A DNA stretch of 64,000 nucleotides from Rhizaria sp. SCN 62-66. Its lineage: Eukaryota. The DNA lies in assembly GCA_001724265.1 (NCBI GenBank), contig MEDY01000006.1, forward strand, positions 1 through 64,000, in the 5' to 3' direction. The notes below the pieces were generated by a model. The model made no database searches. It was not told where the DNA came from and saw nothing but the letters and a program-made list of their open reading frames with translations. The position numbers and the translations under genes are program-made. Positions 1 through 64,000 of the stretch are shown piece after piece (within the stretch, counting starts at the first letter, position 1; each line of letters begins with the position of its first letter).

Positions 1-850
1 GTAGCGGGTGGGCATGATGTGCGCGGCGTTGATGTTCTTGACGAAGACCTTGATGGAGGACTTGCGCATGATGGTGGTCTTGCTCATGGTCTTGGAGACG
101 GCGCGGGGGGAGCGGATGAGGCCAGCAATGAGGGCGTGAGCGTAGGGACGCTTCTTGGTGGCAGCCTTGGCGGCAACCACGATAGCCTTCTTACCAGCGT
201 AGCGGCCGGCGAGGACGATAACAACCTTGCCCTGCTTGAGGCTAAACAGGTTGGGAAGAAGCGTAGCGTCGTAGAAGGGAAGAAAAGAGGAGGAAGTGTG
301 CGAGCAAAGGAAGAAGGACGGGAGAGAAGTGAGACGACAAGTGCTGGGATAGACGACGATAAGGTAAACGAAAAGTAGTGCGAATGGGCTTTGCACGAAG
401 CTCAAGCGCGTCCCCAAACGGATCAGCCTCGGGCAGGCCAGCATGGAGTAGTGCAGCGGCACCGGTACACGGTCGGAGAGGGTGAGAGCGAACATGACCA
501 GCCTAGCGGCAACCGAAAGAGCTGTGGAGTGTGGGTTGAGGAGACTCTCACTGCTGCGGGCAACGCATTCCTGAGCCGCGCGGGTGGTCGCGAGTGCACG
601 AGATGGAGTAAGGACGTCGTGGGAGAGACAAAAGTACATCCAGGAAAATGATATACCACGCGGCGATACGGTGCAGACGCGCGGGAGAGAGGGCCGGCAG
701 CGCGGTGGTTGAGGGACGGGGCTGGTGCTCTGGGGACGGTCCGCACTGCTTTCTCCAAACGTTTGGCAGGAGGGCTGGAAACCGAAGAATAAGGGTGTGG
801 ACAAGTGGGAAGATTCAAAAGCGAGGAATAGAGACGTACATCTTGACCAT
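1..850 (-). CDS. RPL27: 60S ribosomal protein eL27, 3' end runs off the window. Exons 850-840 and 241-<1; 598-nt intron 839-242
   Basis: Absent from the ORF track. Manual spliced translation MVKILKQGKVVIVLAGRYAGKKAIVV...RPYAHALIAGLIRSPRAVSKTMSKTTIMRKSSIKVFVKNINAAHIMPTRY matches the eL27 pattern (GKVVxVLxGRYxGxKA...HxMPTRY). Donor GTACGT, acceptor TTTAG. Confidence 0.95.
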
Positions 851-1372
851 TGTCGAAGCTCTGTCGTATATGAACAGCAAAGACGACTTTTGTGCGCCCC
901 ACCGTGATCACTCTCGCCCGCCAGCCCGGTGGCCAAAGTGCGACCTGCCCCCAATTACCCCAAATTAGAAATTGTGCCCACGGTCTCACCAGTCTGCGAG
1001 CCTCCAACCAGCCCACAGTCACCCAGCTGGCTGACCGTTCAAGTCGATTCATCGATCCTGTGACTGGAAGAGAAATGATGCTAGCAGCTTTGCGTTGGAC
1101 AGTAGGTGTGGACTTCTGCGTCCGTGCTATTGAAAAAGTGATTTGAATTTGTGAATTGTCGTACTCGAACGTTAATTTAAAATTTGATTATGCGACTTGT
1201 GCGGCATCTATTGTCCGCCAACGGACCACTTGGCGAAGGCGCATCGCACACAGCAAATTATGACGCTCCACGCCCCCGGCTCAAATGTTAAGTTCTCTCC
1301 CCTTTGCTTTTCTTCTGTGCGCGTGCCATTTGCAGACACCTCCCGTGAGGTCTTGTTATACACCCCCACACG

Positions 1373-4300
1373 ATGTCGCGCTCTAAGGGCCTCTGGGTTT
1401 TCGAGCAAACCGTCGACTTCTTTTCCGAGTACGACCTCGGTCGCAAGCTCGGCGGCGGTGCTTATGGTACGTCCTGTCCTTTCTACATCGCTTTGCTCGC
1501 GTTTCACATCTCTGTGGTACATTCCACTTGCAATATAAACCAGTTTCACTGCTTAACTGCGCTTCGGCAATTTGTTTCGCCCACCTCCGACGCCGCACCA
1601 TCCCCTCCCTCTCCACTCTCACCAACTCTTTTCCCTTTGCCTCGGCTCTGCTCCTGTCTATCTCTCCACGTAATCCTTATCGGCACTCCTAGGTCGCGTC
1701 TACGAGGCGATCCACAAGTTGACGGGCGACGTGCGCGCCGTCAAGACGATTCAGAAGGCCCATTTCAAGGCCGAGCTCGACCTGTTCCGGCACGAAATCT
1801 CAATCATGCAGAAACTGGACCACCCGTCGCTGGTCAAGTTCTACGGCTTCTACGAGTCGCCTAAGCTGCTCTTCATGGTCATGGAGCTGTGCGAGGGCGG
1901 CGAACTGTTCGACTTTATGCGGCGCAAGTTCGCCCCGCGCGGCTGCCTGCACAAGTGCGCGCCGTGCTGCCTCACGCTCTGCGGGCGCATCCGTCCCGAG
2001 ATCTACTCGGAGCAGCAGGTCTCGGTCTGGCTCAAGAAGGTCTGCGAAGGGCTCGCCTACGTGCACAGCCGCCGCATCGTGCACGCCGACATTAAGCCGC
2101 AGAATATCATGCTGAAGCGTCCCTCGTGTGACGCCCGCGGCATCGCCACAGCCACTGCGGAAGACATCCGCATCATCGACTTCGGCCTGGCGTCCGTGGT
2201 CAAGAAGAAGCACCTCGTGCGCGGGCAGGATGGCACGCCTGAGTTCATGGCGCCCGAGGTTGTCAAGGGCAAGTACACCTTCCACTCAGACATGTGGTCC
2301 TTCGGCGTGCTCATCTTCACCATGCTGTGCGGCTTCTCCCCGTTCTGGACGACCTCAGTGTACGACACGTACCACCTCATCGTCGACCACGGCTTCCTGC
2401 CCGATGCGCCCACGCCCGGCTTTGGCAACTCGTTCCCGTCCTACGTCACGCTATCGCCGCTCGCCAAGGACCTCATCATCCGCCTCCTCCGACCCGACCC
2501 CGTGGAGCGGCTGTCGGCCACAGAGGCGCTGCAGCACCCCTGGTTCACGCGGGCCTCTTCGCGCCCGCTCACGGCGCCCACGCTGCGCGGCATCGAGGGC
2601 TACGCCGAGCGCTCGCGCCTTTACGGACTCGTCATGGGCATGCTGCTCGAGACGGTGACCGACGAAGACCTGGAGGAGTGGAAGCAGCAGATGCCACACA
2701 TCGCCGTCACCGACGACAAGGTCACTTACCAGCGCCTTAACACGCTGCTGCACCCCGCCGACGGCCGCAACCCGCTGGCATCTGAGCTCCTGTCCCCAGT
2801 CTCGGCCGCGCCGCCCTCCGCCGGGCCCCAGCGGCTCTCGCAGACGCCCGCGACCGCGTCGCGCTCGCTCTTTCCGCGCGGCAACGGCGCCAATAACAAC
2901 AACAACAATAATAACTCGTCGTACCGCGACCTGGCCTCCGCGTCCGCGTCCGCGGTCCCTGGCGAAGATCCGCTCGCGCGTCCCGTTATGGCCCGCCAGC
3001 TGACCGGGCTCGGCCTGAGCGCCAGCGCCAGCTCCGCGCGCGGCGGCGCCAGCAGCAGCGGCGGCGCGGGCGGGCTGCCGCTGTCGGCGTCGACGGACCG
3101 CGCCGCGCTGTCGCTGCGTGACATGCTCGTGGCCACGCTCGAGCAGAAGCTGCTCGCCAAGGAGGAGCGCGTGTGGTCCGCGTTTGACCGCATGGACCGA
3201 GACCGCAACGGCGTGCTGTCGGCCGAGGAGCTCGCCGCGGGGCTCAAGGTGCCGCTCCGCGTGGCGCAGCAGATTGTGGCCGACGCGGACCAGAACGGCG
3301 ACGGATTCATCGACCTGGACGAGTTCGTCGACCAGTTCCTCCCGGAGGACGGCGCCGTCGCCGGCGGCAGGCGCCGAGGCGCCAAGCCGCCGCCACCCCG
3401 CATGCGTGAACCGTTCCCGAAGCCGCGCCCGCCGCCGGTGGCTTTGGTGGCGGCCGCGGCGGGCGGCGCAGCGGGCGACAAGCCGATCCCGCGCGCGCAC
3501 CCTGCGGCCGAGGTCGGCCGCGCCTCGCACCTGGTGCCGCCTCGTGCCGAGGACTCGCCCGCCTCGTCAGTATCGAGCTACAACGCGGGCGGCGTGCGGA
3601 CGCCCTCGCCGACCGACGCCGTGGCGCACCCCAACATGCACGCCACCGCGGCCGCCGGCGTCGTGACCGTGGGCACCATGGCGAGCATTGGGGAGGGCGA
3701 CATCGACCTCTCCGGACTCGGGCCCGCGACGGACTCAGCTGCCAGCGCTGGCGCCGGCACCGGCACCGGCACCGACAGCGCGGGCGCAGGCACGGTGACC
3801 GTGGCCGTGGTGGGCGTGGACGGCGTGCCGACGCACGGGGCCACGCCCACGGTTACGCTGCCGCCGCACGGCGCGCAGGGGCTGTTGCACCCCGCGGGGA
3901 CGCACGGGCACGCGTACGCACACTCGCCCAGCAGTGCGCTGCAACACCCCACGTCGGTGCTCATCTCAGCCTCCTCGCCCTCGTCCTCGTCCTCCTCCTC
4001 GGCCTCTGCGGAGGCCGCACTGGGCGACTCGAGTAGCAGCAGCAGCGCCGGCACTGTGCCGAACACGCTCAACGCCAACACAGGCGCTGGCGCTGGCGCT
4101 GGGACTGCGGGTGCACAGCCCATCACGCCCGCGAGCATCCAGATCCTCGTCGGCTCGCCCCCCATGGGCGCCTCCCGAACCGCTGCCGGCAACAACAGCA
4201 ACAGCACCGCAGCGACCTCCGCCACCGGCGACTCGCCGTCGATGCGGCCGTGGTCCTTCTTCCCCGCGGTCGCCAACGTCGCCGGCGCACCCCGCGGCCC

Positions 4301-5176
4301 CAGCGCCGACTCGAGCCCGCCGCTGTTCCCCACCGGCGCCGGCTCCGTGCCCTCGACCGCGCCGGGCGCCGCGGCGGCAAACAACAGCAACATCAATACC
4401 GGTCTGCCGTCGCTCGCGTCGCTGTCGCTGTCGACTTCCGCGGCCCCCGCCGCCGCCTCGGCGCCCGTGTCGACCGCGGCGGCACACCCCGCCAACTACG
4501 GCTCCACGGAGATGATCCGCGGCGAGACCTTTACCTCGGGCGCCGTCGCCACGGCGTTCGACCTCCTGCCCTCGCTCATGTCGCCCATTGACGCTGAGCG
4601 CCAGCGCGCCGCCGTGTACGACAGCGGCTCGCTGCGCGGCGTCGTCGGCTCGCTCTCGCAGAAGTTCGCGGCGCAGGCGCGCGCCAGCGGGGCGGGCCCC
4701 GCGCTCGCGCTGCCCAACAGCAATGCCGGCGCCATGGGCGCGGGCGCAGGCGCAGGCGCGGCGCGTGGTTCGGGCTCCATCCTCGGCTCTGGTAGCGCGG
4801 CTGCGAGCGCAGGCCGTCCGCCTCGGCCGCCGGCCCGGGGCTCGGCATTCGCACCAGGCACCGGCGCCGGCGCGAAGCCCGCGGGCGCGTACACGCGCGT
4901 GCCGGACCAGGGTAGCAGCCGCGACGCGACGCCCGAGATCGTGGCCGCGGCCGCACCCGCCAACCCCGGTGCGGCCGCCGCTAGCGCTGGCGCGGGCGGC
5001 GACGCGGTGCACGAGTTCAGCCACAGCCACGGCCTGACCGAAGACGACGAGGACGAGGAGGACGGGCACGCCGACGACGCCGAGGTCCTCGCCGCGCAAC
5101 GCGGGGCTCTGCGGTCCGCGCCGGGCTGGCGGCCCTCTGCCACCGCCGCAGCGGGCAAGCAGACGAGCAGCTACAC

Positions 5177-5207
<31 letters not shown>

Positions 5208-5558
5208 GGTTCTAACTCGATTGTCGGCGCCGCCCCCAGCGCTGGGGCGCGCCGCGACTCGCTCCAGGCGCAGAAGGAGGCCTTTGCGGCGCGCACCCGC
5301 GACGAAGAGGACGCGCAGCGTGTGCGGCTTAACTTCGCGCGCGAGGCCGCTGAGATGCTTAAGGCGTCGGCAGTGCACCAGAACTCGCCCCACGTGCCCG
5401 CGCGCGGCTTGACTTCTGGGACTGGGAATGGGGCCGCGCTCGCGGTCACTGACGGCGGCGGCAATGGCGCGCGGGTGGGTCAGGGTCTCGGCTCGGGGCG
5501 CGGCGCCATGGGCACCACCGCAGGCACGGTGGACCTGATTCCTGATGACGACAACTAA
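1373..5558 (+). CDS. Calcium-dependent protein kinase (CDPK)-like: kinase domain, EF-hand pair and a very long low-complexity C-terminal tail. Exons 1373-1466, 1693-5558
   Basis: Splicing GTACGT...CCTAG rebuilds the G-loop LGGGAYG|RVY. Motifs AVK, MELCEGGELFD, HADIKPQN, DFG, GTPEFMAPE, DMWSFG; EF loops DRDRNGVLSAEE and DQNGDGFIDLDE. Ends TAA. Confidence 0.9.
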
Positions 5559-6409
5559 ACGAAAACGATGATTGTACCGACCGACACGTGACTGTATCGA
5601 GCAAACTGATTTCTACAGACGTCCCTTTTTTAGCAACTGTCACACTGCTAGAACGGCGGTTTGGCCACCTTGAATCAAGATTTTTGCCAGATTCTATTTG
5701 TTTCTGTTTCTGCTCTGTGTTGATGATATCTATTGTTTTGTTTTCAAGTCTTTCTACGTTAATGGCGACAATTCACACGCAACAACGAATATGGTCGACT
5801 GACTTATCTCGGCTTTTCGGTTGCGTCTTGCATTAGCACGAAGTTTACCTAGTTCTTATTTTAATCCACGTGTGATGTATGTTTACATCAAAGATCAGTG
5901 TATGCATTGCTAAACCAAATACACTGCCATGATTTGCTTATCCTTCGAGCATCACGGCGAGATGCGTGGTAACATCCTCTGCGTTCATTCAAGATATATC
6001 GCTCAAATAAAAGGTGAACAATATGATGTCACGAAATAATGTCTGTCAAGCCGTAACTAACATCATTTCGCGTTCACAACTTGCATGTTTGCGACTGCAG
6101 AGAAATAAATGCTGCTATGCGTGCAAAGTGAATGGGGCAACTCGACAGCGACCACAAACCAAAAAATCAGCTAGCCGCGGCGGACTTTGCTCGGCCGAGA
6201 AAATGCTGATATAACTCAACCGATCGGCCGTAAACCGTGTTGCCGCATATATTGCAGGTAATTATAAGACGTATACTAACTGAATATAACTCCGCATTTG
6301 CTGCCGATCTTGTCTCTTTTCTTCCCGGACAGGTCGCATTTTTCCTGCCTCCCTGTTGTGTCGTCGCTGCCCGCCTGGATCGCTTTTCGCTTCTTGCCGC
6401 CGCACCCTC

Positions 6410-8107
6410 ATGTCTTCCGTCACCGTCGGCTCCGTGACGATCGGCCCTGCGTCTTACGACACGCAGGTCTGGCGCCCCACTCTCTCCGCGCCCCTCGTAT
6501 GCCCCACGCCGCCTCCCAGTGCCGCTGCATGTGGCTCCACCGCCACGACCACTGATTCTTCGTCGTCTTCAGCTGCAGTCGCTACCTCTGCTGCGTACCC
6601 GGCCCCCTGCCCCGCGCCCGCGTCCCTCGCCGACGCCTTTGCGTCCCTGCCCATCCCGGACGTCTCCTCGCTGCGCGCGCAGCTCTCGGCCCCCGCGCAG
6701 CTCCTGCGCGACGGTGAGACGATCGCTTTCCCTACCGAGACCGTCTACGGGCTCGGCGCCAACACCTACGCCGACGCCGCCATCTCCAAGATTTACGCCG
6801 CCAAGGGCCGCCCCAGCGACAACCCGTTGATTGTGCACGTGGCCACGCCGGCGCAGCTTGCCGCGCTCACCCCCGAGTCCGCGCTGTCGCCCATTGCGCT
6901 CCGGCTCATTAAGGCCTTCTGGCCCGGCCCGCTCACGCTCGTGCTCCGCGACGCCGGTCGCGCGTGCCCCCGTGTTACCGCCGGGCTGGACACGGTTGCC
7001 GTGCGCATGCCCGCGCACCCCCTCGCGCTCGCGCTCATCCTGGAGGCCGACCTGCCACTCGCGGCGCCCTCGGCTAACGCGTCGGGCAGGCCCTCGCCGA
7101 CGACGGCGGCGCATGTGCTCGAGGACCTCCGCGGCCGCATCGCCGGCGTCGTCGATGGCGCCGCGGTCCCCAGCTCCGCAGCCACTGCAAAGCCGGCTGC
7201 TGCTGTAAGCACGAGTGCGAGTGGTGGGCCCCACGAAGATGCGAATGGTGACGATGACGACGCGGTGGAGTGCGCCTACGGCGTCGAGTCGACCGTGCTC
7301 GACATCTCCCACTTGCCCGCGACCCAGGACGTCGACCTGCGGGACTTCGCCTCCCCAGCCCACGGCGCCTCGCAGCCGCCTCTGGCGTTCATCCTGCGGC
7401 CCGGAGGCGCGACCCTGCGTCAGATCGAGGCCGTGATCGGCCCCGGCCGCGTCACCTACGACCCCGCGCTGCTGCTCGACGCCGCCGCCATCGACTCCGC
7501 CTCGCGCGGCGCAAATGGCGACGGCAGTGCGTGTGACGCCACGGGCAGCGAGCTTGCGGTGGCGCCCCGGGCCGAGGGCGCGGCGCCGTCGCTGGGTGGT
7601 GTCGCAGAGGGGCTCGCCCCGCGTTCCCCGGGCATGAAGTACACGCACTACGCCCCGCGCGCGCCGTTGTACCTCGTCGTCCCCTCATCATCCTCATCGT
7701 CCTCAGCAAGCGCGTGCCTTAACGCGAGCTCTAACGGTAGCTCTGTGACCGTGAGTGCCGTAGAGGGCTTGGTGGCGCACGCACGCGCCGCCGCGGCCCG
7801 CGGGCTGACGGTGGGCGTGCTGACGACCCGCGAGGCCCTTTCCGCGCAGGCGCCCGTGGGCGCGCTGGCCGCCGAGCTGGGCGCAGACAAGCTCGTCGCG
7901 CTGTCCTGTGGGTCGCGCGCCGACCTCATGTCCGTCGCCGCGAAGCTGTATGATGCGCTGCGCACGTTCGACCAGCGCGGCGTTGACGTGATCTTCTCGG
8001 AGACGTTTTCGCACGACGAGCTAGGGGCGGCGGTGATGAACAGGCTGATCAAGAGCAGCGGCGGCAAAGTGCTGTCCGCGGTTGCGGCCGTCAATCTTGC
8101 CAAGTGA
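6410..8107 (+). CDS. SUA5: Threonylcarbamoyl-AMP synthase (Sua5/YrdC family, t6A37 biosynthesis) with the C-terminal Sua5 domain
   Basis: Motifs AFPTETVYGLGA, KGRPSDNPLIVH, FWPGPLT, APSANASGRPSPT, GVESTV, ILRPG, PGMKYTHYAP, AVMNRL. First ATG at 6410; ends TGA. Confidence 0.95.
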   Translation: MSSVTVGSVTIGPASYDTQVWRPTLSAPLVCPTPPPSAAACGSTATTTDSSSSSAAVATSAAYPAPCPAPASLADAFASLPIPDVSSLRAQLSAPAQLLRDGETIAFPTETVYGLGANTYADAAISKIYAAKGRPSDNPLIVHVATPAQLAALTPESALSPIALRLIKAFWPGPLTLVLRDAGRACPRVTAGLDTVAVRMPAHPLALALILEADLPLAAPSANASGRPSPTTAAHVLEDLRGRIAGVVDGAAVPSSAATAKPAAAVSTSASGGPHEDANGDDDDAVECAYGVESTVLDISHLPATQDVDLRDFASPAHGASQPPLAFILRPGGATLRQIEAVIGPGRVTYDPALLLDAAAIDSASRGANGDGSACDATGSELAVAPRAEGAAPSLGGVAEGLAPRSPGMKYTHYAPRAPLYLVVPSSSSSSSASACLNASSNGSSVTVSAVEGLVAHARAAAARGLTVGVLTTREALSAQAPVGALAAELGADKLVALSCGSRADLMSVAAKLYDALRTFDQRGVDVIFSETFSHDELGAAVMNRLIKSSGGKVLSAVAAVNLAK

Positions 8108-8816
8108 ATGGCGAGTGACTGTAGCTTAAAATGCGTATGATGCGAATTATGTTACTCTTTCATTAGCTGTGGATATGAAGGCCATGTGATCTACAAGTAT
8201 GCTGTGTATTGATGTTTAATACATACGTTAAGGATTAGTTTGAAAGTGTATTGACTTTTGATGGCTTTGAGTGACTACTAGGTATCCAAAGGGTTGTTGA
8301 GAACAAAAAAAGCAAATTTGAACAGACAAAACAAAGAAAAAGAGGAAAGAATGAGACCAAGACAGGCAGAATTATGATGCCTTGCGTCTCGCTCTCGCTC
8401 TCTGGTGCAATAAATGTACTTTGAGTTGTGTCGTGAAGCGAGTGACTCTGACTCTTGGCACTGGCCCCTCAACACAAACTCAAACTGTGACGATTATGAG
8501 CGCCGGACACGGCAGCGCCGGACACGGAGATGTGAGAGAGCGAGTTTGGAGTGGAAAGAAAGTCGAGTTGATAAAGCACAAGAAGGGAAAATGGTGACAT
8601 ACTCGACTTATTTAGAAATACGATAAAAGAAAAGCAAAACAAAATACAAACCAGGAAAGCACCAGGAAAACAAAAACAAAACAGCGTTATGTGTCGAAAC
8701 AACGCGACATTTACACAGCAGAATTTAGCATGACGGCACAACGATACGAGTCACACGATTAGTCACGTAGTGTACTCGTAATCTATCGCAGAGCCTCCAC
8801 CGCAGCATTCAGCCAC

Positions 8817-11800
8817 TCACCAGGCCGGCTTCAAATGTCCGACGGCAGGCCTCTCGCCCCCCGCGGCCCTCTTGCTGCCGCCGTGGCCGCCGCTGCTGCT
8901 CGACGCCTTGGTCGTCGTCATGCCACCCTTGCCGCCCTCGCTGCTGTTGCTGTGGCCGTACATGGAGCGCGACAGGGTGCTCTGCACCACGGGCGGCGGA
9001 GGCAAGTGCACCTTGCCAGACTTGTTGTTGGCCGGCACCTCACGGTACGCAGACTGCAGCGCGGCGTTGCGCGCCGGTGAGCTCCCGTTGCCGTTGTTCG
9101 TGGCGTGGCGGCGCACAGGCGCAGCGGCGCCAGAGCCGGAGCCGGAGCCGGAGTTAGCGCTTGACAATGAGGAGGACGCAGAGGCGGAGTTAGCGCCAGT
9201 GTTGGGGAACGGGCCCACATTAAGCCCGTACGCACTCGCATCGTTGGCGTTGCCGCCGTTGTTGCCGCTAGGGTAGTTGTACTGGCTGGAGCTAAACGCG
9301 GGGTGCTGCTGCTGTTGCTGCTGCTGCTGCTGGCTGTTGTTGCTGTAGTCGTCGCTGTTGGTGTACTCGTTGGTGTTGTTGCCCTCAGTGAAGCCGTCGT
9401 TATCGTACTCGTTGCTGCTGGCACGAGAGCCGTTATTGTTGTTGCTATTGTTAGCCACCGGTGAGGTATAGAGATACTCGACCTCGCCGTCGCCGCTGCT
9501 CGTGTTGTTCTTGTGACCCTGCTGCTGCTGATCGCTCTACAGCTGCTGCGGTTGCTGGTGCTGGTAGGTTGGCCCACGCCCGCTGTTGCCGCCGTTGCCG
9601 CTGGCGCCCTGGTTGTTGCCGTTGTTGGGGTAGCGCAGCGAATACGCCTGCGCGGCCAACGGCGCGCCGCCGCCGGCGCTGCTGCTGGCGGTTGTCGTGG
9701 TGGTGCGCAGCGGGGCCGAGAACAGAGCCTGGCCTGGCGCGGGCGCCGAGAGCGCGCCGCCGCTGCCTCTGCTGCCGCCGCGGCTGGCCCCGCCGCGGCC
9801 GCTCGCGCCCGGCACGGCGGGCAGCGCGTAGGAGTCGCTGCTCGTGGCATTCCCGTTGCCGCTGTTGTTCGTGATCGCAGGGTACTGCTGCTGCTGACCG
9901 TTACCGCCGCGCAACTGCTGCTGCTGGTGTTGCGCGGGGCGGGAGCCGGGGCGCTGGCCCGGGCGCGTCTGGCCGCCCGCGCGGGCGCCGCCGGCCGCAG
10001 TGCCAACGCGCTTCTGTTGCGACTGCGACTGCTGGGACGGCTGCTGGCCGGCGCCGGAGTGCGTGTACCCGTTGGCCGCGAGGCTCTCAGGCGGCGCCAT
10101 GACGAGCGCCTGCATGCCGGGCGGCAACTGCGTGGCCAGGCGGGCCGTCTCGCCGCGCTGCCGGTGCGCGAGACAGTTCTGCAGGTTGCTGAAGCGCTGG
10201 ATGAAGCGATCCAGGTCCTTCTGCCGGCGCCGCAGCAGGCGCGCGCGTGCGGCCTCGACTCGCTGCAGCATCGCAGCCACTTCGGCGCGCTGCTGCGCGA
10301 CGACCTTCTGCTTCAGCAGCGCGAGCCGGACTTCGTTGTCCTCGCGGATCGAGCTGCGCTCGCGCGACTCAACAGCGTCGGCCTTGAGCTTGGCGCGGTG
10401 CGCCTCGAGGAAGTCCTTGGCCTTGGCCAGCGAGGCCTCGATCTTGCGCATCTGGAGCAGGTCGCGGGAGAAGCGGGGCCGAGACTCGAGCTTCATGTCC
10501 AGGTCGTCGAGCTCCTTCTGCATGTCGTCCTCGTGTTTCTGCTGCAGCTCGTACGCGGCCACCTCAATGCGGCCCTCGAAGTCGCGGATGCGCTCCGTCC
10601 ACACGGCGTCGAACGCGGCCATCTCGCTCGCGTGCGCGCCCTGGAGCTCGATCTGCTCCGTCACGTGGCGCTGTCGCAGCATCTCCAGCTGGCGCTGCGC
10701 CTCGTGCGTCTTGAGCTCCTGCAGCCGCTTCTTGGCGATCTCGGCCTCCAGGTACAGACTCTTCTTCTCGCAGTCCTTGAGGTATGCCTCGAGCACCGAG
10801 ATGAACTCTTTCACGGCCGCCGCGTCCGGGTCGCTCACGGTCGTCCCCACGCCGCCAGTGCTGTTCGCGCCAGAGCCGGAGCCTCCCGAGCCGGAGGACT
10901 GGGTCTGACCAGGCTGGTATGCGTTCTCGGAGCGGCCCAGGTAAGGGCGGACGCCGGTGAAGGCGCCGGTGCCGGGGCCCTGGAGGAACTGCCGTGGTGC
11001 GACAGCCGACGTGGTGTCGTCTGCGAGGTACATGTGGAGGTTCTGTGAGTATTCCTCCGAGCCCGCCACGCCCCAGGGCTGCAGCGCGCCGTTGTTCTGC
11101 GACTTGTTGTGCTCGTCGTCGTCGTCGTCGTTGTAGTCGCCGTCGGTGGTGCCGTAGTGGCTGTATTCGTCCACCGCGGTGGTGTTATCAGCTCCGTTGT
11201 TGCCGTGAGCGGCCGCAGCGGGGTCGACGACCGCGGTCGAGGAAGAGCTCGCGCCTGCATTCGAGTCAGACTGCTGCTGTTGCTGTTGCTGTGGCTCATG
11301 GGGCGCGTCGCGGGCGCTGGCGCGAGCGCTGTGGTGCCCGCTGTTGTCGCGTCCGCTCGCGCCGTGGTGCTGGTTGCCGTCGTGGACAGAGCGTGCCGAC
11401 TGGGCGGGCGACGCGTGCTGCGACCGCGGGGCGGCGGGCGCCTCGTCGCGCTGGCTAGCGCGGGCGCTGGTGTTGCCGCTACTACCCTGCACATGAGCAT
11501 GTGCAGCGGCCGACACAGCAGGGGCGGCGGCGCTGTTGTTGTCGCTGGCGCTGGCGCGCGCTCTAGGCTGTGCGCTGTGGGGGTCGCCGCTGTGGCTGTT
11601 GTTCATCGTCGCGTTGTCGTCCATGGCGGCAGCGGCAGCGAGCTCTGCCTGAATGCTGCGGGTCAGGTGGTTGTTATCGTCGTTCTGGTCGTCAACGCGG
11701 CGCGCGCCGGTGGGCAGGGAAGGAGCAGTGTACTCCGGCCCCGCGTTACCCGCGCCAGCAGCACTGTGGGCGTTGGCGTTGCCCGCCGCAGCAGGCGCAG

Positions 11801-12089
11801 GGGACGGCTGGTGTGCATGAGATGCAGATGCAGCGGCAGCAGGAGCTACGGCAAGACGGTCGGCCTCAGAGGTCCCCGTGCGCGCGGTTGCGGGCTGCTC
11901 CGAGACGAACGGGTCATCCGCACCGGCGTCGGCGTCGAATGCGAGCGGGCGCGGGAAAGCGACCTGGACCTGGTCCTCCTGGTCCTGCTCCTGCGGTTGG
12001 GGGTCGTGGTGGGGGTGGGCGGCGGCGCCGTCACCTGCGCTCGCGCCGGTGAGCGCGGACGGCCGAGCGGCTTCCGCACTGACAGACAT
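8817..12089 (-). CDS. Coiled-coil protein (~1090 aa) with low-complexity flanks; single CDS containing an in-frame TAG at 9539-9537
   Basis: ORFs 9537..12089 and 8817..9458 are in the same frame and separated only by one TAG (QQPQQL*SDQQQQGHK). Central helical domain EFISVLEAYLKDCE...YLEAEIAKKRLQEL...RFSRDLLQMRKIEASLAKAKDFLEAH resembles, from memory, an uncharacterised family of flagellated protists. Ends ...HLKPAW-TGA. Confidence 0.75.
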
Positions 12090-12736
12090 GCGCTACAAAG
12101 AGAAGAGGGTGCAAGCAAATAAGAGGGGGTGGCAGTTAGAAAGACGTCTTGTGGCGCTCTGGGGGTGATTGATAGGAAGGCAGGCGAAGTGGCGATACAG
12201 TCGCAAGATGGGGCAAAAGCCATGCGTATATAGCCGGCCATTTGGTACCAGCGCGATAGCTAAAGTCATGAATAGATCGACCATGCGCTTGATACCACGA
12301 TATTTAAAGGATATATCCCAGCAACGTTGGATAGACCGAGTTATCTCGCCTGCCAGCACCGCCGCCGGTTACTTTACCTTCTGCCGGCTTGCCTTCGGTC
12401 GGTCAACGTCGGTCAGTCGGTTACCAAACACTGCAGCGGACCACGGTCACCTTGTGGGTTGAGAGCCGTTGGGATCGGGGAGCAGAGGAGGCACATTGCC
12501 GTTTTTGCAAAACCACTGAATACTCCGTGTATGCACCGTGTTGTCTTAACTCACTTGCATATTTCAATTTAACCGTACATTTGGTATTTCAATAACGAAA
12601 GATATTTGCATATAGTGCTTACTTACCGACATTTTTTCATGTATTCATTAGGTCAGGTTTCACAGGTTTCCTCGTCATCCACAACGTTTCGTCGTTCGAG
12701 CTGCTGCACCTTGGTGTCTCAACCAGTGCTTCCCAA

Positions 12737-14780
12737 ATGTTCGCCCGTGACTCCTCCATTACTGCTTACCATGGCTACCATGACGAGAACTCTGCCCTCC
12801 CGCAGCGCTCCGTCGCAGCGACCAAGCCCGTCCCCGCCACCTCCTCTGCTGCGATGCAGAGCACCAAGGCTGGTTTCGCTCCTGCCCACGCCGAACCCCG
12901 CGCCTCGCTCGCTGCTTCGGCCTTCAAGCCGGTTTCCAACGCGCCTGCTGCGGGCCGCTCAAGCGCTGCCTTGCTGAGCATCAAGCCCCCCGTCGTGGCG
13001 GCCTCGATCAGTCCCCCCATCTCGTCTGCCGCTGCCACTGCCAGTGACTCCTGCTCCGACTCCGCCACCGCTGCCGCCGCGTCGTCAGTCGAGGACGTCT
13101 TCTGCGCCGCCGTGGCCACCGCGACGGCCGAGCGCGGTGTGATCTCCTTGCTCTCGCTGTACGACGCCGCCGTGGCCGTGGACCCCGCGTCGATCCTGCC
13201 CTCGGCCGCCGCCCCCTCCGCGCCCGGCGCCGCGCCGCTGCTCTCCGCGCGCGCCGCCGGCGTCCCCGCGCTCGCGCACTCTCTGTCGCTCTCCTCCGCC
13301 AAGCGCGCCGCCGCATCTGCCGGCAGCAGTGCCGCAGCCACGGCCGATTTTGCCGATGCGACGCTGCAGTCTCAGTTCGCCACCCTCCGCAGCCACGTAC
13401 TCGCCGCGCCCCACGCCGCGCGCTTCGAGCCCGCGGTCGCGGCCGCCCCCGCCGCCGCCCCCGCCTCGCTCCCGGCCTCCGAGGCCGCCCCGCGCCCCGG
13501 CGTGCACACCCGTAGCAGCAGCGGCCTCATCAGTGTGAGCGCGTCCCCCGCGAGCGCGTCGACCACAGGCGCCGGCGCCGACGCCGTGGCCTCGAACCCC
13601 CTCTGTGCCGCCGCGCGCGCAGTGACGCTGGCGTCGGCGCTGTCTGAGCTGGACCAGTTGCACGCCAACGCGGGTCGCCACAGCCTCGACGCGGCCTACT
13701 TTACGCGCCAGCCGCTCGTCACGGACTCGATGCGAGAGATCCTGCTTGACTGGCTCGTCGATGTCCACCTTAAGTTCAAGATGAACCCTCTCACTTTCCA
13801 CATCGCCGCCGCGCTGCTGGACCGCTTCCTCTCTACCGCGCCCGTCGCCGTGTCGTCGGATGAGCTCCAGCTTGTCGGCTGCGCGTGCCTCTGCGTCGCC
13901 GGCAAGTACGAAGAGGTCCGCGCGCCCGTGCTGCGCGACTACCGCTGGGTCACCGACTACTCCTTCACTAAGAAGGAGCTCCAGGACATGGAGGCTCGCG
14001 TTCTCGCCACATTGTCCTTTGACCTGGGCTCCACGCCCACCGTGCTCGCCTACTGCAACCAGTACCTCCGCATCTACGAATGCACGACACAAAACGACCT
14101 GGCGCAGACCCTCGCCGCCGCCTCTGGCGCTACTGTCCCTAACTCAAACGCCGACAACGTCAACAACAGTAGCAGCTCCGCGTCGCTCGAGCGCCTCCGC
14201 GCCGACCGTCTTCGCCGCTCCGTCGAGTACGTCAGCGAGTGTCTGATCCAGACCGTGTCGCACCTTACCTTCCCGCCGCACCTCATCGCCGCCGCGGCCG
14301 TGTCGCTGGCGCTCGACATGAACCGCCACGAGCACGCGCAGTCGTGGACGCTCGCTCTCAGCGTCCTCACGGGCGTCTCCGTTGCCGCCGCCGCGCCCGC
14401 AGTGGCTTTCGCGCGCGCCTGGCTCGCCCGCATGACGCACAGCCGCAAGCTCACAGCCACCCGCGACAAGTACGCGGCCCCGGCGTTCCTCTCAGTTGCG
14501 CGCCTAACGCCCACGACGGACGCGACCTTTGCTATTGCCACCGCCAAGGCGCTGCAGACGGCGCTGGCCGTCATGGGCGTCACCACCGTTGCCGCCGCGC
14601 TTGCGGGCTCGCTCCGCGCCGGCGCCGTCGCCGCTGTGGCCGTCACCGCGGGGCGCGCGGTCGCTGCGGGCCACGGCGCGCGTTGCGGCGGCAAAGAGTA
14701 CCGCGCGCGCCTGTGTCTCGCGCCGGCCGCGGCCTACGCAGTCGACGCGCCCGCGCAGATGCGCTCGCCAATCGGCCGCG

Positions 14781-14811
<31 letters not shown>

Positions 14812-15331
14812 TGCTGCTGGGCGGCCGCGGTCCCCCGCGCCCTCGGCCGCGGGCGGGTCGAACCGCCGGTTCAAGCCCGCCGCGGGCTACGGCGCCGTGG
14901 CCTCCGACGACGACGACGACTGCGACGGCGGCAACAACAGCGGCAAGGGCAGCGCCAAGCCCCGCGGCTGGCGCCAGGAGGCCGAGGAAGACGCCGACGT
15001 GCTACTGCACCCCCCGGCCCGCGCCGCGCAGCCCCACGTCTCCGGCGCCGGCGTGACCGTGGGCTCCGGGCTGGTCTGCCGGCCGGCGCTGACTGTGGTC
15101 GCGTGGGTCACCGAGGACGCGCTGCTCTCCCTGCCCCGCGGGCTCGGCGGCGGCGCGCTCGACGCGTTTGCGGCCGCCGGGCCCGCCGCGACCAACGGCA
15201 GCGGCAAGGCGGCGGCGGCGGCGGCGAGTGCGCCGGGCAAGAGCGGCAAGGCGGGCGCTGCGGCGGGCGCGATTGCTGGCAACGGGAAGAAGGACGGCAA
15301 GAGAGGCGAGAAGTCGTGTGTTGTTATGTAA
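12737..15331 (+). CDS. A/B-type cyclin with a C-terminal extension ending in a CaaX motif
   Basis: Cyclin box MREILLDWLVDVHLKFKM...LLDRFLS...LQLVGCACLCVAGKYEE...MEARVLATLSFDL; C-terminal fold region FPPHLIAAAAV and RDKY. Intronless; ends TAA. Confidence 0.92.
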
Positions 15332-16200
15332 ACAACGACGTCATGCAGTATGATACTAGTCTAGTATAAACACATCATGCGACGATGGCACGATGAATCG
15401 AGTGCTTTGAGTGGTTGCGTCCAGTGTACAATGTGCGAGGTGGTGGTGTGTGTTAATGACAGTGAAGAGTGTAAAGCTGACTTGGTTTTGTGCGTGTGGG
15501 ATACTCAGTGCGTTTGGACTGGCTGTGGAAGCGACCGAAATGCGCTGCAGAGAGAGGAAACCAACAGCATGCTGTCAAGAAATTTGTGTTTAAAGTGTTT
15601 AATCTGTCTGTTTATAGTCCGTTTTTAACAAGTTGCAAAGAGCCTTTGATTTGCTCTTACACAGAAAATAATTTTCCTGAGATTCAGGCTTAAAGAAATA
15701 CAAAATATGAACATTCAACGTAGATAATCCGAATAACAATGAACTATTAAGTTATACTTGTGAACTTTCATCTGCATTTTCTGAAACTACTTGTTTTTGC
15801 GGTTCAGTTATGGATAGTTGAACATGATTTTTATTGATATGACGGGAAAAACGTATATTTCCACTGAACTTATGTGCCTGATGTTAAAATCAAAATATTT
15901 AAATATAAAAATTAGTTCATGTCTAGAGTTTAAAATTTAGTTGCAATCAGGGTGATGTCGTCGAGAAAATCTTGTTTATATTGATTTTAAGACAAATTTT
16001 AAGTGAGAGACATGATGGAACATCAAGCGAGTCTTTGTATTTCTCTTAATTATCGCATGATATTAATAAAAAAACTGTTTCGCATGGAAACACCAGAGTA
16101 AATAATATTATCAATAAATAACCTTGTTCTCTATGATGTGAAAGTTGACGTCTCACACATTATAACAAGGCGCGTTTACGCTATCTGAAGTCGTAATCAC

Positions 16201-19143
16201 TTAGGCGCTCGTACTAACCTTGTTCACACCTTCGTTTGCACTTGCACTGAGATCAGGAACAACTTCGACCGGAGCGGTCGCAGCAGCGAGCTTTTTGGCC
16301 TCTTCCTTCTTGGCCTTGAAGAACGCCACCTTCTCCTGCTCCTTGGCCTTTTCCTCCGCGGCCTCGACGCTGTTCTTGCGCGCCCGGCGGATCCACTGCA
16401 GCAGCGATAGCACGCCCGACGGCGTCACGCCGGGGATCGCGGCCGCCTCACCGATCGTCGCAGGGCGGCGCGTGGCCAACTTCTCCCGCTCCTCGTTCGA
16501 CAGCGAAGCCACGTCCGCGTAGTCCATATCACGGGGCACGTGGACGACGTGGTCGACACGCATGCGCTTCACCTCAGCGATCTGCCGCTTGATCGCGGGG
16601 CTGTAGCTCGCCTCGACCTCGACCTGGTACTGCACGTCCTTGGGCACACCGGCGAGGACTTCGGCAGGCAGCGCGGCGGCGACCGAATCCCAGCCGACCT
16701 GCCCGCTGGCCAGGACGTCGATCGCGGACCGGCGCACGCTGTCGGTGACGACCAGTCCCGTCGCAGTCTGCCACTGCGCGCCCGTGAGCGTGAAGCCGGC
16801 CAGTGCGTCATGCGTCTTGGCCACAAGCTCGCGCTTTTTCAGGAACCGTCCCAGGCGCTCTGGCGTGACGAGACCGGCGCGTGTGTGGGCCTTGGCGGTG
16901 AGCCGCATGTCCGCGTTGTCGGCGCGCAGCAGCAGGCGGTACTCGCAGCGCGCCGTGAACATGCGGTACGGCTCCTTGGTGCCGAGCGTGGTAAGATCGT
17001 TGATCATCACGCCGGTGTAACCGTCCGCGCGGTCCAGCGTGAAGGGCGTGTAGCCGACGTTGTTGAGCGCGCGCGATGGCAGACACGGGTCCTCGCGCCC
17101 GCTGACGCTGCGCCGGCCCGTCCGCTCCTCGCACCAGGGCCCCGCGTTGACTGGCAGCCGCGGGACTGGGACACCGGCCTCGCGCGCGGCGCGGGCGCTG
17201 AGGCCGGCGTTGGCGCCGGCAATAACGCCCTGCGCACCGGCCTCCTCGTAGCCCGTGGTGCCGTTGATCTGGCCCGCCATGAAGAGCCCGCGCACGCGGC
17301 GCGACTCAAGCGCGGGCGTCATCTGCCGCGGGTCGATGTAGTCGTACTCGACGGCGTAACCGGGGCGGATCATCGCGACCTTCTCGAGGCCGGGGATCGT
17401 GCGCAGGATCTCCTCCTGCTCGCGCGGCGGGAACGCCGTGTTGATGCCCTGCGGGTACACCGTGTGGTCTGTGAAGCCCTCGGGCTCGAGCCACACGCGG
17501 TGCATGTCGCGGTCCGGGAAGCGCCGCACCTTGCCCTCGAGCGAAACGCAGTAGCGCGGGCCGCGGCCCTTGCCTTCGTTGCCCTCAAAGGACGGCAGCA
17601 AGTGCATGTAGTCGCGGCACTTGGCGTGAGTCGCGGCGACCGTCGCCGTGATGTGCGTAGCCATGAGCCGCGGCAGCAGCTCCGGCTTGACCGAGTCGTG
17701 CATGTATGAAAACGGCTCGGGCGGGTTGTCGCCCCACTCCTCCTGCAGGCCAGTGTAGTTGATCGTGCGCGCGTCGAGACGGGGCGGAGTGCCCGTGGTC
17801 ATGCGTCCCAGTCGCATCCCCGCCCGCTCCATAGTAAGCGCGAGCCCCACGGCAGCCCTGTCGCCGAAGCGGCCGCCCAGCACGCGCGTGTGCGGCCCCA
17901 CGTGCAACACGGCGCGCAGAAACGTCCCCGTGGTGAGGATGAGGTGGTGGCAAGCGATCACCGCGCCGCACGCCGTGCGCACGCCCGCAATGGTGGGCTT
18001 GGGCCGGCCCGCGGCCTCGTCGTCGCGCAACCGCGCCAGCCAGGCGTCGTCGAGCGCGGGGTCGCCGGTGAGCTGGAAGCGCGACGGCACGCGCGCGGCC
18101 TCCTCGGCGCTGGGCAGGTCGTTCATCAGCACGTCCTCGACGCTGGCCTCAATGACCGTGAGGTTCGGCGTGGCGAGCATCTCACGCTGCATCGCCGCCG
18201 CGTAGAGCCCGCGGTCGATCTGCGCGCGCGGGCCGTGCACCGCGGGCCCGCGAGAGCGGTTGAGCATCTTGTACTGGAGCCCGGACTCGTCGCAGAGGCG
18301 GCCCATGACGCCCTCCATGGCGTCGATCTCGCGGATCAGAGTGCCCTTGCCCACGCCGCCCATCGACGGGTTGCACGACATCGCGCCCACAGTCGCGAAC
18401 CGGTGCGTCACAAGCGCCGTGCGCGCGCCCGAGCGCGCGGCGGCCGCGGCGGCCTCGCAGCCGGCGTGTCCGCCGCCGACGACGATGACTTCGAAGCCCT
18501 CGGGAAAGCCGCCGGGGGGGATGGCGACCGACGGCGGGGCAGCGCCGGGGCCGGAGGCGGAAGAAATAACGCTGCCGTCGAGACCGACTGTGGGGAATGC
18601 GATATCAGGCGCAGAGGCGGAGGCCGTGACACTCGCACTGCTGGTGCTTGCTCTCGAGCCCGCGCTGCTGTCCGCATTGTTGCTGTTGCCGGGGAAGCAG
18701 GTGGCTGAGAAGTTAAAGATTGGCGCAGCTGTGCCGTCGTTCATCGTAGCATTAGCAGCGGCCGCAGCAGCCGCATTATCAGCCGCAGTCTTGATGGGGG
18801 CAGCGGTCGAAGCGAGCGAAGTGGCTCCCTCGGGAACGGAGGCCTCCAGGAAGGTGCGAGTCCAGGGGTCGAGGTTGGGGTCCTGCAGCGTAGCGATCAC
18901 GTCCTCCTTAGACTCGAGCGTGGTCTTCGGGCCCGCGGGGGTTGCAGCAGCAGCCGCAGCGACGGCGGGCGCAGGGACGGCGGCGGGCGCGGCCGGCTCA
19001 GGCACATTGGAGGAGTTCGAGACGGACTGCGAAGGCCAGCGAGGGGCGTTGTAAGGCAGGGCCGGGCCTTGCAGGGAGCGTGTAAGAAAAGCCGCGCGGG
19101 AAGCCGCACGGGCGACGCCCGGAATGCGGCTTGCCAACGACAT
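16201..19143 (-). CDS. MTO1: Mitochondrial tRNA U34 modification enzyme MTO1 (GidA/MnmG family)
   Basis: [17 protein letters not shown]-binding motif, [70 protein letters not shown]. Arg/Ala-rich presequence-like N terminus. Ends TAA. Confidence 0.96.
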
Positions 19144-19392
19144 GTGGCGCTAGGGACGCGATTTGCGAAGAAAGATAGCGGTGATTGAGAACAAGCGTGA
19201 ATCGGGGATGCGTGCAGAGGGGCATGTTCGATTTTTGAGCAAGTGGTTAAATGCGATATAGTTACAAAATACCGCGCTTTTTCAGAATATCACGTTTTTA
19301 ATTCCATATTACGACGAAAGTAGGCGACATGAACGCCCGAAAAACGTCCCCATTGACGTCCTCGGTCCGAGCTAGACGCTCAAGGGAGGCAG

Positions 19393-19419
19393 AGTGACTG
19401 TGGTCGGCCCACGGTCACT
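19393..19419. promoter_or_regulatory. Imperfect palindrome in the MTO1/CDK divergent spacer containing two inverted CCAC(A/G)GTC motifs
   Basis: AGTGACTGTGG-TCGGC-CCACGGTCACT; 11-bp arms with one mismatch. Function is inferred from position only. Confidence 0.45.
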
Positions 19420-19539
19420 AGCCGTTGGAGGAGGGCCAGTGCGGTCTAGGACCGCCAGGCGGCCAGCGAGAGAGGAAAAAGTGAAGAGCCGTTTGTTGCG
19501 TTTGTGATAACTGCGTTCTTCCGCGAGACAATTGCAAGA

Positions 19540-20999
19540 ATGAGTCAGAATCAAGACCCTTTGGCACGTTATACGCGCCTTAGCAAGCTTGGCGAGGGAA
19601 CTTATGGCGTTGTGTACAAGGCCCAAGATCTCGGTACGTCTCGTCCCTAGTGGCGCTCCCGGTCCACCATTTATTACCCTCTTTCTCACAGTGTATACAT
19701 CGGGTTTCGCGTATTAACCTCCATATTTTCAGATACATGCGTTTAAGTTATGGAAGAATCTGCGCGTGTTGCAGACTTTTGCGGCCGTTTTCATCCTCCT
19801 GATGGACTTGCCTCTCAGCTTACCCCAGCTAACCTTGCCCACCTCTCCCACCTCGTCCTCCTTTGTGCCCCTGTAGTGACCGGCGAGTTCGTCGCCATGA
19901 AGAAGATCCGCCTCGAGCACGAGGACGAGGGTGTCCCCAGCACTGCCATTCGTGAGATTTCCCTTCTCAAGGAGCTCCAGCACGCCAACATCGTCAGGTT
20001 CGTCCCTACGCCGTCACCCCAATGACTCTCCTCCGAGGCACTTGCATCACATTTTCACCCTCATTTGCTCACTTCTGACTCTTCCGCGTCTGTATAAACT
20101 TTGTACCGCATAGCCTCCGCGACGTTGTTCACCACGACGCCAAGCTCTACCTTGTCTTCGAGTTCCTTGACCAGGACTTGAAGAAGTACATGGACTTCGT
20201 CGGCAAGGCGCTCCCCCCTCTTCTCGTTAAGGTACGCATCTTAATCACCACTAATCTGATCTCAATCGCAAATATATTTTGCCACCACATAGTATTACAC
20301 GTGTTAACTCTATTATACTTGTTTTTGCTTTGATTCACCTCACAGTCGTACCTGCACCAGATGCTCAAAGGCCTCGCCTTCTGCCACGCCCACCGCGTCC
20401 TGCACCGCGACATCAAGCCGCAGAATCTGCTCATCGACCAGCGCGGCGCCCTCAAGCTCGCCGACTTCGGCCTGGCCCGCGCCTTCGGCGTCCCCGTCCG
20501 CACGTACACCCACGAGGTCGTGACGCTGTGGTACCGCGCCCCCGAGATCCTCCTAGGCGGCAAGCAGTACTCGACGCCCGTCGACGTGTGGTCCGTCGGC
20601 TGCGTCTTCGCCGAGATGGTCACGCGCACGCCGCTCTTCCCGGGCGACTCCGAGATTGACCAGCTCTACAAGACCTTCCAGATCCTCGGCACGCCCAACG
20701 AGTCGCTGTGGCCCGGCGTGTCGCAGCTGCCCGACTACAAGGCCACCTTCCCCAAGTGGGCCCCCAAGGACCTCGCGGCCTCCGTCCCCGGGCTCTGCGC
20801 CGACGGCCTCGACCTGCTGCGCCGCATGCTTGCGTACGAGCCCGCGCAGCGCATTTCGGCGCGCGAAGCGCTGAACCACCCGTATTTCAAGGAGCTCAAC
20901 CAGCACCGCGAGCAGCAGCAGCAGGCGCAGCAGGCGCAGATGCAGCAACAGCAGCAGCAGCAGCAGCAGGCGCAGCAGGTCCAGCAGGCCCAGCAGTAA
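19540..20999 (+). CDS. CDK1: Cyclin-dependent kinase, PSTAIRE type (CDK1/CDK2/CDKA) with polyQ tail. Exons 19540-19633, 19877-19997, 20114-20231, 20346-20999
   Basis: Spliced translation gives [91 protein letters not shown]. Three GT-AG introns preserve frame. Ends TAA. Confidence 0.96.
20903..20996 (+). repeat. CAG-rich polyglutamine-encoding tract at the CDK C terminus
   Basis: Encodes ...[29 protein letters not shown] before TAA. Confidence 0.9.
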
Positions 21000-21953
21000 G
21001 CGACATGCAGGAAGAAGTTGACGGGGAACAACGAGTAACACACAATATAGGTCAAGAACGCGCTTGTAATTTGTAATGAACAACGCGCATGCGCAACAGT
21101 GACACTGTGGCACACATAAGTGCATGGTACTCATCAGCTCAGTGCATGGTACTCCTCAGTTCGAAAATCATTCCATCTTGGTTTTCAGCTGATGTTTTGC
21201 ATTTCTTGCAGTTTTTTTTTTTGTGTTGTGCCATGTTTGTTGTAAGCCTGTTTGATCCGGTCCAGATGATCCATGTGATCGTTAGTTTTGCTTATCCATA
21301 CTGAGCCTTTTGGCCCCCCCCCGCTGAGCATTGCCTTGCTTAGCTTTGCTTATATCAAGCTTCGTCAATCATACTAGTCTCGCGTTAGTATGTTCTAGTG
21401 TGTCTAGTGTTGATTTGAGACTCACCTCATTGCGTTGCCGTTTTCACACGAGCAACGCACGAGAGCGAGAGAGATATAGAGAGAGCCCATTAAGAGCCTC
21501 TCCGTTGTGCTCTGTAGCTGTATAGATGGCTTTAGTGACGTCTATCCGAGACAGAACCCCGCACAACAACAGTAACAACCAGTACGATTGGTGCACATGA
21601 TGCAACTGTGACACGCGCAGAATATATGCGGGTCCCCACAGTACTTGCTTTGCTTTTTGTTATTGTCTTGAGTATTACAATAGTTTTTAGCAGATTTTTG
21701 TGTCGTGCAGTAAAACAATTTCAGAATCAGAATAAAAAAACGTTTTAACAGCAATGAGTTGACAAAATAACTACGTGTATTCCTGATAATATTAACAAAC
21801 TAGAACAAGCTATATTCAAATATGGAGATGCTATACGGCCAGAGATAGCAAACCAAAAGCCAATGGCCCAATAAGAGCACATTTGCACCAACACGCGAAA
21901 ACACACCACTGATGATGAGCTCTTTGTTGAGTGGTTTAGTTTCTGCAATGCGC

Positions 21954-24740
21954 TCACTGCATGTAGGTGCTAGCGCCCTTGGAAGTGCCCTTGTCGACCT
22001 TCTTGAGCGGAATGCCCGCGCGCTCGCGCATGACGGTGTCCGTGATCTTGGTGAACACGGCACCCGAAGACGCGTACTTGAGCTTGTCCTCCTTGACGCC
22101 GCGCTGCACAAGCTTGCTCTTGGTGGCCTTCTTGTACGTCTGGTTGAGGTCCTTGACCTCGATGCGCTGCTTGGCGTCCTCGTCGCCGGCCAGCGCGGCG
22201 CGCTTGTCGCGCTCGGCCTCGGTGTCGAAGTGCTTGCGCTTGGCGTCGCGGCGCTGCTTGCGCGCGGCCGTCTTCTCGTCGCGGGACTGTTCGTCGCGCA
22301 CCGCAAGAAGACCGTGGGACGCGGCCTGAGATGCAAGAGTAACAACAAATAACACAAAGCAGCAATGAAAGTGTGAGTTGACAGCATAAAAGATGAAGAA
22401 GCGAGCTTACATGTGAAATTAAAAATATCACCAACAGCGCACATTTAAAATGAAAGTCGCAACTGCACATCGGTAAATAGTTGTTTGAGATTATAGGCTG
22501 GATAATGGCACGTACCTGGAACACTTCCTGCGGCGCGGCGCGCTCCGCGGAGGACACAGCCATGGGCAGCACCTCCTCCATGGCGACTGCGGGCGTGCTC
22601 GACGTGACCTGGAGCTCCACGCCGCGGCCCTTGGGCGTGAAGTGGAAGTTGCTGAGCGCATCGAGCTTGTGGCATAACGCGCCGAAGAGCTGGCTGATCT
22701 CCTCGTGCGCCGCGTTGAGCTTCGACTCGACCTCGCCGGTGCCCTGTGTGGCGAGCTGGAGGTAGTCGCGCTCGTAGATCTCGGCAAGGCCGAACTGCGA
22801 CTTCTCCGCCGACACCTCCTCGCGCGGCTTGAACGCCTTCTCAGCGAGCGGGACGCGGGGCTGGACGTCATCCCAGGCGCCGTCCTTGCAGCGCTGGCGG
22901 ATGATGGCCTCGATCTCGTTCGTCACCTCCTCGGTGATGGCCTCGGTGGGGCGCGAGGCGTAGTCGACGACCAGATCCTTGCCCAGAAGCTCGTCCTTGC
23001 TACGCTTGTGCGCCTGTGGTTGACAGTTATTCATAATCAAACAACAGAGAAAACAATTCCATATGACGTGAGAAAAACACACGAAATCAAGTTAGAATAG
23101 TGAGATTTAATGAAATACCCGGGAAAAAGACCGAGTGAAATAGTTTTGTTTAATGCTTTGCGCAAACGTACCTGCGTCTCACCGACCATGTCCCACTTCT
23201 TGGGACCAACGAGCTCCTGCTCGATGGCCGCGATCTGGGCGGCCATGGCCTTCTGCTTCTTGCCGTAGGACGACAGCAGGTGGTCCGCAACGTGCTCCTT
23301 GTCGTCGATCTGCGCGAACTTAGTCGAGTCCTGCTCGTTGACGCCGTTGGGGTCGAACACACCCTCCTTCTTGCCCGTACTGCCGTTCTCCTTGCCGTCG
23401 TCGTCCTCGCCGTCGTCGTCGTCTTCGTCGTCGTCGTCGCCCATGAGCGAGCGGGCGACCGAGCGGAGCTTCTTCTGGCTGTGCTTGACCTCCTCCTCTT
23501 CCTCGTCCTCGTCAATCTCGCCGTCTTCGTCACTGTCGCCGCCGAGCGCGGAAAGGTAGGCCGCCTCGTTGTTGTCGGCGTCGCCCTCGTACATGCCGGC
23601 GAACGCGTCGTCGCCTTCCATGTCGCCCTCCAAGTCGCCCTCGCCCATAGCAGCGTCGAACTCGTCGAAGCCGGCCATCGCGTCCTCCTCCTCGTTCTCG
23701 GCGTCGTCATCACTGTCATGGGACTTGCTAGACTTGGACTTGTTGTTGACAGGAAGGAAGAAGTCATCGAACATGATGTCACCCGCGCCCTTAACGTCCT
23801 TGAAGTAGTTCACATCGTCCTCGTCATCGGCCTCGTCGTCCTCGTTCTCCCCGTTGCTGTCGTCCTCATCGGCCGAGAGGTCAGAGACGTCGCTGCCCGC
23901 CTCAGCCTTGAGCTCGCGGCGCCGTTGACGCTGCTCACGCTTCATCTGCAGGATGTCCTCGTCGGTGAACGGGACCTCCTCGCCGTCTGCGAAGGCCGCC
24001 TCGGCCTCACCCAGGTCCGCGAAGCGCTCCATGTCGGCGAAGTTGAAGAAGCCGTCGGCCTCGAGCGCCTCCACGGCCGCGCTTTTTTTCGCGGCCTTCT
24101 TGGCCGGCGCGGCGGCCTTGCCCTTCGCAGCGGCGGGCTTGGCAGCCGCCTTGGCCTTCGAGGCGGGCTTGGCGGCAGCAGCGGCGTCGGCTTTTCCGCC
24201 CTTGTTGCGGAGGCGCTTGACGGCGGCAGCCATGGCATCGTCACTGTCAACGTCGTCGTCGTCATCGTCGTCGTGCTCGGGGGTGCTCAAGTTCTTGCCT
24301 TTGGCAGCAGTAGCGGCGGCCTTAGCCTTGCTCTTGCTGTTGGCGCCGTCGTCCTCGTCGTCGGAGGACTGCTCGACGTAGCGCATGTAGCGGGAGAGCG
24401 CGCGCTCGCCGTTGGTTGCCACGGGGTCGACCCACAACTTGAGCTGCTCCCAAATCTGCTCAGAGTTGAACCCGTCAACGAGCAGCGTGGGCAGCGCCGA
24501 AGACACGGCCAGCGAGTGCGGCTCCACCTTGCGCGCCCAGTCGTAGAGCGAGCCGAGCGCGGCCGTGGCCTCGGTGGCAAGCTCGGGGTTGGGCTCGTAC
24601 AGCAGGTCGAGCGAGTCCGAGACCTTGGCGACGATGGCGTCAACGGCGTCAAGCGCGGTCTTCGGGGCGGCCTTCACGGCCGAGGTGCTGGCTGCGGAGG
24701 CAGTGCGGGCGCCGGCGGAGGCCGACTTGCGCGGGGGCAT
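21954..24740 (-). CDS. MPP10: U3 snoRNP / SSU processome protein Mpp10. Exons 24740-23172, 23013-22516, 22325-21954
   Basis: LLVDGFNSEQIWEQL, acidic middle with DGFFNFADMERF, KKWDMVGE, ITEEVTNEIEAIIRQR...WDDV, SQFGLAEIYE, KLDALSNFHFTPK, AVAMEEVLP, SSGAVFTKI. Both introns GTACGT...CAG. Ends TGA. Confidence 0.93.
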
Positions 24741-25299
24741 CGGAAATGCGGATCTGCGAAAACGCGGTCTGGGCAAAGGGTTTAGGGGGTCTTGGGAGGA
24801 GCTGGAGAGAGACCTATGCAGGAGCAAGAGAAGAAATAAAGTCAATAATAGATACCCGATAAAAAAATTTCTTCGGTAAGCCGCACTAAAAATGTTCTGG
24901 CGATGGAATTGTGAAGCAATTAACGATTGACGGAGTGGCTGCGGGGCGGTGCTCTTGTCTCACTTCTCGGTCGACCGCTCGACGATTTTTTCGGTCCACC
25001 GGCAGATCTTCAGCAGTTGGCTGTCCAAGTTTAGTTGCCACCATTATGTTTAGGTCTGTACTTTGCCAGACAGTCGTTATTGATGAGTTATGCAGATTGA
25101 TACCGCATGTTTAACTTACACTACTTTGTGATTCACCTGAATAATTTCTATTGACGATCAGTTTCTTCCACACCAACCAGATTCTAACGTGCGTTGAAGC
25201 TCTCGTTTGTCCCCGCTTCTCGACCTCTCTGTCACGCGGCTACCCGATCTTCCTCGCCTCTGCTCGCCTCTCTTGGTGCTTGGCCACCTTGAGCCGCCC

Positions 25300-28200
25300 A
25301 TGTCGGCGCCACCTTGCTGCGGGCAGGGGTTATGTCAACCGTTTCACACAGTTCGAGCGTGGTTTGCTGCCTTCCGACGATTGAACTTGATTCGCTCCCG
25401 CCCTCTGCACTCCCTCCTTCTCCTCGCCTGCCTTGCCACACTCGCCGTACTAGTGCCCACCGTTACATCAGCCGTCACATCTCTGACTGATACACCTGGA
25501 TTTGCTATTTATGACGACTGCGGGCTCAGTTACGAGGACGCATCGGCCTTCAACACAGGCGCCGACTGCCATGGCTACTGTCCGTCTTACCCACCCACCG
25601 CGCCAGCGTCCCCCGCAGCGCCCGTCTTTGCCACCGCGTCCACCGCGGCCACGGGCGGCACCGAGCGCCTGTGTTACTGCCCCGCGTCGTCGGCCTCATG
25701 CTCGCCAGGCTCGTCCGCGCTCATCGCCGCGCTGCGGCGCAAGCCCACGGTCACTGTCGCGACTGCAACGTCTGCGGTAAGCGCGGCTGAGGCGGCGGCC
25801 GCGGGGGCGCGGCGGCCGCAGCAGTCGCTGTCACTGCCGCCGTCGCGCTCGCTGGTTGGACTGGTGGATACGCTGCGGCTGGAGGCCGGCTTGTTCACCC
25901 TAGAGGCGCAGTCCCGCGGGTGGCGGGATCCGAGTCTGATGTTGACTCTCCCTGAGAAACAGACGCTGACGCCTAGAGACTCCGAGTCACAGAAACAGCA
26001 ACGGCAACAGTTTCTAAGTCGCAGCGATGCGGTTACAAGTGGGCATTCCACTGTTTCGACAACTGCTGCTGCTTTTGCCGAGACAGCTGCTGCAACGTCC
26101 TCTCTGACTGCTGCTGCGGCGACGGTTGTTCTCGGCATGGCCGACGCACTTGACGCCAGGGCCAGCACTTCACCGCCGTTTCCCTACGACGCTCCATTGC
26201 CGTTTCCCCTATCCGCAACCACGGCGACTGCAGCAGCAGCCGCCGTTGCTGCGACCGCTTCAAGTGCGAGCGCGAATGCTGGAGCGAGTGCACCTGCGTC
26301 GGCGTTGTTCCCGCTGCCGCCGCAGCTCGCAGTCACTGCCGCTGGCGCCGCGCGCGCAATCCGTGCATCTCCGACCGGCGGGGCTGTGCGGCTTAACTTC
26401 CCCGTGCCCACGGTCACTAACCCACATCCTCTCATCACAATCCCGCTTCCGTTCGCGCTCACGCAGCCAACAGCACAGTCAAGTGCGAGTGCGAGCGCTC
26501 ACAGCCCGCTGTCTCCGGCCCACAGTCTCTCTCTGTTCGGGCTCTATGCGTCGTCCCTGCACATCTCTCCCACGGGGCTTGTGCTCCTCGCCCCGGCCGC
26601 GCCGTCCCCGGTCTGTCTCGACTCGTTTCTCTCGTCCTGGCGCACCGACCCGGCGGCCCGCGCCCCGCGCTTCACGGCCACGGCCGCCGCACCCAGCGCC
26701 GCCGTGCGCGGCGACTGCGAGCACAACCCGCCCTACGGCACAAACGCCACCGGCTGCGCCGCGCCGACCGCGGCAGAGCTCGAGGTCGAGGCGGGGACGC
26801 CGGGAACACCTGAGACGGCTGAGGTCGCGGACGGGGCGTATGAACAGTTTTCCGTGCCCGCGCTGCCGCTGTGCGACTTTGTGGCCATTGCGGGCGGCGC
26901 GACCGATGTCGATCTCATGGGGCTTGTCACTGGTACCGCGGCTTATAACGTGACGAGCACGGGTACTGATGTTTCTGTCCCTACTCCTGCTGTTGTGCTG
27001 TCGTGGGACGCGAGCTCGGTGACTGTGAGCTACCAAAACTTGCGCCGTGCAGTTCCCTACCTTTCTGCATCCTGCTTAAGCTCTCCAGGCTCGGATACCT
27101 CCGATGACTGCGAGCTGGCGCAGCGTGTGTGGACTTCGCCGTCAATGCTCGTGTCGTCCTCTGTGTCTGTGACAAGCTCGGGTGCGGTGCTCACGGCATC
27201 CGCAGGAGAGTCAGCCACGATTACCAGCACTGACTCCGACGCTGGCGCTGCTGATGAGGACTCCAGTACGTGCAACGCTGATCCATCGAGTGAGACCGTG
27301 ACTGTCTCGGCACTCATGACTGCGTTTATGAATACTACCGGTTCTGATGATAGCGATGATGCCATAGCAACCAAGTTGTTCATTGCCCGCTCTCTCGCAT
27401 GGTCCCGACGTCGCGCTTTTGACATTGCAACTTTCTTGCCTGTCACAAGCAATAACGCTGCGCAACACCGCAACGTGTACTTGTCGTCACTGAGCGAGGC
27501 ATCATACTCCCGCTTTGTGGCGCCCCGCAACAGCGTCAACGGAAGCACTGTGCTTTCTGACTCTCGATGGCCATTAGACAGTACGATTGCCTCTGGCAGT
27601 CCCGAGACTGACGTTACGACTGCGGACAACTTCAGCTTCTCGAGCTCAAACACGACTGCAAGTGGCAATGACGACGATGATGAGGATGAGAACGTTGACA
27701 ATCGCCGCGTGAAGCGACCTTGGTTTGCCGGTTCCATCCGCTTTCTGATGTCCCCTCTCGCGCCCCGGTCGATCCCGCTGCCTCTCGTCAACGCCACCGC
27801 CACCGCGGCCGCGTCTGCGCCCCTGTCGGCCTCCGTCGCTGCGGCCGCCTGCTCGCCCCCGCACGCGCTCGCACCCGCCACTGCGCGCGCGGCGGCCTCG
27901 GCGGCGGCCGCGGCGGCGGCGGAGTGGCTCGATGCACGCACGCCGGCGACTGCGGGCGGGTGGGCCTGGTGCATGGCGGCCTGGCCGGTGCGATCGTCGC
28001 TCACAATCAGTACCAACACAACAGACTCATCGAGCTCGAGCGCCAGTGATGTGGGTGCTGCGTATAACTCTGCGACGGGAGCTCTGTTGGCGCCTGCACC
28101 CGCGCTTGCAACTACCACAGCTCTGAAGTGCGTCCCTGCGACGACTTCAAGTTCTGAAACACCTTCACTTGGCCTGACTCCACGAGGTCTCACTTTGTTC

Positions 28201-31200
28201 TGCCCGTTCCCGCGGTCGCTGCGCCCGTTCGCACCGTCAGCCCTGCACACCAGCACAGTGCTCGCAGGGTCCCCGTGGGGCGTGGCGGGCTGCTTGAGCG
28301 CGCCGCCGCGGTGGTCGTGGACCGGCGACACGACTTACACGGCTGAGGTATCCGGATCCACTCAGCAGACCGTCACTGCGATATCACCGACGCGCGTTGT
28401 GTCATTTCTGCTGCCTTTGCTGTCCTTTTCATGCGTGTTCGGCCATCAACAAGGTCTGAATGTCCCGTTTCCTCCAGCACTCAGCACTGGCAGCGGCGCG
28501 ACGTTCGACGCCAACCAAACTGTGCCTAGCTACATTACGGCAGCACCCGCTGCGACGCTTGTTACTGGACTGAAGTACATCCCCGCAATGCACGCACTCG
28601 AGTGCCCGCTGCCGTCTGTGCCGAACTTCATGGTTATCAACGGCGGCTTCTCACAATACTCAGTCCCACTCGCAGTCGCAGCGTCACTCCGCGAGCCCGC
28701 TGCCACAGTCACTACAGATAGCGGTGGCGACGACGCAACTGCGGATGATTTCGCCCCGTCGGCCCGCGCGTTTGCGTCCTCGGCACTCGGCTCGCTGGCC
28801 CCAGTCTCCCGGCTGGCCGTGCTGCCGCTGTCGCCGCTGCTGCAGGCCTACGAGTCCGCGACCGTGCCGTCCGACGCGCTGTACTCGGTGGGCCTGTGGG
28901 CCGGCGTGGTGCCGCGGCCGCCGCTGTCGACGGTGCTGCAGGGCGGCGTCGCGGCCGAGGATGAGGCGCCCGCGCTCGTGGCCAACGCGAGCACCTCGAT
29001 GCTTACGATCAATAACCTTGGCGCTCCACTGCGCAAGGCAGTTGACCCGATGACTCCCGCTGCCGTTGCTTCTCCTGGCTCTGCAATGCCGAGGAGTGCT
29101 GGGATGGAACTCACTGCAGTCACCCCGCGTATCGCGCCTGGAAGCACTGTGTATACCGCACTATGCACTGATTATTCTAACTCTGCGGGGTTTCTTGGCG
29201 TGCTGACTTCGCAGTTGTCTCAGATAAATTCGTTGCCTGTCCTACAGGCTCGGTCGCAGTTGCCAACGCAGCCTCCGTTTTCACACGAGCTGCTGTTTGC
29301 GCACGATGACAGTGCGAATGATGGCAGCAGCTTTACATTCGTGACGACAACGACAACAACAGCGACAGCGACAACCACAGTGACGACAACTGTGTTGACG
29401 TCAAATTCCACAGTGACGCTTACAGCGACTGGCCTCGTCGATCTTGCTATCAAGCAGGCTGCCGCGAGCGCGAGTGCGAGCGCGACAGGGGTGATTGTGG
29501 ACTTTGCAGTCGCGGACGCAACGGCGAATGACGCAGTGTCGTCGTTTCTCCGTAGTGTCGGTGCAGGCACCTACACAGCCACGCTCACGACAACAACCAC
29601 GACCACAGCGACGACGACGGATACGGGCGCTAACTCGGTCATGTTCGCAGACCAGGTTCACGAGTATTCTGACAACAGTGACGCTGACACGGTTCCGCTT
29701 ACTTTAGAAAATGCGGCAGCTGCAACAACCACATCAGATGCAACATCGACTGTGATAAATATCGATTCGCACTTAAACTTTTCCAAGCTGTTTCTTCTGT
29801 CAACGAAGACGCTCGCCCCGACTCTGCCACCCGTGACCTACATCAGCACAAGCAATAACGACGGCGGCACCGGCACCGGCGGCCTCTGCGCCCCCGACTG
29901 CGCCTCCATCCTCGGCGGGCTTGCGTCCCGCGACTCGTGCGGCCTCTGCTCTGGCGGCACCACACTGGTCACTCCCGGCAGCGCGCTCGACTGCGCCGGC
30001 GTCTGCTTCGGTCCGTCAAGCACTAATCTCGCGACTTCCTTCCACCCCATCGCGAAGTATCTCCGCGGCACAGCGCTTTCGCAGGAGGACCAGCAGTACC
30101 TCAGCTCCGTCCCACTCTCGCGGCTTGACTTTAAGGAGGGCGACTGCTTTTGCGACGACACGACCAACTCGCGCTGCCTCGGCTCGTGGTTCGCCATGCA
30201 GTCCGGGCCTGACACGCTGCCCGACGTCGTCGCCGACGAAATGCGGCTGCCGAAGCTCGTCATGACCGGCATCCTTGCCTTCATCGCATTGATCGCTCTA
30301 GCGGTCGGCGCCGCGCTGCCGGGCTTCCGCTGCGCGTGCAAGGCCGCGCGCTGTGGCTGGGTATACCGGCAGGCCGACAGGCGCAGGCGCAGGCTCCGGC
30401 GCTGGCTGCAGAAACACGGGTACGATCTCAACGCTGCCGCCACAGACCCCACTGCGCAATTTGATGACGCATCCAAGGATGGAAACAACTCTGTCGGCCC
30501 CCGGCGCGAGAACTTCGATTCCTACGATCCCGTACTGCCCCCCGCCACAACCGTTACTGCCGCGGCGCGCGCGGGCGCCGGCACTGGCCGCGCCGCCGTT
30601 TTGGCCGCGCACGAGGTCGCGCACGGCCGCTGGGTGCACGGGGCCGCTGGCGAGATCAAGCGCGCCCGCACCGGGTGGCGCATGCGGCGCCGCGACCCGG
30701 CGACCTCGCCACTCGCAGCCATTTTCGGCGGCGGGTACGGGCCCGGCGGCTACGTGGGCCGCCAGTACCGCGACGAGCCTGGCCAGCTTGGTCGCGCCGC
30801 TGCGCAGGATCCGGCCGACGCGCGCATTGCGGCACTGTGGGACTGGGTCGAGGAGGTGTTGCGCGCGTTGGCCGATGCGGGCGCGGCGTATGATCCCAAT
30901 AATCCTAACGGCGCGAACAGGACAAATGATGCCAACAACAACGGCGATGGCAACAACGATGCTAACGGTGGCGCCGAGCAAGGCGATGCCCATCATCAAC
31001 CGGTAAATATGGGCCAAGAGCAGCAACAGCAACACGGTACACCTGTTCACGGCGTTATCGTTGCTGTATCTGGTGGCCCTGGCGGTTACGACCGTTCGGA
31101 CGACGATGAGAGCGATGGTGGCGATGGCGGCAGTGCGAGTCAACGACGGCTCAACTTTATGCGCGCTAACCTTGTGTCTCACCACGGGCGCAACCGCGAC

Positions 31201-34200
31201 TCGAGCGTGCGTGACGGCAGCATTCGCCTTGGGCGCAGCGACAACGACAGCGACGGCGACGACGACAACGTCGGTGACAACAGCGGCGCAGGCGGTGGTT
31301 TTGACCCCGCCCGCTCTCAGCACAGTCACAGCGGCGGCCACAGTGCCACTAGCGGACGTCGCAGCGACGACGAAGAGAGTATGCTACCCGGCATGGTTCA
31401 AGAGCACTTTGACTCGCCCACACTTGGCCCCAACACACCATCACGCTCTCGCAACACGCGCTCAATCGGACACGCGCATCCTGGCGCTGCTACTGCAAGC
31501 GCGTTGTCATCACCCTCTGCTGCCGCTGTCGCTGCGGGCGCTGCTGTGGGACTGGCGCAGCTGCGTTTATCACCAGGACAGTCGTTCCGACTGCCGGGGA
31601 CGCCGAAATTTCCGCAAACGAACGCGGTGAATGCTTCAGCCAACGGTCGGTCTACGCTGCTTGGGCTTAGAGGCAAACCGCCGTTGTCACCGCTGCTGGC
31701 ACCGGGCGCACTGCCACGAACCCGCTCACAGCCGCAGCCACAGGGCTTGCGCTCTGCCCCCCAATCGCCACCGCAACAACATCATCAACTGCAGCAGCAG
31801 AGGACGCCTGCCTCGCCGTCGGCGTTGCTTCATCAACATCAAGAGCTTTTTTTGCCGCAGCTGGCGCCGACGCACGGCAGAAACAGCGCCCGAAGGACAT
31901 TGATGTTCTCCCCAACCACGCCGCCGCATCAACCCGTCACCGTGAGCTCGCCAGCCAGCAACGCTGCTTCAACGGAGCAGCAGCAACAACCCTTACCGCC
32001 ACCACCGTTGCCCATGATGCCATCATCGTCAGCGTCGTTTGTGCTGGCAACAAATCCCACAACTAGCGTATCGGCAAGTGCAGCTGCGAGCCCTGGTGCA
32101 AACCAGCAAACTGATCCTCAAGGCCATCAGGACCAAGAAGAGGAAGACGGCGTTCCCATCTTAGGGACCACTGCGAACAGCAACGCCGCGAGAGGCGCTA
32201 CTGTCTTGCAACCCGCATCAAGCACCAATCCGAACGGTGTCAGTGCCCGCGGTGCGAACGCGAACGCCGCCACTGTGACGAGTGGGTTGGACGCGCTGTT
32301 GCAGTCGAACGCCGCGATGAGCGCCTCATTGCTGCGCTCGCTTGCACGCCTCCCTGTGGTGCTGGCGTCCACTCTGCCGCCAGACTCGGCGCGCAGGCTT
32401 GGGCTTGAGCCACCACAAGATCACACATCACCGCAACCGCCGATGCTGTCGCTGCAACACCAGCAGCAGTACCAGTTTCACGTACCGCAGCAGGGGCAAC
32501 AGTCGCAGCACGTGACAGCAAGGCAGCAACACGGCCACAGCTCACGGCACCCGGCCGCTGCTGCGACGGCGCCTGTTGCGAACGCAGCGGCACCAGTTCC
32601 AGATCGAGCGTTAGTGCCTCATTATCGCGCCGATAGCAATAATTTCCAGTCTCTGTCACAGTTGCAGCCACCGCAATTCATTTTGCCATCTCAACAGCAA
32701 CAGCAGCAGCAGCAGCAACAGCAGGCTGCGCCATCACAGGTGGTGTCTCCTGACTTGTTGGGTTCGACCGGTGCGTTGACTGAGTGGCAGTGGCCGTGGC
32801 CGCGGCACGCGATGTCGCACGTCGTGGGCCGCTTCTCGCGTGTCATCTTGCCCAATATTCTGACACCGTTTGCGTTTGCTGCCACATAGAACGATGACGC
32901 CAATGCCCTTGACGGCCACAACATCGCTGCATCGAACGCACAAGGAACTGTCGGCGAGCGTCACGATGTAAGTGCCCACTTAGACGCTCAGCCCGACCCC
33001 CGCACGTGGTCTCAGCACCCCGGCGCGGTGGGCGACCCGGAGCTCCGCCGCCGGTCCCGCCTGCGGCAGCAGCACCCGCGCTCCGCGTTGGGCCCCGCGG
33101 CGACGCCCGTGACCATGGTCGCGTCGGTCGACGTTGCGCCCGTGTGGGCCCCGAGGTGGCTGCTGTGGGGAGGCGCGTGGGCGGAGATGCTCATGCCACC
33201 AGGGACACCGGTCGGGTCGGAGGGGCTTGGGCTTAGAAGCTGCAGCGGCACGAGCTCTGCGTCGTCGCCGTCGCCGTCGCGGACCAACTCGCGGTCACGC
33301 ACGCGCCGCAACCGCCGCCGCCGCCGTCGTGGTGACGATGATGCGAGCCGGAGGGCCGCCGCGAGCAAGCTTCTTAGAGTTGCGAACAACACCAATAGCG
33401 GCGCGACAATTTCTGGCGTCCACCAAGACCCGCTATCTGATGCTGACGCAGTCGACGACACGCACAGTCGCCGCAGGTCTCGGCGGCACCGCGCGCGCCG
33501 TGCCCGTGGTCGCGACGTGAGCGCTGCTGCTGGCGGCGGTGATGTTGCAGGCCGGCGTTACGCAGTCGGAGAGCGTGGACACGAGAGTGACCACGAGCCC
33601 TACGGGCGCCGCATGCGCAACTCTGCTGGCTACGATAACAACGGCGGTGCCGATTTCGATGATGATCATAGAGCCAGCGATAGCGGTACTGTCAGTGGCG
33701 ATGACAGCGATACAAGCGACGGCGATGACGGTGCGGACGGCGAGGCTCGGTTCAACTTGGGCTTCAGCAGCAGTGGTGTCATGGACAGCAACAACGCCAA
33801 CGCGTGGCCCGGCTCTGCTCGCCAAGTCCAGACGCCCGCTGCGAACCTGTTCAACAGGCACGCGCACCGGCGCGGCCACTCTATCAACGCGGCGCAGTCA
33901 GAGTCAGAACCAGATGCGCCTGCCAGTGCCGATGAGGGCAACGCTGTTGACGCACCCAGTGACTCTGACACTTCCGAGCAGCGGCGGCGCGTCGATGACA
34001 CGATATCTCACTTGCCGACGCTGCCGATATTGCCTCTGCACACAATCACAGCGGCGACCAGCAACACCAATGCGGGTGGCGTTGCCTCGATGACGCCCGC
34101 CCGAGGCAGCACTGTGGCTCCAGCTCCCCCGGGCGACAACGCCAATCTCAACAGCAGCAGCAACCACGCGGTTGGTGGCGGTGTTGGTGTTGCGTGGGGA

Positions 34201-35895
34201 ACCCCCCCTGCGCATGGCCACTCTCTTCAGACCGGCGCCAGTTCTGTTCACGGTCACTCTGAGGGCGAGGCCATTGACCCGCGGTCACCGCGTTCGGCGA
34301 TCGAAGTCCTTGATCACAGTTGTGTCCACGGCCACAATCATTCGCATCACGCGCATGGTCATCCATCTGCTCGTGCCCAATCTGTTGTTGATCCTTCGTT
34401 GCCTCCTGCTGCAGCCGCTGCAGCTGAGTTTGCGCTTGCAACGTCCCGCCGCCACCGCCCCGACACGCCCCGCTTCCCCGCTTCCGCCATTGCAGCGCAA
34501 CCCAACACTCTCGCGCCCAGTGACGGCACCGCAACCAATGGCAGCGCGGCACCCGCGCCCACTTATGGCGCATTGCAGGCGCAGCGGCCCCTCGCGGGCA
34601 CGCGCGCTGCCGTGGCTGCAGCCGAACGCGCCGAGGCCGCCGCCGCGCTAGAGCCCGCCGCGTACGCCGTGGTGACCGCGACGGAGGGCGGGGCGGACGC
34701 CATGCCGCGGCGGCTGCTGCTCATCAGGGCCGCGCCGCCGCCGGTGCTGGCGCCTGTTCCGGACGCGCCCGTCCGGTCCTACAGCCCCGCGTTTAACGAC
34801 CGAAGCTACGCCAACGCCGCGTCTGGTGACAGTCCGGCTGCTAACGCAATCAGTCCTCGCGATGGTGATGGTAGCGGCTCCGGTGCTGTCTCCGCACGTT
34901 CTTTTGCGTCTCCACGCTCTCCTGGTGACAACAATGATAACGCACCCAACAGTGGTCGTGGTGCTAATTCAGGGCCGATGTCTGCCCGTGCAGCTGTTCC
35001 CCACACACATGCGACTCACGCGAACCCCCGTGCTAACGTATATCCTCTTGCATCCGCGCCTGCGTACAGCGCCCCGTCGCAACCGCTGATGTCAACGACC
35101 GCCGCTGCCGCAGTTGCAGCCGCTGAGACGGCCCGTTTGCGGCAACAGCAGACAATCGCGACTGCGGCAACCGTGCTTGATTACACAGAGCGCGCGCTGT
35201 CACGTGCCCATGCGATTGAAAACCGCGCGGCGATGCTGCAAAGCCAAGCTGCCTCGTCGTCTCTGTCGCCCATCACAGATTCCGCTGTGCCAACTGGTGA
35301 TGTTGCTATGACATCGGCTGAAGCAGCGGGAGTTGCGTCACCGTCAGCGCCCGCAGCAGATGTCATTCTGAGTCCTTTCACTGCCGCTGCCGCCGCCGGC
35401 GCCGCTGCTGCCCGACTGGCCGCGCTTGTCCGCGAAGACGAGTGGGCGACTGCTGCTGCTGAGGCTGCCGCTGTGGCGGCGGAGACGGAGGCTGCGGAGG
35501 CCGAGGCCGAGGATGAGGCGACCGCGCTTGCTGCTGCGGCGGCGGAGGCGCAGGAGCTGGTGCGGGCACGCGCATATGAACCGTTCCCGCAGCCGTGGGA
35601 GTACGGCGACTACGGCGACGACGAAGAAGACGGCACCAACGCGAATGCGAATGATAATGGCGTCGCTGGTGATTTTGGAGGGAACGGGACCGGTGTTGGC
35701 CGAGCGAGGCGCAGTGGTGGGCATGCTGGGCGCAATGCTAACGACAGTAGTCAGGCTGCCGATATCAGTGCTGCTGCTCCGTCTAGGGCCTTGCCGGTGA
35801 CAGCGTCTGCTAGCCAAGGATTGCTGGGGACTGTACAGTCAACCGCGATCGTTGGCCAAGAAGAAGAGGAGGACGGCCGCAGTGGTAGGATTTAA
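25300..35895 (+). CDS. Very large (~3500 aa) predicted type I membrane protein: signal/hydrophobic N terminus, Ser/Thr/Ala-rich ectodomain, Cys-rich juxtamembrane module, one TM helix and a long disordered tail; in-frame TAG at 32887-32889
   Basis: ORFs 25207..32889 and 33028..35895 share a frame and the 46 intervening codons are open. Hydrophobic stretch LHSLLLLACLATLAVLVPTVTSA; Cys motif DCASILGG...DSCGLCSGG...DCAGVCFG; TM LVMTGILAFIALIALAVGAALP followed by basic residues. First ATG 25300; ends TAA. Confidence 0.7.
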
Positions 35896-36391
35896 AGCTG
35901 TGTGTTTTTTAATGTTATATAGTCACTTTATCAGTCACTCCTACACAAATGGCTTGACTTTAACTACTGTCGTACCGTAAGGACTGTGCTTGCGTGTACA
36001 TGTATATCTCAAACAGTTAATTATTATTTTTATTACACTAGTGTTTGTGACATAGATCTATACTCATGTGAAGTATATTTCATCTTCGGCTCTCATTCGA
36101 GACCAATACACGATTTCTTGACGTATCAATTCTTTCACGCGCACAATATGATGGTAGTGCTTTGACCCAGACATGAATCACTCGAATACATTCACAGATG
36201 GCTTTAACTTACTATATAGCAGAGCAAAACTCGCATATCCATCGCGATTTTACTATAAATACGCCTCCCAAGAGTTTTACACGCAACACGCCTCATGATA
36301 TCCAGCAAAGCGAGAATGCGTCAGTAACACACCCACCGCAGATAGCTATTCCTTGGCTGCCTCACACAGCGGCGCCCCGCAACCGCCTCGC

Positions 36392-37081
36392 TCACTTGCC
36401 CTTGCTCATCAGCTGCAGCGTGGGCACGGCGACGGGCACCGCGCCGGTCTCCAGGTCCATGTAGTTGATCACGTGCTCGGGGATCTCGATCGTAGCGCCC
36501 TCGAGCGCGGGGTGCACCTTACACTGGCACGCGAGGCGGCTGAAGTCGGTCGCGTCGGCGGCCACGTCCAGCATGTCGCACTCGTCCAGCGAGGGCGCGG
36601 GTAGCGCGGCGTAGACGGTGGGCGGGAGGATAATGTGGCAGGTGGAGCACTGGCCCTTGCCGTTGCAGGCGGCGACGATGAGGTCCACGCCGACCGCCTG
36701 GAGCGTCTTGAGCAGCGGGCGGTTCGGAGGGGAGCGGACCTCCTTGCTAAAGCCGCCGGGGCCGGTGACCGTGAACGTGACTGCCGGAGTATAAAATAAC
36801 CACATGTTTTCGACGAGAGTGCAACACAAGTGAAGTGTGAGTAAGCATGAACGATGGGATAATGCAGGAGGTCAGCAGGTGCGCGCGCGAGTGAAGAACG
36901 ATTGATTTAAACGTGGTATAGTGGACCAAGTTAGACAGAAGATATGCCACGTACCAACACTAGAAGAAGTGTCTGTAAAACGACGGGACTGCGCGGGAGC
37001 GGCGGGGAGTGCGGAGGCGAGCGAAGGTGCAATGGATGCGGTGCGAGTCGCGCAGCGATGCACAGCGCGGGACAGAAGCAT
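36392..37081 (-). CDS. Mitochondrial adrenodoxin-type 2Fe-2S ferredoxin. Exons 37081-36955, 36780-36392
   Basis: Presequence-like MLLSRAVHRCATRTAS...SRRF; cluster ligands ACNGKGQCSTCH and SRLACQ; DECDMLD acidic patch. Intron GTACGT...GCAG in phase 1. Ends TGA. Confidence 0.92.
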
Positions 37082-37482
37082 CTATAGAAAGAATTATTCA
37101 AGGAAATAAACAAAGTCTACAAGTTTAGAACAATATCTGGCATCTATACCTCTGAATCGAGGATTAGCTGAGTTATACTTGTTTGAATACGACGGGCCAG
37201 CGAGAGTCCTGTCTCGCGCCTGCCACAGGACCGAATGGCGGGCTTTTTTTGAGTTTAAATAGAAAGCTATTTTGATCGTCAATGCGACTTTTTGTGGGTG
37301 ATATAGATTTCAACAGCAAGGATCGGCATCTTCATCTTTTTATGTATCTATGGTAATCGCTCACGCTGAGATATTTTATTTTCAATTCATCAACAGCACC
37401 ACAGTACACAAAGCCTTAGAGCAGCTTCTGTCCAGCTTCACTCGAGCACCACCTTCACTCTTTCACACACCCAGACACTGCG

Positions 37483-40147
37483 ATGTCGTCCCGCCGCCGC
37501 ACGGCCGACCATGAACCTGCGGTCGCAGGCTCCGACGCAGCACACCAGCGCTCCAAGACCGCTCGCATCGCCCATTCGCCCGCCAAACGCGGCTCCTCCA
37601 GCTCCGCCGGTGCGCGGACGGACCTGTCCGCGCTGCTGCCCCCGCCGTCCGCGGTCTCTGACGCGGACGACCCGCGCCTGCGCGCGCTGCGCGACCTGCG
37701 TCTGTGCATCTGCGACGGGCCCACGCAGTTCACCGTGTTCAAGTCGCGGCTCACGGTTAAGGGCGAGCTGGGGTACCGCATGATCCGCTGCACGCACGGC
37801 GTCCAGGAGGGCGACATGTACTTCGAGGTCCGCTTTAACCCCACCGCGGAGCAGCAGAGCAGCGCCGCCGCTGCGGCCGCCGCGGCCGCCGTGGCCACCG
37901 GCAGCTACAACACGAGCAGCGACGCCACCACTGCGTTCTACGGCAGCGCCGGCCTGGGGCCAGACGCCCTCTCGCCCTACAGCACGAGCTCAGGCTTCAA
38001 CACAACATCCGGCTCGAGCGCCAGCTCCAGCTCGAGCTCAAGCTCCAGCTCCAGCGGCGGCCGTGACCGTGACCGCGAGAAGTCCGAGAAAGAGAAAGAC
38101 CGCGACCGCGACCGGCACCAGTCCGAGCCCACGGCTGCGGGCGCGGCTCCCCCGCCCGCGTCGCCGTTCCTGTCGTCGCCGTCGCCAGCCAACATCCGCG
38201 TGGGCTGGTCGCGCGAGCGCGGCGACCTGGACGTCCCCGTCGGCTTTGACGAGCACTCGTACGGCTACGGCGGCTCGCTCGGCCGCCGCTTTCACCGCTC
38301 GCTCGGCCGCGACTACGCAATCGCTCCCGCGCCCGGGGACGTCATCGGCTGCCTCATCTCTCTGCCGGTCGTGTCGACGATGCATGGCGCCGGTGCCGCC
38401 GCCGCCGCAGCGGCCGCTGCTGCTACTGCTGCGGACGCCACGGCTGGCAACGGCAGTGTTGACGACAGCAGTAACATCAGCCGCAGTAGCAGCAGCAGCA
38501 GCAGCAGCAGCGGTCGCATCGCTGCCGCGGCATCTGACGTTGCGGGCGCGAGCGGTGCCGCCACTTCTTTGCCGACCCTCTCCCAGTCGCAGGCGCACGC
38601 GCAGGCGCAGTTGCTGGCGGCCGCAGCGTCCAACACCACGACTCCGGCCGCCCACAACAGCACCGCTGTCGAGGCCGACCGACTCATGTCGGACCTCAAA
38701 GACCAGTTCCGACGCCGCTTCACAACGCTCCACGGCTCGTCCATCACTTTCTTCCGCAACGGCAAGTCGCTCGGCCGCGCCTTCGACAACATCCCCGGTG
38801 GGCCGTACTTCCCCGCCGTCTCGCTGTACAACGGCGCTAGCGTCACGCTCAACTTCGGGCCAGACTTCGCATGCCCGCCTCCGGGCTGCGTGCCCAGGTA
38901 CGTGGTGCCTCATCATTCACACATGAATCGACGCAGAGTTAGAGTTTTTCTAAGATATTCAAAGTGAGATATTTTGATAAAAGCGCGTTCTATGTTATAT
39001 TTTAGTTTCATTGCTCACCGATTCGGTCTTTGCCGTCAAACGTGTTTCTTCTTTGTTTCCCTTTCGCCCCGCTCTCAGGGTGACCGTGGTTGAGGCCGAC
39101 GTCGACACCCACGCCGCCGAGACGCTGCTGCCGCCCGGACTCCTCGACGCCTACACGCGCGCTGTCGCGGCCGCCACCGAGGCCGCCGCAGTGTCGGCGG
39201 CGGCCACGGCGGCGGCGGCCTCGGCCTCGGCAGCCGCGGCGGCGGCGGCAGCGACCGCCGATGCCGCTGCCACGGCCACGGCTGCGGCCGGCGGCGGCTC
39301 TACGCCTGTTGCCGGCGGTGCTGGCGCTGCCGGTAGCAACAGCAGCAACAGCAACAGCACAAGCAGCAGCAACAGCAGCAAGAGCAAGAGCCAGAGCCAG
39401 AGTCACTCTCGGGGCGGCAGCAGCAGCAACAGCAACAGCAGTAGCAGCAGCAGCACTGGAGCCAGCGGGAGCTTGACTCCCCTTGCAGCGACGGCGACCG
39501 CGGCCGCCACCGCCGAGGCCTCCGCCGCCGCGGCCGCCGCCGCCGCCGCTGCCGCCGCGGCCGCCGCCGCGAACCCGCTCCCGCCGCTGCCCTTTCTGGG
39601 CGGCTTAACTTCTCTCCCCGCGGGCGCGCACGCGGCGCTGGTGGCGGCGGTGGGGCAGGGCGACGGCGCGGGCGTCTGGGCCTGGACCGACCACGCTGAC
39701 GCCACTGGGGGGCCCATCGATCTCACCGGCAACAACAGCGGCGGCAGGCGCGGTGGCGGCGGCGGCGGCGCGTCGAAAAAGTCCAAGAAGGGCGTGCACG
39801 GGCTGCAACGCAAGCAGCAGAAGAAGCGGCGGCCGCAGTCGACGGCCTCTGCGGCGCCCCTGCCCACTGGAGCTGCGGGCGCATCGGGTACGGGGGGGGA
39901 GGACGGCGACGGCGAGGGCGGCGACGACGACGGCGCGGCCGACCAGCAGGCCGACGGCAGCGGCGGCAGCGGCGGCAGCGGCGGCGGCGGCGGCAGCGGC
40001 GGCGGCGGCGGCAGCGGGGCGGGCGCGGCGAGGGCTCGCACGCGCGTGTGCGTGGCAGTGACGCGGATGCGGCAGGCTTTGTACCCCGCGCTGGTACCCA
40101 ACCCGAAGCTCGAGGAGGAGGCCGAGCTGTTGCAGATGATCAACTAA
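37483..40147 (+). CDS. ASH2: ASH2L/Bre2/TRAUCO-like SPRY-domain protein (COMPASS H3K4 methyltransferase subunit). Exons 37483-38897, 39079-40147
   Basis: SPRY segments GYRMIRCTHGVQEGDMYFEV, RVGWS...LDVPVGFDEHSYG, GDVIGCLI, SSITFFRNG, YFPAVSLY...VTLNFGPDF..PP match the Ash2 SPRY pattern. Intron GTACGT...TCAG. Ends TAA. Confidence 0.85.
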
Positions 40148-40553
40148 ACGCTTAATGACTACACACTATGGCAATAAATCTACGCATTGCATTATTAATT
40201 CAATCTGCTCTGGCTTTGAGTCGCAATGATTTATTTTGTATACCGTTCAGTTTTTTCGGTCCTCGGACTTCGGCTGCATCCTACTGCCGTCTCAGACTTC
40301 GGGCTGGTGCGACACTCGCGAGGTCTTTTTCGAAGGCATGTTTTCGTCAGCATAATTAATTATTTTTTCGCCTCGTACAAATGTGTGTCAAGTAGTATAT
40401 CTGCTCTTAATATGTCTTGTGGGTCTTTCCTTGGTTGGCCGCACAGGTATGTCCGTGCCACGCCGACCCCACCGTCTTTGCCCTTGCTCACCCACCTTTC
40501 CCCCTTGCCTCGTGCCCCCTTTACGTTCCCTCTGCCCTACCACACAGGTTCCA

Positions 40554-41768
40554 ATGGCATCGCTTCAGGTCGTCGAGAAGCTGGACAGCGCCGAGCCGCC
40601 GCTGGTGGCTGTGTTCACGGCGGGCATCCCCGCCGCGGTGGCCGAGGAGGAGGACTTCGTGTTCCAAGTCTACAAGCGCGAGCGCCCGGCCGCCAAGAAC
40701 GCGCCCCCCGTCGTCGAGACGCTCATCTTCGGTGAGGGCAACGAGACACACTTCCTGGGCTACGACGACAAGAGCACGACGCTGGCCAAGAACGACAACA
40801 ACTACGCGATCGGCGTCTTCCGTCCCAATTACGTCGGCAAGTCTGGCCCCATCATCCGCATCGTTCCTGCGGCCGGCCTCTACGTCATGAAGGAGCTCAA
40901 CAACAAGGACGCTGGCGGCATTGACACTGTGACGATTAACGACCTCGACTACAACACTGTGCGCACGCAGCTCACCGAGCGCTTCGGCTCCCGCAAGCGC
41001 CGCCGCGAGCTGCGCTCTGAGCAGGCCAACGCCTTCGACATCAACGCCAACAAGGCCGCCGCGCTGGCCGCGCAGCTCGCGCTCGAGTCTGCCGCCGAGC
41101 TGTCGGCCGCGGCGCCCGACTCTGGCATCGACGGGCGGCTGGCGAAGCTGCCTGCGTTCGACGACAAGACGGAGAACCCCGAGCAGATCTACGCCTTCTC
41201 CGCGCTGCTGCCCGCCGAGGCGTGGGACTCGCTGGACCACCGGTCGATCCTCGCGCCCACCGAAGACGCCGACTCGCTGCGCGCCTCGCTGCCGTCATTC
41301 GTGCTCTCTCGCATGGGCACCGCACAGGCCCACGTGCGCAACGGTGACAAGGACGCGGGCAAGCTGCTCGCGCGCAAGCTGCTGCACCTGACCTTCCTGG
41401 TGCGGCTCATCCGTGCTGGCAAGGGCGTGCGCGGCAAGTCGGTGGAGGAGTTCACGATCGCGCCGCCCGCCGTGGTGCACGTGCTGCGCAAGACGTACTT
41501 CGACGACTCGGGCCGCATGGACCAGGAGGCGCGCTCGAAGCTGATGTGCCACACGGCTGTGCTGACGCTGCTGTGCTCGGACCGCTGCGCCGTCGAGGCT
41601 GAGGGGCTGGAGCGCCTCGGCAAGGACCTCCAGCTCGCCGTCAGCAAGCTGCTGCCCTTCTTCCAGGAGGTCGGCTGCAAGAACGCCAGCAAGAGCAAGG
41701 CCGCGCTGCTTGCGCCGCTGCAGCTGCCCGCGCTCGGCCAGCCGGGCGGCAACGCCAAGCGCCGCTAA
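40554..41768 (+). CDS. RPA49: RNA polymerase I subunit RPA49 (A49/POLR1E)-like
   Basis: NYAIGVF, RTQLTERFGSRKRRR, LPAFD...PEQIY, KLMCHTAVLTL, LGKDLQL...FQEVGC, ALLAPL fit the A49 family pattern. Probable 5'UTR intron 40447-40547 (GTATGT...ACAG). Ends TAA. Confidence 0.8.
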   Translation: MASLQVVEKLDSAEPPLVAVFTAGIPAAVAEEEDFVFQVYKRERPAAKNAPPVVETLIFGEGNETHFLGYDDKSTTLAKNDNNYAIGVFRPNYVGKSGPIIRIVPAAGLYVMKELNNKDAGGIDTVTINDLDYNTVRTQLTERFGSRKRRRELRSEQANAFDINANKAAALAAQLALESAAELSAAAPDSGIDGRLAKLPAFDDKTENPEQIYAFSALLPAEAWDSLDHRSILAPTEDADSLRASLPSFVLSRMGTAQAHVRNGDKDAGKLLARKLLHLTFLVRLIRAGKGVRGKSVEEFTIAPPAVVHVLRKTYFDDSGRMDQEARSKLMCHTAVLTLLCSDRCAVEAEGLERLGKDLQLAVSKLLPFFQEVGCKNASKSKAALLAPLQLPALGQPGGNAKRR

Positions 41769-42185
41769 GCAAGCGAACAAACGAACCACCGCACAGGGAA
41801 ACAAGCGAGATGTTGCGAAGCAAAGCAGTGCGATGCGATCGTGTGTTGATTGCGGCGGTGGGTGGTGTATTTTATATGATATTGACATTTACTTAGTTCA
41901 GTCATTAGTTTACATGTATTTCACGATAATACAATTGATGTTGTAAAATAACGGATTAACACGAAGGTGTTTGACCTGGTCAGCTTGATGTTAAATGGTG
42001 GCCGAGATGCGCATCAACATAAACGAAACAAACTTGTATTTTAAGGAACAAACCTTGCACGTACACAATAAATAAACAAATAACTACGAAGCAAATATGA
42101 TCGCACTGCAATTGACAAAAACCTGACATCATCCACATGACATCAACGTAAGAACATTGCATCCAACTCGTGTTCACATCTCGCT

Positions 42186-44145
42186 TCACTTGCGCGCGGC
42201 GTGCTTCCAGTGGCAGATGTCGCCGTCCTGCATGATGTACGTCTTGCCCTGGGTCTTGAGCTTGCCCGCCTTCTTCACCTCGGCCTCTGCAAAGCGGAGG
42301 AAAACAATGGAAACAATGACAGTGAGAGAAAACAACAACAACACAAAAAAAAACACAACAGAAAGCAACAGATAGCGATGTGAGACGAGTCAGCATATTG
42401 ACGCAGCAAGATTTAACTTCACTGAAAAGTGCATGATCAGTTTAAAATCACATCAGGACAAACCATTTTAAGCAAGACGTGATAGTGTAAGTGAGGTATA
42501 GTTTCAAAGGATATGCACGAGAGTACGTACCGGAGCCGAGCTGGTTGATGTCGTCAAAGGCGTAGATGTCGCCACAAATGAAGTTCTTCTCGAAGTCGGT
42601 GTGGATGACGCCCGCGGCCTGCGGGGCCGTGGCGCCTTTCTTGACGGTCCAGCTGCGCACCTCGACCTCTCCAACGGTGAAGTACTGGATGAGGTTCAGC
42701 GCGGTGTAGCCCGATGTGATGATCGACGGCAGCATCGACTTGCTCACGTCGGCGGCCTCGTAGGCGGCGCGCTGGATGTAGGACATGTCGTCGGCGAGCA
42801 TCAGCGGCTCCGCGTCCGCCGCGCGCGGCGTCTCGGCCACGGCGTCGGCGATATAGCTCGCGCGGTCGGCGTCCGAGTCCATGAGCATAAGGTCAGCCTC
42901 CCAGTCGCCGCTGAAGATGAGACTGGGAGCGCCCGGAGAACGCTTGGCGACCCAGTCGCGGACCTTGCCGTACCAGTCGCACTTGCCAGTCAGGTAGTCC
43001 TCGGCGGAGGCGTTGAGCAGGTACACAATCGGCTTGGCAGAGAGCAGGGCGAGCTCGTTCAGAGCCTCGGCCTCAGCCTGGAGCAAGAGGGAAAGCAACA
43101 GCGAAGAAGACGAGGATTGAAAAGATGAGTTGAGTGCGACATGCAGTCATTGTTACACATAAACAATGCGATTGGAAGAATAAAGGAACACCCTGTACAA
43201 ATACAGCAATATAAACAACAACATGACATATTTTGAGCAAAATTTAATCTAATACACATTGTTGTGCTGTAGATATGCGTACCTCGGTCCATAGCCCCTC
43301 GCGCACGTCGGTGCCGGCCTCGAGCAGCGCCGCGGCCTTGCGGTAGGCCTCCAGCTGCACCAGCAGAGCCGCGTTAGACGACTGCTTCGAAGCGAGCTTG
43401 TTCGCGCGGTCCAGCGCCTGCTTCACGCGCTCACGGTCCTTGGCGATGAGCTCGTACGAGATGATTTCGAGGTCGCGGATGGGGTCGACGGAGCCCTCGA
43501 CGTGCTCGATCGCGCGGCTCTTCTGTACACGCAAAAATAGAGAAAACAAGGGAAAATATATAGAATTGATTTTAAGTCCAATTTGATTTGATTCAGACGC
43601 ATTTCAATGTTATAAACTTCAGTTTCGTCGATATATCTGCATTATAAGCCGAGTGGCGACTGACGTACCTGGTTGGGGAAGACGCGCACGAGGTGGTAGA
43701 TAGCGTCAACCGCGCCGATGTGTGACAGGAACTCATTGCCGAGCCCCTTGCCTTCGGACGCGCCCTTGACGAGCCCGGCGATGTCGGTGATGGAGAGTAC
43801 GGCGGGGACCGTGTTCTGCGGCTTGGTGTTGGCGACGAGCCAGTCGACACGCGGGTCCGGCACCTTAACGACGCTGTTGTTGGGGTCGATGGTGCAGAAG
43901 GGAAAGTTGCTCGCGGGCACGTTCTGCATCGACAGGCAGTTAAACATGGTGCTCTTGCCGATGTTGGGCATGCCGACAATGCCGATCTTGACGCTGTTGC
44001 CGGGCCGGCCCAGCTGCCGCTTCGCCGGCTCAGTCGGGCTCAGGAAGCGCTGGGGCACACGCACGACCGGGAGGGCGGCCGCAGAGGCGCCGAGGGAGGT
44101 GCGCAAGGACAGTGAGGCCGCCTTGAGCACGGTGCGACGCAACAT
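42186..44145 (-). CDS. OLA1: Obg-like ATPase OLA1/YchF with a mitochondrial-type presequence. Exons 44145-43669, 43522-43283, 43077-42531, 42286-42186
   Basis: [12 protein letters not shown] (P-loop), [47 protein letters not shown] domain YFTVG..EVRSWT...[14 protein letters not shown]...[11 protein letters not shown]. Three GT-AG introns. Ends TGA. Confidence 0.95.
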
Positions 44146-44397
44146 GCGCTGAGGGAGCTGGGCGGGCGCGCGCAGGAGGTGGGTGCGAGGAAGCAGGGGA
44201 AGAGTGCGGCGGCGTGTTCAAGTTTAGTTCGTGAGTTAAGTTCGATGCGAGAGTCCGTGTGATAGCACTATAATTTTATGACAATATCAGAAATGCCAAT
44301 TTAATTATAATTCTCTAATTATACTGTCTATTTTTATTGTTACACTCCAGTGCACAACTTTTCCCACTCCAGCCAGTCCACATCTTACCGCAGCCCC

Positions 44398-47300
44398 ATG
44401 TCCCATCCACTGCACAAGCCGCGGCCTGGGTACCTGCCTCACAAGAAGCACGGTAACCGCCCACCGCCGCCAACCGTGCTTGCCGCCGCCGGCGCCGCAC
44501 CCCTGAAGCCCCAGTACGGCGTTGATCCACGTCTGGAGCTCTTCGTGCCCCCGCAGCAGCGTCGCGCGCGGTCGCCCGCAGCGATAAAAGCATGGCGCTC
44601 TCTGCTATCCGCGGTTCCGGGGCTTGCGCACAGCGCGTTCGGGGAGCTCCCCGCGCGGATGCAGCCTGCTGCGGACGAGTTCACTGTGCTGGCAGCCGTT
44701 TTCGCAGTGTTCGACAGCTCTTACTTCGCTGATAACGAGTTTACTCCTTCTGTAACGGCTCCGAAGCAGAGTGATGTGAACGAGAGCAATCACGATGTTC
44801 CTCAGTCGTTCTCTCTGGTGACTATGAGCACGGGCACACGGTGTCTTGGCGCGAGCTTGCAGTCCCGCGCCGGGCTCGTTGTCGAGGACGGGCACGCGGA
44901 AGTCAAGTCGCGTCGCACGCTGTGCCGTCTGTTGATGCACGACCTGGCAGCGCTCTGTCTCCGCGTGCGCGCTACTATCAACGCGTTCAACAATAACAGC
45001 AACGAAAGCAGTACCGATGACGCTAGTGCTCGCGGCACAAGTCCCACCAAGGTTGTTATCGTGCGGTCAACGTTCTTTGAGTGGGCATTATACCCCATTC
45101 TGACAACTTCAGCCGCCGACACACCTGTCATTGATGCTGCTGCGCCCACAGACACTACTGCGACAGAGGCGGATATCCCAGCTGTGACGGCGGGTGTGAC
45201 CGCGCCCACGGTCACTCTGCGTCCTGCCCCGAGGCCTCGGCTGCGCCGCGGCGTGAGCTTCGCGCTGTACGTCTCACAGCCGCCCTGCGGCTCCGCTTCG
45301 TACGACCTGCCGCGGCCTAACTTTGACCCCGACTCCCAAGCATCGAACAGCAGCAACATCAACGCGAGCACAGGGGCTAACACAGACAACAGTAATGACA
45401 ACGCACAATCATCTGATGCAAGTGCGAGCGCGATCATAGACACCACCACCACCACCACCAGTGCTGCGTCGAGCTCACCGTCATCTGCTTGCCCACTGCC
45501 ACAGTTACTCGCTGACTCATCGGCGACGGACCCAGCCCGCCTGCAGCCGAAGCCAGGCCGCTCGGACCTGCCCGCCGCGCTGCGCACGCGCTGCCAGAGC
45601 TGCAGCGACAAGCTCGCCCGCCACTGCGCGCTCGGGCTCCAGGGCGCCTGGCTCGCGGCCGCTGCGGCGAGCCCGCTCACTGACCGCGAGCGCGAGCAAG
45701 AGCAAGAGCAAGCGATCGCATTGACTAGTGGCTGCGAGAAGGGACGTTTGTGGGATGTCAGGCGTGATTTGGTGCTGCCGTGGACGGCTGTTGTTGTGTC
45801 AGCTGGGGTTGACCCGGCGATCACGCTGCCCATAGTCACGGAGGTGGCGTCGACTGAGTCTGGTAACGCTGCCCCGGATTCTCAGAGCCAATCTGACACT
45901 GCAAGCACTGCTGCTTTAAACACGACTCTCACTGGTTATAAGCAGAGTGGGACATGGGATGACGCATCTGTGACTCAATACGGCACTATCAATGGGCTCA
46001 AGCTTGCTTTTTACGACCGTATCCGTGGTCACTTTGCGCCCGAGTCACTTACGAACAAGTCTCAGTCTCACGCAGAGGCAGACGAGCAGTCTCAGTCTGG
46101 CCTGCCTGCACCGCCGCTGCCACCACTGCTCGCAATCGCGCCTTCGGTTTGTTTCCCCAATTCGCGCTGGGCTCTGCTCAGGCAGGCGGCCGCGGAGGCG
46201 CGGGCAAGGCAGGTCGAGGCGCAGAAGGAGCAGCAGCAGCAGCAGCAGCAGTTTGAGCAAGGGCAGCTTCAACAACAAGGTCACCAACAGGAGAAGAACG
46301 ATCAAGACAATGTCTCTGACTCGCAATCCGCAGCACCAGCGAAGGCTAAGGACGCGTCTAGGAGTCATCACCAATCTAAGGGGGGTCCATCTAAGGGCCC
46401 CGGTGGTGCTCCGATGAGCAACCGCAGCGCGAAGCTCTTGTCTTTAGTGCCGCGCGCGCCGCGGTGCCCACCCATGGCGCTGGCGTGGTGCGCTGTGCCC
46501 ATCTTCGCGATGCCCTCAGGCCAGGGCTCAAACAACAGCAACAGCAACATCAATACTAGCTCTGACTCGAGTCCAGGCTCCAGCTCGGTTGATATCTCGG
46601 TCACGATTGCAGACAAGCTCGCTGTCACGGCTGTGACGGTGAGTTCTCTGAACTCCAGCCAGAGCACTGCTGCTGTCGGTTCAGTGACCGTGCTGCCGCG
46701 GCTGACCGTGAGCTGCGGCAACGACTGGTTCGAGACCGTGGTCGAGCGCTACGGGCTCCGCCAGGGCGCGCAGAAGCGGCCGGTCGAGGACGACACGAGC
46801 GAGGAAAAACGGGCGAACGCGCATCTTAATGCTGTTGATGCGAATGCTGCGACAGATACCACTTCTGCGGCGACAGATGATGACGTGATCACTCAGAAGT
46901 AGCCGCCTCAGCCAGGTGACGCTGAGAGCAGCAGCAACAAGGCTGAAGTCAGTGCTGATGTCGTCCTCCCAGCTTTTGCTGCTGCCACTCCAAATGTCGC
47001 TGCTGCAACTGAGTCTGCAACCGCTCCCGCTGCTGCTGATGTTGAGACTGCGTTCGTGTCGTCGTCATACCCGGTGCCTCGTGACGCCTTCAGTCCGCGT
47101 GCCTGCGTCCCCGCCCTGTCGTCCCTGTCGCTGATGTGCGCGTTTCGCGACATCACGCTGCTGTGGCCCACTGCCGCGAGCACCGTACCTATGCCTGCTA
47201 GTGGTGTGTCGACGGCAACGTGCGGGGCTGATGCGTACGCAGCGCGGTTGCGCACTGCCGCGGCGTTGCCTGCCGCTACTGCGAAGGCGTACCTGTACAG

Positions 47301-47625
47301 CGTCGCCAACGAGGCGCAGTCGCGGCTCAAGTTTACACACCCGACGTATGGCGAGAGGAAGGATGATGCCCTGAATATCAACGGCCTTGATGCAAGTACT
47401 ACGCATTCCAGCAGTGTTACTACGAGCGAGACTGCGACTGGGGGAAGTCAGGCTGTGACGACAGCCCAAGGTTTCGGTCTCCGCGGCTGGCCACCCAAGG
47501 AGCAAAAGTACACGCAGTTTGTCCTGCCCGAGCCGTACAAGATGCGGGACACACTGCAGCGGCCGTGGGCCCGTCTGGGTCTTAGCTCCTGGCTCTGGGA
47601 CGACGATGAGGCGAAACGGATCTGA
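44398..47625 (+). CDS. tRNA-specific adenosine deaminase ADAT1/Tad1-like (ADAR-type deaminase domain, no dsRBD seen), ~1075 aa, with an in-frame TAG at 46900-46902
   Basis: Motifs TGTRCL, DGHAEV, LYVSQPPCGSAS, KPGR, SCSDKLAR...LGLQGA, GLRQG. The same frame continues past the TAG into SSLSLMCAF and GWPPKEQKYTQF, which resemble the family's terminal elements. Ends TGA. Confidence 0.85.
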
Positions 47626-48119
47626 ACGAAAGCACATTTATAACCACACAGATAACTAGTATTTAATCGAGAAACCGAATTTAATGTGTCAATACATTCA
47701 ACATATACACAAGACAACCAATTTATTACATTATTTCATAGGATCTGGATCTGGAGTGATATGTTAAAATGACGAGTGCGAGATCAAACTGGCAGGACTT
47801 TTTGCGAACCGGATGAAAATTATCATTTTCGGTTCTAGGTCTCAGTCGTCTGCGGGATGCACTTCGCAGGTCTCATGTGCAATGCCGTCGGGTTGTATAT
47901 CACATTTGATCAATTGGGCGGAAACTTTATAATGTAAATATTCATTCTATTAAACGGCTGCTTTTATGTGACTTGTTGACATGCGATGACGACCTCGGCA
48001 GATCGTGCAGTTGGCGTGCAGTCCGGGACCGTCACCGTTTTCTTCTTTCTCTTAGCATTCTGTTGCTTACCGCTTCTTTTCCCTTCTGCCATTCTTTTGT
48101 CCACTTTAGCCTGGCCGCG

Positions 48120-48860
48120 ATGTTGAAGGCTCTTCGTCGTGCTGCTCCCCTCGCGAGCCGCATGAGCTCCTCCGCAGTCGCCTCCTTCTCCACCCTCTCC
48201 AAGCCCCTCGCCGCTTCCACCTCTGCCGCGCTCCCCGCGTTCTCGGCCGCTGTTTCGCAGCTCTCCCTCGCCGCGCCCCTTCGCGTTGCTCCCCTTGCCG
48301 CCTTCTCCACCGAGGCCGCCGCTGCTCCCACGACCGGCGACGCTGCACCCGAGATCGCCCCCGTGGTGATCGAGAACGCCATCGCCACCTCGACGGGCTT
48401 CGTCTCCCACGCGCTCCGCCCCCAGGCCGAGCTGATGTACCGCAACCTCCCCATCGGCGAGGCCAAGCTGGACCTTATCTGCCGCCTCATCCGCGGCCTC
48501 TCGGTCCGCGAGGCTATCGCGCAGCTCCGCCTCTCTGAGCGCAAGCACACGTACTGGTTCCGTCGCGCCCTCGAGAACCTGACGCGCCAAGCCGTGCACA
48601 ACTTCAACATGGCACCCGAGCGCCTCGTTGTTCAGGAGGTCTACTCGACCCGCGCCAACCAGTACATCCGCGCCGACTTCAAGGGTCGCTCGCGCCTGGG
48701 CTTCCGCTACCGCTACCACTCGCACCTCTTCATCAAGGTCGGCGAGCAGAAGTACCACCCCAACGAGATCCGCATCGGCCGCCTCGGCCCCACCATCACG
48801 CACATCAACAAGGTCAACGCCACCATCGACGCGTGGAAGGCCCGCAAGAGCGCCGACTGA
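48120..48860 (+). CDS. MRPL22: Mitochondrial ribosomal protein uL22m
   Basis: Presequence-like MLKALRRAAPLASRMSS; L22 core KLDLICRLIRGLSVREAIAQLRLSERK...LVVQEVY...KGRSR...HSHLFIKV. Ends TGA. Confidence 0.9.
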   Translation: MLKALRRAAPLASRMSSSAVASFSTLSKPLAASTSAALPAFSAAVSQLSLAAPLRVAPLAAFSTEAAAAPTTGDAAPEIAPVVIENAIATSTGFVSHALRPQAELMYRNLPIGEAKLDLICRLIRGLSVREAIAQLRLSERKHTYWFRRALENLTRQAVHNFNMAPERLVVQEVYSTRANQYIRADFKGRSRLGFRYRYHSHLFIKVGEQKYHPNEIRIGRLGPTITHINKVNATIDAWKARKSAD

Positions 48861-49735
48861 GCAGTGAGACGCTAAAGCACTGATCCGCCGCAGTGATTTG
48901 ATTGACGCTGTCGCTGTGTTAACAACAGTGATATTTTCACTCTGGGTTCGTGTTCATGTTTCTTTCATCTGCTGGTATCTATAGGATGATGTGTGTATAG
49001 TATGTTTTATGGTTCATGTGTCCCGTTGTGGTAATATCAATAATATTGCTTAAACGGGGCCATGTACCCTGAGTATGCTTTAACAATCAACACCATTCAA
49101 CAGTGTGTTGTGATTGTGAAGGTGGCGAAGGGAAACGGCGTTTTGCTATAATTTAATATAACAAATAGTTAATGCGATACAACAGCGATGTTTACTATTG
49201 GATTGTCTTTGCGTTTGTGTTTGAGTGTTTATGGTTTCGTGGTTTATTTTGTGATCAAAGTTGTACTGTTAACGCGCATGAAGAGCACGCAGAAAAAAAT
49301 TTGCATCACGACACTGTGTACACGTACTTTCAATTCGGACACAGAAACAACGACAACAACAGAATAGAAAAGGTCGATTCCAACCGCAGCAACGATACCA
49401 AACAAGAGAGTCACGAAGACATACATCTTGTTTCGCTTCGTTGTGAACTGAAGCTGACGAGAGGAGGGAAGGGAGACATCACATTGGGCTGTACTTTGAA
49501 TAAATGATAAAAGACTAGGTAATAAACAGCGCTGACACAAAATACGCGTTGCAGAGCATCTATAGTGCCACATTCTGCATGTTTTGTCTTCATAGGAAGA
49601 TACAAATGCAGCAACATAACACGATGCAAAACAATAGCACGGATTGCGCAAGGCTTTTAAAGACTCACAAGAGCGCTCTTAAGCGCCCACAGTTTGCACG
49701 CAACACGGCTCATAGTAGAGAAGTAGGCGCGATGC

Positions 49736-50288
49736 TTAGAGAATGATGGCCTTTGCCTCGGGCATGTCGACGAAGCTGGAGCCGGTGTGGTACATGTTGT
49801 TGACTGTGACCTGGCGGTTCACGACGTCGAGCTGCTTGGCGCCGTCGGCGAGCAGCGCAGTCACCTTGGCGGGGTCCGTCACGGAGCTGTTGGCGCGGAA
49901 CTATAGATTCAAGATACAAATACACGGGGTGTGCATCAGTGAGCACGAAAACAAGTTAGATTTGCATGGATCAGCAGTATGAGGGCGCGCTTGGAGTTAA
50001 GTGATGATGGGAGAGACATGTGGACAGAAATGTAAAGCAAAACGTACCTCGTGCTTGATGCGGCGGACAGCGTGGTCGCGAAAGTTGTAGTCCTTAAAGC
50101 TGTAGTGACAAATATACGTGCAATGGGGCGAGGTGCGTGAGTTAAGGCGACGCAGCGTCTGTGACGAGAGAGGATCGAATGTGAGACGAGACTGACGCTA
50201 GCGGATTGGGAGAGTATGATACGTACTTCTTGCCGGCCTTAAGAAGGCTACGGTAAAGCGACAAAACAGGCTTGGTAGTAGAACTCAT
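49736..50288 (-). CDS. LYRM4: LYR-motif protein ISD11/LYRM4 (Fe-S cluster assembly). Exons 50288-50227, 50099-50048, 49900-49736
   Basis: Absent from the ORF track. Manual spliced translation MSSTTKPVLSLYRSLLKAGKNFKDYNFRDHAVRRIKHEFRANSSVTDPAKVTALLADGAKQLDVVNRQVTVNNMY...; LYR, YNFR and RQ..V..MY motifs. Both donors GTACGT. Ends TAA. Confidence 0.93.
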
Positions 50289-50938
50289 GTTTGAACGAGC
50301 GTTGACACTGTTGACGGTCGTTCGATCTCGATATGACTGCTTTTATTTGCCCCCCGGAGTTTGGTCGGACCCTGCCCACAGTCGCCATCGGTCCGCTTGC
50401 CAGCTGCCAGCCACAGCGCTCCCGTCTGATTTGAATTAGCACCTCCAGCTGGACATACCTAAAGCGTCAAAGCGCATGATAACATCTTTATCTGGGCTAC
50501 TATGGGCGCAATACTTTATATCTTTATTTACATTTTCTTCAAGGTGACTGTAATACTCTCCCGAAGCACTGCAATTTTGTCTCACGCCCGTTGCTGCATG
50601 CCTCCAGCTATCCCATCCCGATATCCGTCTTCACCCATCTTTCGCAAGATTTAAGAGCCTGTTCCTACTAGAAGAGGGCGTAATTATTTTGAATGCTGAG
50701 TGGCCTACTAAAAAGCCTTTATTTCCCCGTACAAATCCATCGGTTCCTCCCAACGTTGCAATGGTATCCGCTCTCTCACACATGCTTCATTCTTATGTCT
50801 TCACACCCACCCTTGCTCTCCTGCGTTTTTCTCACGCTTTCCTCGCGCCACATAGCAGCTCTACCCCGTATCTAACATTAACATACACCTACATCACACC
50901 AAGTAACTGCTTCGCTTCGCAGTCTCATCGCAATCATA

Positions 50939-53900
50939 ATGGTCCGTCATCAGTCGTAACTAGCCTCAATTTGACGGCATGGCAATGTTGCATTGTGGGC
51001 CTGAGGCATCATTATCACGCACTATATAATATCTGCTGCCATCTTACCTTAACTTACTCCCTTGCTATGTCTCGCTCACTTTCTCGTTGCCTTTCGCTCC
51101 GTGTGTAGTTTGCGCATCTGACTAAGAAGATCCAGATGACCTCTGGCAAGCGCCTCACGGCCGTGGGGTGGGACCACGCGGAGAACTGGCTGGCGATTGG
51201 CGGCGAGGGCGGGCTGCTCAAGATCTTTGAGCTCGACGCCAATGGGTCCCCTGTGCACATCCAGACGCCTGACGGCCACCAGACGGACGTGGTGCTCATC
51301 GCGTGGAACGGCGCGCAGCAGAAGCTCGCTACGGCCGACGCGTCGGGCATGATCATCCTCTGGGGCTACTACGACGGCGTGTGGACCGAGGACATGGTGA
51401 ACAACCGCAAGAAGTCGTTCGTGTGTGACCTGCGGTGGTCACCCGACGCGCAGCGCATCGCCATCGCCTACGCCGACGGTGCCGTGATCATGGGCACCGC
51501 GACGGGGCAGCGCATCTGGGGCAAGGACCTCAACGTCCAGCTCAAGCACTGCGCCTGGGCGCCCAACTCGCAGTCTGTGTTGTTCGCGACTGATAAGGGC
51601 GAGGTGCAGATGTACGACGCGTCGGGCAACTTCCTGCTCCGCGTGGACAACTACACACTGCCCGGCAAAGGCGCGCAGTCCCCCGGCGTGGCCGGGCTGG
51701 CCTGGTTCACGCCCACGGTCCCCACTGCGCTGTCCCCCGTGTTTGACTCGCCGCTCTCGGCCGCGATCCCGCGCCTGGCCGTCGCCTACGACTCGGGGCG
51801 CGTGCAGCTGCTGCGGACCGAAGTGGACGACAACCCAGCACTGCTGGACACCGGGCTGACCGTGCGCAAGCTCGAGTGGAACCCGGCCGGGTCGGTGCTC
51901 GCGGTCGCGGGCTCCCAGCAGGGCACGGCCGCCGACGGCACGTACCGGGAGACGCACCAGATCCAGTTCTACTCGCCGACGGGCCAGCACCTGCGCACGC
52001 TCAAGATGACCGACGGCGACTCGCTGTCCTCCTTCGCCTGGGAGGCTTCCGGTCTGCGCGTTGCGATCGGCGTCGAGGCACTGCTCTACTTCGCCGCGGT
52101 GCGCCCGCGCTACGACTGGTGCTACCTCACGCCGCCCGTCGCCTTCAACACCGGCGCCGCTGTGGCCGGCGGCGCGGCCGCGGGCTCGGCCACGGCGGCC
52201 GCGGTCCCTACCGACCCTGTGGCCGCGGCGCTCGCCTCGGCGGGCTCCGCGGTCGGCGCGGGCACGCTGGTGTACGCGTTCCATCGCGCGGACCGGCCCG
52301 AGCAGTGCGTGATGTTCTGGGACGTGGTCAAGAACGAGCGCCAGACCAAGTATGTGCGCAATCTCGTCAAGGTCAAGGGCGGCGGCGAGTTCGCGCTCTT
52401 TGCCACGCAGCTCGAGTCGGCGCAAAAGTACGTCATTTGTGAGAGTTGTCCGCTGTTTTTATTGATCGCAACTCGAACCTGTGCATTGCTCGACGAGGTT
52501 TTTTTGCTCATCGAGATTCATTGACGTGTTTTTTTTGTTGTTGTTTTTTGCTTTTGCTTGTGTTTCCCAACAGCCGCTACTGCCTGATCGTGTGCAACGC
52601 GCTGGGTCTGGCCGTTGACAACCGGTTCATTGACCTGGAGCCCAAGCACGTTGCGCTTAACAGTTCGCACGCCATCGCCGCCAGCAATGATATCATCTAC
52701 ATCTGGGAGTACCGGTACGTTCATATCGATGTCTGTTTGCAGTATTTGACTTTCTCCGATTTTTGACGCGCGTTGTTCATCTTGTCACATCCTTACATCT
52801 TTCTTTCCTTTTCTTGTTCTTTGTTGTTGCCCGCTCAGCCCGAGCACTCTGGCAGTCGCCGTCACCGGCTCCCTCGGCGGGTCCACCGCCGCCGCGGGCG
52901 GTGCCAACGCGACCACGGTCAAGGGCGCAGAGAAGCTCTTCCACGTTGACCAGGGCCCCTCGCAGGCCGTCAATGTCGTCGCCGCTATCGCACAGGCGCA
53001 GGCGCAGGTACGTAAAACAATAACTTCGACAACTTGTGTCAAACCCTAGAATCAACACGATTTGTTGTATGAAACAACATCTCTCGACACTATCTCACGA
53101 AAACACCATATATCCTTTTGTCATGTATGTTCCCACGCTTGTGTTGTTCAGGCCCAGGCCCAGGCGCAGGCGCGCGGCATGAATCCCACCGCAGCCGCCG
53201 CCGCCGCTGCCGGCGCCAACGGCCCCATAGTTGCCGCATCGCTGCAAATGCTCGGCAACGTCCCTGCCGTCACGCAGAACCCCGTGGTCGCGGTGGCCGC
53301 CGCGCCCAACTGCTTCGCCGTCGCGCGCGCCTCGGGCTCCATCACCAAGTACAGGTGCGTGTCGCTAAATCATTTAATTAACATATCTATTTCACATTTT
53401 CACCCTCAGAACCAGATTTGTATTTTTGTTTTTTCTATTGTTAACAAAAAGAGCTTCATTCCGTCTTCTAACTTCTGATTTGCCACCACTCTTTTCGTTT
53501 CGTTTCTCCCTTTGTGTCCGCTCTTCGTACCGCGCAGCCTGCCGTCGTGCGTGGAGGAGGGCCGGTACGTCATCCCCGCGCGGCCCGAGTCGATCGCCTT
53601 CAACTGCGACGGCACGCGCCTCTCGGTCACCGACACCAACGGCAACCTCACCCTCGTCGACACGTCTTTGGCGCACAACCAGCACGTCCGCGCCTCGGCC
53701 CTCTCGTCCTCGCTTAGCAACGCCGCTAATAGTAACGCCCCGGGGGGCCCGCCGCCCGTGTTCGAGCGCTCCTCGGTGTGGGACGTCGTCTGGGCGGCCG
53801 ACGACCCGGCCTTGTTTGCCACACTGGAGCGCGGGCGCATGTACGTGTACCGCGGCGCTGGCGTCGGCGGCAACCCCTCACCGTCGACCGCGCTCGCCGC

Positions 53901-56301
53901 CGCGGCGGGGGCCGGGGGCGCCGCGGGGGCCGCCGGTGCCGCCGTCGGCGCCGCCGCGAGCGCGAGCCCGATGCACGCGATTCCGCGCCCCGAAGAACCC
54001 GTGGGGAACCCGGGGTACATCTGCGCCTTCTCAGACCTCACCGTGCGCACGGCGTTCCTGGACCAGGTGTTCCAGTCGCCCGAGAACCCGGCGGACGAGC
54101 TGGTGACCACGTTCGACTCCAAGGCGCTGCGCGACACGGTGCAGCTGCTGTCCTCGGTCCCGCTCTCGGACGTCTGCGCCTTCATCGAGGAGACGCCGCA
54201 CCCGCGGCTGTGGCGCGCGGCCGCCGACGCGGCGCTGCAGGCGCTCGACTTCGTCATTGCCGAGCGCGCCTTCGTGCAGTGCCGCGACTACGTAGGCGTG
54301 CAGTTCGTCAAACGCCTCAAGCTGCTCACCGACGAGAAGCGCCAGAACGCGGAGGTCGCGACTTATTTCGGCCGCTTTGACGCCGCCGAGGAGCTGTATT
54401 TGGCTATTGGCCGCGCTGACCTGGCGCGCGAGTTGCGCGCCAAGCTCGGCGACTGGTTTAAGGTCGTTCAGGTACTGACACACTTTGCTACATATCTCAA
54501 AAATACTGTATATGTTCATGATATAACACGTACGAATTTCTTTAGACGGAGTTGATGTATTTTCATTTGAATGTTAAATGTTTTCCTTGTGCTCACACCT
54601 TGTATCTTTTCATGTTGTTTTTGCTAATTCCATTCAGCTCCTGTCCAAGGCCACGGACGCGACGCCCGCGCAGCACGCCGACGCGTGGGCCCACGTTGGC
54701 GCCCTTTATGCCGCGCGTCACAACTGGTCCAAGGCTGTGGCTGCTTTCGTCCGCGCTGGCAAGCCGCTCGATGCTGCGAACGCCGCGATCGAGCTGGAGG
54801 AGTTCGGCGGGGTGGCTGATCTTGTGGTCAAGGCCATGCCGGAGGGCGTCGCGGGGCTCGAGGAGATCGCGCGCCGGTACGCTACAAACACTTTCGTGAT
54901 ATAATGCAATAATACCCATCATGCTATCTTGATTTTAATACGTTTAGCATTTTTCATAACTCCACTACTTGCATTTATCTCACACACCTGTTTGCCACGT
55001 TTGTTTTCTGACTGCATAGACTCGCGTCCGCCGGTCTTGCAGAGGACGCCGCCAAGGTCTACGTACATGCGTGTCAACCGCAGCAGGCGGTTGACACGTG
55101 CGTGCGCCTCAATCACTGGTCTCTGGCCGTTGCCCTGGCGGAGCGCCACCGCGTGGCCAACATCGCGACCGTGCTCGCACAGTACGCCGGCCACCTGCAG
55201 CGGTCAGGCAAGCGCTACCAGGCCGCGGACCTGTACCGCAAGGCCGGGCGCCACGCCGACGCCGCACGCGTGCTGCTGGCGCTGGCGGCCGAGGCGGCGC
55301 GGAACCCCGCCGCGACGCCCGTGGACGTCAAGAAGCTCTACGTGCTGGCGGGGCTCGAGGGCGAGGCCTGGCGCCGCGCCTCCGTGGCTAACGCGCGCTC
55401 CAAGGCCGCCGGCGGCGCGGGCAACGGCGGCGACCCCGAGTCCGCCGCTGCTGCCGGCGGCGCCACTGCGGCGTCCGCCGTGGCCGCGAGCACCGCGCTG
55501 ACGCTGGAAGGCTTGCTCGCGGCAGACGACGCCGTGGCGACGGCGGCGGGCAGCGGCGGCGGCGGCGGGCTGGACCGGCCCTGGCGCGGCGCCGAGGCCT
55601 TCCACTTCTGGCTGCTCGCGCACCGGCAGCTGTACCGCGGCCAGTACGAGGCCGCCGCGCGCACCGCGACCCGGCTCGGCGAGTACGACGATCTAGTGCC
55701 CGCTCACCGGGCCGAGGCGCTGAGCGCGCTGGCGTCGTACGTCGCGGGGCACTATAACAAGTGCTCGCGCGCGTTCGTCAAGCTCGAGAGCATGGAGTCG
55801 ATCTCGCCCGAGCAGGCTGATGAGTACCGCCGCGTCGCGCTGTCCATCTTCCTGCAGCACCCGCCGCGCGACCCCGTGGAGGCGGCCGGCTCCGAGATGG
55901 CGTGCCCGCGGTGCCGCGCGGCCGTCAAGGACGGCGACGCCGCCTGCGAGGACTGCGGCAAGAGCCTCCCTGTCTGCATCGCCACCGGTGGCAGTCTGGT
56001 ACGTAACAGTAACTTATAACGAAGAGGATGGCCGTAATGTGTTACTTTGATATATTGCATAAGATCTTCATTAACTTGGTACGAATTGTGCTTTTGACGC
56101 TTTATACTATTCAATACCTCATTATTAAGCCTTGTTTTATTGTTTCTGTTTTGTTTTGTTCGTTTTGTTTAGCTCGGCATGTCAGCGCTGACGTGCCCCC
56201 ACTGCTTCCACCAGGGCGCAGAGCACCTCATGAAGAGCTTCCAGAGCTGCCCGCTGTGCCACCAGTCGCTCGAAGGCGGCGTAGTCTCTACTCCCGAGTA
56301 A
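50939..56301 (+). CDS. WDR35: Intraflagellar transport protein WDR35/IFT121. Exons 50939-50941 (ATG only, tentative), 51109-52427, 52574-52714, 52839-53007, 53152-53354, 53538-54471, 54638-54876, 55020-55998, 56173-56301
   Basis: FAHLTKKI...GGEGGLLK, WTEDMVNNRKKSFV, GQRIWGKDL, PHPRLWR, AERAFVQCRDYVGVQFVKRL, KLGDWFKVVQL, WRGAEAFHFWLLAHRQLY, CSRAFVKLE, C-terminal CIATG...CPHC...CPLCH. All junctions GT-AG and frame-consistent. Ends TAA. Confidence 0.95.
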
Positions 56302-57221
56302 GCTTAACTCAGCTGCTGTCAGATTGCCACCGCCACACGTGGTCGCTGCTGTGGAAGTGTGACACAAGTGCTTTTTGTGCGCTGACTTTGCCAGTGGATA
56401 TATACGTGTGTTTATAAGGTATAACTGAAATAGTGTATGAATTATGTAGATTTAGATACATAATTACGAAATTCAAGATATTACATTTAATCAATTCAAT
56501 TCGCATGACGAAATCAAGTTGAATATGGGATTTTGGACCGGGGTTTGACTGGGGCATTCTGTCACTGTAGGCGACGCGGCTACACTTTCTTATTTCCATG
56601 TTTCGACTGGTGACTGTGCCAACGCGACTGGTCAAAACATTCACCCCAAACAAAACGGCCTTGCCGACGTCCAGTGGATACATAGCTGGATATTCAATGT
56701 TTTTTCATTGAGTTCTATGTAAGAAATTGTTTATTGCTCGTCAATCATTTGTCTTGGTATCCTCCGGCAATCCTTCGTTATGGCAAGTGCACTTAAGTTG
56801 TGGAGCTTTAGCTCTTTTGCGTGTACCGCCTATATATTATGCCTGAATGAAATGATTTGTATCTCACGCTATACCCCGTTACGTTTTCCACCGTAGACCT
56901 TTCTTTTTATCCCTCTAAAGGACTACTGTTAGTCTCGAAATTGACTCTTTCGGGTGCAGCCCACAGTCTTCCCACCAACCGCTCACAAGCCCCAGTTTTG
57001 TGTTCGCGCCAGCCTCGCCGCGCTGTTGCCCTTCTGCTGAGACTTACTAAGCCTCTTGCAACTTTACTAAGTCCAGACATACACAGTCGTTACTACTAGT
57101 AACTACCCAACGCCTGTCTAGTTGCGCCCACAAGCCCTTTCCACACTACACTCAACCATCACCACACACACAGTAACAGTACCTTGCTTGACAGCCCTAG
57201 CTCCTCAGCTCACGTCTCACA

Positions 57222-58103
57222 ATGTCTAGCCGCTCCGATTTCCGCAAGCTGACGAAGCTGATTGACGCTCTGACGGCGCTCAAGAACGAGATCCAGCCCG
57301 AGAAGGACTCCAAGGGCGACCCCATGGAGGCGCAGAAGATCAAAATCGGCAACACCATCACCGCGATCAAGAACGACATCGAGCTCGTCAAGACGATGAA
57401 GAACCAGCGCGACATCATTGAGCGCAAGTCGCTCGTGCGTCAGCGCTTTGGCGAGTCGCAGGAGCAGATCAAGATCTTTGCGACGCTGCTCAAGAAGGCC
57501 GCCAAGGACAAGAAGCCCAAGGACCCGAAGAACCACGCGCGCAACGTCAAGCGTAACCACGAGTGGCTGGAGCTGACCCAGCAGGAGATCATGACGCTGG
57601 CGGAGGAGGCGCGCGACATCAAGGTTGACGGCCTGCCCTCCGGCATCGGCGCGACGCCCGGCGAGGACCGCCGTGACAAGCAGAAGAACCGCCGCGACGC
57701 GCGCCGGCAGCGCAACAAGGCGCGCGGCGGCGGCGACGACGACGATGACGACGGCATCTACATGGAGGACATGACCCCTGCGTCGGACAACGAGCGCGCG
57801 TTCCTGGCCAAGGTGGAGCAGGCGCGCCAGGAGGAGGAGGAGCTGCTCGAGATGATCTCCGAGGGCCTGTCTGAGCTGCATGACCTCGCGCTCACGCTCA
57901 ACAAACTGCTCAAGCAGAGCACGCAGCATATCGACGAGCTTGAGACAAAGATGATCAAGGTCCAGGAGCGCTTTGACAACACCAACAAGAAGCTCTCGGA
58001 GCTGCTCGAGGAGTCCGGCGGCTGCTCGCGCTGGTGCCCCATCTGCATCTGCGTCATGCTCATCCTTGGTTGCGCCGGCTTCATCGTCAGCAAGTTCGTC
58101 TAA
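57222..58103 (+). CDS. Qc-SNARE, probably SYP7-like
   Basis: C-terminal SNARE heptads EELLEMISEGLSELHDLALTLNKLLKQSTQHIDELETKM...NTNKKLSELL, then Cys-rich tail anchor WCPICICVMLILGCAGFIVSKFV. Ends TAA. Confidence 0.8.
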   Translation: MSSRSDFRKLTKLIDALTALKNEIQPEKDSKGDPMEAQKIKIGNTITAIKNDIELVKTMKNQRDIIERKSLVRQRFGESQEQIKIFATLLKKAAKDKKPKDPKNHARNVKRNHEWLELTQQEIMTLAEEARDIKVDGLPSGIGATPGEDRRDKQKNRRDARRQRNKARGGGDDDDDDGIYMEDMTPASDNERAFLAKVEQARQEEEELLEMISEGLSELHDLALTLNKLLKQSTQHIDELETKMIKVQERFDNTNKKLSELLEESGGCSRWCPICICVMLILGCAGFIVSKFV

Positions 58104-59471
58104 ACAGCTCGGCCTAGTCAGCGTCTGCCACGCCCGCTTGGTACACATGCACACGACATCAGTGATCTGATGTGTTGTCTCATTCACAACTGTCTCTCTT
58201 TGAACCGCAGCTATGTGTGTCTGACCTGACTCTGCCAATGTGACTGTCTAACTTGCATCGCAAAAGCAAGAGCTCAGCTGGAGTTTTGCACTTGACTTTC
58301 CCAAACTCACCAAACTGATTTCGTTCGCCTCTCACCGCCTTCATTCTGAATCAAACGCGAAACGCACGAACTCATGCCATCTTACTTACGTGTAACGTCT
58401 AAGCTTGGAGCAGTTTTGCTCTATCATTTTCCCTTTATATTTTAGTCTATAGCTCTTATGTTTATGTTAAATACGTAGTTGTCATGGAATGCGTAGACTC
58501 CGGCCTGGTGTTTCTTCCGATCTTACGTATCATTTATTTTATTGTCGGTATTTGTACGTTGCTCTATGTTGTTGTTTTTCTTTTCAATCTGGGTATTCCG
58601 CCTGTTTGTATCTCCTATCACTATACGATTGTGCTTTTGAATACACAATGTAATCATATTCCACTTTGCATCCAATTTGATCTTTTGTGTTCATTTAGGA
58701 ACTTCAAACAAGCTGAAAAAGCAGTTGTATTTGAGACCAGACATTTTACCGCAATTCACGCTGTGCCTATTGAGAGCTAGGACACGCGTACAACAAAACA
58801 CATACAATTCGCATTGTTGATGTTACAGTCCGCATCAACAAAGGAAACACGTGATGTTCGATACTTATTCGAGACGGATTACCAATCACAAGAGAACTGT
58901 AGTGACCAAAATAAGATAGAAATAGACAACACAGAGACATGACAAATCTCAACAAGAGTGAACACATGACATGGTCGTCTAGGCAATGAGTACACGATCT
59001 GTGGCACGCCAACATCTGCGTGATGCTATCGAAAGATCAAACACAGGGTTATGTTAGCGTGTGTAATGACGACGCGCACGGAACGGCTCAGAACGGTGAG
59101 AAGATTAAGGTATTAGGGTGAACACTGGCAGGGAGTTAGCATGCGAAGCAACGGGAGGAAACGGAGAAAATAAGAGGAAATGAAAATCGTAGAACGAAAT
59201 TGTAGTGTTTTTTTGTGGAGTTTTAACGTCGGGTGATGATGAGTTAAGGCTGCGCAAGAGTTCGAGACATTCAAAATTAGTCTACATTTCACGTAGCATC
59301 AATAAGGGGACTAGTAACTCGAGTTTTGTTAATACTAGTTTCTAAAATAATGGGTGTGAGTCAGAAATAAGCTCTCTCCGTCGAGGTTTAGGGTGACAGT
59401 GAGCAGGAACATTGCGATCTCGGTTCAACAAGCATTTTTAGTCAAGACTAAATTAAAATATGTTTCAACCC

Positions 59472-59498
59472 CACCACAAAAAAAAAGGTTTTGTGGTG
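59472..59498. repeat. Perfect 10-bp inverted repeat (hairpin) in the convergent spacer
   Basis: CACCACAAAA-AAAAAGG-TTTTGTGGTG. Confidence 0.6.
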
Positions 59499-60092
59499 TA
59501 GTCATAAAGCTCAAGCGTAGGTTTGCAGGCATGAACAGAAACAAAATCACAATCGGGAGAGAGTGATAACACACAGTAATGACCTAAAACGGGAAGGTCG
59601 TTGTACGACAAAAACGAGACAAATAAATTTCAAGAATCAAATTCAGAAGTATATAAACAGAAGCGACTTGGAGGACATATGTGTACAGGCATAATTGTAC
59701 GGTGTTGCGCTAGTCGAAGCACGTTACGGCAAACAACCACAGTACGCTGTTGAAAAATAATAGTGTTTTCGGCCACAAAACAGTGATCGAGGGCACCAAG
59801 AAAGGGTGAAAACAAAAACAAAGCAGGGATTCAATCACAGAGTACACGCACAGTTAAAAATATCCGTCGAACACGGTTGACCGTATTAAACTAAAACTAA
59901 GCAAGATGCCAAATGGCAAGCAAAGCGAAGGGATTCACTGATCACGTTAGTGATGTAGTCCAGCTTAATTGCAAATATTCAACTTGTACAGCATAGAGAT
60001 TGAAGAAACAAATTTGACGATGTCGCACAGTAAAAACGTGTTTTAAACGAGAGATGACAAAATGAATATTCGAAAAGAAAAACAATTGAAGA

Positions 60093-63000
60093 TTACTGCC
60101 AAGCCCCCTTGACAACATGGCCAGGTTTAGAGGCATCGGGGCCTCCTCGAGTGGCATTCTGCATGGAAGCCCTTTGTCCTGTTTCGGACACCGAAGCAGC
60201 CGTTGCGTCAGTCGGAGAAAAGAACAGGGGCGCAACGGTAGCAGTGGTGCGCGAGGGCATAGCATCCGGGTTAGACTCGGGCAAAGAGGACAGCGTCAGT
60301 GACTGATGTTGCGACTGCGGCGTCCTCACCAAAGACTTCGACGGACTAACAGGGCCATTAGGGGCATATCCCCCAACGACGCTATACGTGCCTGAGGGCT
60401 TTCGCGAGTGTGGCCGCGACTCAGGTTCAGCATCCGCGAGGTAAACACGCAAGTTACTAACGTTACCGTTGCTCGCCATATCGAGCGCAGGACTGTGTGC
60501 TGCAACGAGTTGCATTGCCCCGTTCAAGATGGGACTACCGGTGGGATTCGCATTGTTGAAAGTGAGACTCGGAGCGTGGAAGCCAGGACTTGTACTCATC
60601 ACATGCGGCGGCGGCATTGCACCGCCAGCAGTATGACCAGAAACTAGGTCAACAACGGGGCTAGTCGAGGGTCCATAGTCAGCCGCAGTGTGGCTGTACA
60701 CACCGCCAGGTCCATACATAAACGCGGCGAGCTCTTTCGCACTCATGGCCATCGCGCCAAGACTGGAACTACGGCTGTGGCCAACGCGGTGCTTGTTAGA
60801 CGGGCTGATCGTTGACTGGCTCACATTCGCATGAGGAAACATGCTGCCGCACAGAACGCTGCTGCGCGGCGAGGGACCGGCGCCAATAACCGGGTTGATG
60901 TTGAGGCTGCTGCGACCGCTTACATTCCCCGCGCCGGGACCATGCAGCTGCTGCATCTGCTGCTGTGCATAAACGTGCGCCTGGGCCTGAGCCTGAGCCA
61001 GTGCGAGTGCCTGCGCCTGAGTTTGTAGTTGCGCATGCAGCATTGATGGTGACGGCTGCGCCTGCGGCTGTTGCACGTGCGAGTGCATGAAGTATCCGCC
61101 GATCTCGCTATGCTGCGCGCTGCCTGGACGGGCAACGCTGCCGGGGCGTTGGTGGTCGAAATTAGGTGACCTGCCACCAGGACCAGGGGAGCCTCTCGGG
61201 GTGGCGCGGCTACCAGCAAGCAACATGGAGGGACGCGGACTCTGCCTAATGGAAACATACGGCGGAGACTGCTGCAAGTCTGTCTGGACCTGTTGTTGAA
61301 GCTGCCGTCGCTCGTTCAATTGTTGTTGGTGCGAGGGAGAGATACGAGACACAGATGCAATAACCGGAACAGCAATAGCCGGAGCATTTACATCAACGAT
61401 GAGTGATGTTTTATCCGCAATAACAACTGTGCTGTCAAAAGCACGAAATGAGGCGTCGCGCGACTTGTTATGATGATAGTTAGACATGTGAGTCTCGCGT
61501 GAAGTTGCTACAGAAAGTTGCGGTACAGCAATAGAAGCGTCTTCATCGTCAGAGTCGTTCCCATTGTGCGAGGAGCGCGGACCACGTGCAGTCGACGCAC
61601 CAGTGGGACGGTGACTCGTGTTGCTATTAATGCTAGCGCGGGCGTTGTTGAGCTTCATGGGTGTATCATGCGTGGTTGCAGGCGTCGCCGTCATGGTCGA
61701 CGGAGCCTGCAGCGAGCTGCTCACTGCACTGCAACCCTCTGCAGGGACACTATGGCCGCGATCAGCAACATCCGTATTAGTTCCCGGGCTCAACGTCGCG
61801 GCTTGTGGAACTGTGCGAGTTTGACTATGCACAGGACTGACGCGCCTGTCATCGTGCACGCGGCTTACATCGCCCGGGTTCACTGTCACATCAAGAATAC
61901 TCTCGCCAGCGGCAACAGCATTCCCGAAAAGACCTGCACTGACGCGAGTGTTCTCCTTGCCCGCGTTGGCTGCTGCGCGGGCTTGTTCCATGGCCTGGAG
62001 GCTGACGCCATGGACATGAGTTCTCTGGTAGTACTGGTTATCAGGAAGCATGGGGTTGTTCGCATTGCTAGGTGTGGTGTTATTACTGCTGCCGTTAAGC
62101 ATAGCATGCCGCGCTACACCGCCGTGCCAGCCGCCGCCAGTGATATCCAATAGGAACTCCGTCGTGTTGGTACGGACCGAGACGTTGTTGCTCTGCCCCT
62201 GTGGTGGCGCAAAAGGTGAGTCACCGACGGACCGGTTTGCAGGACTGTGGCCATTTTTAGGGGTGGCTGAGAGTGTGGTCGATCCGCGGACCCCGGGACT
62301 CGTCCCGGGCACGGTGACAATAAGAGGCGCCGGCGCACGAACAACGCCAGCACCTGCAGAGCCAACAGGAGCCTTTGCGCTTGATTCATGAATGATTGGG
62401 AGCTTTGGACTCCCGCCAACACCGGGACGAGCGTTAGCAGCAGCACTGTTGTTACCGTCGCCGGACGAATGGCGCTGCTGACTCAAAGTCATAGCAGGCG
62501 GAGTTGTGGGGGAAAAGGGATTGACCTGACACTTGATCACAGCACGGTGATAATGTGTCGCTTTTCCGCATACACCCGTGCCCTGCTTGAGAAGACTGAC
62601 TTTCGGCATCGGCGGCGAAGGCGTGAACATCCCGTCCTCTTGATCGTCGAAGTCATCCCCATTATTAATCACTGCACTCGAAGCAGGAAGTGGAACGACA
62701 TCAGGAACCGAAGTTAACTTGTGCTCCTCATCATCGTCGATATCATCCTCACAATCGACGTTGACATCATCGTCATCATCAGTGACGCAGTCACTGTCAC
62801 ATTCATGCTCTTCGTCGCATTGCTCACCCTCATGTTCACCTTCGATAACAGCCCCAAGCCCAGCAGCAGCAACAACAACGTCGTTAGTTAAGTCAATTGT
62901 GCCATCAACCCCAGGCTGAGTACCTAGCGCACCTGCACTTGCGGAGTCACTGTCGGCCATAGGTGCAGACGCTGCTGTAGGAGGAGCAGTATGTGAACCG

Positions 63001-64000
63001 TGATGCCCGCTAACCGCGCTACCTCCAACGGCAGCGCCGTGACTGGTACTGTCGTTGATCTGCGGCGACGTGTGATTGCTCGCGATGCTCTCAAGTGTCA
63101 GTGCTTGACGCAGCTTCGTCTTAGCGCGCAACCGCGCGCGCTGCATCTTGGCCTCCTCTTTGGCACCGCTAGGTCGGCGGAAACAGCAGTAGAACCGTCT
63201 CACCGGCGCACAAGCGCCTTCACCCTCCGCGCTGGCTACAGTCGTCGTCGTTGTCGTCGTCGTTGTCGACAGGGGCGACTGGGCCTCAAGTGGTGACGGC
63301 ACATAAGGAGTGAACGTAATTTCTTCCTCGCCCTCGTTGATAACAGTAGTTCCAATGTTGCGTGAGGCTGTGTTGGCAAGTGGTTTGCGTTTGTACGCGT
63401 AGGCTTCGCCCCATAGCTCTTTCTTGTTGTCCTCTTCAACAACAGTCACCGCAACGCTCCCAAACTGCCTCTGCTGCACATATTGCAGCGGCGTGCGTTG
63501 CACAGAGCGGTTCGCAGCAGAGGTGGATGAAGCGACCGTGGCGCTGATCGACGGCGTATACACTGCAACCGTGAGCTCAGCATCCGCAGGCGTGATGGTT
63601 GAGTGTGGAGGAGGCACCAGCAACGCGCTCTGCCGCCTCGATGCGGACCCACTCGGAACGCCCACGCGGCCGCGCGCAGCGACTGCACCGGCTGGCGGTG
63701 GGAAAATAAGATGCGCGTGCGATTGAGAGCGCAAATAAGACGTCGACTGCAAGAGCTCCCGGGCGGCAATGAATGACACTGAGCCGGGTAGCGTTGGCTG
63801 ATTACTACTTGCGGCAGACACTGCCTCTGAACTGGTTTGTTGTTGTGCTCGGTTAACACTGTTTTGAGCGATACCAGGAACTTGAAGAGTAAGAGAAGCA
63901 ATACTACCACCACGTTCACGGCCGATATCATGACCACTATTGCCGTATGTCAGCAAGTTGTCATCGACAGTGCGTGTCGCGTCGCCGGAGATAGAGTAAG
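60093..64000 (-). CDS. 3' part of a large low-complexity (S/P/Q/A-rich) protein of unknown function; 5' end lies outside the window
   Basis: 1287-codon ORF whose frame stays open to the window edge (YSISGDATRTVDDNL...). No recognisable domain. Ends TAA, followed by AT-rich sequence. Confidence 0.75.
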   Translation of the reverse strand, partial: YSISGDATRTVDDNLLTYGNSGHDIGRERGGSIASLTLQVPGIAQNSVNRAQQQTSSEAVSAASSNQPTLPGSVSFIAARELLQSTSYLRSQSHAHLIFPPPAGAVAARGRVGVPSGSASRRQSALLVPPPHSTITPADAELTVAVYTPSISATVASSTSAANRSVQRTPLQYVQQRQFGSVAVTVVEEDNKKELWGEAYAYKRKPLANTASRNIGTTVINEGEEEITFTPYVPSPLEAQSPLSTTTTTTTTTVASAEGEGACAPVRRFYCCFRRPSGAKEEAKMQRARLRAKTKLRQALTLESIASNHTSPQINDSTSHGAAVGGSAVSGHHGSHTAPPTAASAPMADSDSASAGALGTQPGVDGTIDLTNDVVVAAAGLGAVIEGEHEGEQCDEEHECDSDCVTDDDDDVNVDCEDDIDDDEEHKLTSVPDVVPLPASSAVINNGDDFDDQEDGMFTPSPPMPKVSLLKQGTGVCGKATHYHRAVIKCQVNPFSPTTPPAMTLSQQRHSSGDGNNSAAANARPGVGGSPKLPIIHESSAKAPVGSAGAGVVRAPAPLIVTVPGTSPGVRGSTTLSATPKNGHSPANRSVGDSPFAPPQGQSNNVSVRTNTTEFLLDITGGGWHGGVARHAMLNGSSNNTTPSNANNPMLPDNQYYQRTHVHGVSLQAMEQARAAANAGKENTRVSAGLFGNAVAAGESILDVTVNPGDVSRVHDDRRVSPVHSQTRTVPQAATLSPGTNTDVADRGHSVPAEGCSAVSSSLQAPSTMTATPATTHDTPMKLNNARASINSNTSHRPTGASTARGPRSSHNGNDSDDEDASIAVPQLSVATSRETHMSNYHHNKSRDASFRAFDSTVVIADKTSLIVDVNAPAIAVPVIASVSRISPSHQQQLNERRQLQQQVQTDLQQSPPYVSIRQSPRPSMLLAGSRATPRGSPGPGGRSPNFDHQRPGSVARPGSAQHSEIGGYFMHSHVQQPQAQPSPSMLHAQLQTQAQALALAQAQAQAHVYAQQQMQQLHGPGAGNVSGRSSLNINPVIGAGPSPRSSVLCGSMFPHANVSQSTISPSNKHRVGHSRSSSLGAMAMSAKELAAFMYGPGGVYSHTAADYGPSTSPVVDLVSGHTAGGAMPPPHVMSTSPGFHAPSLTFNNANPTGSPILNGAMQLVAAHSPALDMASNGNVSNLRVYLADAEPESRPHSRKPSGTYSVVGGYAPNGPVSPSKSLVRTPQSQHQSLTLSSLPESNPDAMPSRTTATVAPLFFSPTDATAASVSETGQRASMQNATRGGPDASKPGHVVKGAWQ

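Follow-up and report, generated by a model that had tools for sequence, protein, structure and literature searches.

An in-frame TAG in a glutamine-rich tract

A coiled-coil gene on the minus strand of the analysed DNA (one stretch of 64,000 nucleotides, hereafter the window) contains a TAG triplet that raises two questions: whether this triplet ends the protein or is translated, and, if it is translated, as which amino acid. The database gene call at this locus (P0005) has a length of 850 aa and ends at the TAG. The first-pass annotation had placed the triplet inside a glutamine-rich tract, and the minus strand indeed reads CAG CAC CAG CAA CCG CAG CAG CTG TAG AGC GAT CAG CAG CAG CAG GGT, with Q at 9 of the 20 residues that flank the TAG. 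The codon directly 5' of it is CTG (Leu).

The same annotation had followed the frame beyond the TAG to ...HLKPAW-TGA at 8817-8819, which we reproduced: 239 more codons are open, giving a frame of 1090 codons (Table 1). The first Met of the 239-residue tail is residue 192, so the tail cannot be a separate ORF started by ATG. Composition had been described as the same on both sides of the TAG. Both sides are of low complexity, but they are only roughly equal: the 160 upstream residues are dominated by G (0.20), A (0.14), Q (0.13) and S (0.11), and the 239 downstream residues by S (0.18), N (0.13), G (0.13) and A (0.10), with Q at 0.07.

Table 1. Features of the coiled-coil gene and the two other in-frame TAG triplets in the window
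Feature	Position	Strand	Description
Proposed full CDS	8817..12089	-	ATG 12087-12089 to TGA 8817-8819; 1090 residues if the TAG is read as sense
Conserved coiled-coil domain	10005..10877	-	About 290 aa, entirely upstream of the TAG; phmmer matches
In-frame TAG of the coiled-coil gene (focal TAG)	9537..9539	-	Codon 851 counted from ATG 12089; 30-codon flanks score 0.51 and 0.55
C-terminal tail after the TAG	8820..9536	-	239 codons, S/N/G/A/Q-rich, low complexity; GC1/2/3 0.53/0.55/0.85; codon score 0.57
TGA, apparent true terminator	8817..8819	-	The 139 codons beyond it score -0.33 and contain 3 in-frame stops
Second in-frame TAG	32887..32889	+	Codon 2530 of a 3531-codon ORF (25300-35895); 1001 further codons with the same GC1/2/3 profile; TAA end
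Third in-frame TAG	46900..46902	+	Codon 835 of an ADAT1-like deaminase gene (44398-47625); 240 further codons; TGA end; shuffle P(open) 0.0006

Coding signal continues across the TAG

Codon usage was measured with a log-odds score whose training set was nine Pfam-backed ORFs (5849 codons), the coiled-coil gene and the other TAG genes being left out of it. Along the coiled-coil gene the score was 0.47 before the TAG and 0.57 after it, and it dropped to -0.33 past the TGA; GC3 was 0.86 before the TAG and 0.85 after. The other five frames of the tail contained 2-11 stops each and scored -0.28 to -1.23, none of them being open or positive. When the 717 nt of the tail were shuffled by mononucleotide 5000 times, a fraction of 0.0024 kept the frame open. 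As the codon bias of the tail equals that upstream, the tail appears to be under full-strength selection for translation.

We then surveyed stop triplets in any frame that had 30 open codons on each side (n = 431), taking a flank as coding-like when its score exceeded 0.35. The focal TAG was the only one of the 431 with coding-like codon usage on both flanks; no such case was detected among the 81 TAA and 244 TGA triplets with open 30-codon flanks.

TAG, TAA and TGA in the window

Two more genes showed the same pattern (Table 1). Each of the three long ORFs closed by a TAG stays open in frame beyond it, for 239, 1001 and 240 codons, respectively, and the GC profile by codon position does not change. 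Behind each of the 11 ORFs closed by TAA or TGA the run-on is only 1-41 codons and of non-coding composition, with a GC3 of 0.22-0.54 in the five run-ons long enough for measurement. Called from ORF ends and the loss of codon score, the 18 apparent gene ends in this one 64-kb window consisted of 10 TAA, 8 TGA and no TAG. UAA and UGA are thus kept as terminators, neither being found in frame within coding-like sequence. TAG is probably a sense codon here, while TAA and TGA remain stops.

Its usage is low, at 3 in the 5696 codons of the three TAG genes and 3 in roughly 15,000 codons overall. None was detected in the nine Pfam-backed ORFs (5849 codons), which follows from their construction, because these ORFs were chosen as closed under the standard code. 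All three in-frame TAGs sit in regions of low complexity, at which truncation of the protein might be tolerated. By codon usage, the focal TAG is the cleanest of the three. Whether this site is the best contextual evidence, as the earlier view of UAG as Gln had it, depends on the question asked; its codon usage is no evidence for the amino acid.

In the ADAT1-like gene, the last part of the tail beyond the TAG (...GLRGWPPKEQKYTQF...) may resemble the conserved C-terminus of ADAR/ADAT1 deaminases. Pfam gave no match on this tail or on longer C-terminal pieces, a PDB search returned nothing relevant, and a search of protein collections with the protein returned self matches and no close relative. 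A single-sequence AlphaFold model had a mean pLDDT of 36.1 and was useless.

Which amino acid TAG may encode

The claim that UAG means Gln has two parts, which fared differently. The first, that translation does not end at this TAG and the gene goes on to the TGA at 8817, is strongly supported by codon usage, by the late first Met of the tail, by the lack of an intron donor upstream, by two more genes that behave alike and by the absence of TAG from gene ends. The second, Gln as the residue, is a putative assignment that rests on the Q-rich context of one site. Given a sense TAG, glutamine is slightly favoured. TAG differs from CAG by one C-to-T transition, and CAG is the main Gln codon of the three TAG genes (CAG 213, CAA 75, TAG 3).

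Some other residue (Leu, Ser, Glu, Trp or another) is a possibility of lesser but appreciable weight; it is nested in the same reading of the gene and differs from it in the residue only. The Q-rich context is confined to the focal site, and the other two contexts (...FAFAAT-TAG-NDDAN... and ...VITQK-TAG-PPQPG...) do not favour Gln. Likelihoods computed from local composition across all three sites were uninformative: Gln did not stand out (D -3.06, Q -3.36, T -3.46), and D, Q, T, P and A lay within 0.5 log10 units. The Leu codon directly before the focal TAG also counts towards a residue other than Gln. Moreover, the recorded reassignments of UAG alone include Leu (in an uncultured rhizarian and in three ciliate MAGs) and Ser (in Scotinosphaera) as well as Gln (PMC11687900, PMC5304391). 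Against this stand the CAG/CAA run around the focal site, the single transition from CAG, and the position of Gln as the most frequent outcome of UAG/UAR reassignment in eukaryotes, as described in PMC11687900.

Among the window genes, no TAG fell at a Pfam-matched or orthologue-alignable position. Alignment of the WDR35 exons with an orthologue contained 0 stops, and reading through the Ola1 exons by eye turned up no TAG. Neither ARAGORN nor Rfam detected a tRNA gene in the window (0 each), and eRF1 is not among its genes.

Readthrough, mutation or intron

TAG could still be a stop that is passed by programmed or leaky readthrough in three genes, yielding short and long isoforms and a dual meaning of the codon. 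Near-cognate reading of UAG by tRNA-Gln is a known route of readthrough. As in programmed readthrough, a coding-looking extension follows the stop in a few genes, and the conserved domain of the coiled-coil gene is complete before it. In-frame TAG is also extremely rare, lies only in dispensable-looking tails, and shares the downstream context TAG-A.C-GAT at two of the three sites. However, all three cases involve the same stop codon, and TAG occurs at 0 of 18 apparent gene ends, which is unexpected for a working terminator (P = 0.8^18, ~0.02, at a TAG share of 20% that was assumed, not measured). The codon bias of the tail is also as strong as that upstream. We therefore consider readthrough unlikely.

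Less likely still is an ordinary stop of recent origin, with CAG turned into TAG by nonsense mutation, as an allele of one strain, or through an error of sequencing or assembly; the tail would then be an undecayed relic. The CAG repeat makes a C-to-T change or assembly trouble plausible at this site, and the public gene call stops at the TAG. In addition, Logan contigs break in the CAG-rich stretch at ~9452-9580. On the other hand, a lesion of the same kind would be needed in three independent genes of ~19 in 64 kb, always as TAG and never as TAA or TGA. No other letter was listed at 9537-9539 in the contigs of the four runs, where cover is unproven. Elsewhere, the window matches an independent assembly at 2276 of 2276 positions in one contig (L001) and 3593 of 3594 in another (L002). 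All four runs consist of Logan contigs, which show loose ends or joints at 9452, 9547 and 9580; no listed piece of them spans 9537. A contig from a cDNA library covers 8827-9296, inside the tail, although the same library also has DNA-like contigs. These contigs show neither transcription past the TAG nor termination there.

This organism does have GT..AG introns, and an in-frame TGA at 53476 in its WDR35 gene falls within one. We examined eight introns, three backed by spliced cDNA contigs and five read from the WDR35 gene. They begin with GTACG or GTTCG in seven cases and GTACT in the eighth; the seven intron intervals measured are T-rich with a GC of 0.32-0.51. Across the focal TAG, 67 frame-preserving GT..AG spans are possible, but the abundance of CAG would yield such spans by chance, and none of the 67 has the GTACG or GTTCG donor of 7/8 real introns. 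No GT[AT]CG donor was detected within 800 nt upstream of the TAG, which makes an intron there unlikely. No 100-nt window within 400 nt of the TAG fell below a GC of 0.51, and the flanks have exon composition and codon usage up to the codon itself. Micro-introns running from GTAG to the following CAGs had already been discounted on arithmetic that we reproduced: at 13, 16, 19 and 22 nt, all are 1 mod 3 and break the frame. An intron that removes the focal TAG from the mRNA is thus highly improbable.

As the TAG-ended ORFs continue, no gene ends in TAG and an intron is unlikely, TAG is probably translated. We regard it as likely that UAG is a non-terminator here and that translation of the coiled-coil gene therefore starts at the ATG at 12089, passes the TAG at 9537 and stops at the TGA at 8817, with Gln as the slightly favoured residue. 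The product would be a 1090-residue protein with a conserved coiled-coil domain between long low-complexity regions. UAG would be recognised by a tRNA that carries the CUA anticodon, most simply a derivative of tRNA-Gln(CUG), and eRF1 would have lost its efficiency on UAG. The codon would be used very sparingly, in the window solely in non-conserved regions of low complexity.

The conserved domain and its relatives

In a phmmer search with the coiled-coil domain against 1.84 billion representatives, 861 proteins matched at E<=1e-3, 287 of them at E<=1e-10. The best non-self matches had 37-38% identity, and among the 150 matches listed most alignments cover ~230 of the 291 query residues. Judged by these similarities, the domain belongs to an unnamed conserved eukaryotic coiled-coil family. 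None of the 11 family members scanned matched a Pfam family, and the domain had no match in the PDB. Its Atlas neighbours are clusters of "hypothetical protein", and the few members of known phylum belong to Perkinsozoa, Parabasalia or Oomycota.

In metagenome contigs, 617 pattern stretches matched the focal protein and no relative was confirmed among them; a protein-collection search with focal residues 470-1155 returned the self match only. Nothing aligns at the TAG position because the tails of the family are lineage-specific, the exhaustive search having found the domain only.

The host organism

The host is a GC-rich, intron-bearing flagellate of wastewater metagenomes without a close sequenced relative, and it recurs in wastewater and bioreactor metagenomes. 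GC ranges from 0.42 to 0.71 per 2 kb of the window. A GC-rich, multi-gene sequence with introns of 114-243 nt makes the host unlike a ciliate. Its WDR35 has 35-38% identity to the full-length matches listed, and one match at 41% covers 73% of the query; the best matches lie alike in animals, a cryptophyte, a green alga and an MMETSP transcript. For the kinase, the best PDB matches are apicomplexan CDPKs, but CDPKs dominate the PDB. The Atlas was uninformative on placement. Scanning metagenomes with WDR35 recovered just L001 and L002 from this organism, two short contigs that both fall within the span of the window, plus two contigs at 36% identity. No UAG-reassigned eukaryote from activated sludge or wastewater was found in the literature searched.

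Relation to known genetic codes

Nuclear reassignment of UAG alone, with UAA and UGA kept as stops, is known in several eukaryotes, with decoding by tRNA(CUA) shown or predicted, and nuclear codes that give UAG and UAA different meanings are rare, with fewer than 10 lineages listed (PMC5304391, PMC11687900). The host is probably a further case. Closest in pattern are the lineages with UAG as Gln (NCBI table 15 pattern), namely Iotanema spirale (Fornicata) and the ciliates Hartmannula sinica, Trochilia petrani and Protocruzia tuzeti, which share in-frame UAG, UAA and UGA stops and a UAG that never terminates (PMC5304391, PMC11687900). They also differ from the host. UAG is common there, at 204 in 126 genes of Iotanema spirale (PMC5304391) and in 78-84% of genes in two of the ciliates, whereas the window has 3 in roughly 15,000 codons. 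The residue was assigned there from conserved alignment positions (PMC5304391, PMC11687900), whereas the TAGs here lie in low-complexity regions only. Figures for other lineages are 384 UAG in 71 genes of a UAG-reassigned rhizarian (PMC5304391) and internal UAG in 78-91% of genes in phyllopharyngeans (PMC11687900).

UAG is likewise sense, with UAA and UGA as stops, in the lineages that read it as Leu (the sainouroid rhizarian exLh and three TARA phyllopharyngean MAGs) or as Ser (Scotinosphaera), which also come from transcriptomes or MAGs of uncultured protists (PMC5304391, PMC11687900). Their amino acid differs from the Gln proposed here, and the window data do not separate Gln, Leu and Ser. 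No relationship of the host to these taxa emerged. UAG is also sense, usually as Gln, in the UAR codes (NCBI table 6) of many ciliates, hexamitids, some ulvophytes, oxymonads and Amoeboaphelidium (PMC11687900, PMC5304391). We rejected table 6 for the host: TAA is the commonest apparent terminator (10/18) and never occurs in frame in coding-like sequence. Because TAA still terminates, the defining feature of that code, a UAA that is also sense, is missing.

Codes that split UAG from UAA bear on how suppressor tRNAs and the specificity of release factors evolve together. An independent origin would be gained with a further case, since the host is a non-ciliate protist with introns and GC-rich DNA; should UAG prove this sparse across the genome, an early-stage example would be gained too. 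Tentatively, the host may represent an undescribed, deeply diverged or fast-evolving lineage of wastewater flagellates with UAG alone reassigned, maybe at an early stage in which UAG has gone from gene ends and come back only ~3 times in roughly 15,000 codons, and only in disordered low-complexity tails. If true, it would offer a natural snapshot of a codon-capture or ambiguous-intermediate phase already passed by the described UAG-reassigned lineages. At a practical level, gene callers using the standard code truncate the proteins of this host: the coiled-coil protein is called at 850 aa instead of 1090, and the 3531-codon ORF would be cut in two.

The sequence beyond the in-frame TAG

Re-reading the minus strand confirmed the in-frame TAG of the coiled-coil gene (TAC CAG CAC CAG CAA CCG CAG CAG CTG TAG AGC GAT CAG CAG CAG CAG GGT), beyond which the frame stays open to ...HLKPAW-TGA at 8817-8819. 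The first-pass annotation had described this TAG within a glutamine-rich tract, and its coordinates and codons were correct, as was its calculation that micro-introns running from GTAG to the following CAGs (13, 16, 19 or 22 nt) would shift the frame. The equal composition it reported on the two sides held approximately: both are low-complexity, G/A/Q/S-rich before the TAG versus S/N/G/A/Q-rich after it.

The tail after the TAG is coding by every measure applied. GC1/2/3 was 0.72/0.54/0.86 before the TAG, against 0.53/0.55/0.85 beyond it. A codon log-odds score, for which nine Pfam-backed ORFs in the window served as the training set (TAG-bearing genes excluded), was 0.47 before the TAG and 0.57 after it. 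The five alternative frames of the tail scored -0.28 to -1.23 and contained 2-11 stops, and past the TGA the score was -0.33, with three in-frame stops. Shuffled versions of the tail stayed open in a fraction of 0.0024 (5000 shuffles). Because its first Met is residue 192 of 239, the tail is not a separate ATG-started ORF. When all six frames were scanned for stop triplets, with 30 open codons demanded on either side, 431 qualified (244 TGA, 106 TAG and 81 TAA); the focal TAG alone had both flanks above a codon score of 0.35 (true coding windows: mean 0.58, 5th percentile 0.12).

Antisense frames opposite strongly biased genes were also long, open, high in GC3 and TAG-containing (3578-5171, 13696, 18203, 23557, 41189). 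Unless the sense strand is checked, such frames imitate an in-frame TAG in coding sequence and are a trap for scans. Two codons before the focal ATG, a pyrimidine run closes with a further in-frame TAG (...TTC TCT TTG TAG CGC ATG; 12090-12110, minus). Its appearance is that of a 3' splice site within the 5' UTR, not of coding sequence, and the preceding flank is non-coding, with a GC3 of 0.58 (60 codons) and a codon score of -0.11 (40 codons).

Features of the window and their coordinates
Feature	Position	Strand	Remarks
In-frame TAG of the focal coiled-coil gene	9537-9539	minus	codon 851 from ATG 12087-12089; 239 codons beyond TAG
3531-codon ORF	25300-35895	plus	TAG 32887; 2529-codon ORF plus next ORF; 1001 codons beyond TAG
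ADAT1-like tRNA adenosine deaminase	44398-47625	plus	Pfam A_deamin, E = 3.6e-23; 240 codons beyond TAG
WDR35/IFT121 gene	51136-56301	plus	at least 5 introns
CDPK-like protein-kinase gene	1806-5558	plus	kinase domain and EF hands; 740-residue tail
Second protein-kinase gene	19747-20999	plus	

Gene ends and the rarity of TAG

Under the standard code, TAG closes three of the window's long ORFs, each of which stays open in frame beyond it. The 11 long ORFs ending in TAA or TGA ran on for just 1-41 codons, with a GC3 of 0.22-0.54 in the five whose run-on was long enough to measure. With smaller and spliced genes included, the 18 apparent gene ends in the window, assigned by ORF end and loss of codon score rather than by orthologue alignment, comprised 10 TAA, 8 TGA and no TAG. 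This pattern, a TAG that occurs in frame and is never terminal together with terminal TAA and TGA, is the signature by which known UAG-only reassignments are called (PMC5304391). The best explanation is probably that TAG is a sense codon and TAA and TGA are the stops. So read, the case is a further example of UAG-only reassignment, a code change that is rare but already known. The standard code would split the 3531-codon ORF into two genes (2529 and 926 aa).

UAG is nevertheless very rare, with 3 among the 5696 codons of the TAG-bearing genes, and confined to low-complexity regions, whereas in-frame UAG is present in most genes of the UAG-reassigned lineages described in PMC11687900 and PMC5304391. 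No TAG occurs in the nine Pfam-backed ORFs (5849 codons), but this is by construction, as they were chosen as closed under the standard code. This rarity and confinement would be compatible with readthrough in particular genes while TAG elsewhere remains a stop, but the lack of TAG terminators speaks against it and we consider it unlikely. They also leave room for a bolder reading of TAG as a sense codon, namely an early stage of UAG reassignment.

Two of the three sites share the downstream context TAG-A.C-GAT (TAG AGC GAT at 9531-9539, minus; TAG AAC GAT at 32887-32895, plus), unlike the deaminase site, which continues TAG CCG CCT. Given three sites, this common context may be due to chance.

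Introns

In a spliced cDNA contig, three GT..AG introns (243, 116 and 114 nt) were seen at 19.6-20.3 kb, and WDR35/IFT121, Mpp10 and Ola1/YchF are split genes. Among eight donors read (19633-20343 and 52428-56000, plus strand), six were GTACG, one GTTCG and one GTACT, an unusually tight consensus of G|GTACG(T/C). Seven measured intron intervals were T-rich with a GC of 0.32-0.51, compared with GC3 values of 0.83-0.90 for genes with stronger bias and 0.55-0.68 for three others. An intron containing the focal TAG is very unlikely, as there is no GT[AT]CG donor within 800 nt upstream and no 100-nt window below GC 0.51 within 400 nt, and exon-type codon usage reaches the TAG from both sides. Frame-preserving GT..AG spans can be drawn across it in 67 ways, none with a proper donor; these are the chance expectation for CAG-rich sequence. 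In contrast, the in-frame TGA at 53476 (WDR35) sits within a plainly AT-rich intron. Contigs of four sequencing runs included none that bridged 9537.

Amino acid assignment

None of the three TAGs lies at a conserved stretch, the 64-kb window contains no tRNA genes, and the collections searched held no close relatives of the focal protein or the deaminase. The peptide contexts are QQPQQL*SDQQQQ, FAFAAT*NDDAN and VITQK*PPQPG, and by local-composition likelihood over these sites Gln was inseparable from Asp, Thr, Pro and Ala. According to PMC11687900, UAG/UAR reassignment most often leads to Gln, and UAG-only reassignments to Leu and to Ser are also on record. CAG is the main Gln codon of the TAG-bearing genes (213 CAG, 75 CAA, 3 TAG). 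We favour Gln because it is the commonest outcome, because TAG is one transition from CAG, and because the focal context is Q-rich; if TAG is sense, the chance that it encodes Gln is about even or slightly better. The first-pass annotation had taken the focal site as the best contextual evidence for UAG = Gln. The coding tail and the absence of TAG ends support a translated TAG; Gln itself is plausible but unproven.

Products of the TAG-bearing genes

The focal protein carries a coiled-coil domain at residues 470-760, of a family that is widespread in eukaryotes. A search of 1.84 billion representatives returned 861 family proteins at E<=1e-3, of which 287 reached E<=1e-10. Members are mostly 240-450 aa, and the top non-self matches are 37-38% identical. 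Scanning 11 members returned no Pfam model and a PDB search no solved structure for the domain; in the Atlas, its neighbours are clusters from flagellated protists labelled 'hypothetical protein'. All of the domain precedes the TAG, and family members cannot be aligned over their tails; truncation at the TAG would therefore leave the conserved part intact. This truncated product is exactly what the public call at the locus gives (P0005, 850 aa).

In the deaminase, the HAE, PCG and SCSDK zinc-site motifs are conserved but scattered across 1075 residues by large low-complexity insertions. A public 617-aa call of this gene (P0004) leaves the window's frame at residue 611, where a poly-Q run begins. 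A possible resemblance of the post-TAG end to the ADAR/ADAT1 C-terminus was not supported by Pfam, the PDB or a single-sequence model (pLDDT 36). In the product of the 3531-codon ORF, which has no Pfam family, one hydrophobic segment lies at the N-terminus and another hydrophobic stretch, in mid-protein, precedes an Arg-rich run; long A/S/T-rich tracts are also present.

The organism

The window sequence is found repeatedly in metagenomes from bioreactors, wastewater and activated sludge. At least half of its sampled words occur in each of five runs, which come from four studies, and two short contigs of an independent assembly were identical to it at 2276/2276 and 3593/3594 bases. The literature searched contained no report of a UAG-reassigned eukaryote from activated sludge or wastewater. 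The organism, a eukaryote, carries cilium genes (IFT121) and a CDPK-like kinase, has a GC of 0.42-0.71 per 2 kb and contains few, short introns; since it has WDR35/IFT121, it builds cilia. A GC-rich, multi-gene 64-kb contig with introns of 114-243 nt appears unlike a ciliate macronucleus. The first exon of WDR35/IFT121 shares 35-38% identity with the full-length matches listed, and one match at 41% covers 73% of the query; this low similarity suggests a very divergent lineage. In the CDPK-like gene, the kinase domain starts at position 52 of the profile, which makes a further exon upstream likely.

Follow-up and report, generated by a model that had tools for sequence, protein, structure and literature searches.

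UAG is probably read as a sense codon, with UAA and UGA as terminators, in the nuclear DNA of an uncultured microbial eukaryote that recurs in bioreactor and wastewater metagenomes. Within the window, by which we mean the whole 64-kb stretch that was analysed, three otherwise intact genes (g1, g2 and g3) each contain an in-frame TAG, past which coding sequence runs on in the same frame. Gene ends in the same window avoid UAG and use UAA or UGA, and neither of these two codons occurs in frame. A sequence-only reading of the window had proposed this code from TAGs at the same positions in long reading frames, which were said to continue for about 240, 1000 and 240 codons with no internal TAA or TGA. 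The measured extensions past TAG1, TAG2 and TAG3 are 239, 1001 and 240 open codons. The proposed code gains from homology to a relative's protein across TAG3, from recurrence of the TAGs and from the lack of introns at them, all within the compass of three codons in one 64-kb window.

The window is 63% G+C, with GC3 of 0.82-0.92 for most genes, and carries many long genes on one contig; its host is intron-poor. Genes for mitochondrial translation and respiration are present, and the window encodes MTO1, an L22 family ribosomal protein, a protein of the LYR family and a ferredoxin. The host is probably flagellated, because an intraflagellar-transport gene (WDR35/IFT121) is present. We judge it unlikely to be a ciliate, setting its base composition, its many long genes per contig and its introns of 124-183 nt against what we take to be the usual features of ciliate genomes. 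Table 1 gives the positions of the features discussed.

Table 1. Genes, in-frame TAGs, conserved blocks, introns and gene ends in the 64-kb window.
Feature	Position	Strand	Description
g1	8817..12089	-	Coiled-coil, low-complexity protein, 1090 codons; ATG 12089 to TGA 8817-8819; one in-frame TAG
TAG1	9537..9539	-	In frame; context CAGCTG-TAG-AGCGAT; within Q/N-rich stretch
g2	25300..35895	+	Giant low-complexity protein, about 3530 codons; first ATG 25300 to TAA 35893-35895; one in-frame TAG
TAG2	32887..32889	+	In frame; context GCCACA-TAG-AACGAT
g3	44398..47625	+	ADAT1-like adenosine deaminase (Pfam A_deamin), 1075 codons; end TGA 47623-47625; one in-frame TAG
TAG3	46900..46902	+	In frame; context CAGAAG-TAG-CCGCCT; low-complexity insert between conserved blocks
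Conserved block 5' of TAG3	46696..46797	+	Matches P0003 residues 97-130; BLASTP E = 3e-07, 18/34 identical; position derived from residues 768-801 when translating from 44395
Conserved blocks 3' of TAG3	47041..47604	+	Match P0003 residues 265-451 up to common C-terminus; BLASTP E = 1e-22
Kinase/EF-hand gene end	5556..5558	+	TAA
Sua5 gene end	8105..8107	+	TGA
Cyclin gene end	15329..15331	+	TAA
MTO1/GidA gene end	16201..16203	-	TAA
Multi-exon protein kinase gene end	20997..20999	+	TAA; exons from about 19747
Mpp10 true end	21954..21956	-	TGA; exon 22510-22992 aligns to 330-491 of the 529 positions in the Mpp10 profile
2Fe-2S ferredoxin gene end	36392..36394	-	TGA
SPRY gene end	40145..40147	+	TAA; 37483-38897 joined to 39079-40147
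RNA polymerase I A49 gene end	41766..41768	+	TAA
YchF/OLA1 GTPase gene end, multi-exon	42186..42188	-	TGA; last exon aligns to 54-83 of the 84 positions in the YchF-GTPase_C profile
Ribosomal L22 family gene end	48858..48860	+	TGA
LYR-family gene end, two exons	49736..49738	-	TAA
WDR35/IFT121 end	56017..56019	+	TAA; gene start 51136
WDR35 introns mapped (4; more downstream)	52428-52573, 52715-52838, 53008-53151, 53355-53537	+	
SNARE-domain gene end	58101..58103	+	TAA
Low-complexity ORF end	60093..60095	-	TAA; 1287 codons, no Pfam family

Eighteen gene ends, comprising those listed as such in Table 1 plus the ends of g1, g2 and g3, were compared. TAA ends 11 of them, TGA ends 7 and TAG ends none. 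The sequence-only reading had arrived at the same totals, which were reproduced only once two apparent ORF ends had been moved out of introns. A TGA at 23037 was rejected as the end of the Mpp10 gene, as it sits in an Mpp10 intron; a TGA at 38965 was rejected as the SPRY gene end, as it sits in intron 38898-39078, whose splicing preserves the frame by arithmetic. If TAG made up 25% of stops, the probability of seeing none among 18 would be 0.006, the figure given earlier; it would be 0.018 at 20% and 0.15 at 10%. This census is not independent of the argument from the continuing frames, because the three TAGs, taken as real stops, would make TAG an ordinary 3 of 21. As a separate observation on these genes, TAA is the main terminator although GC3 is near 0.85.

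Codon usage was followed across the TAGs and across ORF ends in TAA or TGA. The codon-usage log-likelihood (LLR) peaks in frame 0 on either side of all three TAGs, 25-codon profiles included, and the 300 nt 3' of the TAGs have G+C of 0.57-0.71 and LLR per codon of +0.16 to +0.80. At all 19 TAA and TGA ORF ends tested, the frame runs into a further stop within 1-41 codons and LLR turns negative; G+C beyond them is 0.31-0.49 in 17 of the 19, the two exceptions being the stops later placed in introns. Across TAG1, LLR per codon goes from 0.46 upstream to 0.56 downstream and GC3 from 0.86 to 0.85, with the highest LLR in the tail. That tail is not a separate gene, because the first ATG past TAG1, as read from the translation, does not come until about 195 codons downstream. 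For g2, frame 0 gives the best LLR both 5' and 3' of TAG2. Searches found no Pfam family for g1 or g2 and no relatives of the regions flanking TAG1.

Counted over 23 coding segments, 15,348 in-frame codons include 3 TAG, 0 TAA and 0 TGA. Other in-frame TAGs in ORFs bounded by TAA or TGA fall in 5' leaders or introns. UAG thus amounts to 0.02% of codons, at three sites that all lie in low-complexity, weakly constrained stretches, and were it to encode Gln, it would account for 3 of the 613 codons for that residue. The conserved genes of the window (kinases, Sua5, cyclin, MTO1, Mpp10, A49, WDR35 and YchF) contain no in-frame TAG.

Homology spans the interruption in g3. Judged by its sequence, g3 belongs to the A_deamin family (PF02137; E = 3.6e-23, 83 bits against the curated Pfam cut-off of 27), with zinc and catalytic motifs (HAE, PCG and SCSDK) that align to ADAR2 chains and all lie 5' of TAG3. 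For the part 3' of TAG3, Pfam and PDB sequence searches gave no A_deamin recognition. P0003, an uninterrupted ORF of 458 aa on a 20,980-bp contig from a related organism, shares conserved blocks with g3 both 5' and 3' of TAG3. The sequences flanking TAG3 are parts of one protein, because both match this single ORF, and g3 and P0003 share the same C-terminal end. With the part 3' of TAG3 as query, phmmer recovered P0003 at E = 8.8e-05 among 1.84 billion proteins. TAG3 stands opposite Leu in this one relative, but the stretch is of low complexity and its alignment unreliable. Database entries cut from g3 include an 834-aa fragment ending at TAG3 and a 144-aa fragment 3' of it.

The TAGs were also met in other assemblies. 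A contig from run X3 spans 32731-33839, including TAG2, and one from run X7 spans 46758-47011, including TAG3, each with 0 differences; the runs come from two further studies, one of 2017 and one of 2025. The matches listed include no variant at TAG2 or TAG3 and no RNA contig bridging a TAG. The ORF stopping at TAG1 (P0005, 850 aa) is known from 4 contigs, as is the one stopping at TAG3 (P0004, 834 aa). These runs and contigs may all derive from a single widespread population, so that a fixed nonsense allele would give the same picture. ARAGORN reported 0 tRNA genes in the 64-kb window, Rfam matches there were likewise 0, and eRF1 is not among its genes.

Recent nonsense mutation under a standard code is an unlikely origin for the three TAGs; they would then sit in truncated alleles or in young pseudogenes that have so far kept their downstream parts undecayed. 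Truncation at these low-complexity, poorly conserved sites would perhaps be tolerated, and GC3 in g2 and g3 is lower (0.65-0.68), suggesting weak constraint. ADAT1 is dispensable in yeast. Given the codons used here, random nonsense mutation would yield TAG about 65% of the time and three TAGs out of three with P = 0.28, so the fact that all are TAG discriminates poorly; usage of TAG with the three counted as stops would, as noted, be ordinary. But damage to 3 of about 22 genes implies massive decay, which should also yield TAA, TGA and frameshift breaks; the coding segments hold no in-frame TAA or TGA, the gene models no frameshift, and no frame-shifted continuation appears in the ORF map or gene models. 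The 1001 codons past TAG2 are still open, and conservation between g3 and the relative is as good in the blocks 3' of TAG3 as in the block 5' of it. The lack of bona fide TAG terminators (0 of 18), and the unchanged TAG2 and TAG3 in the other two studies, likewise speak against mutation.

Quite unlikely, too, is an arrangement in which UAG terminates genome-wide and only these three genes are translated onward, by programmed readthrough or by leaky termination with a near-cognate tRNA. The great rarity of in-frame UAG fits such an arrangement. Eukaryotes offer a precedent, as near-cognate Gln or Tyr tRNAs are known to read through UAG. Programmed readthrough is marked by a shared 3' context and a short extension, and neither was found: the hexamers AGCGAT, AACGAT and CCGCCT have no common motif, in agreement with the sequence-only reading (TAG-AGC, TAG-AAC, TAG-CCG), and the extensions are 239-1001 codons long. 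The g3 extension carries conserved parts that a short form would miss, and normal TAG ends in the window number 0 of 18.

We consider it very improbable that the TAGs never reach the ribosome, being removed in unusual introns or altered by RNA editing. Introns do occur in this host, and two stops first taken for ORF ends were located inside them. The four WDR35 introns and that of the SPRY gene start with GTRCGT and end with CAG, and the WDR35 introns are 124-183 nt long with 38-41% G+C. No intron-like tract was seen at TAG1, TAG2 or TAG3, where surrounding G+C is 0.47-0.87. One candidate is at TAG2, which has GTGCGT 116 nt upstream and could itself be an acceptor; yet this candidate is 119 nt long, not a multiple of 3, while the frame is unchanged, and its G+C is about 0.6 (0.55-0.83 locally around TAG2) where the mapped introns have 0.38-0.41. 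Upstream of TAG1 there is no match to a 5' splice site, and the two GTRNGT matches found 5' of TAGs are incompatible with a frame-keeping intron ending in CAG. Unrelated exons would share one frame across all three TAGs by a chance of 1 in 27, and the region of P0003 that matches TAG3 is a continuous ORF. Sequencing or assembly error is scarcely credible, as the sequence at TAG2 and TAG3 is identical in contigs of other runs and studies, the ORFs ending at TAG1 and TAG3 each recur on 4 contigs, and no point in support of error was found.

If UAG is a sense codon, as we favour, its decoder would be a CUA-anticodon tRNA that arose from one for Gln, Leu or another amino acid; this anticodon is expected because only CUA reads UAG without also reading UAA. 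A near-cognate tRNA that decodes UAG efficiently is a less likely alternative. The release factor eRF1 would recognise UAG poorly or be outcompeted. As a prior, about half of the expectation for the encoded amino acid falls to Gln, the candidate put forward by the sequence-only reading, about a fifth to Leu and about three tenths to all others. UAG would first have been lost from gene ends and would then have re-emerged by mutation where any residue was tolerated. The occurrence of UAG at only 3 of 15,348 codons, all in weakly constrained low-complexity stretches, suggests that the reassignment is young or weakly used.

Nuclear codes in which UAG has changed and UAA remains a stop are described as rare, with two non-ciliate lineages in the account of PMC5304391 and a few phyllopharyngean ciliates in that of PMC11687900; the host would be a further case of this known variant. 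In Rhizaria sp. exLh (Sainouroidea), UAG encodes Leu and UAA is the dominant stop, and 384 in-frame UAGs are reported from 71 genes, where many of them coincide with conserved Leu residues (PMC5304391). Like exLh, the present host would have a non-ciliate nuclear code in which UAG alone is sense, uncoupled from UAA. Sainouroids occur in dung, a habitat not far from the wastewater of the host, and in the one column that could be aligned here TAG3 falls opposite Leu, albeit in a weak, low-complexity alignment. The difference lies in usage, with 3 UAGs in about 22 genes here and none at a conserved position.

In Iotanema spirale (Fornicata), UAG encodes Gln, making up about 8% of Gln codons, and UAA is the dominant stop (PMC5304391). 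As in Iotanema, UAG alone would be reassigned in the present host and is little used, and the proposed mechanism, a tRNA with anticodon CUA, is the same; usage here is more than tenfold lower. Iotanema is an anaerobe with reduced mitochondria, whereas the present host has the MTO1, L22 family, LYR and ferredoxin genes.

A few phyllopharyngean ciliates, found in metagenome data, have UAG alone reassigned, prefer UAA as terminator and carry suppressor tRNA genes (PMC11687900). UAG-only reassignment (probable in the host), preference for UAA and metagenomic origin are common to those ciliates and the host, which differs in its 63% G+C, its many long genes per contig and its 124-183-nt introns. 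In the oligohymenophorean ciliate PL0344, UAA and UAG encode different amino acids (PMC10553269). Their meanings are uncoupled there, as they would be here, but both are sense in PL0344, whereas UAA is the main terminator here (11 of 18). Ambiguous stop/sense codes, as described for Condylostoma, Parduczia, karyorelicts and Blastocrithidia, also place stop codons inside genes; there, a codon read inside genes serves as a terminator too and several stop codons are involved, whereas TAG is at none of the 18 gene ends here and in-frame TAA and TGA number 0.

We tentatively propose, at somewhat less than even chances, an independent, early-stage, UAG-only reassignment in an unsampled, GC-rich, probably flagellated, aerobic eukaryote of wastewater bioreactors, in which UAG has gone from gene ends and is re-emerging at unconstrained sites as a codon-capture intermediate. 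The relative whose contig carries P0003 may share this reassignment. Gene callers that assume the standard code truncate such proteins, and eukaryotic bins from wastewater may be likewise mis-annotated. If true, the reassignment would provide another test of why UAA and UAG usually change together, and it could show the stage right after a codon is freed, where codon capture and an ambiguous intermediate are the alternatives and which is hard to observe.

The three in-frame TAG codons reported from sequence alone are confirmed, one each in the long genes g1, g2 and g3, and each is in frame with the long ORF around it. After TAG1, TAG2 and TAG3 the next stops in the same frame are TGA, TAA and TGA, reached after 239, 1001 and 240 open codons respectively. 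A log-likelihood score (LLR) for codon usage, trained on nine confident ORFs, is best in frame 0 both upstream and downstream of each TAG, and remains so in 25-codon steps across each. For the control set, 19 ORF ends with TAA or TGA, every end has another stop in the same frame 1-41 codons on and a negative LLR after it, and downstream G+C is 0.31-0.49 in 17 of the 19. The 23 coding segments counted total 15,348 codons, with three in-frame TAGs and no in-frame TAA or TGA, which bears out the claim that no gene model has an internal TAA or TGA. UAG is thus extremely rare, and none of the window's conserved genes has one, which weakens the case for a sense codon; TAG1, TAG2 and TAG3 all fall within low-complexity sequence. 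The remaining TAGs within ORFs bounded by TAA or TGA sit in leaders or introns. In five genes, the nearest upstream in-frame stop before the start ATG is a TAG (12095, 19152, 37417, 51106 and 57198), 1 to 21 codons before the ATG. At four of these sites the DNA further upstream has a non-coding score, and at 57198 only two codons separate the TAG from the ORF start, too few to judge; these TAGs are read as 5' leader positions.

The two exceptions in G+C among the control ORF ends led to two corrections of gene ends, since both stops are intronic. The TGA at 38965, rejected as the end of the SPRY gene, lies inside an intron, and across that intron the SPRY ORF (37483-38967) joins in frame to the one that follows it (39011-40147) as one gene. 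The TGA at 23037, likewise rejected, lies inside an intron of the Mpp10 gene, whose middle exon (22510-22992) carries Mpp10 profile positions 330-491. A TAG-terminated ORF at 21800-22444 on the minus strand was also rejected as a gene, as it runs in a non-coding frame across the last exon of Mpp10. All five mapped introns, four in WDR35 and one in the SPRY gene, start with GTRCGT (four GTACGT, one GTGCGT) and end in CAG. The WDR35 introns are 124-183 nt long with 38-41% G+C, compared with about 65-70% in exons, and introns, leaders and intergenic DNA can therefore be distinguished from exons by composition. The signature of GTRCGT to CAG with low G+C could help spot further contigs of the host.

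Genes, introns and in-frame TAG codons located in the window
Feature	Positions	Strand	Description
Kinase with EF hands	1719-5558	plus	1279-codon protein; N-terminal protein kinase domain, EF hands at residues 485-540
g1	8817-12089	minus	coiled-coil, low-complexity; TAG1 at 9537-9539
Mpp10	21954-24845	minus	at least two introns; true end TGA 21954-21956
g2	25300-35895		giant, low-complexity; TAG2 at 32887-32889
SPRY intron	38898-39078	plus	181 nt, GTACGT to CAG
g3	44398-47625		ADAT1-like adenosine deaminase; TAG3 at 46900-46902
WDR35 introns (at least four)	52428-52573, 52715-52838, 53008-53151, 53355-53537	plus	GTRCGT to CAG
Third long low-complexity gene	60093-63956		

After these two corrections, the 18 gene ends comprise 11 TAA, 7 TGA and no TAG, exactly the numbers of the sequence-only reading. 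TAA is the commonest terminator despite a GC3 of about 0.85. A purine directly follows the stop codon at 15 of 17 true ends, and at the Mpp10 end as well, which looks like a strong termination context. If the three TAGs are instead counted as real stops, TAG usage becomes 3 of 21, which is unremarkable. Because TAG is in addition a likely product of nonsense mutation, the case is carried by coding continuation and by homology, not by the census alone.

The homology comes from g3. The 240 residues past TAG3 were searched against 1.84 billion representative proteins and found two matches, the organism's own fragment and P0003, a 458-residue "hypothetical protein" from a related organism, encoded on a 20,980-bp JGI/IMG contig. 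Residues 265-451 of P0003 match g3 downstream of TAG3 (E = 1e-22), residues 97-130 match it upstream (E = 3e-07), and the two proteins reach their C-terminal ends no more than one or two residues apart. With matches on either side of TAG3, the flanks of this codon form one uninterrupted protein in the relative. The block before TAG3 is continuous with the deaminase domain (83 bits to Pfam A_deamin; its catalytic motifs align with ADAR2 chains). In ADAR-type domains the fold includes the C-terminal part. A g3 product stopping at TAG3 would, judged by this alignment, miss conserved blocks. The tail itself gave no A_deamin match in Pfam and no meaningful match to PDB sequences, either as a single sequence or as a two-sequence profile, and an AlphaFold2 model of g3 with TAG as Q, from the single sequence, was unusable (mean pLDDT 36). 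A search with the whole g3 protein returned only P0001, the organism's own fragment. A search with alignment A1 returned P0003 again and nothing else; only the best 8000 candidates were scored, so the candidate lists were probably swamped by low-complexity words. The TAG3 column is Leu in P0003, in a low-complexity stretch outside any BLAST alignment, and is given no evidential weight.

The start Met of P0003 corresponds in the alignment to an internal Met of g3, at about residue 690, and the whole catalytic domain is absent from P0003 on its contig of that length. The P0003 frame is interrupted upstream, whether by the contig edge, by an intron or by a stop in frame, which might be TAG. P0001, an ENA fragment of 617 residues, reproduces the start of g3 without change up to its last six residues, which differ from the window and resemble sequencing adapter read in frame; its contig probably ends in adapter.

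For g1, no part of the gene has a stronger coding signal than the tail that follows TAG1. Roughly 195 codons pass in this tail before the first ATG, so it can be made only as a continuation of the upstream ORF. A protein search with g1 residues 470-1090 matched solely the organism's own 850-residue fragment. For g2, support comes from the 1001 codons past TAG2, which are open, coding-like and GC-rich.

Recent nonsense alleles under the standard code could also place TAG within long frames. All three TAGs have a low-complexity setting, where truncation is possibly tolerated, and two of the three TAG genes have low GC3. With this codon usage, moreover, TAG would be the outcome of about 65% of random nonsense mutations, giving P = 0.28 for three of three. 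That all three are TAG thus carries little weight; coding continuation and the P0003 homology lend the claim its partial support. Set against nonsense alleles, three hits in about 22 genes would amount to wholesale decay, yet in-frame TAA, TGA and frameshifts are lacking, the long frame past TAG2 has stayed open, and the g3 tail is conserved. We regard this explanation as unlikely. Readthrough of UAG specific to these genes is a slightly poorer candidate still.

Removal of the TAGs from mRNA, by splicing or editing, appears quite improbable from the local sequence. G+C near the TAGs is 0.47-0.87 and never enters the intron range of 0.38-0.41. Upstream of TAG1 there is no match to the 5' splice site; TAG2 is preceded by one at 116 nt and TAG3 by one at 261 nt, and neither allows an intron that would end in CAG and keep the frame. 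Among the matches listed, no RNA contig bridges a TAG. One joint, 31261 to 32965, would skip TAG2 but was set aside as a splice: it is present in the DNA run X3 too, its shorter side has only 21 letters, its ends are AC..AC, and it has a GAC-rich repeat at its start with no 8-mer common to the other side. A repeat or foreign-contig artefact is its most likely explanation.

Error in the TAGs themselves is scarcely credible, since a contig from run X3, from a study other than the likely source, spans 32731-33839 and one from run X7 spans 46758-47011, both with zero differences, and the 850-residue ORF stopping at TAG1 and an 834-residue ORF stopping at TAG3 are each on record from four contigs; assembly error is therefore out. 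No variant at TAG2 or TAG3 was among the matches listed. The samples that repeat the TAGs may represent one widespread population.

The simplest reading is sense decoding of UAG: ribosomes probably insert an amino acid at UAG, with UAA and UGA alone terminating. Since UAA is still the main stop, the decoding tRNA should carry anticodon CUA, an argument made from a retained UAA stop in the portion of PMC5304391 consulted. The earlier preference for Gln drew on the sequence around the TAGs and on the single step that separates CAG from TAG, and is not treated here as evidence.

The 64-kb window (63% G+C) holds genes that are ordinary for a eukaryotic nucleus: a kinase with EF hands, Sua5, a cyclin, MTO1/GidA, Mpp10, a SPRY protein, RNA polymerase I A49, WDR35/IFT121, a second kinase, a 2Fe-2S ferredoxin, a YchF GTPase, a ribosomal L22 family protein, a SNARE protein, an LYR protein and part of ribosomal L27e. 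The layout of the first kinase resembles that of calcium-dependent kinases. GC3 is 0.82-0.92 in confident genes and lower, 0.55-0.68, in three long low-complexity genes, namely g2, g3 and the gene at 60093-63956; two of these three contain a TAG. Scans of the window for tRNAs and against Rfam gave no match. The sequence is present in bioreactor, wastewater and sludge metagenome runs from several studies (2015-2025), and its source is therefore an uncultured eukaryote; run X4 holds a slightly divergent strain. Scans of metagenome contigs with A49 and with P0003, and of genome contigs with the WDR35 N-terminus, found no relative, while an ESM Atlas search with the WDR35 N-terminus confirmed its family identity. 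Gene content suggests a flagellum in the host, from IFT121, and working aerobic mitochondria, from MTO1, the L22 family protein, the LYR protein and ferredoxin.

Reassignment of UAG alone is described, in the sections consulted, for rhizarian exLh (Leu) and Iotanema spirale (Gln) (PMC5304391), and for phyllopharyngean ciliates, in which UAG is Leu or Gln and UAA is the preferred stop (PMC11687900). As far as those sections go, the architecture is common to all and to the host here: UAG sense, UAA main stop. Unlike the known cases, this host is GC-rich and has genes for mitochondrial function, and UGA is a common stop too (7 of 18 ends); in our judgement it is not a ciliate. Its usage of UAG is far lower than in exLh, with 384 UAG sites in 71 genes, or in Iotanema, where UAG makes up roughly 8% of Gln codons, by the same portion of PMC5304391. 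Within the main texts searched, we found no report of a wastewater eukaryote with a changed code, and by a term search PMC12021597 contains neither "genetic code" nor "stop codon". If UAG decoding holds genome-wide, this organism would be another case of a rare known code variant, possibly at an early stage.

Follow-up and report, generated by a model that had tools for sequence, protein, structure and literature searches.

UAG is probably decoded as an amino acid in the organism analysed here, as judged from the sequence of a 64-kb window (the whole stretch of DNA that was analysed). The codon in question splits the reading frame of an adenosine deaminase gene. Both the coding signature of this enzyme and a motif that defines its family run on past the TAG, in the same frame. 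In the scheme we propose, the zinc-binding catalytic half would be encoded before the TAG, and the C-terminal elements that enclose the inositol-hexakisphosphate cofactor in this fold would follow the TAG without a change of frame. Ribosomes would insert an amino acid at UAG, so that the full enzyme is made, and termination would take place at UAA and UGA alone. Nuclear reassignment of UAG only has been described before, and our data suggest a further case. To our knowledge, such reassignments are known in very few eukaryote lineages. If the proposed decoding is correct, another, unrelated-looking lineage, uncultured, rich in GC, and found repeatedly in wastewater reactors, would supply an independent and possibly young case of a change in stop codon meaning.

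The deaminase gene and its in-frame TAG

The start of the deaminase gene was placed, putatively, at the earliest ATG in the open frame (Table 1). From stop to stop, the frame extends from 44311 to 46902 and continues without a shift from 46903 to 47625, where it reaches a TGA after 240 codons. The codons around the site read ...ACT CAG AAG TAG CCG CCT CAG CCA.... The TAG in this context and the 240-codon continuation were both recovered as given in the preliminary description, and so was the lack of an ATG in the ~75 codons that follow: the first methionine beyond the TAG is residue 78 of the post-TAG segment, within a conserved helix. Stops in the wrong frames of the window's coding DNA number 229 per 13102 codons; at this density, by our own arithmetic, the probability that 240 codons stay open by chance is ~0.014. 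The codon-usage score of the post-TAG segment is +0.28 in frame and -0.67 and -0.57 in the other frames. The signal is lowest right at the TAG (0.09-0.19 in 150-nt windows starting at 46828-46978).

Table 1. Positions in the window of the deaminase gene, its motifs, and the in-frame TAGs
Feature	Position	Strand	Remarks
Predicted ADAT1-type (A_deamin) gene	44398..47625	+	Single frame, 1075 codons including the TAG, first ATG to TGA
HAE motif, residues 166-168	44893..44901	+	Putative zinc ligand His and catalytic Glu; aligned to ADAR2 HAE
PCG motif, residues 296-298	45283..45291	+	Putative second zinc ligand; P296, C297, G298 invariant
SCSDK motif, residues 401-405	45598..45612	+	Putative third zinc ligand; 30 bits to family C-half profile
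GLRQG, residues 786-790	46753..46767	+	Family G..G.KQG motif; last conserved element before the TAG; block match 6.1 bits
In-frame TAG	46900..46902	+	Codon 835; low-complexity, low-confidence linker, pLDDT ~32 near residue 835
PALSSLSLMCAFRDI	47110..47154	+	Helix aligned to family S.LCK helix (ADAR2 K629 region); Lys not evident
YGERK (Y984, K988)	47347..47361	+	Placed by MAFFT on family Y...K, ADAR2 Y658/K662; pLDDT 86
LRGWPPKEQKYTQF	47479..47520	+	Family terminal W..K.....F motif; 18.4 bits; pLDDT 89; ADAR2 W687/K690
Terminal TGA	47623..47625	+	AT-rich DNA after; next in-frame stop 5 codons on; GC 0.31 over next 150 nt
Second in-frame TAG	32887..32889	+	3565-codon ORF 25198-35895; 1001 open codons after
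Third in-frame TAG	9537..9539	-	Coiled-coil/low-complexity gene, 12089 down to 8817; 239 open codons after

The TAG is genuine in the DNA and is no assembly error, since the same codon is found in assemblies of several studies. A DNA contig from run X3, which belongs to another study, spans 46798-48500 with no differences, and a contig of this run also covers the second TAG (32731-33839, no differences). A scan of metagenomes returned just two matching contigs, L001 and L002, which are identical copies of the same locus and identical to the window across the TAG. A contig from run X8 spans 46758-47011, likewise with no differences, and is unspliced, with an unedited TAG; it is the sole contig labelled RNA-Seq that spans the site, yet it was flagged as probably DNA. 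In the poly(A) RNA run X6, depth bins at the TAG are ~0-0.7, with no contig across the TAG among those listed, and the contigs of run X4 break off at 46863 and restart at 47246. None of the contigs showed an edited base. The organism, which is uncultured and occurs in wastewater and bioreactor samples, is a GC-rich protist with introns, a flagellum, and intraflagellar-transport genes (WDR35). Its DNA is present in runs X1-X5.

The TAG could also be removed or bypassed by the structure of the gene, either through a small non-canonical intron or through a separate C-terminal polypeptide that is made from an internal start and joins the N-terminal piece. Introns do occur in this genome, and frame-preserving GTAGCC...AG excisions of 30, 33, and 36 nt are formally possible. 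We nevertheless regard a bypass of this kind as highly improbable. Verified introns are 123-182 nt long and AT-rich (GC 0.38-0.41), start with GTACGT or GTGCGT, and carry a pyrimidine tract before YAG, whereas the DNA near the TAG has a GC content of 0.52-0.60 and is free of such signals. The preliminary description had found no consensus intron signals around the TAG and had called a 30-nt GTAGCC...GAGAG excision unlike any intron in this DNA, and both statements agree with these measurements. The TAG in the second gene (the 3565-codon ORF) has no adjoining GT. An internal start is at odds with the lack of an AT-rich spacer and of an early ATG, the first methionine (78) lying inside a conserved helix. 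The X8 contig, unspliced over its length, also speaks against an intron, weakly, as it may be DNA. The only consensus-like GT...CAG pairs that span the TAG and keep the frame were rejected as introns: their GC content is 0.61-0.63, and all begin upstream of GLRQG and would therefore delete it. Two such pairs, which end at 47319, would also take out ~420 nt of post-TAG sequence.

The deaminase domain on both sides of the TAG

By its sequence, the gene is assigned to the ADAT1-type tRNA adenosine deaminases that have no dsRNA-binding domain. Members of the ADAT1/Tad1p family make inosine at position 37 of tRNA-Ala. The Pfam A_deamin family (PF02137) was matched with an E value of 4e-23 (82.9 bits, where the curated cutoff is 27), in the N-terminal part only, and no other Pfam family, a dsRNA-binding domain included, was found in the 1104-residue translation at E values up to 1. 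HAE, PCG, and SCSDK align with the corresponding motifs of ADAR2. In a 72-sequence alignment, columns H166, E168, P296, C297, G298, S401, C402, D404, and K405 are invariant, and G786 and G790 nearly so. Among 1.84 billion representatives, the nearest relative shares just 35% identity. Relatives P0209-P0211 lie on contigs of up to 147 kb; two scans of genome contigs, with relative P0211 and with alignment A2, found no relative. In public protein collections, the deaminase is broken into three entries, of 617, 162, and 144 residues. Gene callers that apply the standard code split genes at TAG, so the proteome would be mis-annotated wherever a TAG occurs.

The C-terminal part of the domain was examined with a position-specific matrix built from the family terminal block of 23 homologues. 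Across the six reading frames of the whole window, LRGWPPKEQKYTQF is the best match to this W..K.....F matrix; the second-best match has 8.9 bits, and the best one before the TAG 0.9 bits. The 18.4 bits of LRGWPPKEQKYTQF were reached by none of 2000 composition-matched shuffles. In the family profile, this block is equated with W687 and K690 of ADAR2, which correspond here to W1031 and K1034. According to Table 1 of PMC11120146, W687 and K690 are inositol-hexakisphosphate contacts of ADAR2, and the residues listed there for this cofactor are K629, Y658, K662, Y668, K672, W687, and K690. The family Y...K pair is nearly invariant, and Y984 and K988 are plausible equivalents of Y658 and K662, while the wider 17-column Y...K block was not significant when taken alone (1801 of 2000 shuffles reach its score). 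The block containing PALSSLSLMCAFRDI scores 5.6 bits, a value reached by 133 of 2000 shuffles, and falls on a model helix (residues 909-922, pLDDT 74-87). Taken together and in collinear order, the three C-terminal blocks sum to 21.7 bits, which 2 of 5000 shuffles reach. Equivalents of ADAR2 K629, Y668, and K672 were sought in the post-TAG part, and none was identified.

Outside the W..K block, sequence profiles lend the post-TAG part little support. The 240 post-TAG residues match no Pfam family at E values up to 1. A phmmer search of PDB sequences with the post-TAG piece gave chance matches only (E of 0.38 or worse), and a word-indexed search for homologues of residues 740-1104 gave none at E up to 0.001. 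With an HMM of the C-terminal halves of the 23 homologues, the post-TAG piece scores 3.2 bits and ranks fifth of 201 (against 200 shuffles), the match falling at the expected W..K position. When the family alignment was compared with the same piece by hhalign, only the W..K motif was aligned (P 0.039, probability 1.3%).

The motif order given in the preliminary description, with GLRQG before the TAG and SSLSLMCAF and GWPPKEQKYTQF after it, is as we find it. The two C-terminal elements that it had recognised fared differently: the W..K.....F motif scores above all 2000 shuffles, and the S.L(S/C)K-like helix can be aligned, with its lysine not evident. In the A_deamin search that it had put forward as a check, the N-terminal part was matched (best stretch 67-164 of 329 profile positions), and the post-TAG piece gave no match.

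The protein translated through the TAG was modelled with AlphaFold2 (pTM 0.69). Four post-TAG segments have pLDDT values of 80-89, and 462 of the 1075 model residues are below 50. VIA-align superposed the model on the human ADAR2 deaminase domain (5hp3_A) with a Z score of 32.0 and an rmsd of 3.3 A over 350 of 394 residues, and Foldseek matched it to the ADAR2 fold at an E value of 1e-7. The superposition extends from model residue 46 to 1044 (ADAR2 chain residues 307 to 700), with the TAG, residue 835, inside. The predicted fold thus resembles that of ADAR2 over the whole domain, including the post-TAG part; since the model leans on our MAFFT alignment, it is not fully independent of that alignment. 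The structural check proposed earlier for the full-length form therefore gave a modelled domain that passes beyond the TAG, and the earlier view that a complete enzyme requires reading through UAG is supported by the W..K.....F block and by this superposition.

In-frame TAGs and gene ends in the window

Two further genes in the window contain an in-frame TAG (Table 1). Their post-TAG codon scores in frame are +0.20 (second gene) and +1.00 (third gene), and the other frames are negative, as for the deaminase. The first post-TAG methionine is residue 76 in the second gene and residue 192 in the third, where 191 codons pass without a Met and GC3 is 0.83. At the three sites, 240, 1001, and 239 codons stay open and GC content holds at 0.55-0.65; at the 15 TAA and TGA stops examined, the next in-frame stop follows 4-41 codons on and GC drops to 0.31-0.51. 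Genes in the window end in TAA (10) or TGA (6), and none of the 16 ends in TAG; if TAG made up 20% of ends, this would have p ~0.03 by our own arithmetic, on a small sample. A TAG at 21972 was rejected as the end of Mpp10, being off-frame beyond an intron; Mpp10 ends in TGA. A TGA proposed as the end of a SPRY gene sits in an intron, so this gene was left out of the tally and 16 ends remain. The in-frame TAGs at 12095, 19152, 37417, 51106, and 57198 were rejected as internal sites: each precedes either the first Met or the region of homology, and they were therefore treated as 5' UTR (37417 was judged by position only).

In-frame TAG is sparse (3 in 13,855 codons counted, ~0.2 per 1000), and all three sites are non-conserved, which counts against reassignment. 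No tRNA genes were found in the 64-kb window. As the three TAGs lie in low-complexity, non-conserved stretches, the residue behind UAG is not readable from the alignment; our guess, from precedent and from the CAG-rich contexts of the TAGs, would be Gln.

If the code were standard, the UAGs could be passed site by site at the level of RNA or ribosome, with UAG terminating elsewhere in the genome, either by leaky or programmed read-through with a near-cognate tRNA or by A-to-I editing that turns UAG into UIG, which is read as UGG. The rarity of in-frame TAG and the location of all three sites in tolerant, disordered regions fit such passage, and stop-loss A-to-I editing that restores the frame is known in Fusarium and Neurospora, as reviewed in PMC5558901. 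We consider it unlikely here. The three TAGs share no 3' context (CCG CCT, AAC GAT, AGC GAT), the RNA structure 3' of them is not unusual (z of -0.8, -0.6, and -1.3), no Rfam element was found, and programmed read-through in three of 16 genes would be exceptionally frequent. The lack of TAG at gene ends and the unchanged TAG in the RNA-Seq-labelled X8 contig, though perhaps DNA, point the same way.

Another explanation is that the protein ends at the TAG, as the product of a recently inactivated or truncated allele in which the 240 codons past the TAG survive as a decaying relic; the other two genes would be affected likewise. CAG, the commonest Gln codon of the window (421 against 115 CAA), is one transition from TAG, and the codon-usage signal of the deaminase is weakest close to the TAG. 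This account seems to us quite improbable, even so, because it calls for three nonsense alleles among 16 genes, all of them TAG, with no TAA, TGA, or frameshift over 1001, 240, and 239 codons. The truncated product would lack the entire C-terminal part that encloses the cofactor, the coding signature past the TAG is undiminished, and the identical TAG recurs in assemblies of several studies.

Decoding of UAG as an amino acid is the explanation that we favour. Tentatively, this GC-rich, non-ciliate lineage may represent an early or still ambiguous phase of UAG reassignment, in which UAG has given up its role as terminator and is translated, but is so rare that it persists in tolerant, disordered stretches only. 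If this is true, the organism would capture, in nature, the intermediate that is postulated in theories of codon reassignment.

Comparison with known deaminases and codes

The predicted protein shares HAE, PCG, SCSDK, G..G.KQG, and the terminal W..K.....F with ADAT1/Tad1p and the ADAR-type domain; as in ADAT1, no dsRNA-binding domain was found, and, as noted above, the modelled structure can be superposed on the full length of the ADAR2 deaminase domain. Unlike ADAT1, it is about twice the usual length, through long low-complexity insertions, and it differs from both ADAT1 and ADAR2 in its in-frame TAG and in that no residue evidently corresponds to ADAR2 K629.

With the A-to-I editing of Fusarium and Neurospora, the gene has in common a stop in the DNA while a full-length protein is encoded; that editing is fungal and meiosis-specific (PMC5558901), whereas the present organism has intraflagellar-transport genes (WDR35) and is not an ascomycete.

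UAG reassignments are also described for phyllopharyngean ciliates (PMC11687900). PMC5304391 gives two cases in which UAG is sense and UAA and UGA are the sole stops, the rhizarian exLh (UAG = Leu) and Iotanema spirale (UAG = Gln). Our case differs from these two in its GC-rich genome and in that no conserved position names the UAG residue. UAG is also far sparser here (3 in 13,855 codons) than in exLh, for which the same paper counts 384 in-frame UAG in 71 genes. In exLh as in the window, every gene end is UAA or UGA (56 and 15 in exLh, 10 and 6 here), and the in-frame stops are UAG exclusively.

Reading frame and possible splicing across the TAG

The sequence at the TAG (codon 835 of the ADAT1-type deaminase gene) reads ...ACT CAG AAG TAG CCG CCT CAG CCA.... 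With X for the TAG, the frame encodes 1104 residues (1075 counted from the first ATG), and the 240 codons that follow the TAG have their earliest Met at residue 78. GLRQG lies before the TAG, and SSLSLMCAF and GWPPKEQKYTQF lie after it. When the sequence was re-read, all of these facts (TAG site, distance to the TGA, Met position, and motif placement) were as given in the preliminary description, which had been drawn up from the sequence alone. Assembly error as the source of the TAG is excluded. A DNA contig from another study (run X3) and a contig of run X8 showed 0 differences from the window over 46798-48500 and 46758-47011, respectively; metagenome contigs L001 and L002 were identical to it through the TAG site, and no alternative letter at 46900-46902 was present in any run compared.

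Four introns of the WDR35 gene are 123-182 nt long, with a GC content of 0.38-0.41, 5′ GTACGT or GTGCGT, and a 3′ pyrimidine tract followed by YAG; further introns of the window are in the Mpp10 and SPRY genes. GC content around the deaminase TAG is 0.52-0.60, and the frame-preserving, consensus-like GT...CAG pairs across it all have values of 0.61-0.63. Every such pair begins upstream of GLRQG and would remove this motif; with either of the pairs ending at 47319, of which there are two, some 420 nt of post-TAG coding sequence would be lost as well. Excisions of 30-36 nt (GTAGCC...AG) resemble no intron found in the window, as had been remarked earlier of the 30-nt version. The X8 contig is unspliced over the TAG (this run is flagged as probably DNA), and no contig over the TAG was present among those listed for the poly(A) RNA run X6. 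Splicing-out of the TAG is unlikely, and a cryptic intron or a split protein is the least probable account of the site, at the level of a long shot.

Coordinates of features in the window
Feature	Position	Strand
CDPK gene	1674-5558	
Coiled-coil, Q/N/S-rich gene	12089-8817	-
In-frame TAG of coiled-coil gene	9539-9537	-
3565-codon ORF	25198-35895	+
In-frame TAG of 3565-codon ORF	32887-32889	+
SPRY-domain region, first ORF	37420-38967	
Apparent TGA end of SPRY-domain ORF	38965	
AT-rich stretch (region inspected)	38900-39078	
SPRY-domain region, second ORF	38981-40147	
Deaminase frame, open to the TAG	from 44311	+
First ATG of deaminase	44398	+
In-frame TAG of deaminase	46900-46902	+
W..K match, LRGWPPKEQKYTQF	47479-47520	+
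Terminal TGA of deaminase	47623-47625	+
WDR35/IFT121 gene	51136-56300	+
1301-codon ORF, running off the window	60093-63998	-

The deaminase and its C-terminal region

Since A_deamin (82.9 bits; cutoff, 27) was the sole family found in a Pfam search of the deaminase translation, the protein is without a dsRNA-binding domain, none being detected in that search. Its HAE, PCG, and SCSDK motifs align with their zinc and catalytic counterparts in human ADAR2, and when 71 homologues are aligned with the protein these columns do not vary. Long low-complexity insertions make the protein about twice as long as is normal. Its own fragments aside, the nearest relative among 1.84 billion representatives has 35% identity; closer database entries are only three fragments of the same gene (617, 162, and 144 residues), and the end of the 162-residue one coincides exactly with the TAG. 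The 617-residue fragment, P0002, diverges from the window at a CAG repeat (about 46230), and its last six residues are unrelated; because these resemble translated sequencing adapter, the public contig behind P0002 is probably artefactual at its end.

A family profile of 23 full-length homologues aligned end-to-end with the ADAR2 deaminase domain (E 1.6e-72), matching family motifs G..G.KQG, S.LCK, sY...K, and W..KP.....F with ADAR2 residues about 614-618, K629, Y658/K662, and W687/K690, respectively. The C-terminal ADAR2 residues of these motifs appear as inositol hexakisphosphate (IP6) contacts in Table 1 of PMC11120146. According to a review (PMC5558901), activity depends on IP6, over which the C-terminal region lies as a cover, and yeast ADAT1 also binds it. 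GLRQG is the last of the family C-terminal elements to precede the TAG.

A 14-column matrix of the W..K block scored 18.4 bits on LRGWPPKEQKYTQF, a value that none of 2000 shuffled versions of the post-TAG piece reached and that ranked first over all six frames of the 64-kb window (second, 8.9 bits); its best pre-TAG match was 0.9 bits. The S.LCK block (5.6 bits in the post-TAG piece, reached by 133 of 2000 shuffles) selected the same helix that the preliminary description had named, and the 17-column Y...K block was not significant there relative to shuffles. When the three blocks were summed in collinear order, 2 of 5000 shuffles reached the total. In the MAFFT alignment, three almost invariant residues of the family (Y, K, and W) fell at Y984, K988, and W1031, respectively, all beyond codon 835.

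The read-through protein was modelled with AlphaFold2; the model, which depends on the same 72-row alignment it was built from, had a pTM of 0.69. Post-TAG pLDDT values were 87 (residues 911-920), 80-82 (951-970), 86 (981-990), and 89 (1031-1040); the linker around the TAG was at about 32. The model superposed on ADAR2 with Z 32.0 and an rmsd of 3.3 Å over 350 residues, model positions 46 to 1044 corresponding to ADAR2 307 to 700. An HMM of homologue C-halves ranked the post-TAG piece 5th of 201, and hhalign gave P 0.039. The Pfam search that had been proposed as a check matched A_deamin to the deaminase, yet found neither this nor any other family in the post-TAG piece, which also had no match among PDB sequences. 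The W..K block, the placement of Y984/K988/W1031, and the superposition up to residue 1044 indicate that the deaminase domain is not complete before the TAG. On balance, a product stopping there would be without the cofactor-enclosing tail.

Other in-frame TAGs and gene ends

The 3565-codon ORF, in which no Pfam family was found, contains a single in-frame TAG, confirmed by an independent DNA contig and followed by 1001 open codons with a coding signature. In the coiled-coil gene, the TAG is followed by 239 open codons with GC3 of 0.83-0.85, the first 191 of them without Met; this gene is the clearest codon-bias evidence of translation continuing past a TAG. Post-TAG codon-usage scores were positive in the original frame only in the deaminase, the 3565-codon ORF, and the coiled-coil gene (+0.28, +0.20, and +1.00). 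The next in-frame stop came 4-41 codons after the 15 TAA/TGA stops examined, but 240, 1001, and 239 codons after the three TAGs, and GC content of the following 150 nt was 0.31-0.51 and 0.55-0.65, respectively. From the off-frame stop density (229 per 13102 codons), the chance of such openness is p about 0.014, 2e-8, and 0.015. The remaining in-frame TAGs of long frames were rejected, as they precede either the first Met or the region of homology.

Truncated or decaying alleles would be an improbable source of these sites: the three interruptions are all TAG and the coding signal is intact, which is hard to reconcile with decay. Site-by-site read-through or UAG-to-UGG editing under the standard code is somewhat less improbable, though still doubtful, as the three TAGs share no common context, and neither RNA structure nor an Rfam element was found downstream of them.

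Gene models were corrected at Mpp10 (TGA after an intron), SPRY (“TGA” intronic), OLA1 (TGA), and WDR35 (TAA). With these corrections, genes of the window end in TAA (10/16) or TGA (6/16) and never in TAG (0/16), despite third codon positions being 80-89% GC in most genes. The apparent TGA of the SPRY-domain ORF lies inside an intron-like AT-rich stretch that closes with a pyrimidine tract and CAG at 39078, so the two ORFs of this region are probably one intron-containing gene. No Pfam family was found in the 1301-codon ORF, whose GC3 is only 0.55, versus 0.79-0.89 in its neighbours.

The organism and the probable decoding of UAG

The source organism is a eukaryote of wastewater and bioreactor metagenomes, present in runs of several studies; its exons are GC-rich, its spacers and introns AT-rich. 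WDR35, with at least five introns and a TAA end, reaches no more than 38% identity with any named sequence; since it is an intraflagellar-transport gene, the organism is, judging by gene content, flagellated at some stage and builds a cilium or flagellum. The CDPK has metagenomic relatives at 50-61% identity, and its next-best named matches are coccidian CDPKs (30-35%); an alveolate affinity may be taken as a lead, not a placement. The metagenome contigs that carry the orthologue-like CDPKs P0209-P0211 are 9, 147, and 47 kb long; thus, related organisms with long contigs exist, and these contigs would be usable for a genetic-code test.

The best explanation of the window is that UAG is probably decoded as an amino acid, because in-frame UAG only, together with UAA/UGA-only termini, is a recognised signature of reassignment. 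Several features speak against it: in-frame UAG is very rare (3/13,855 codons), all three sites are within disordered stretches, so that alignments do not reveal which residue is encoded, and a tRNA search of the window found no gene. Among the best 25 of 84 papers from a non-exhaustive literature search, UAG reassignment concerned only ciliates, trypanosomatids, Amoebophrya, a rhizarian, and Iotanema. If UAG is indeed decoded here, this would be a UAG-only sense reassignment, a kind already known, in a lineage with none described. In the rhizarian and Iotanema, as PMC5304391 reports, reassignment was recognised from in-frame stops that were only UAG and termini that were only UAA/UGA, and the window shares this signature.
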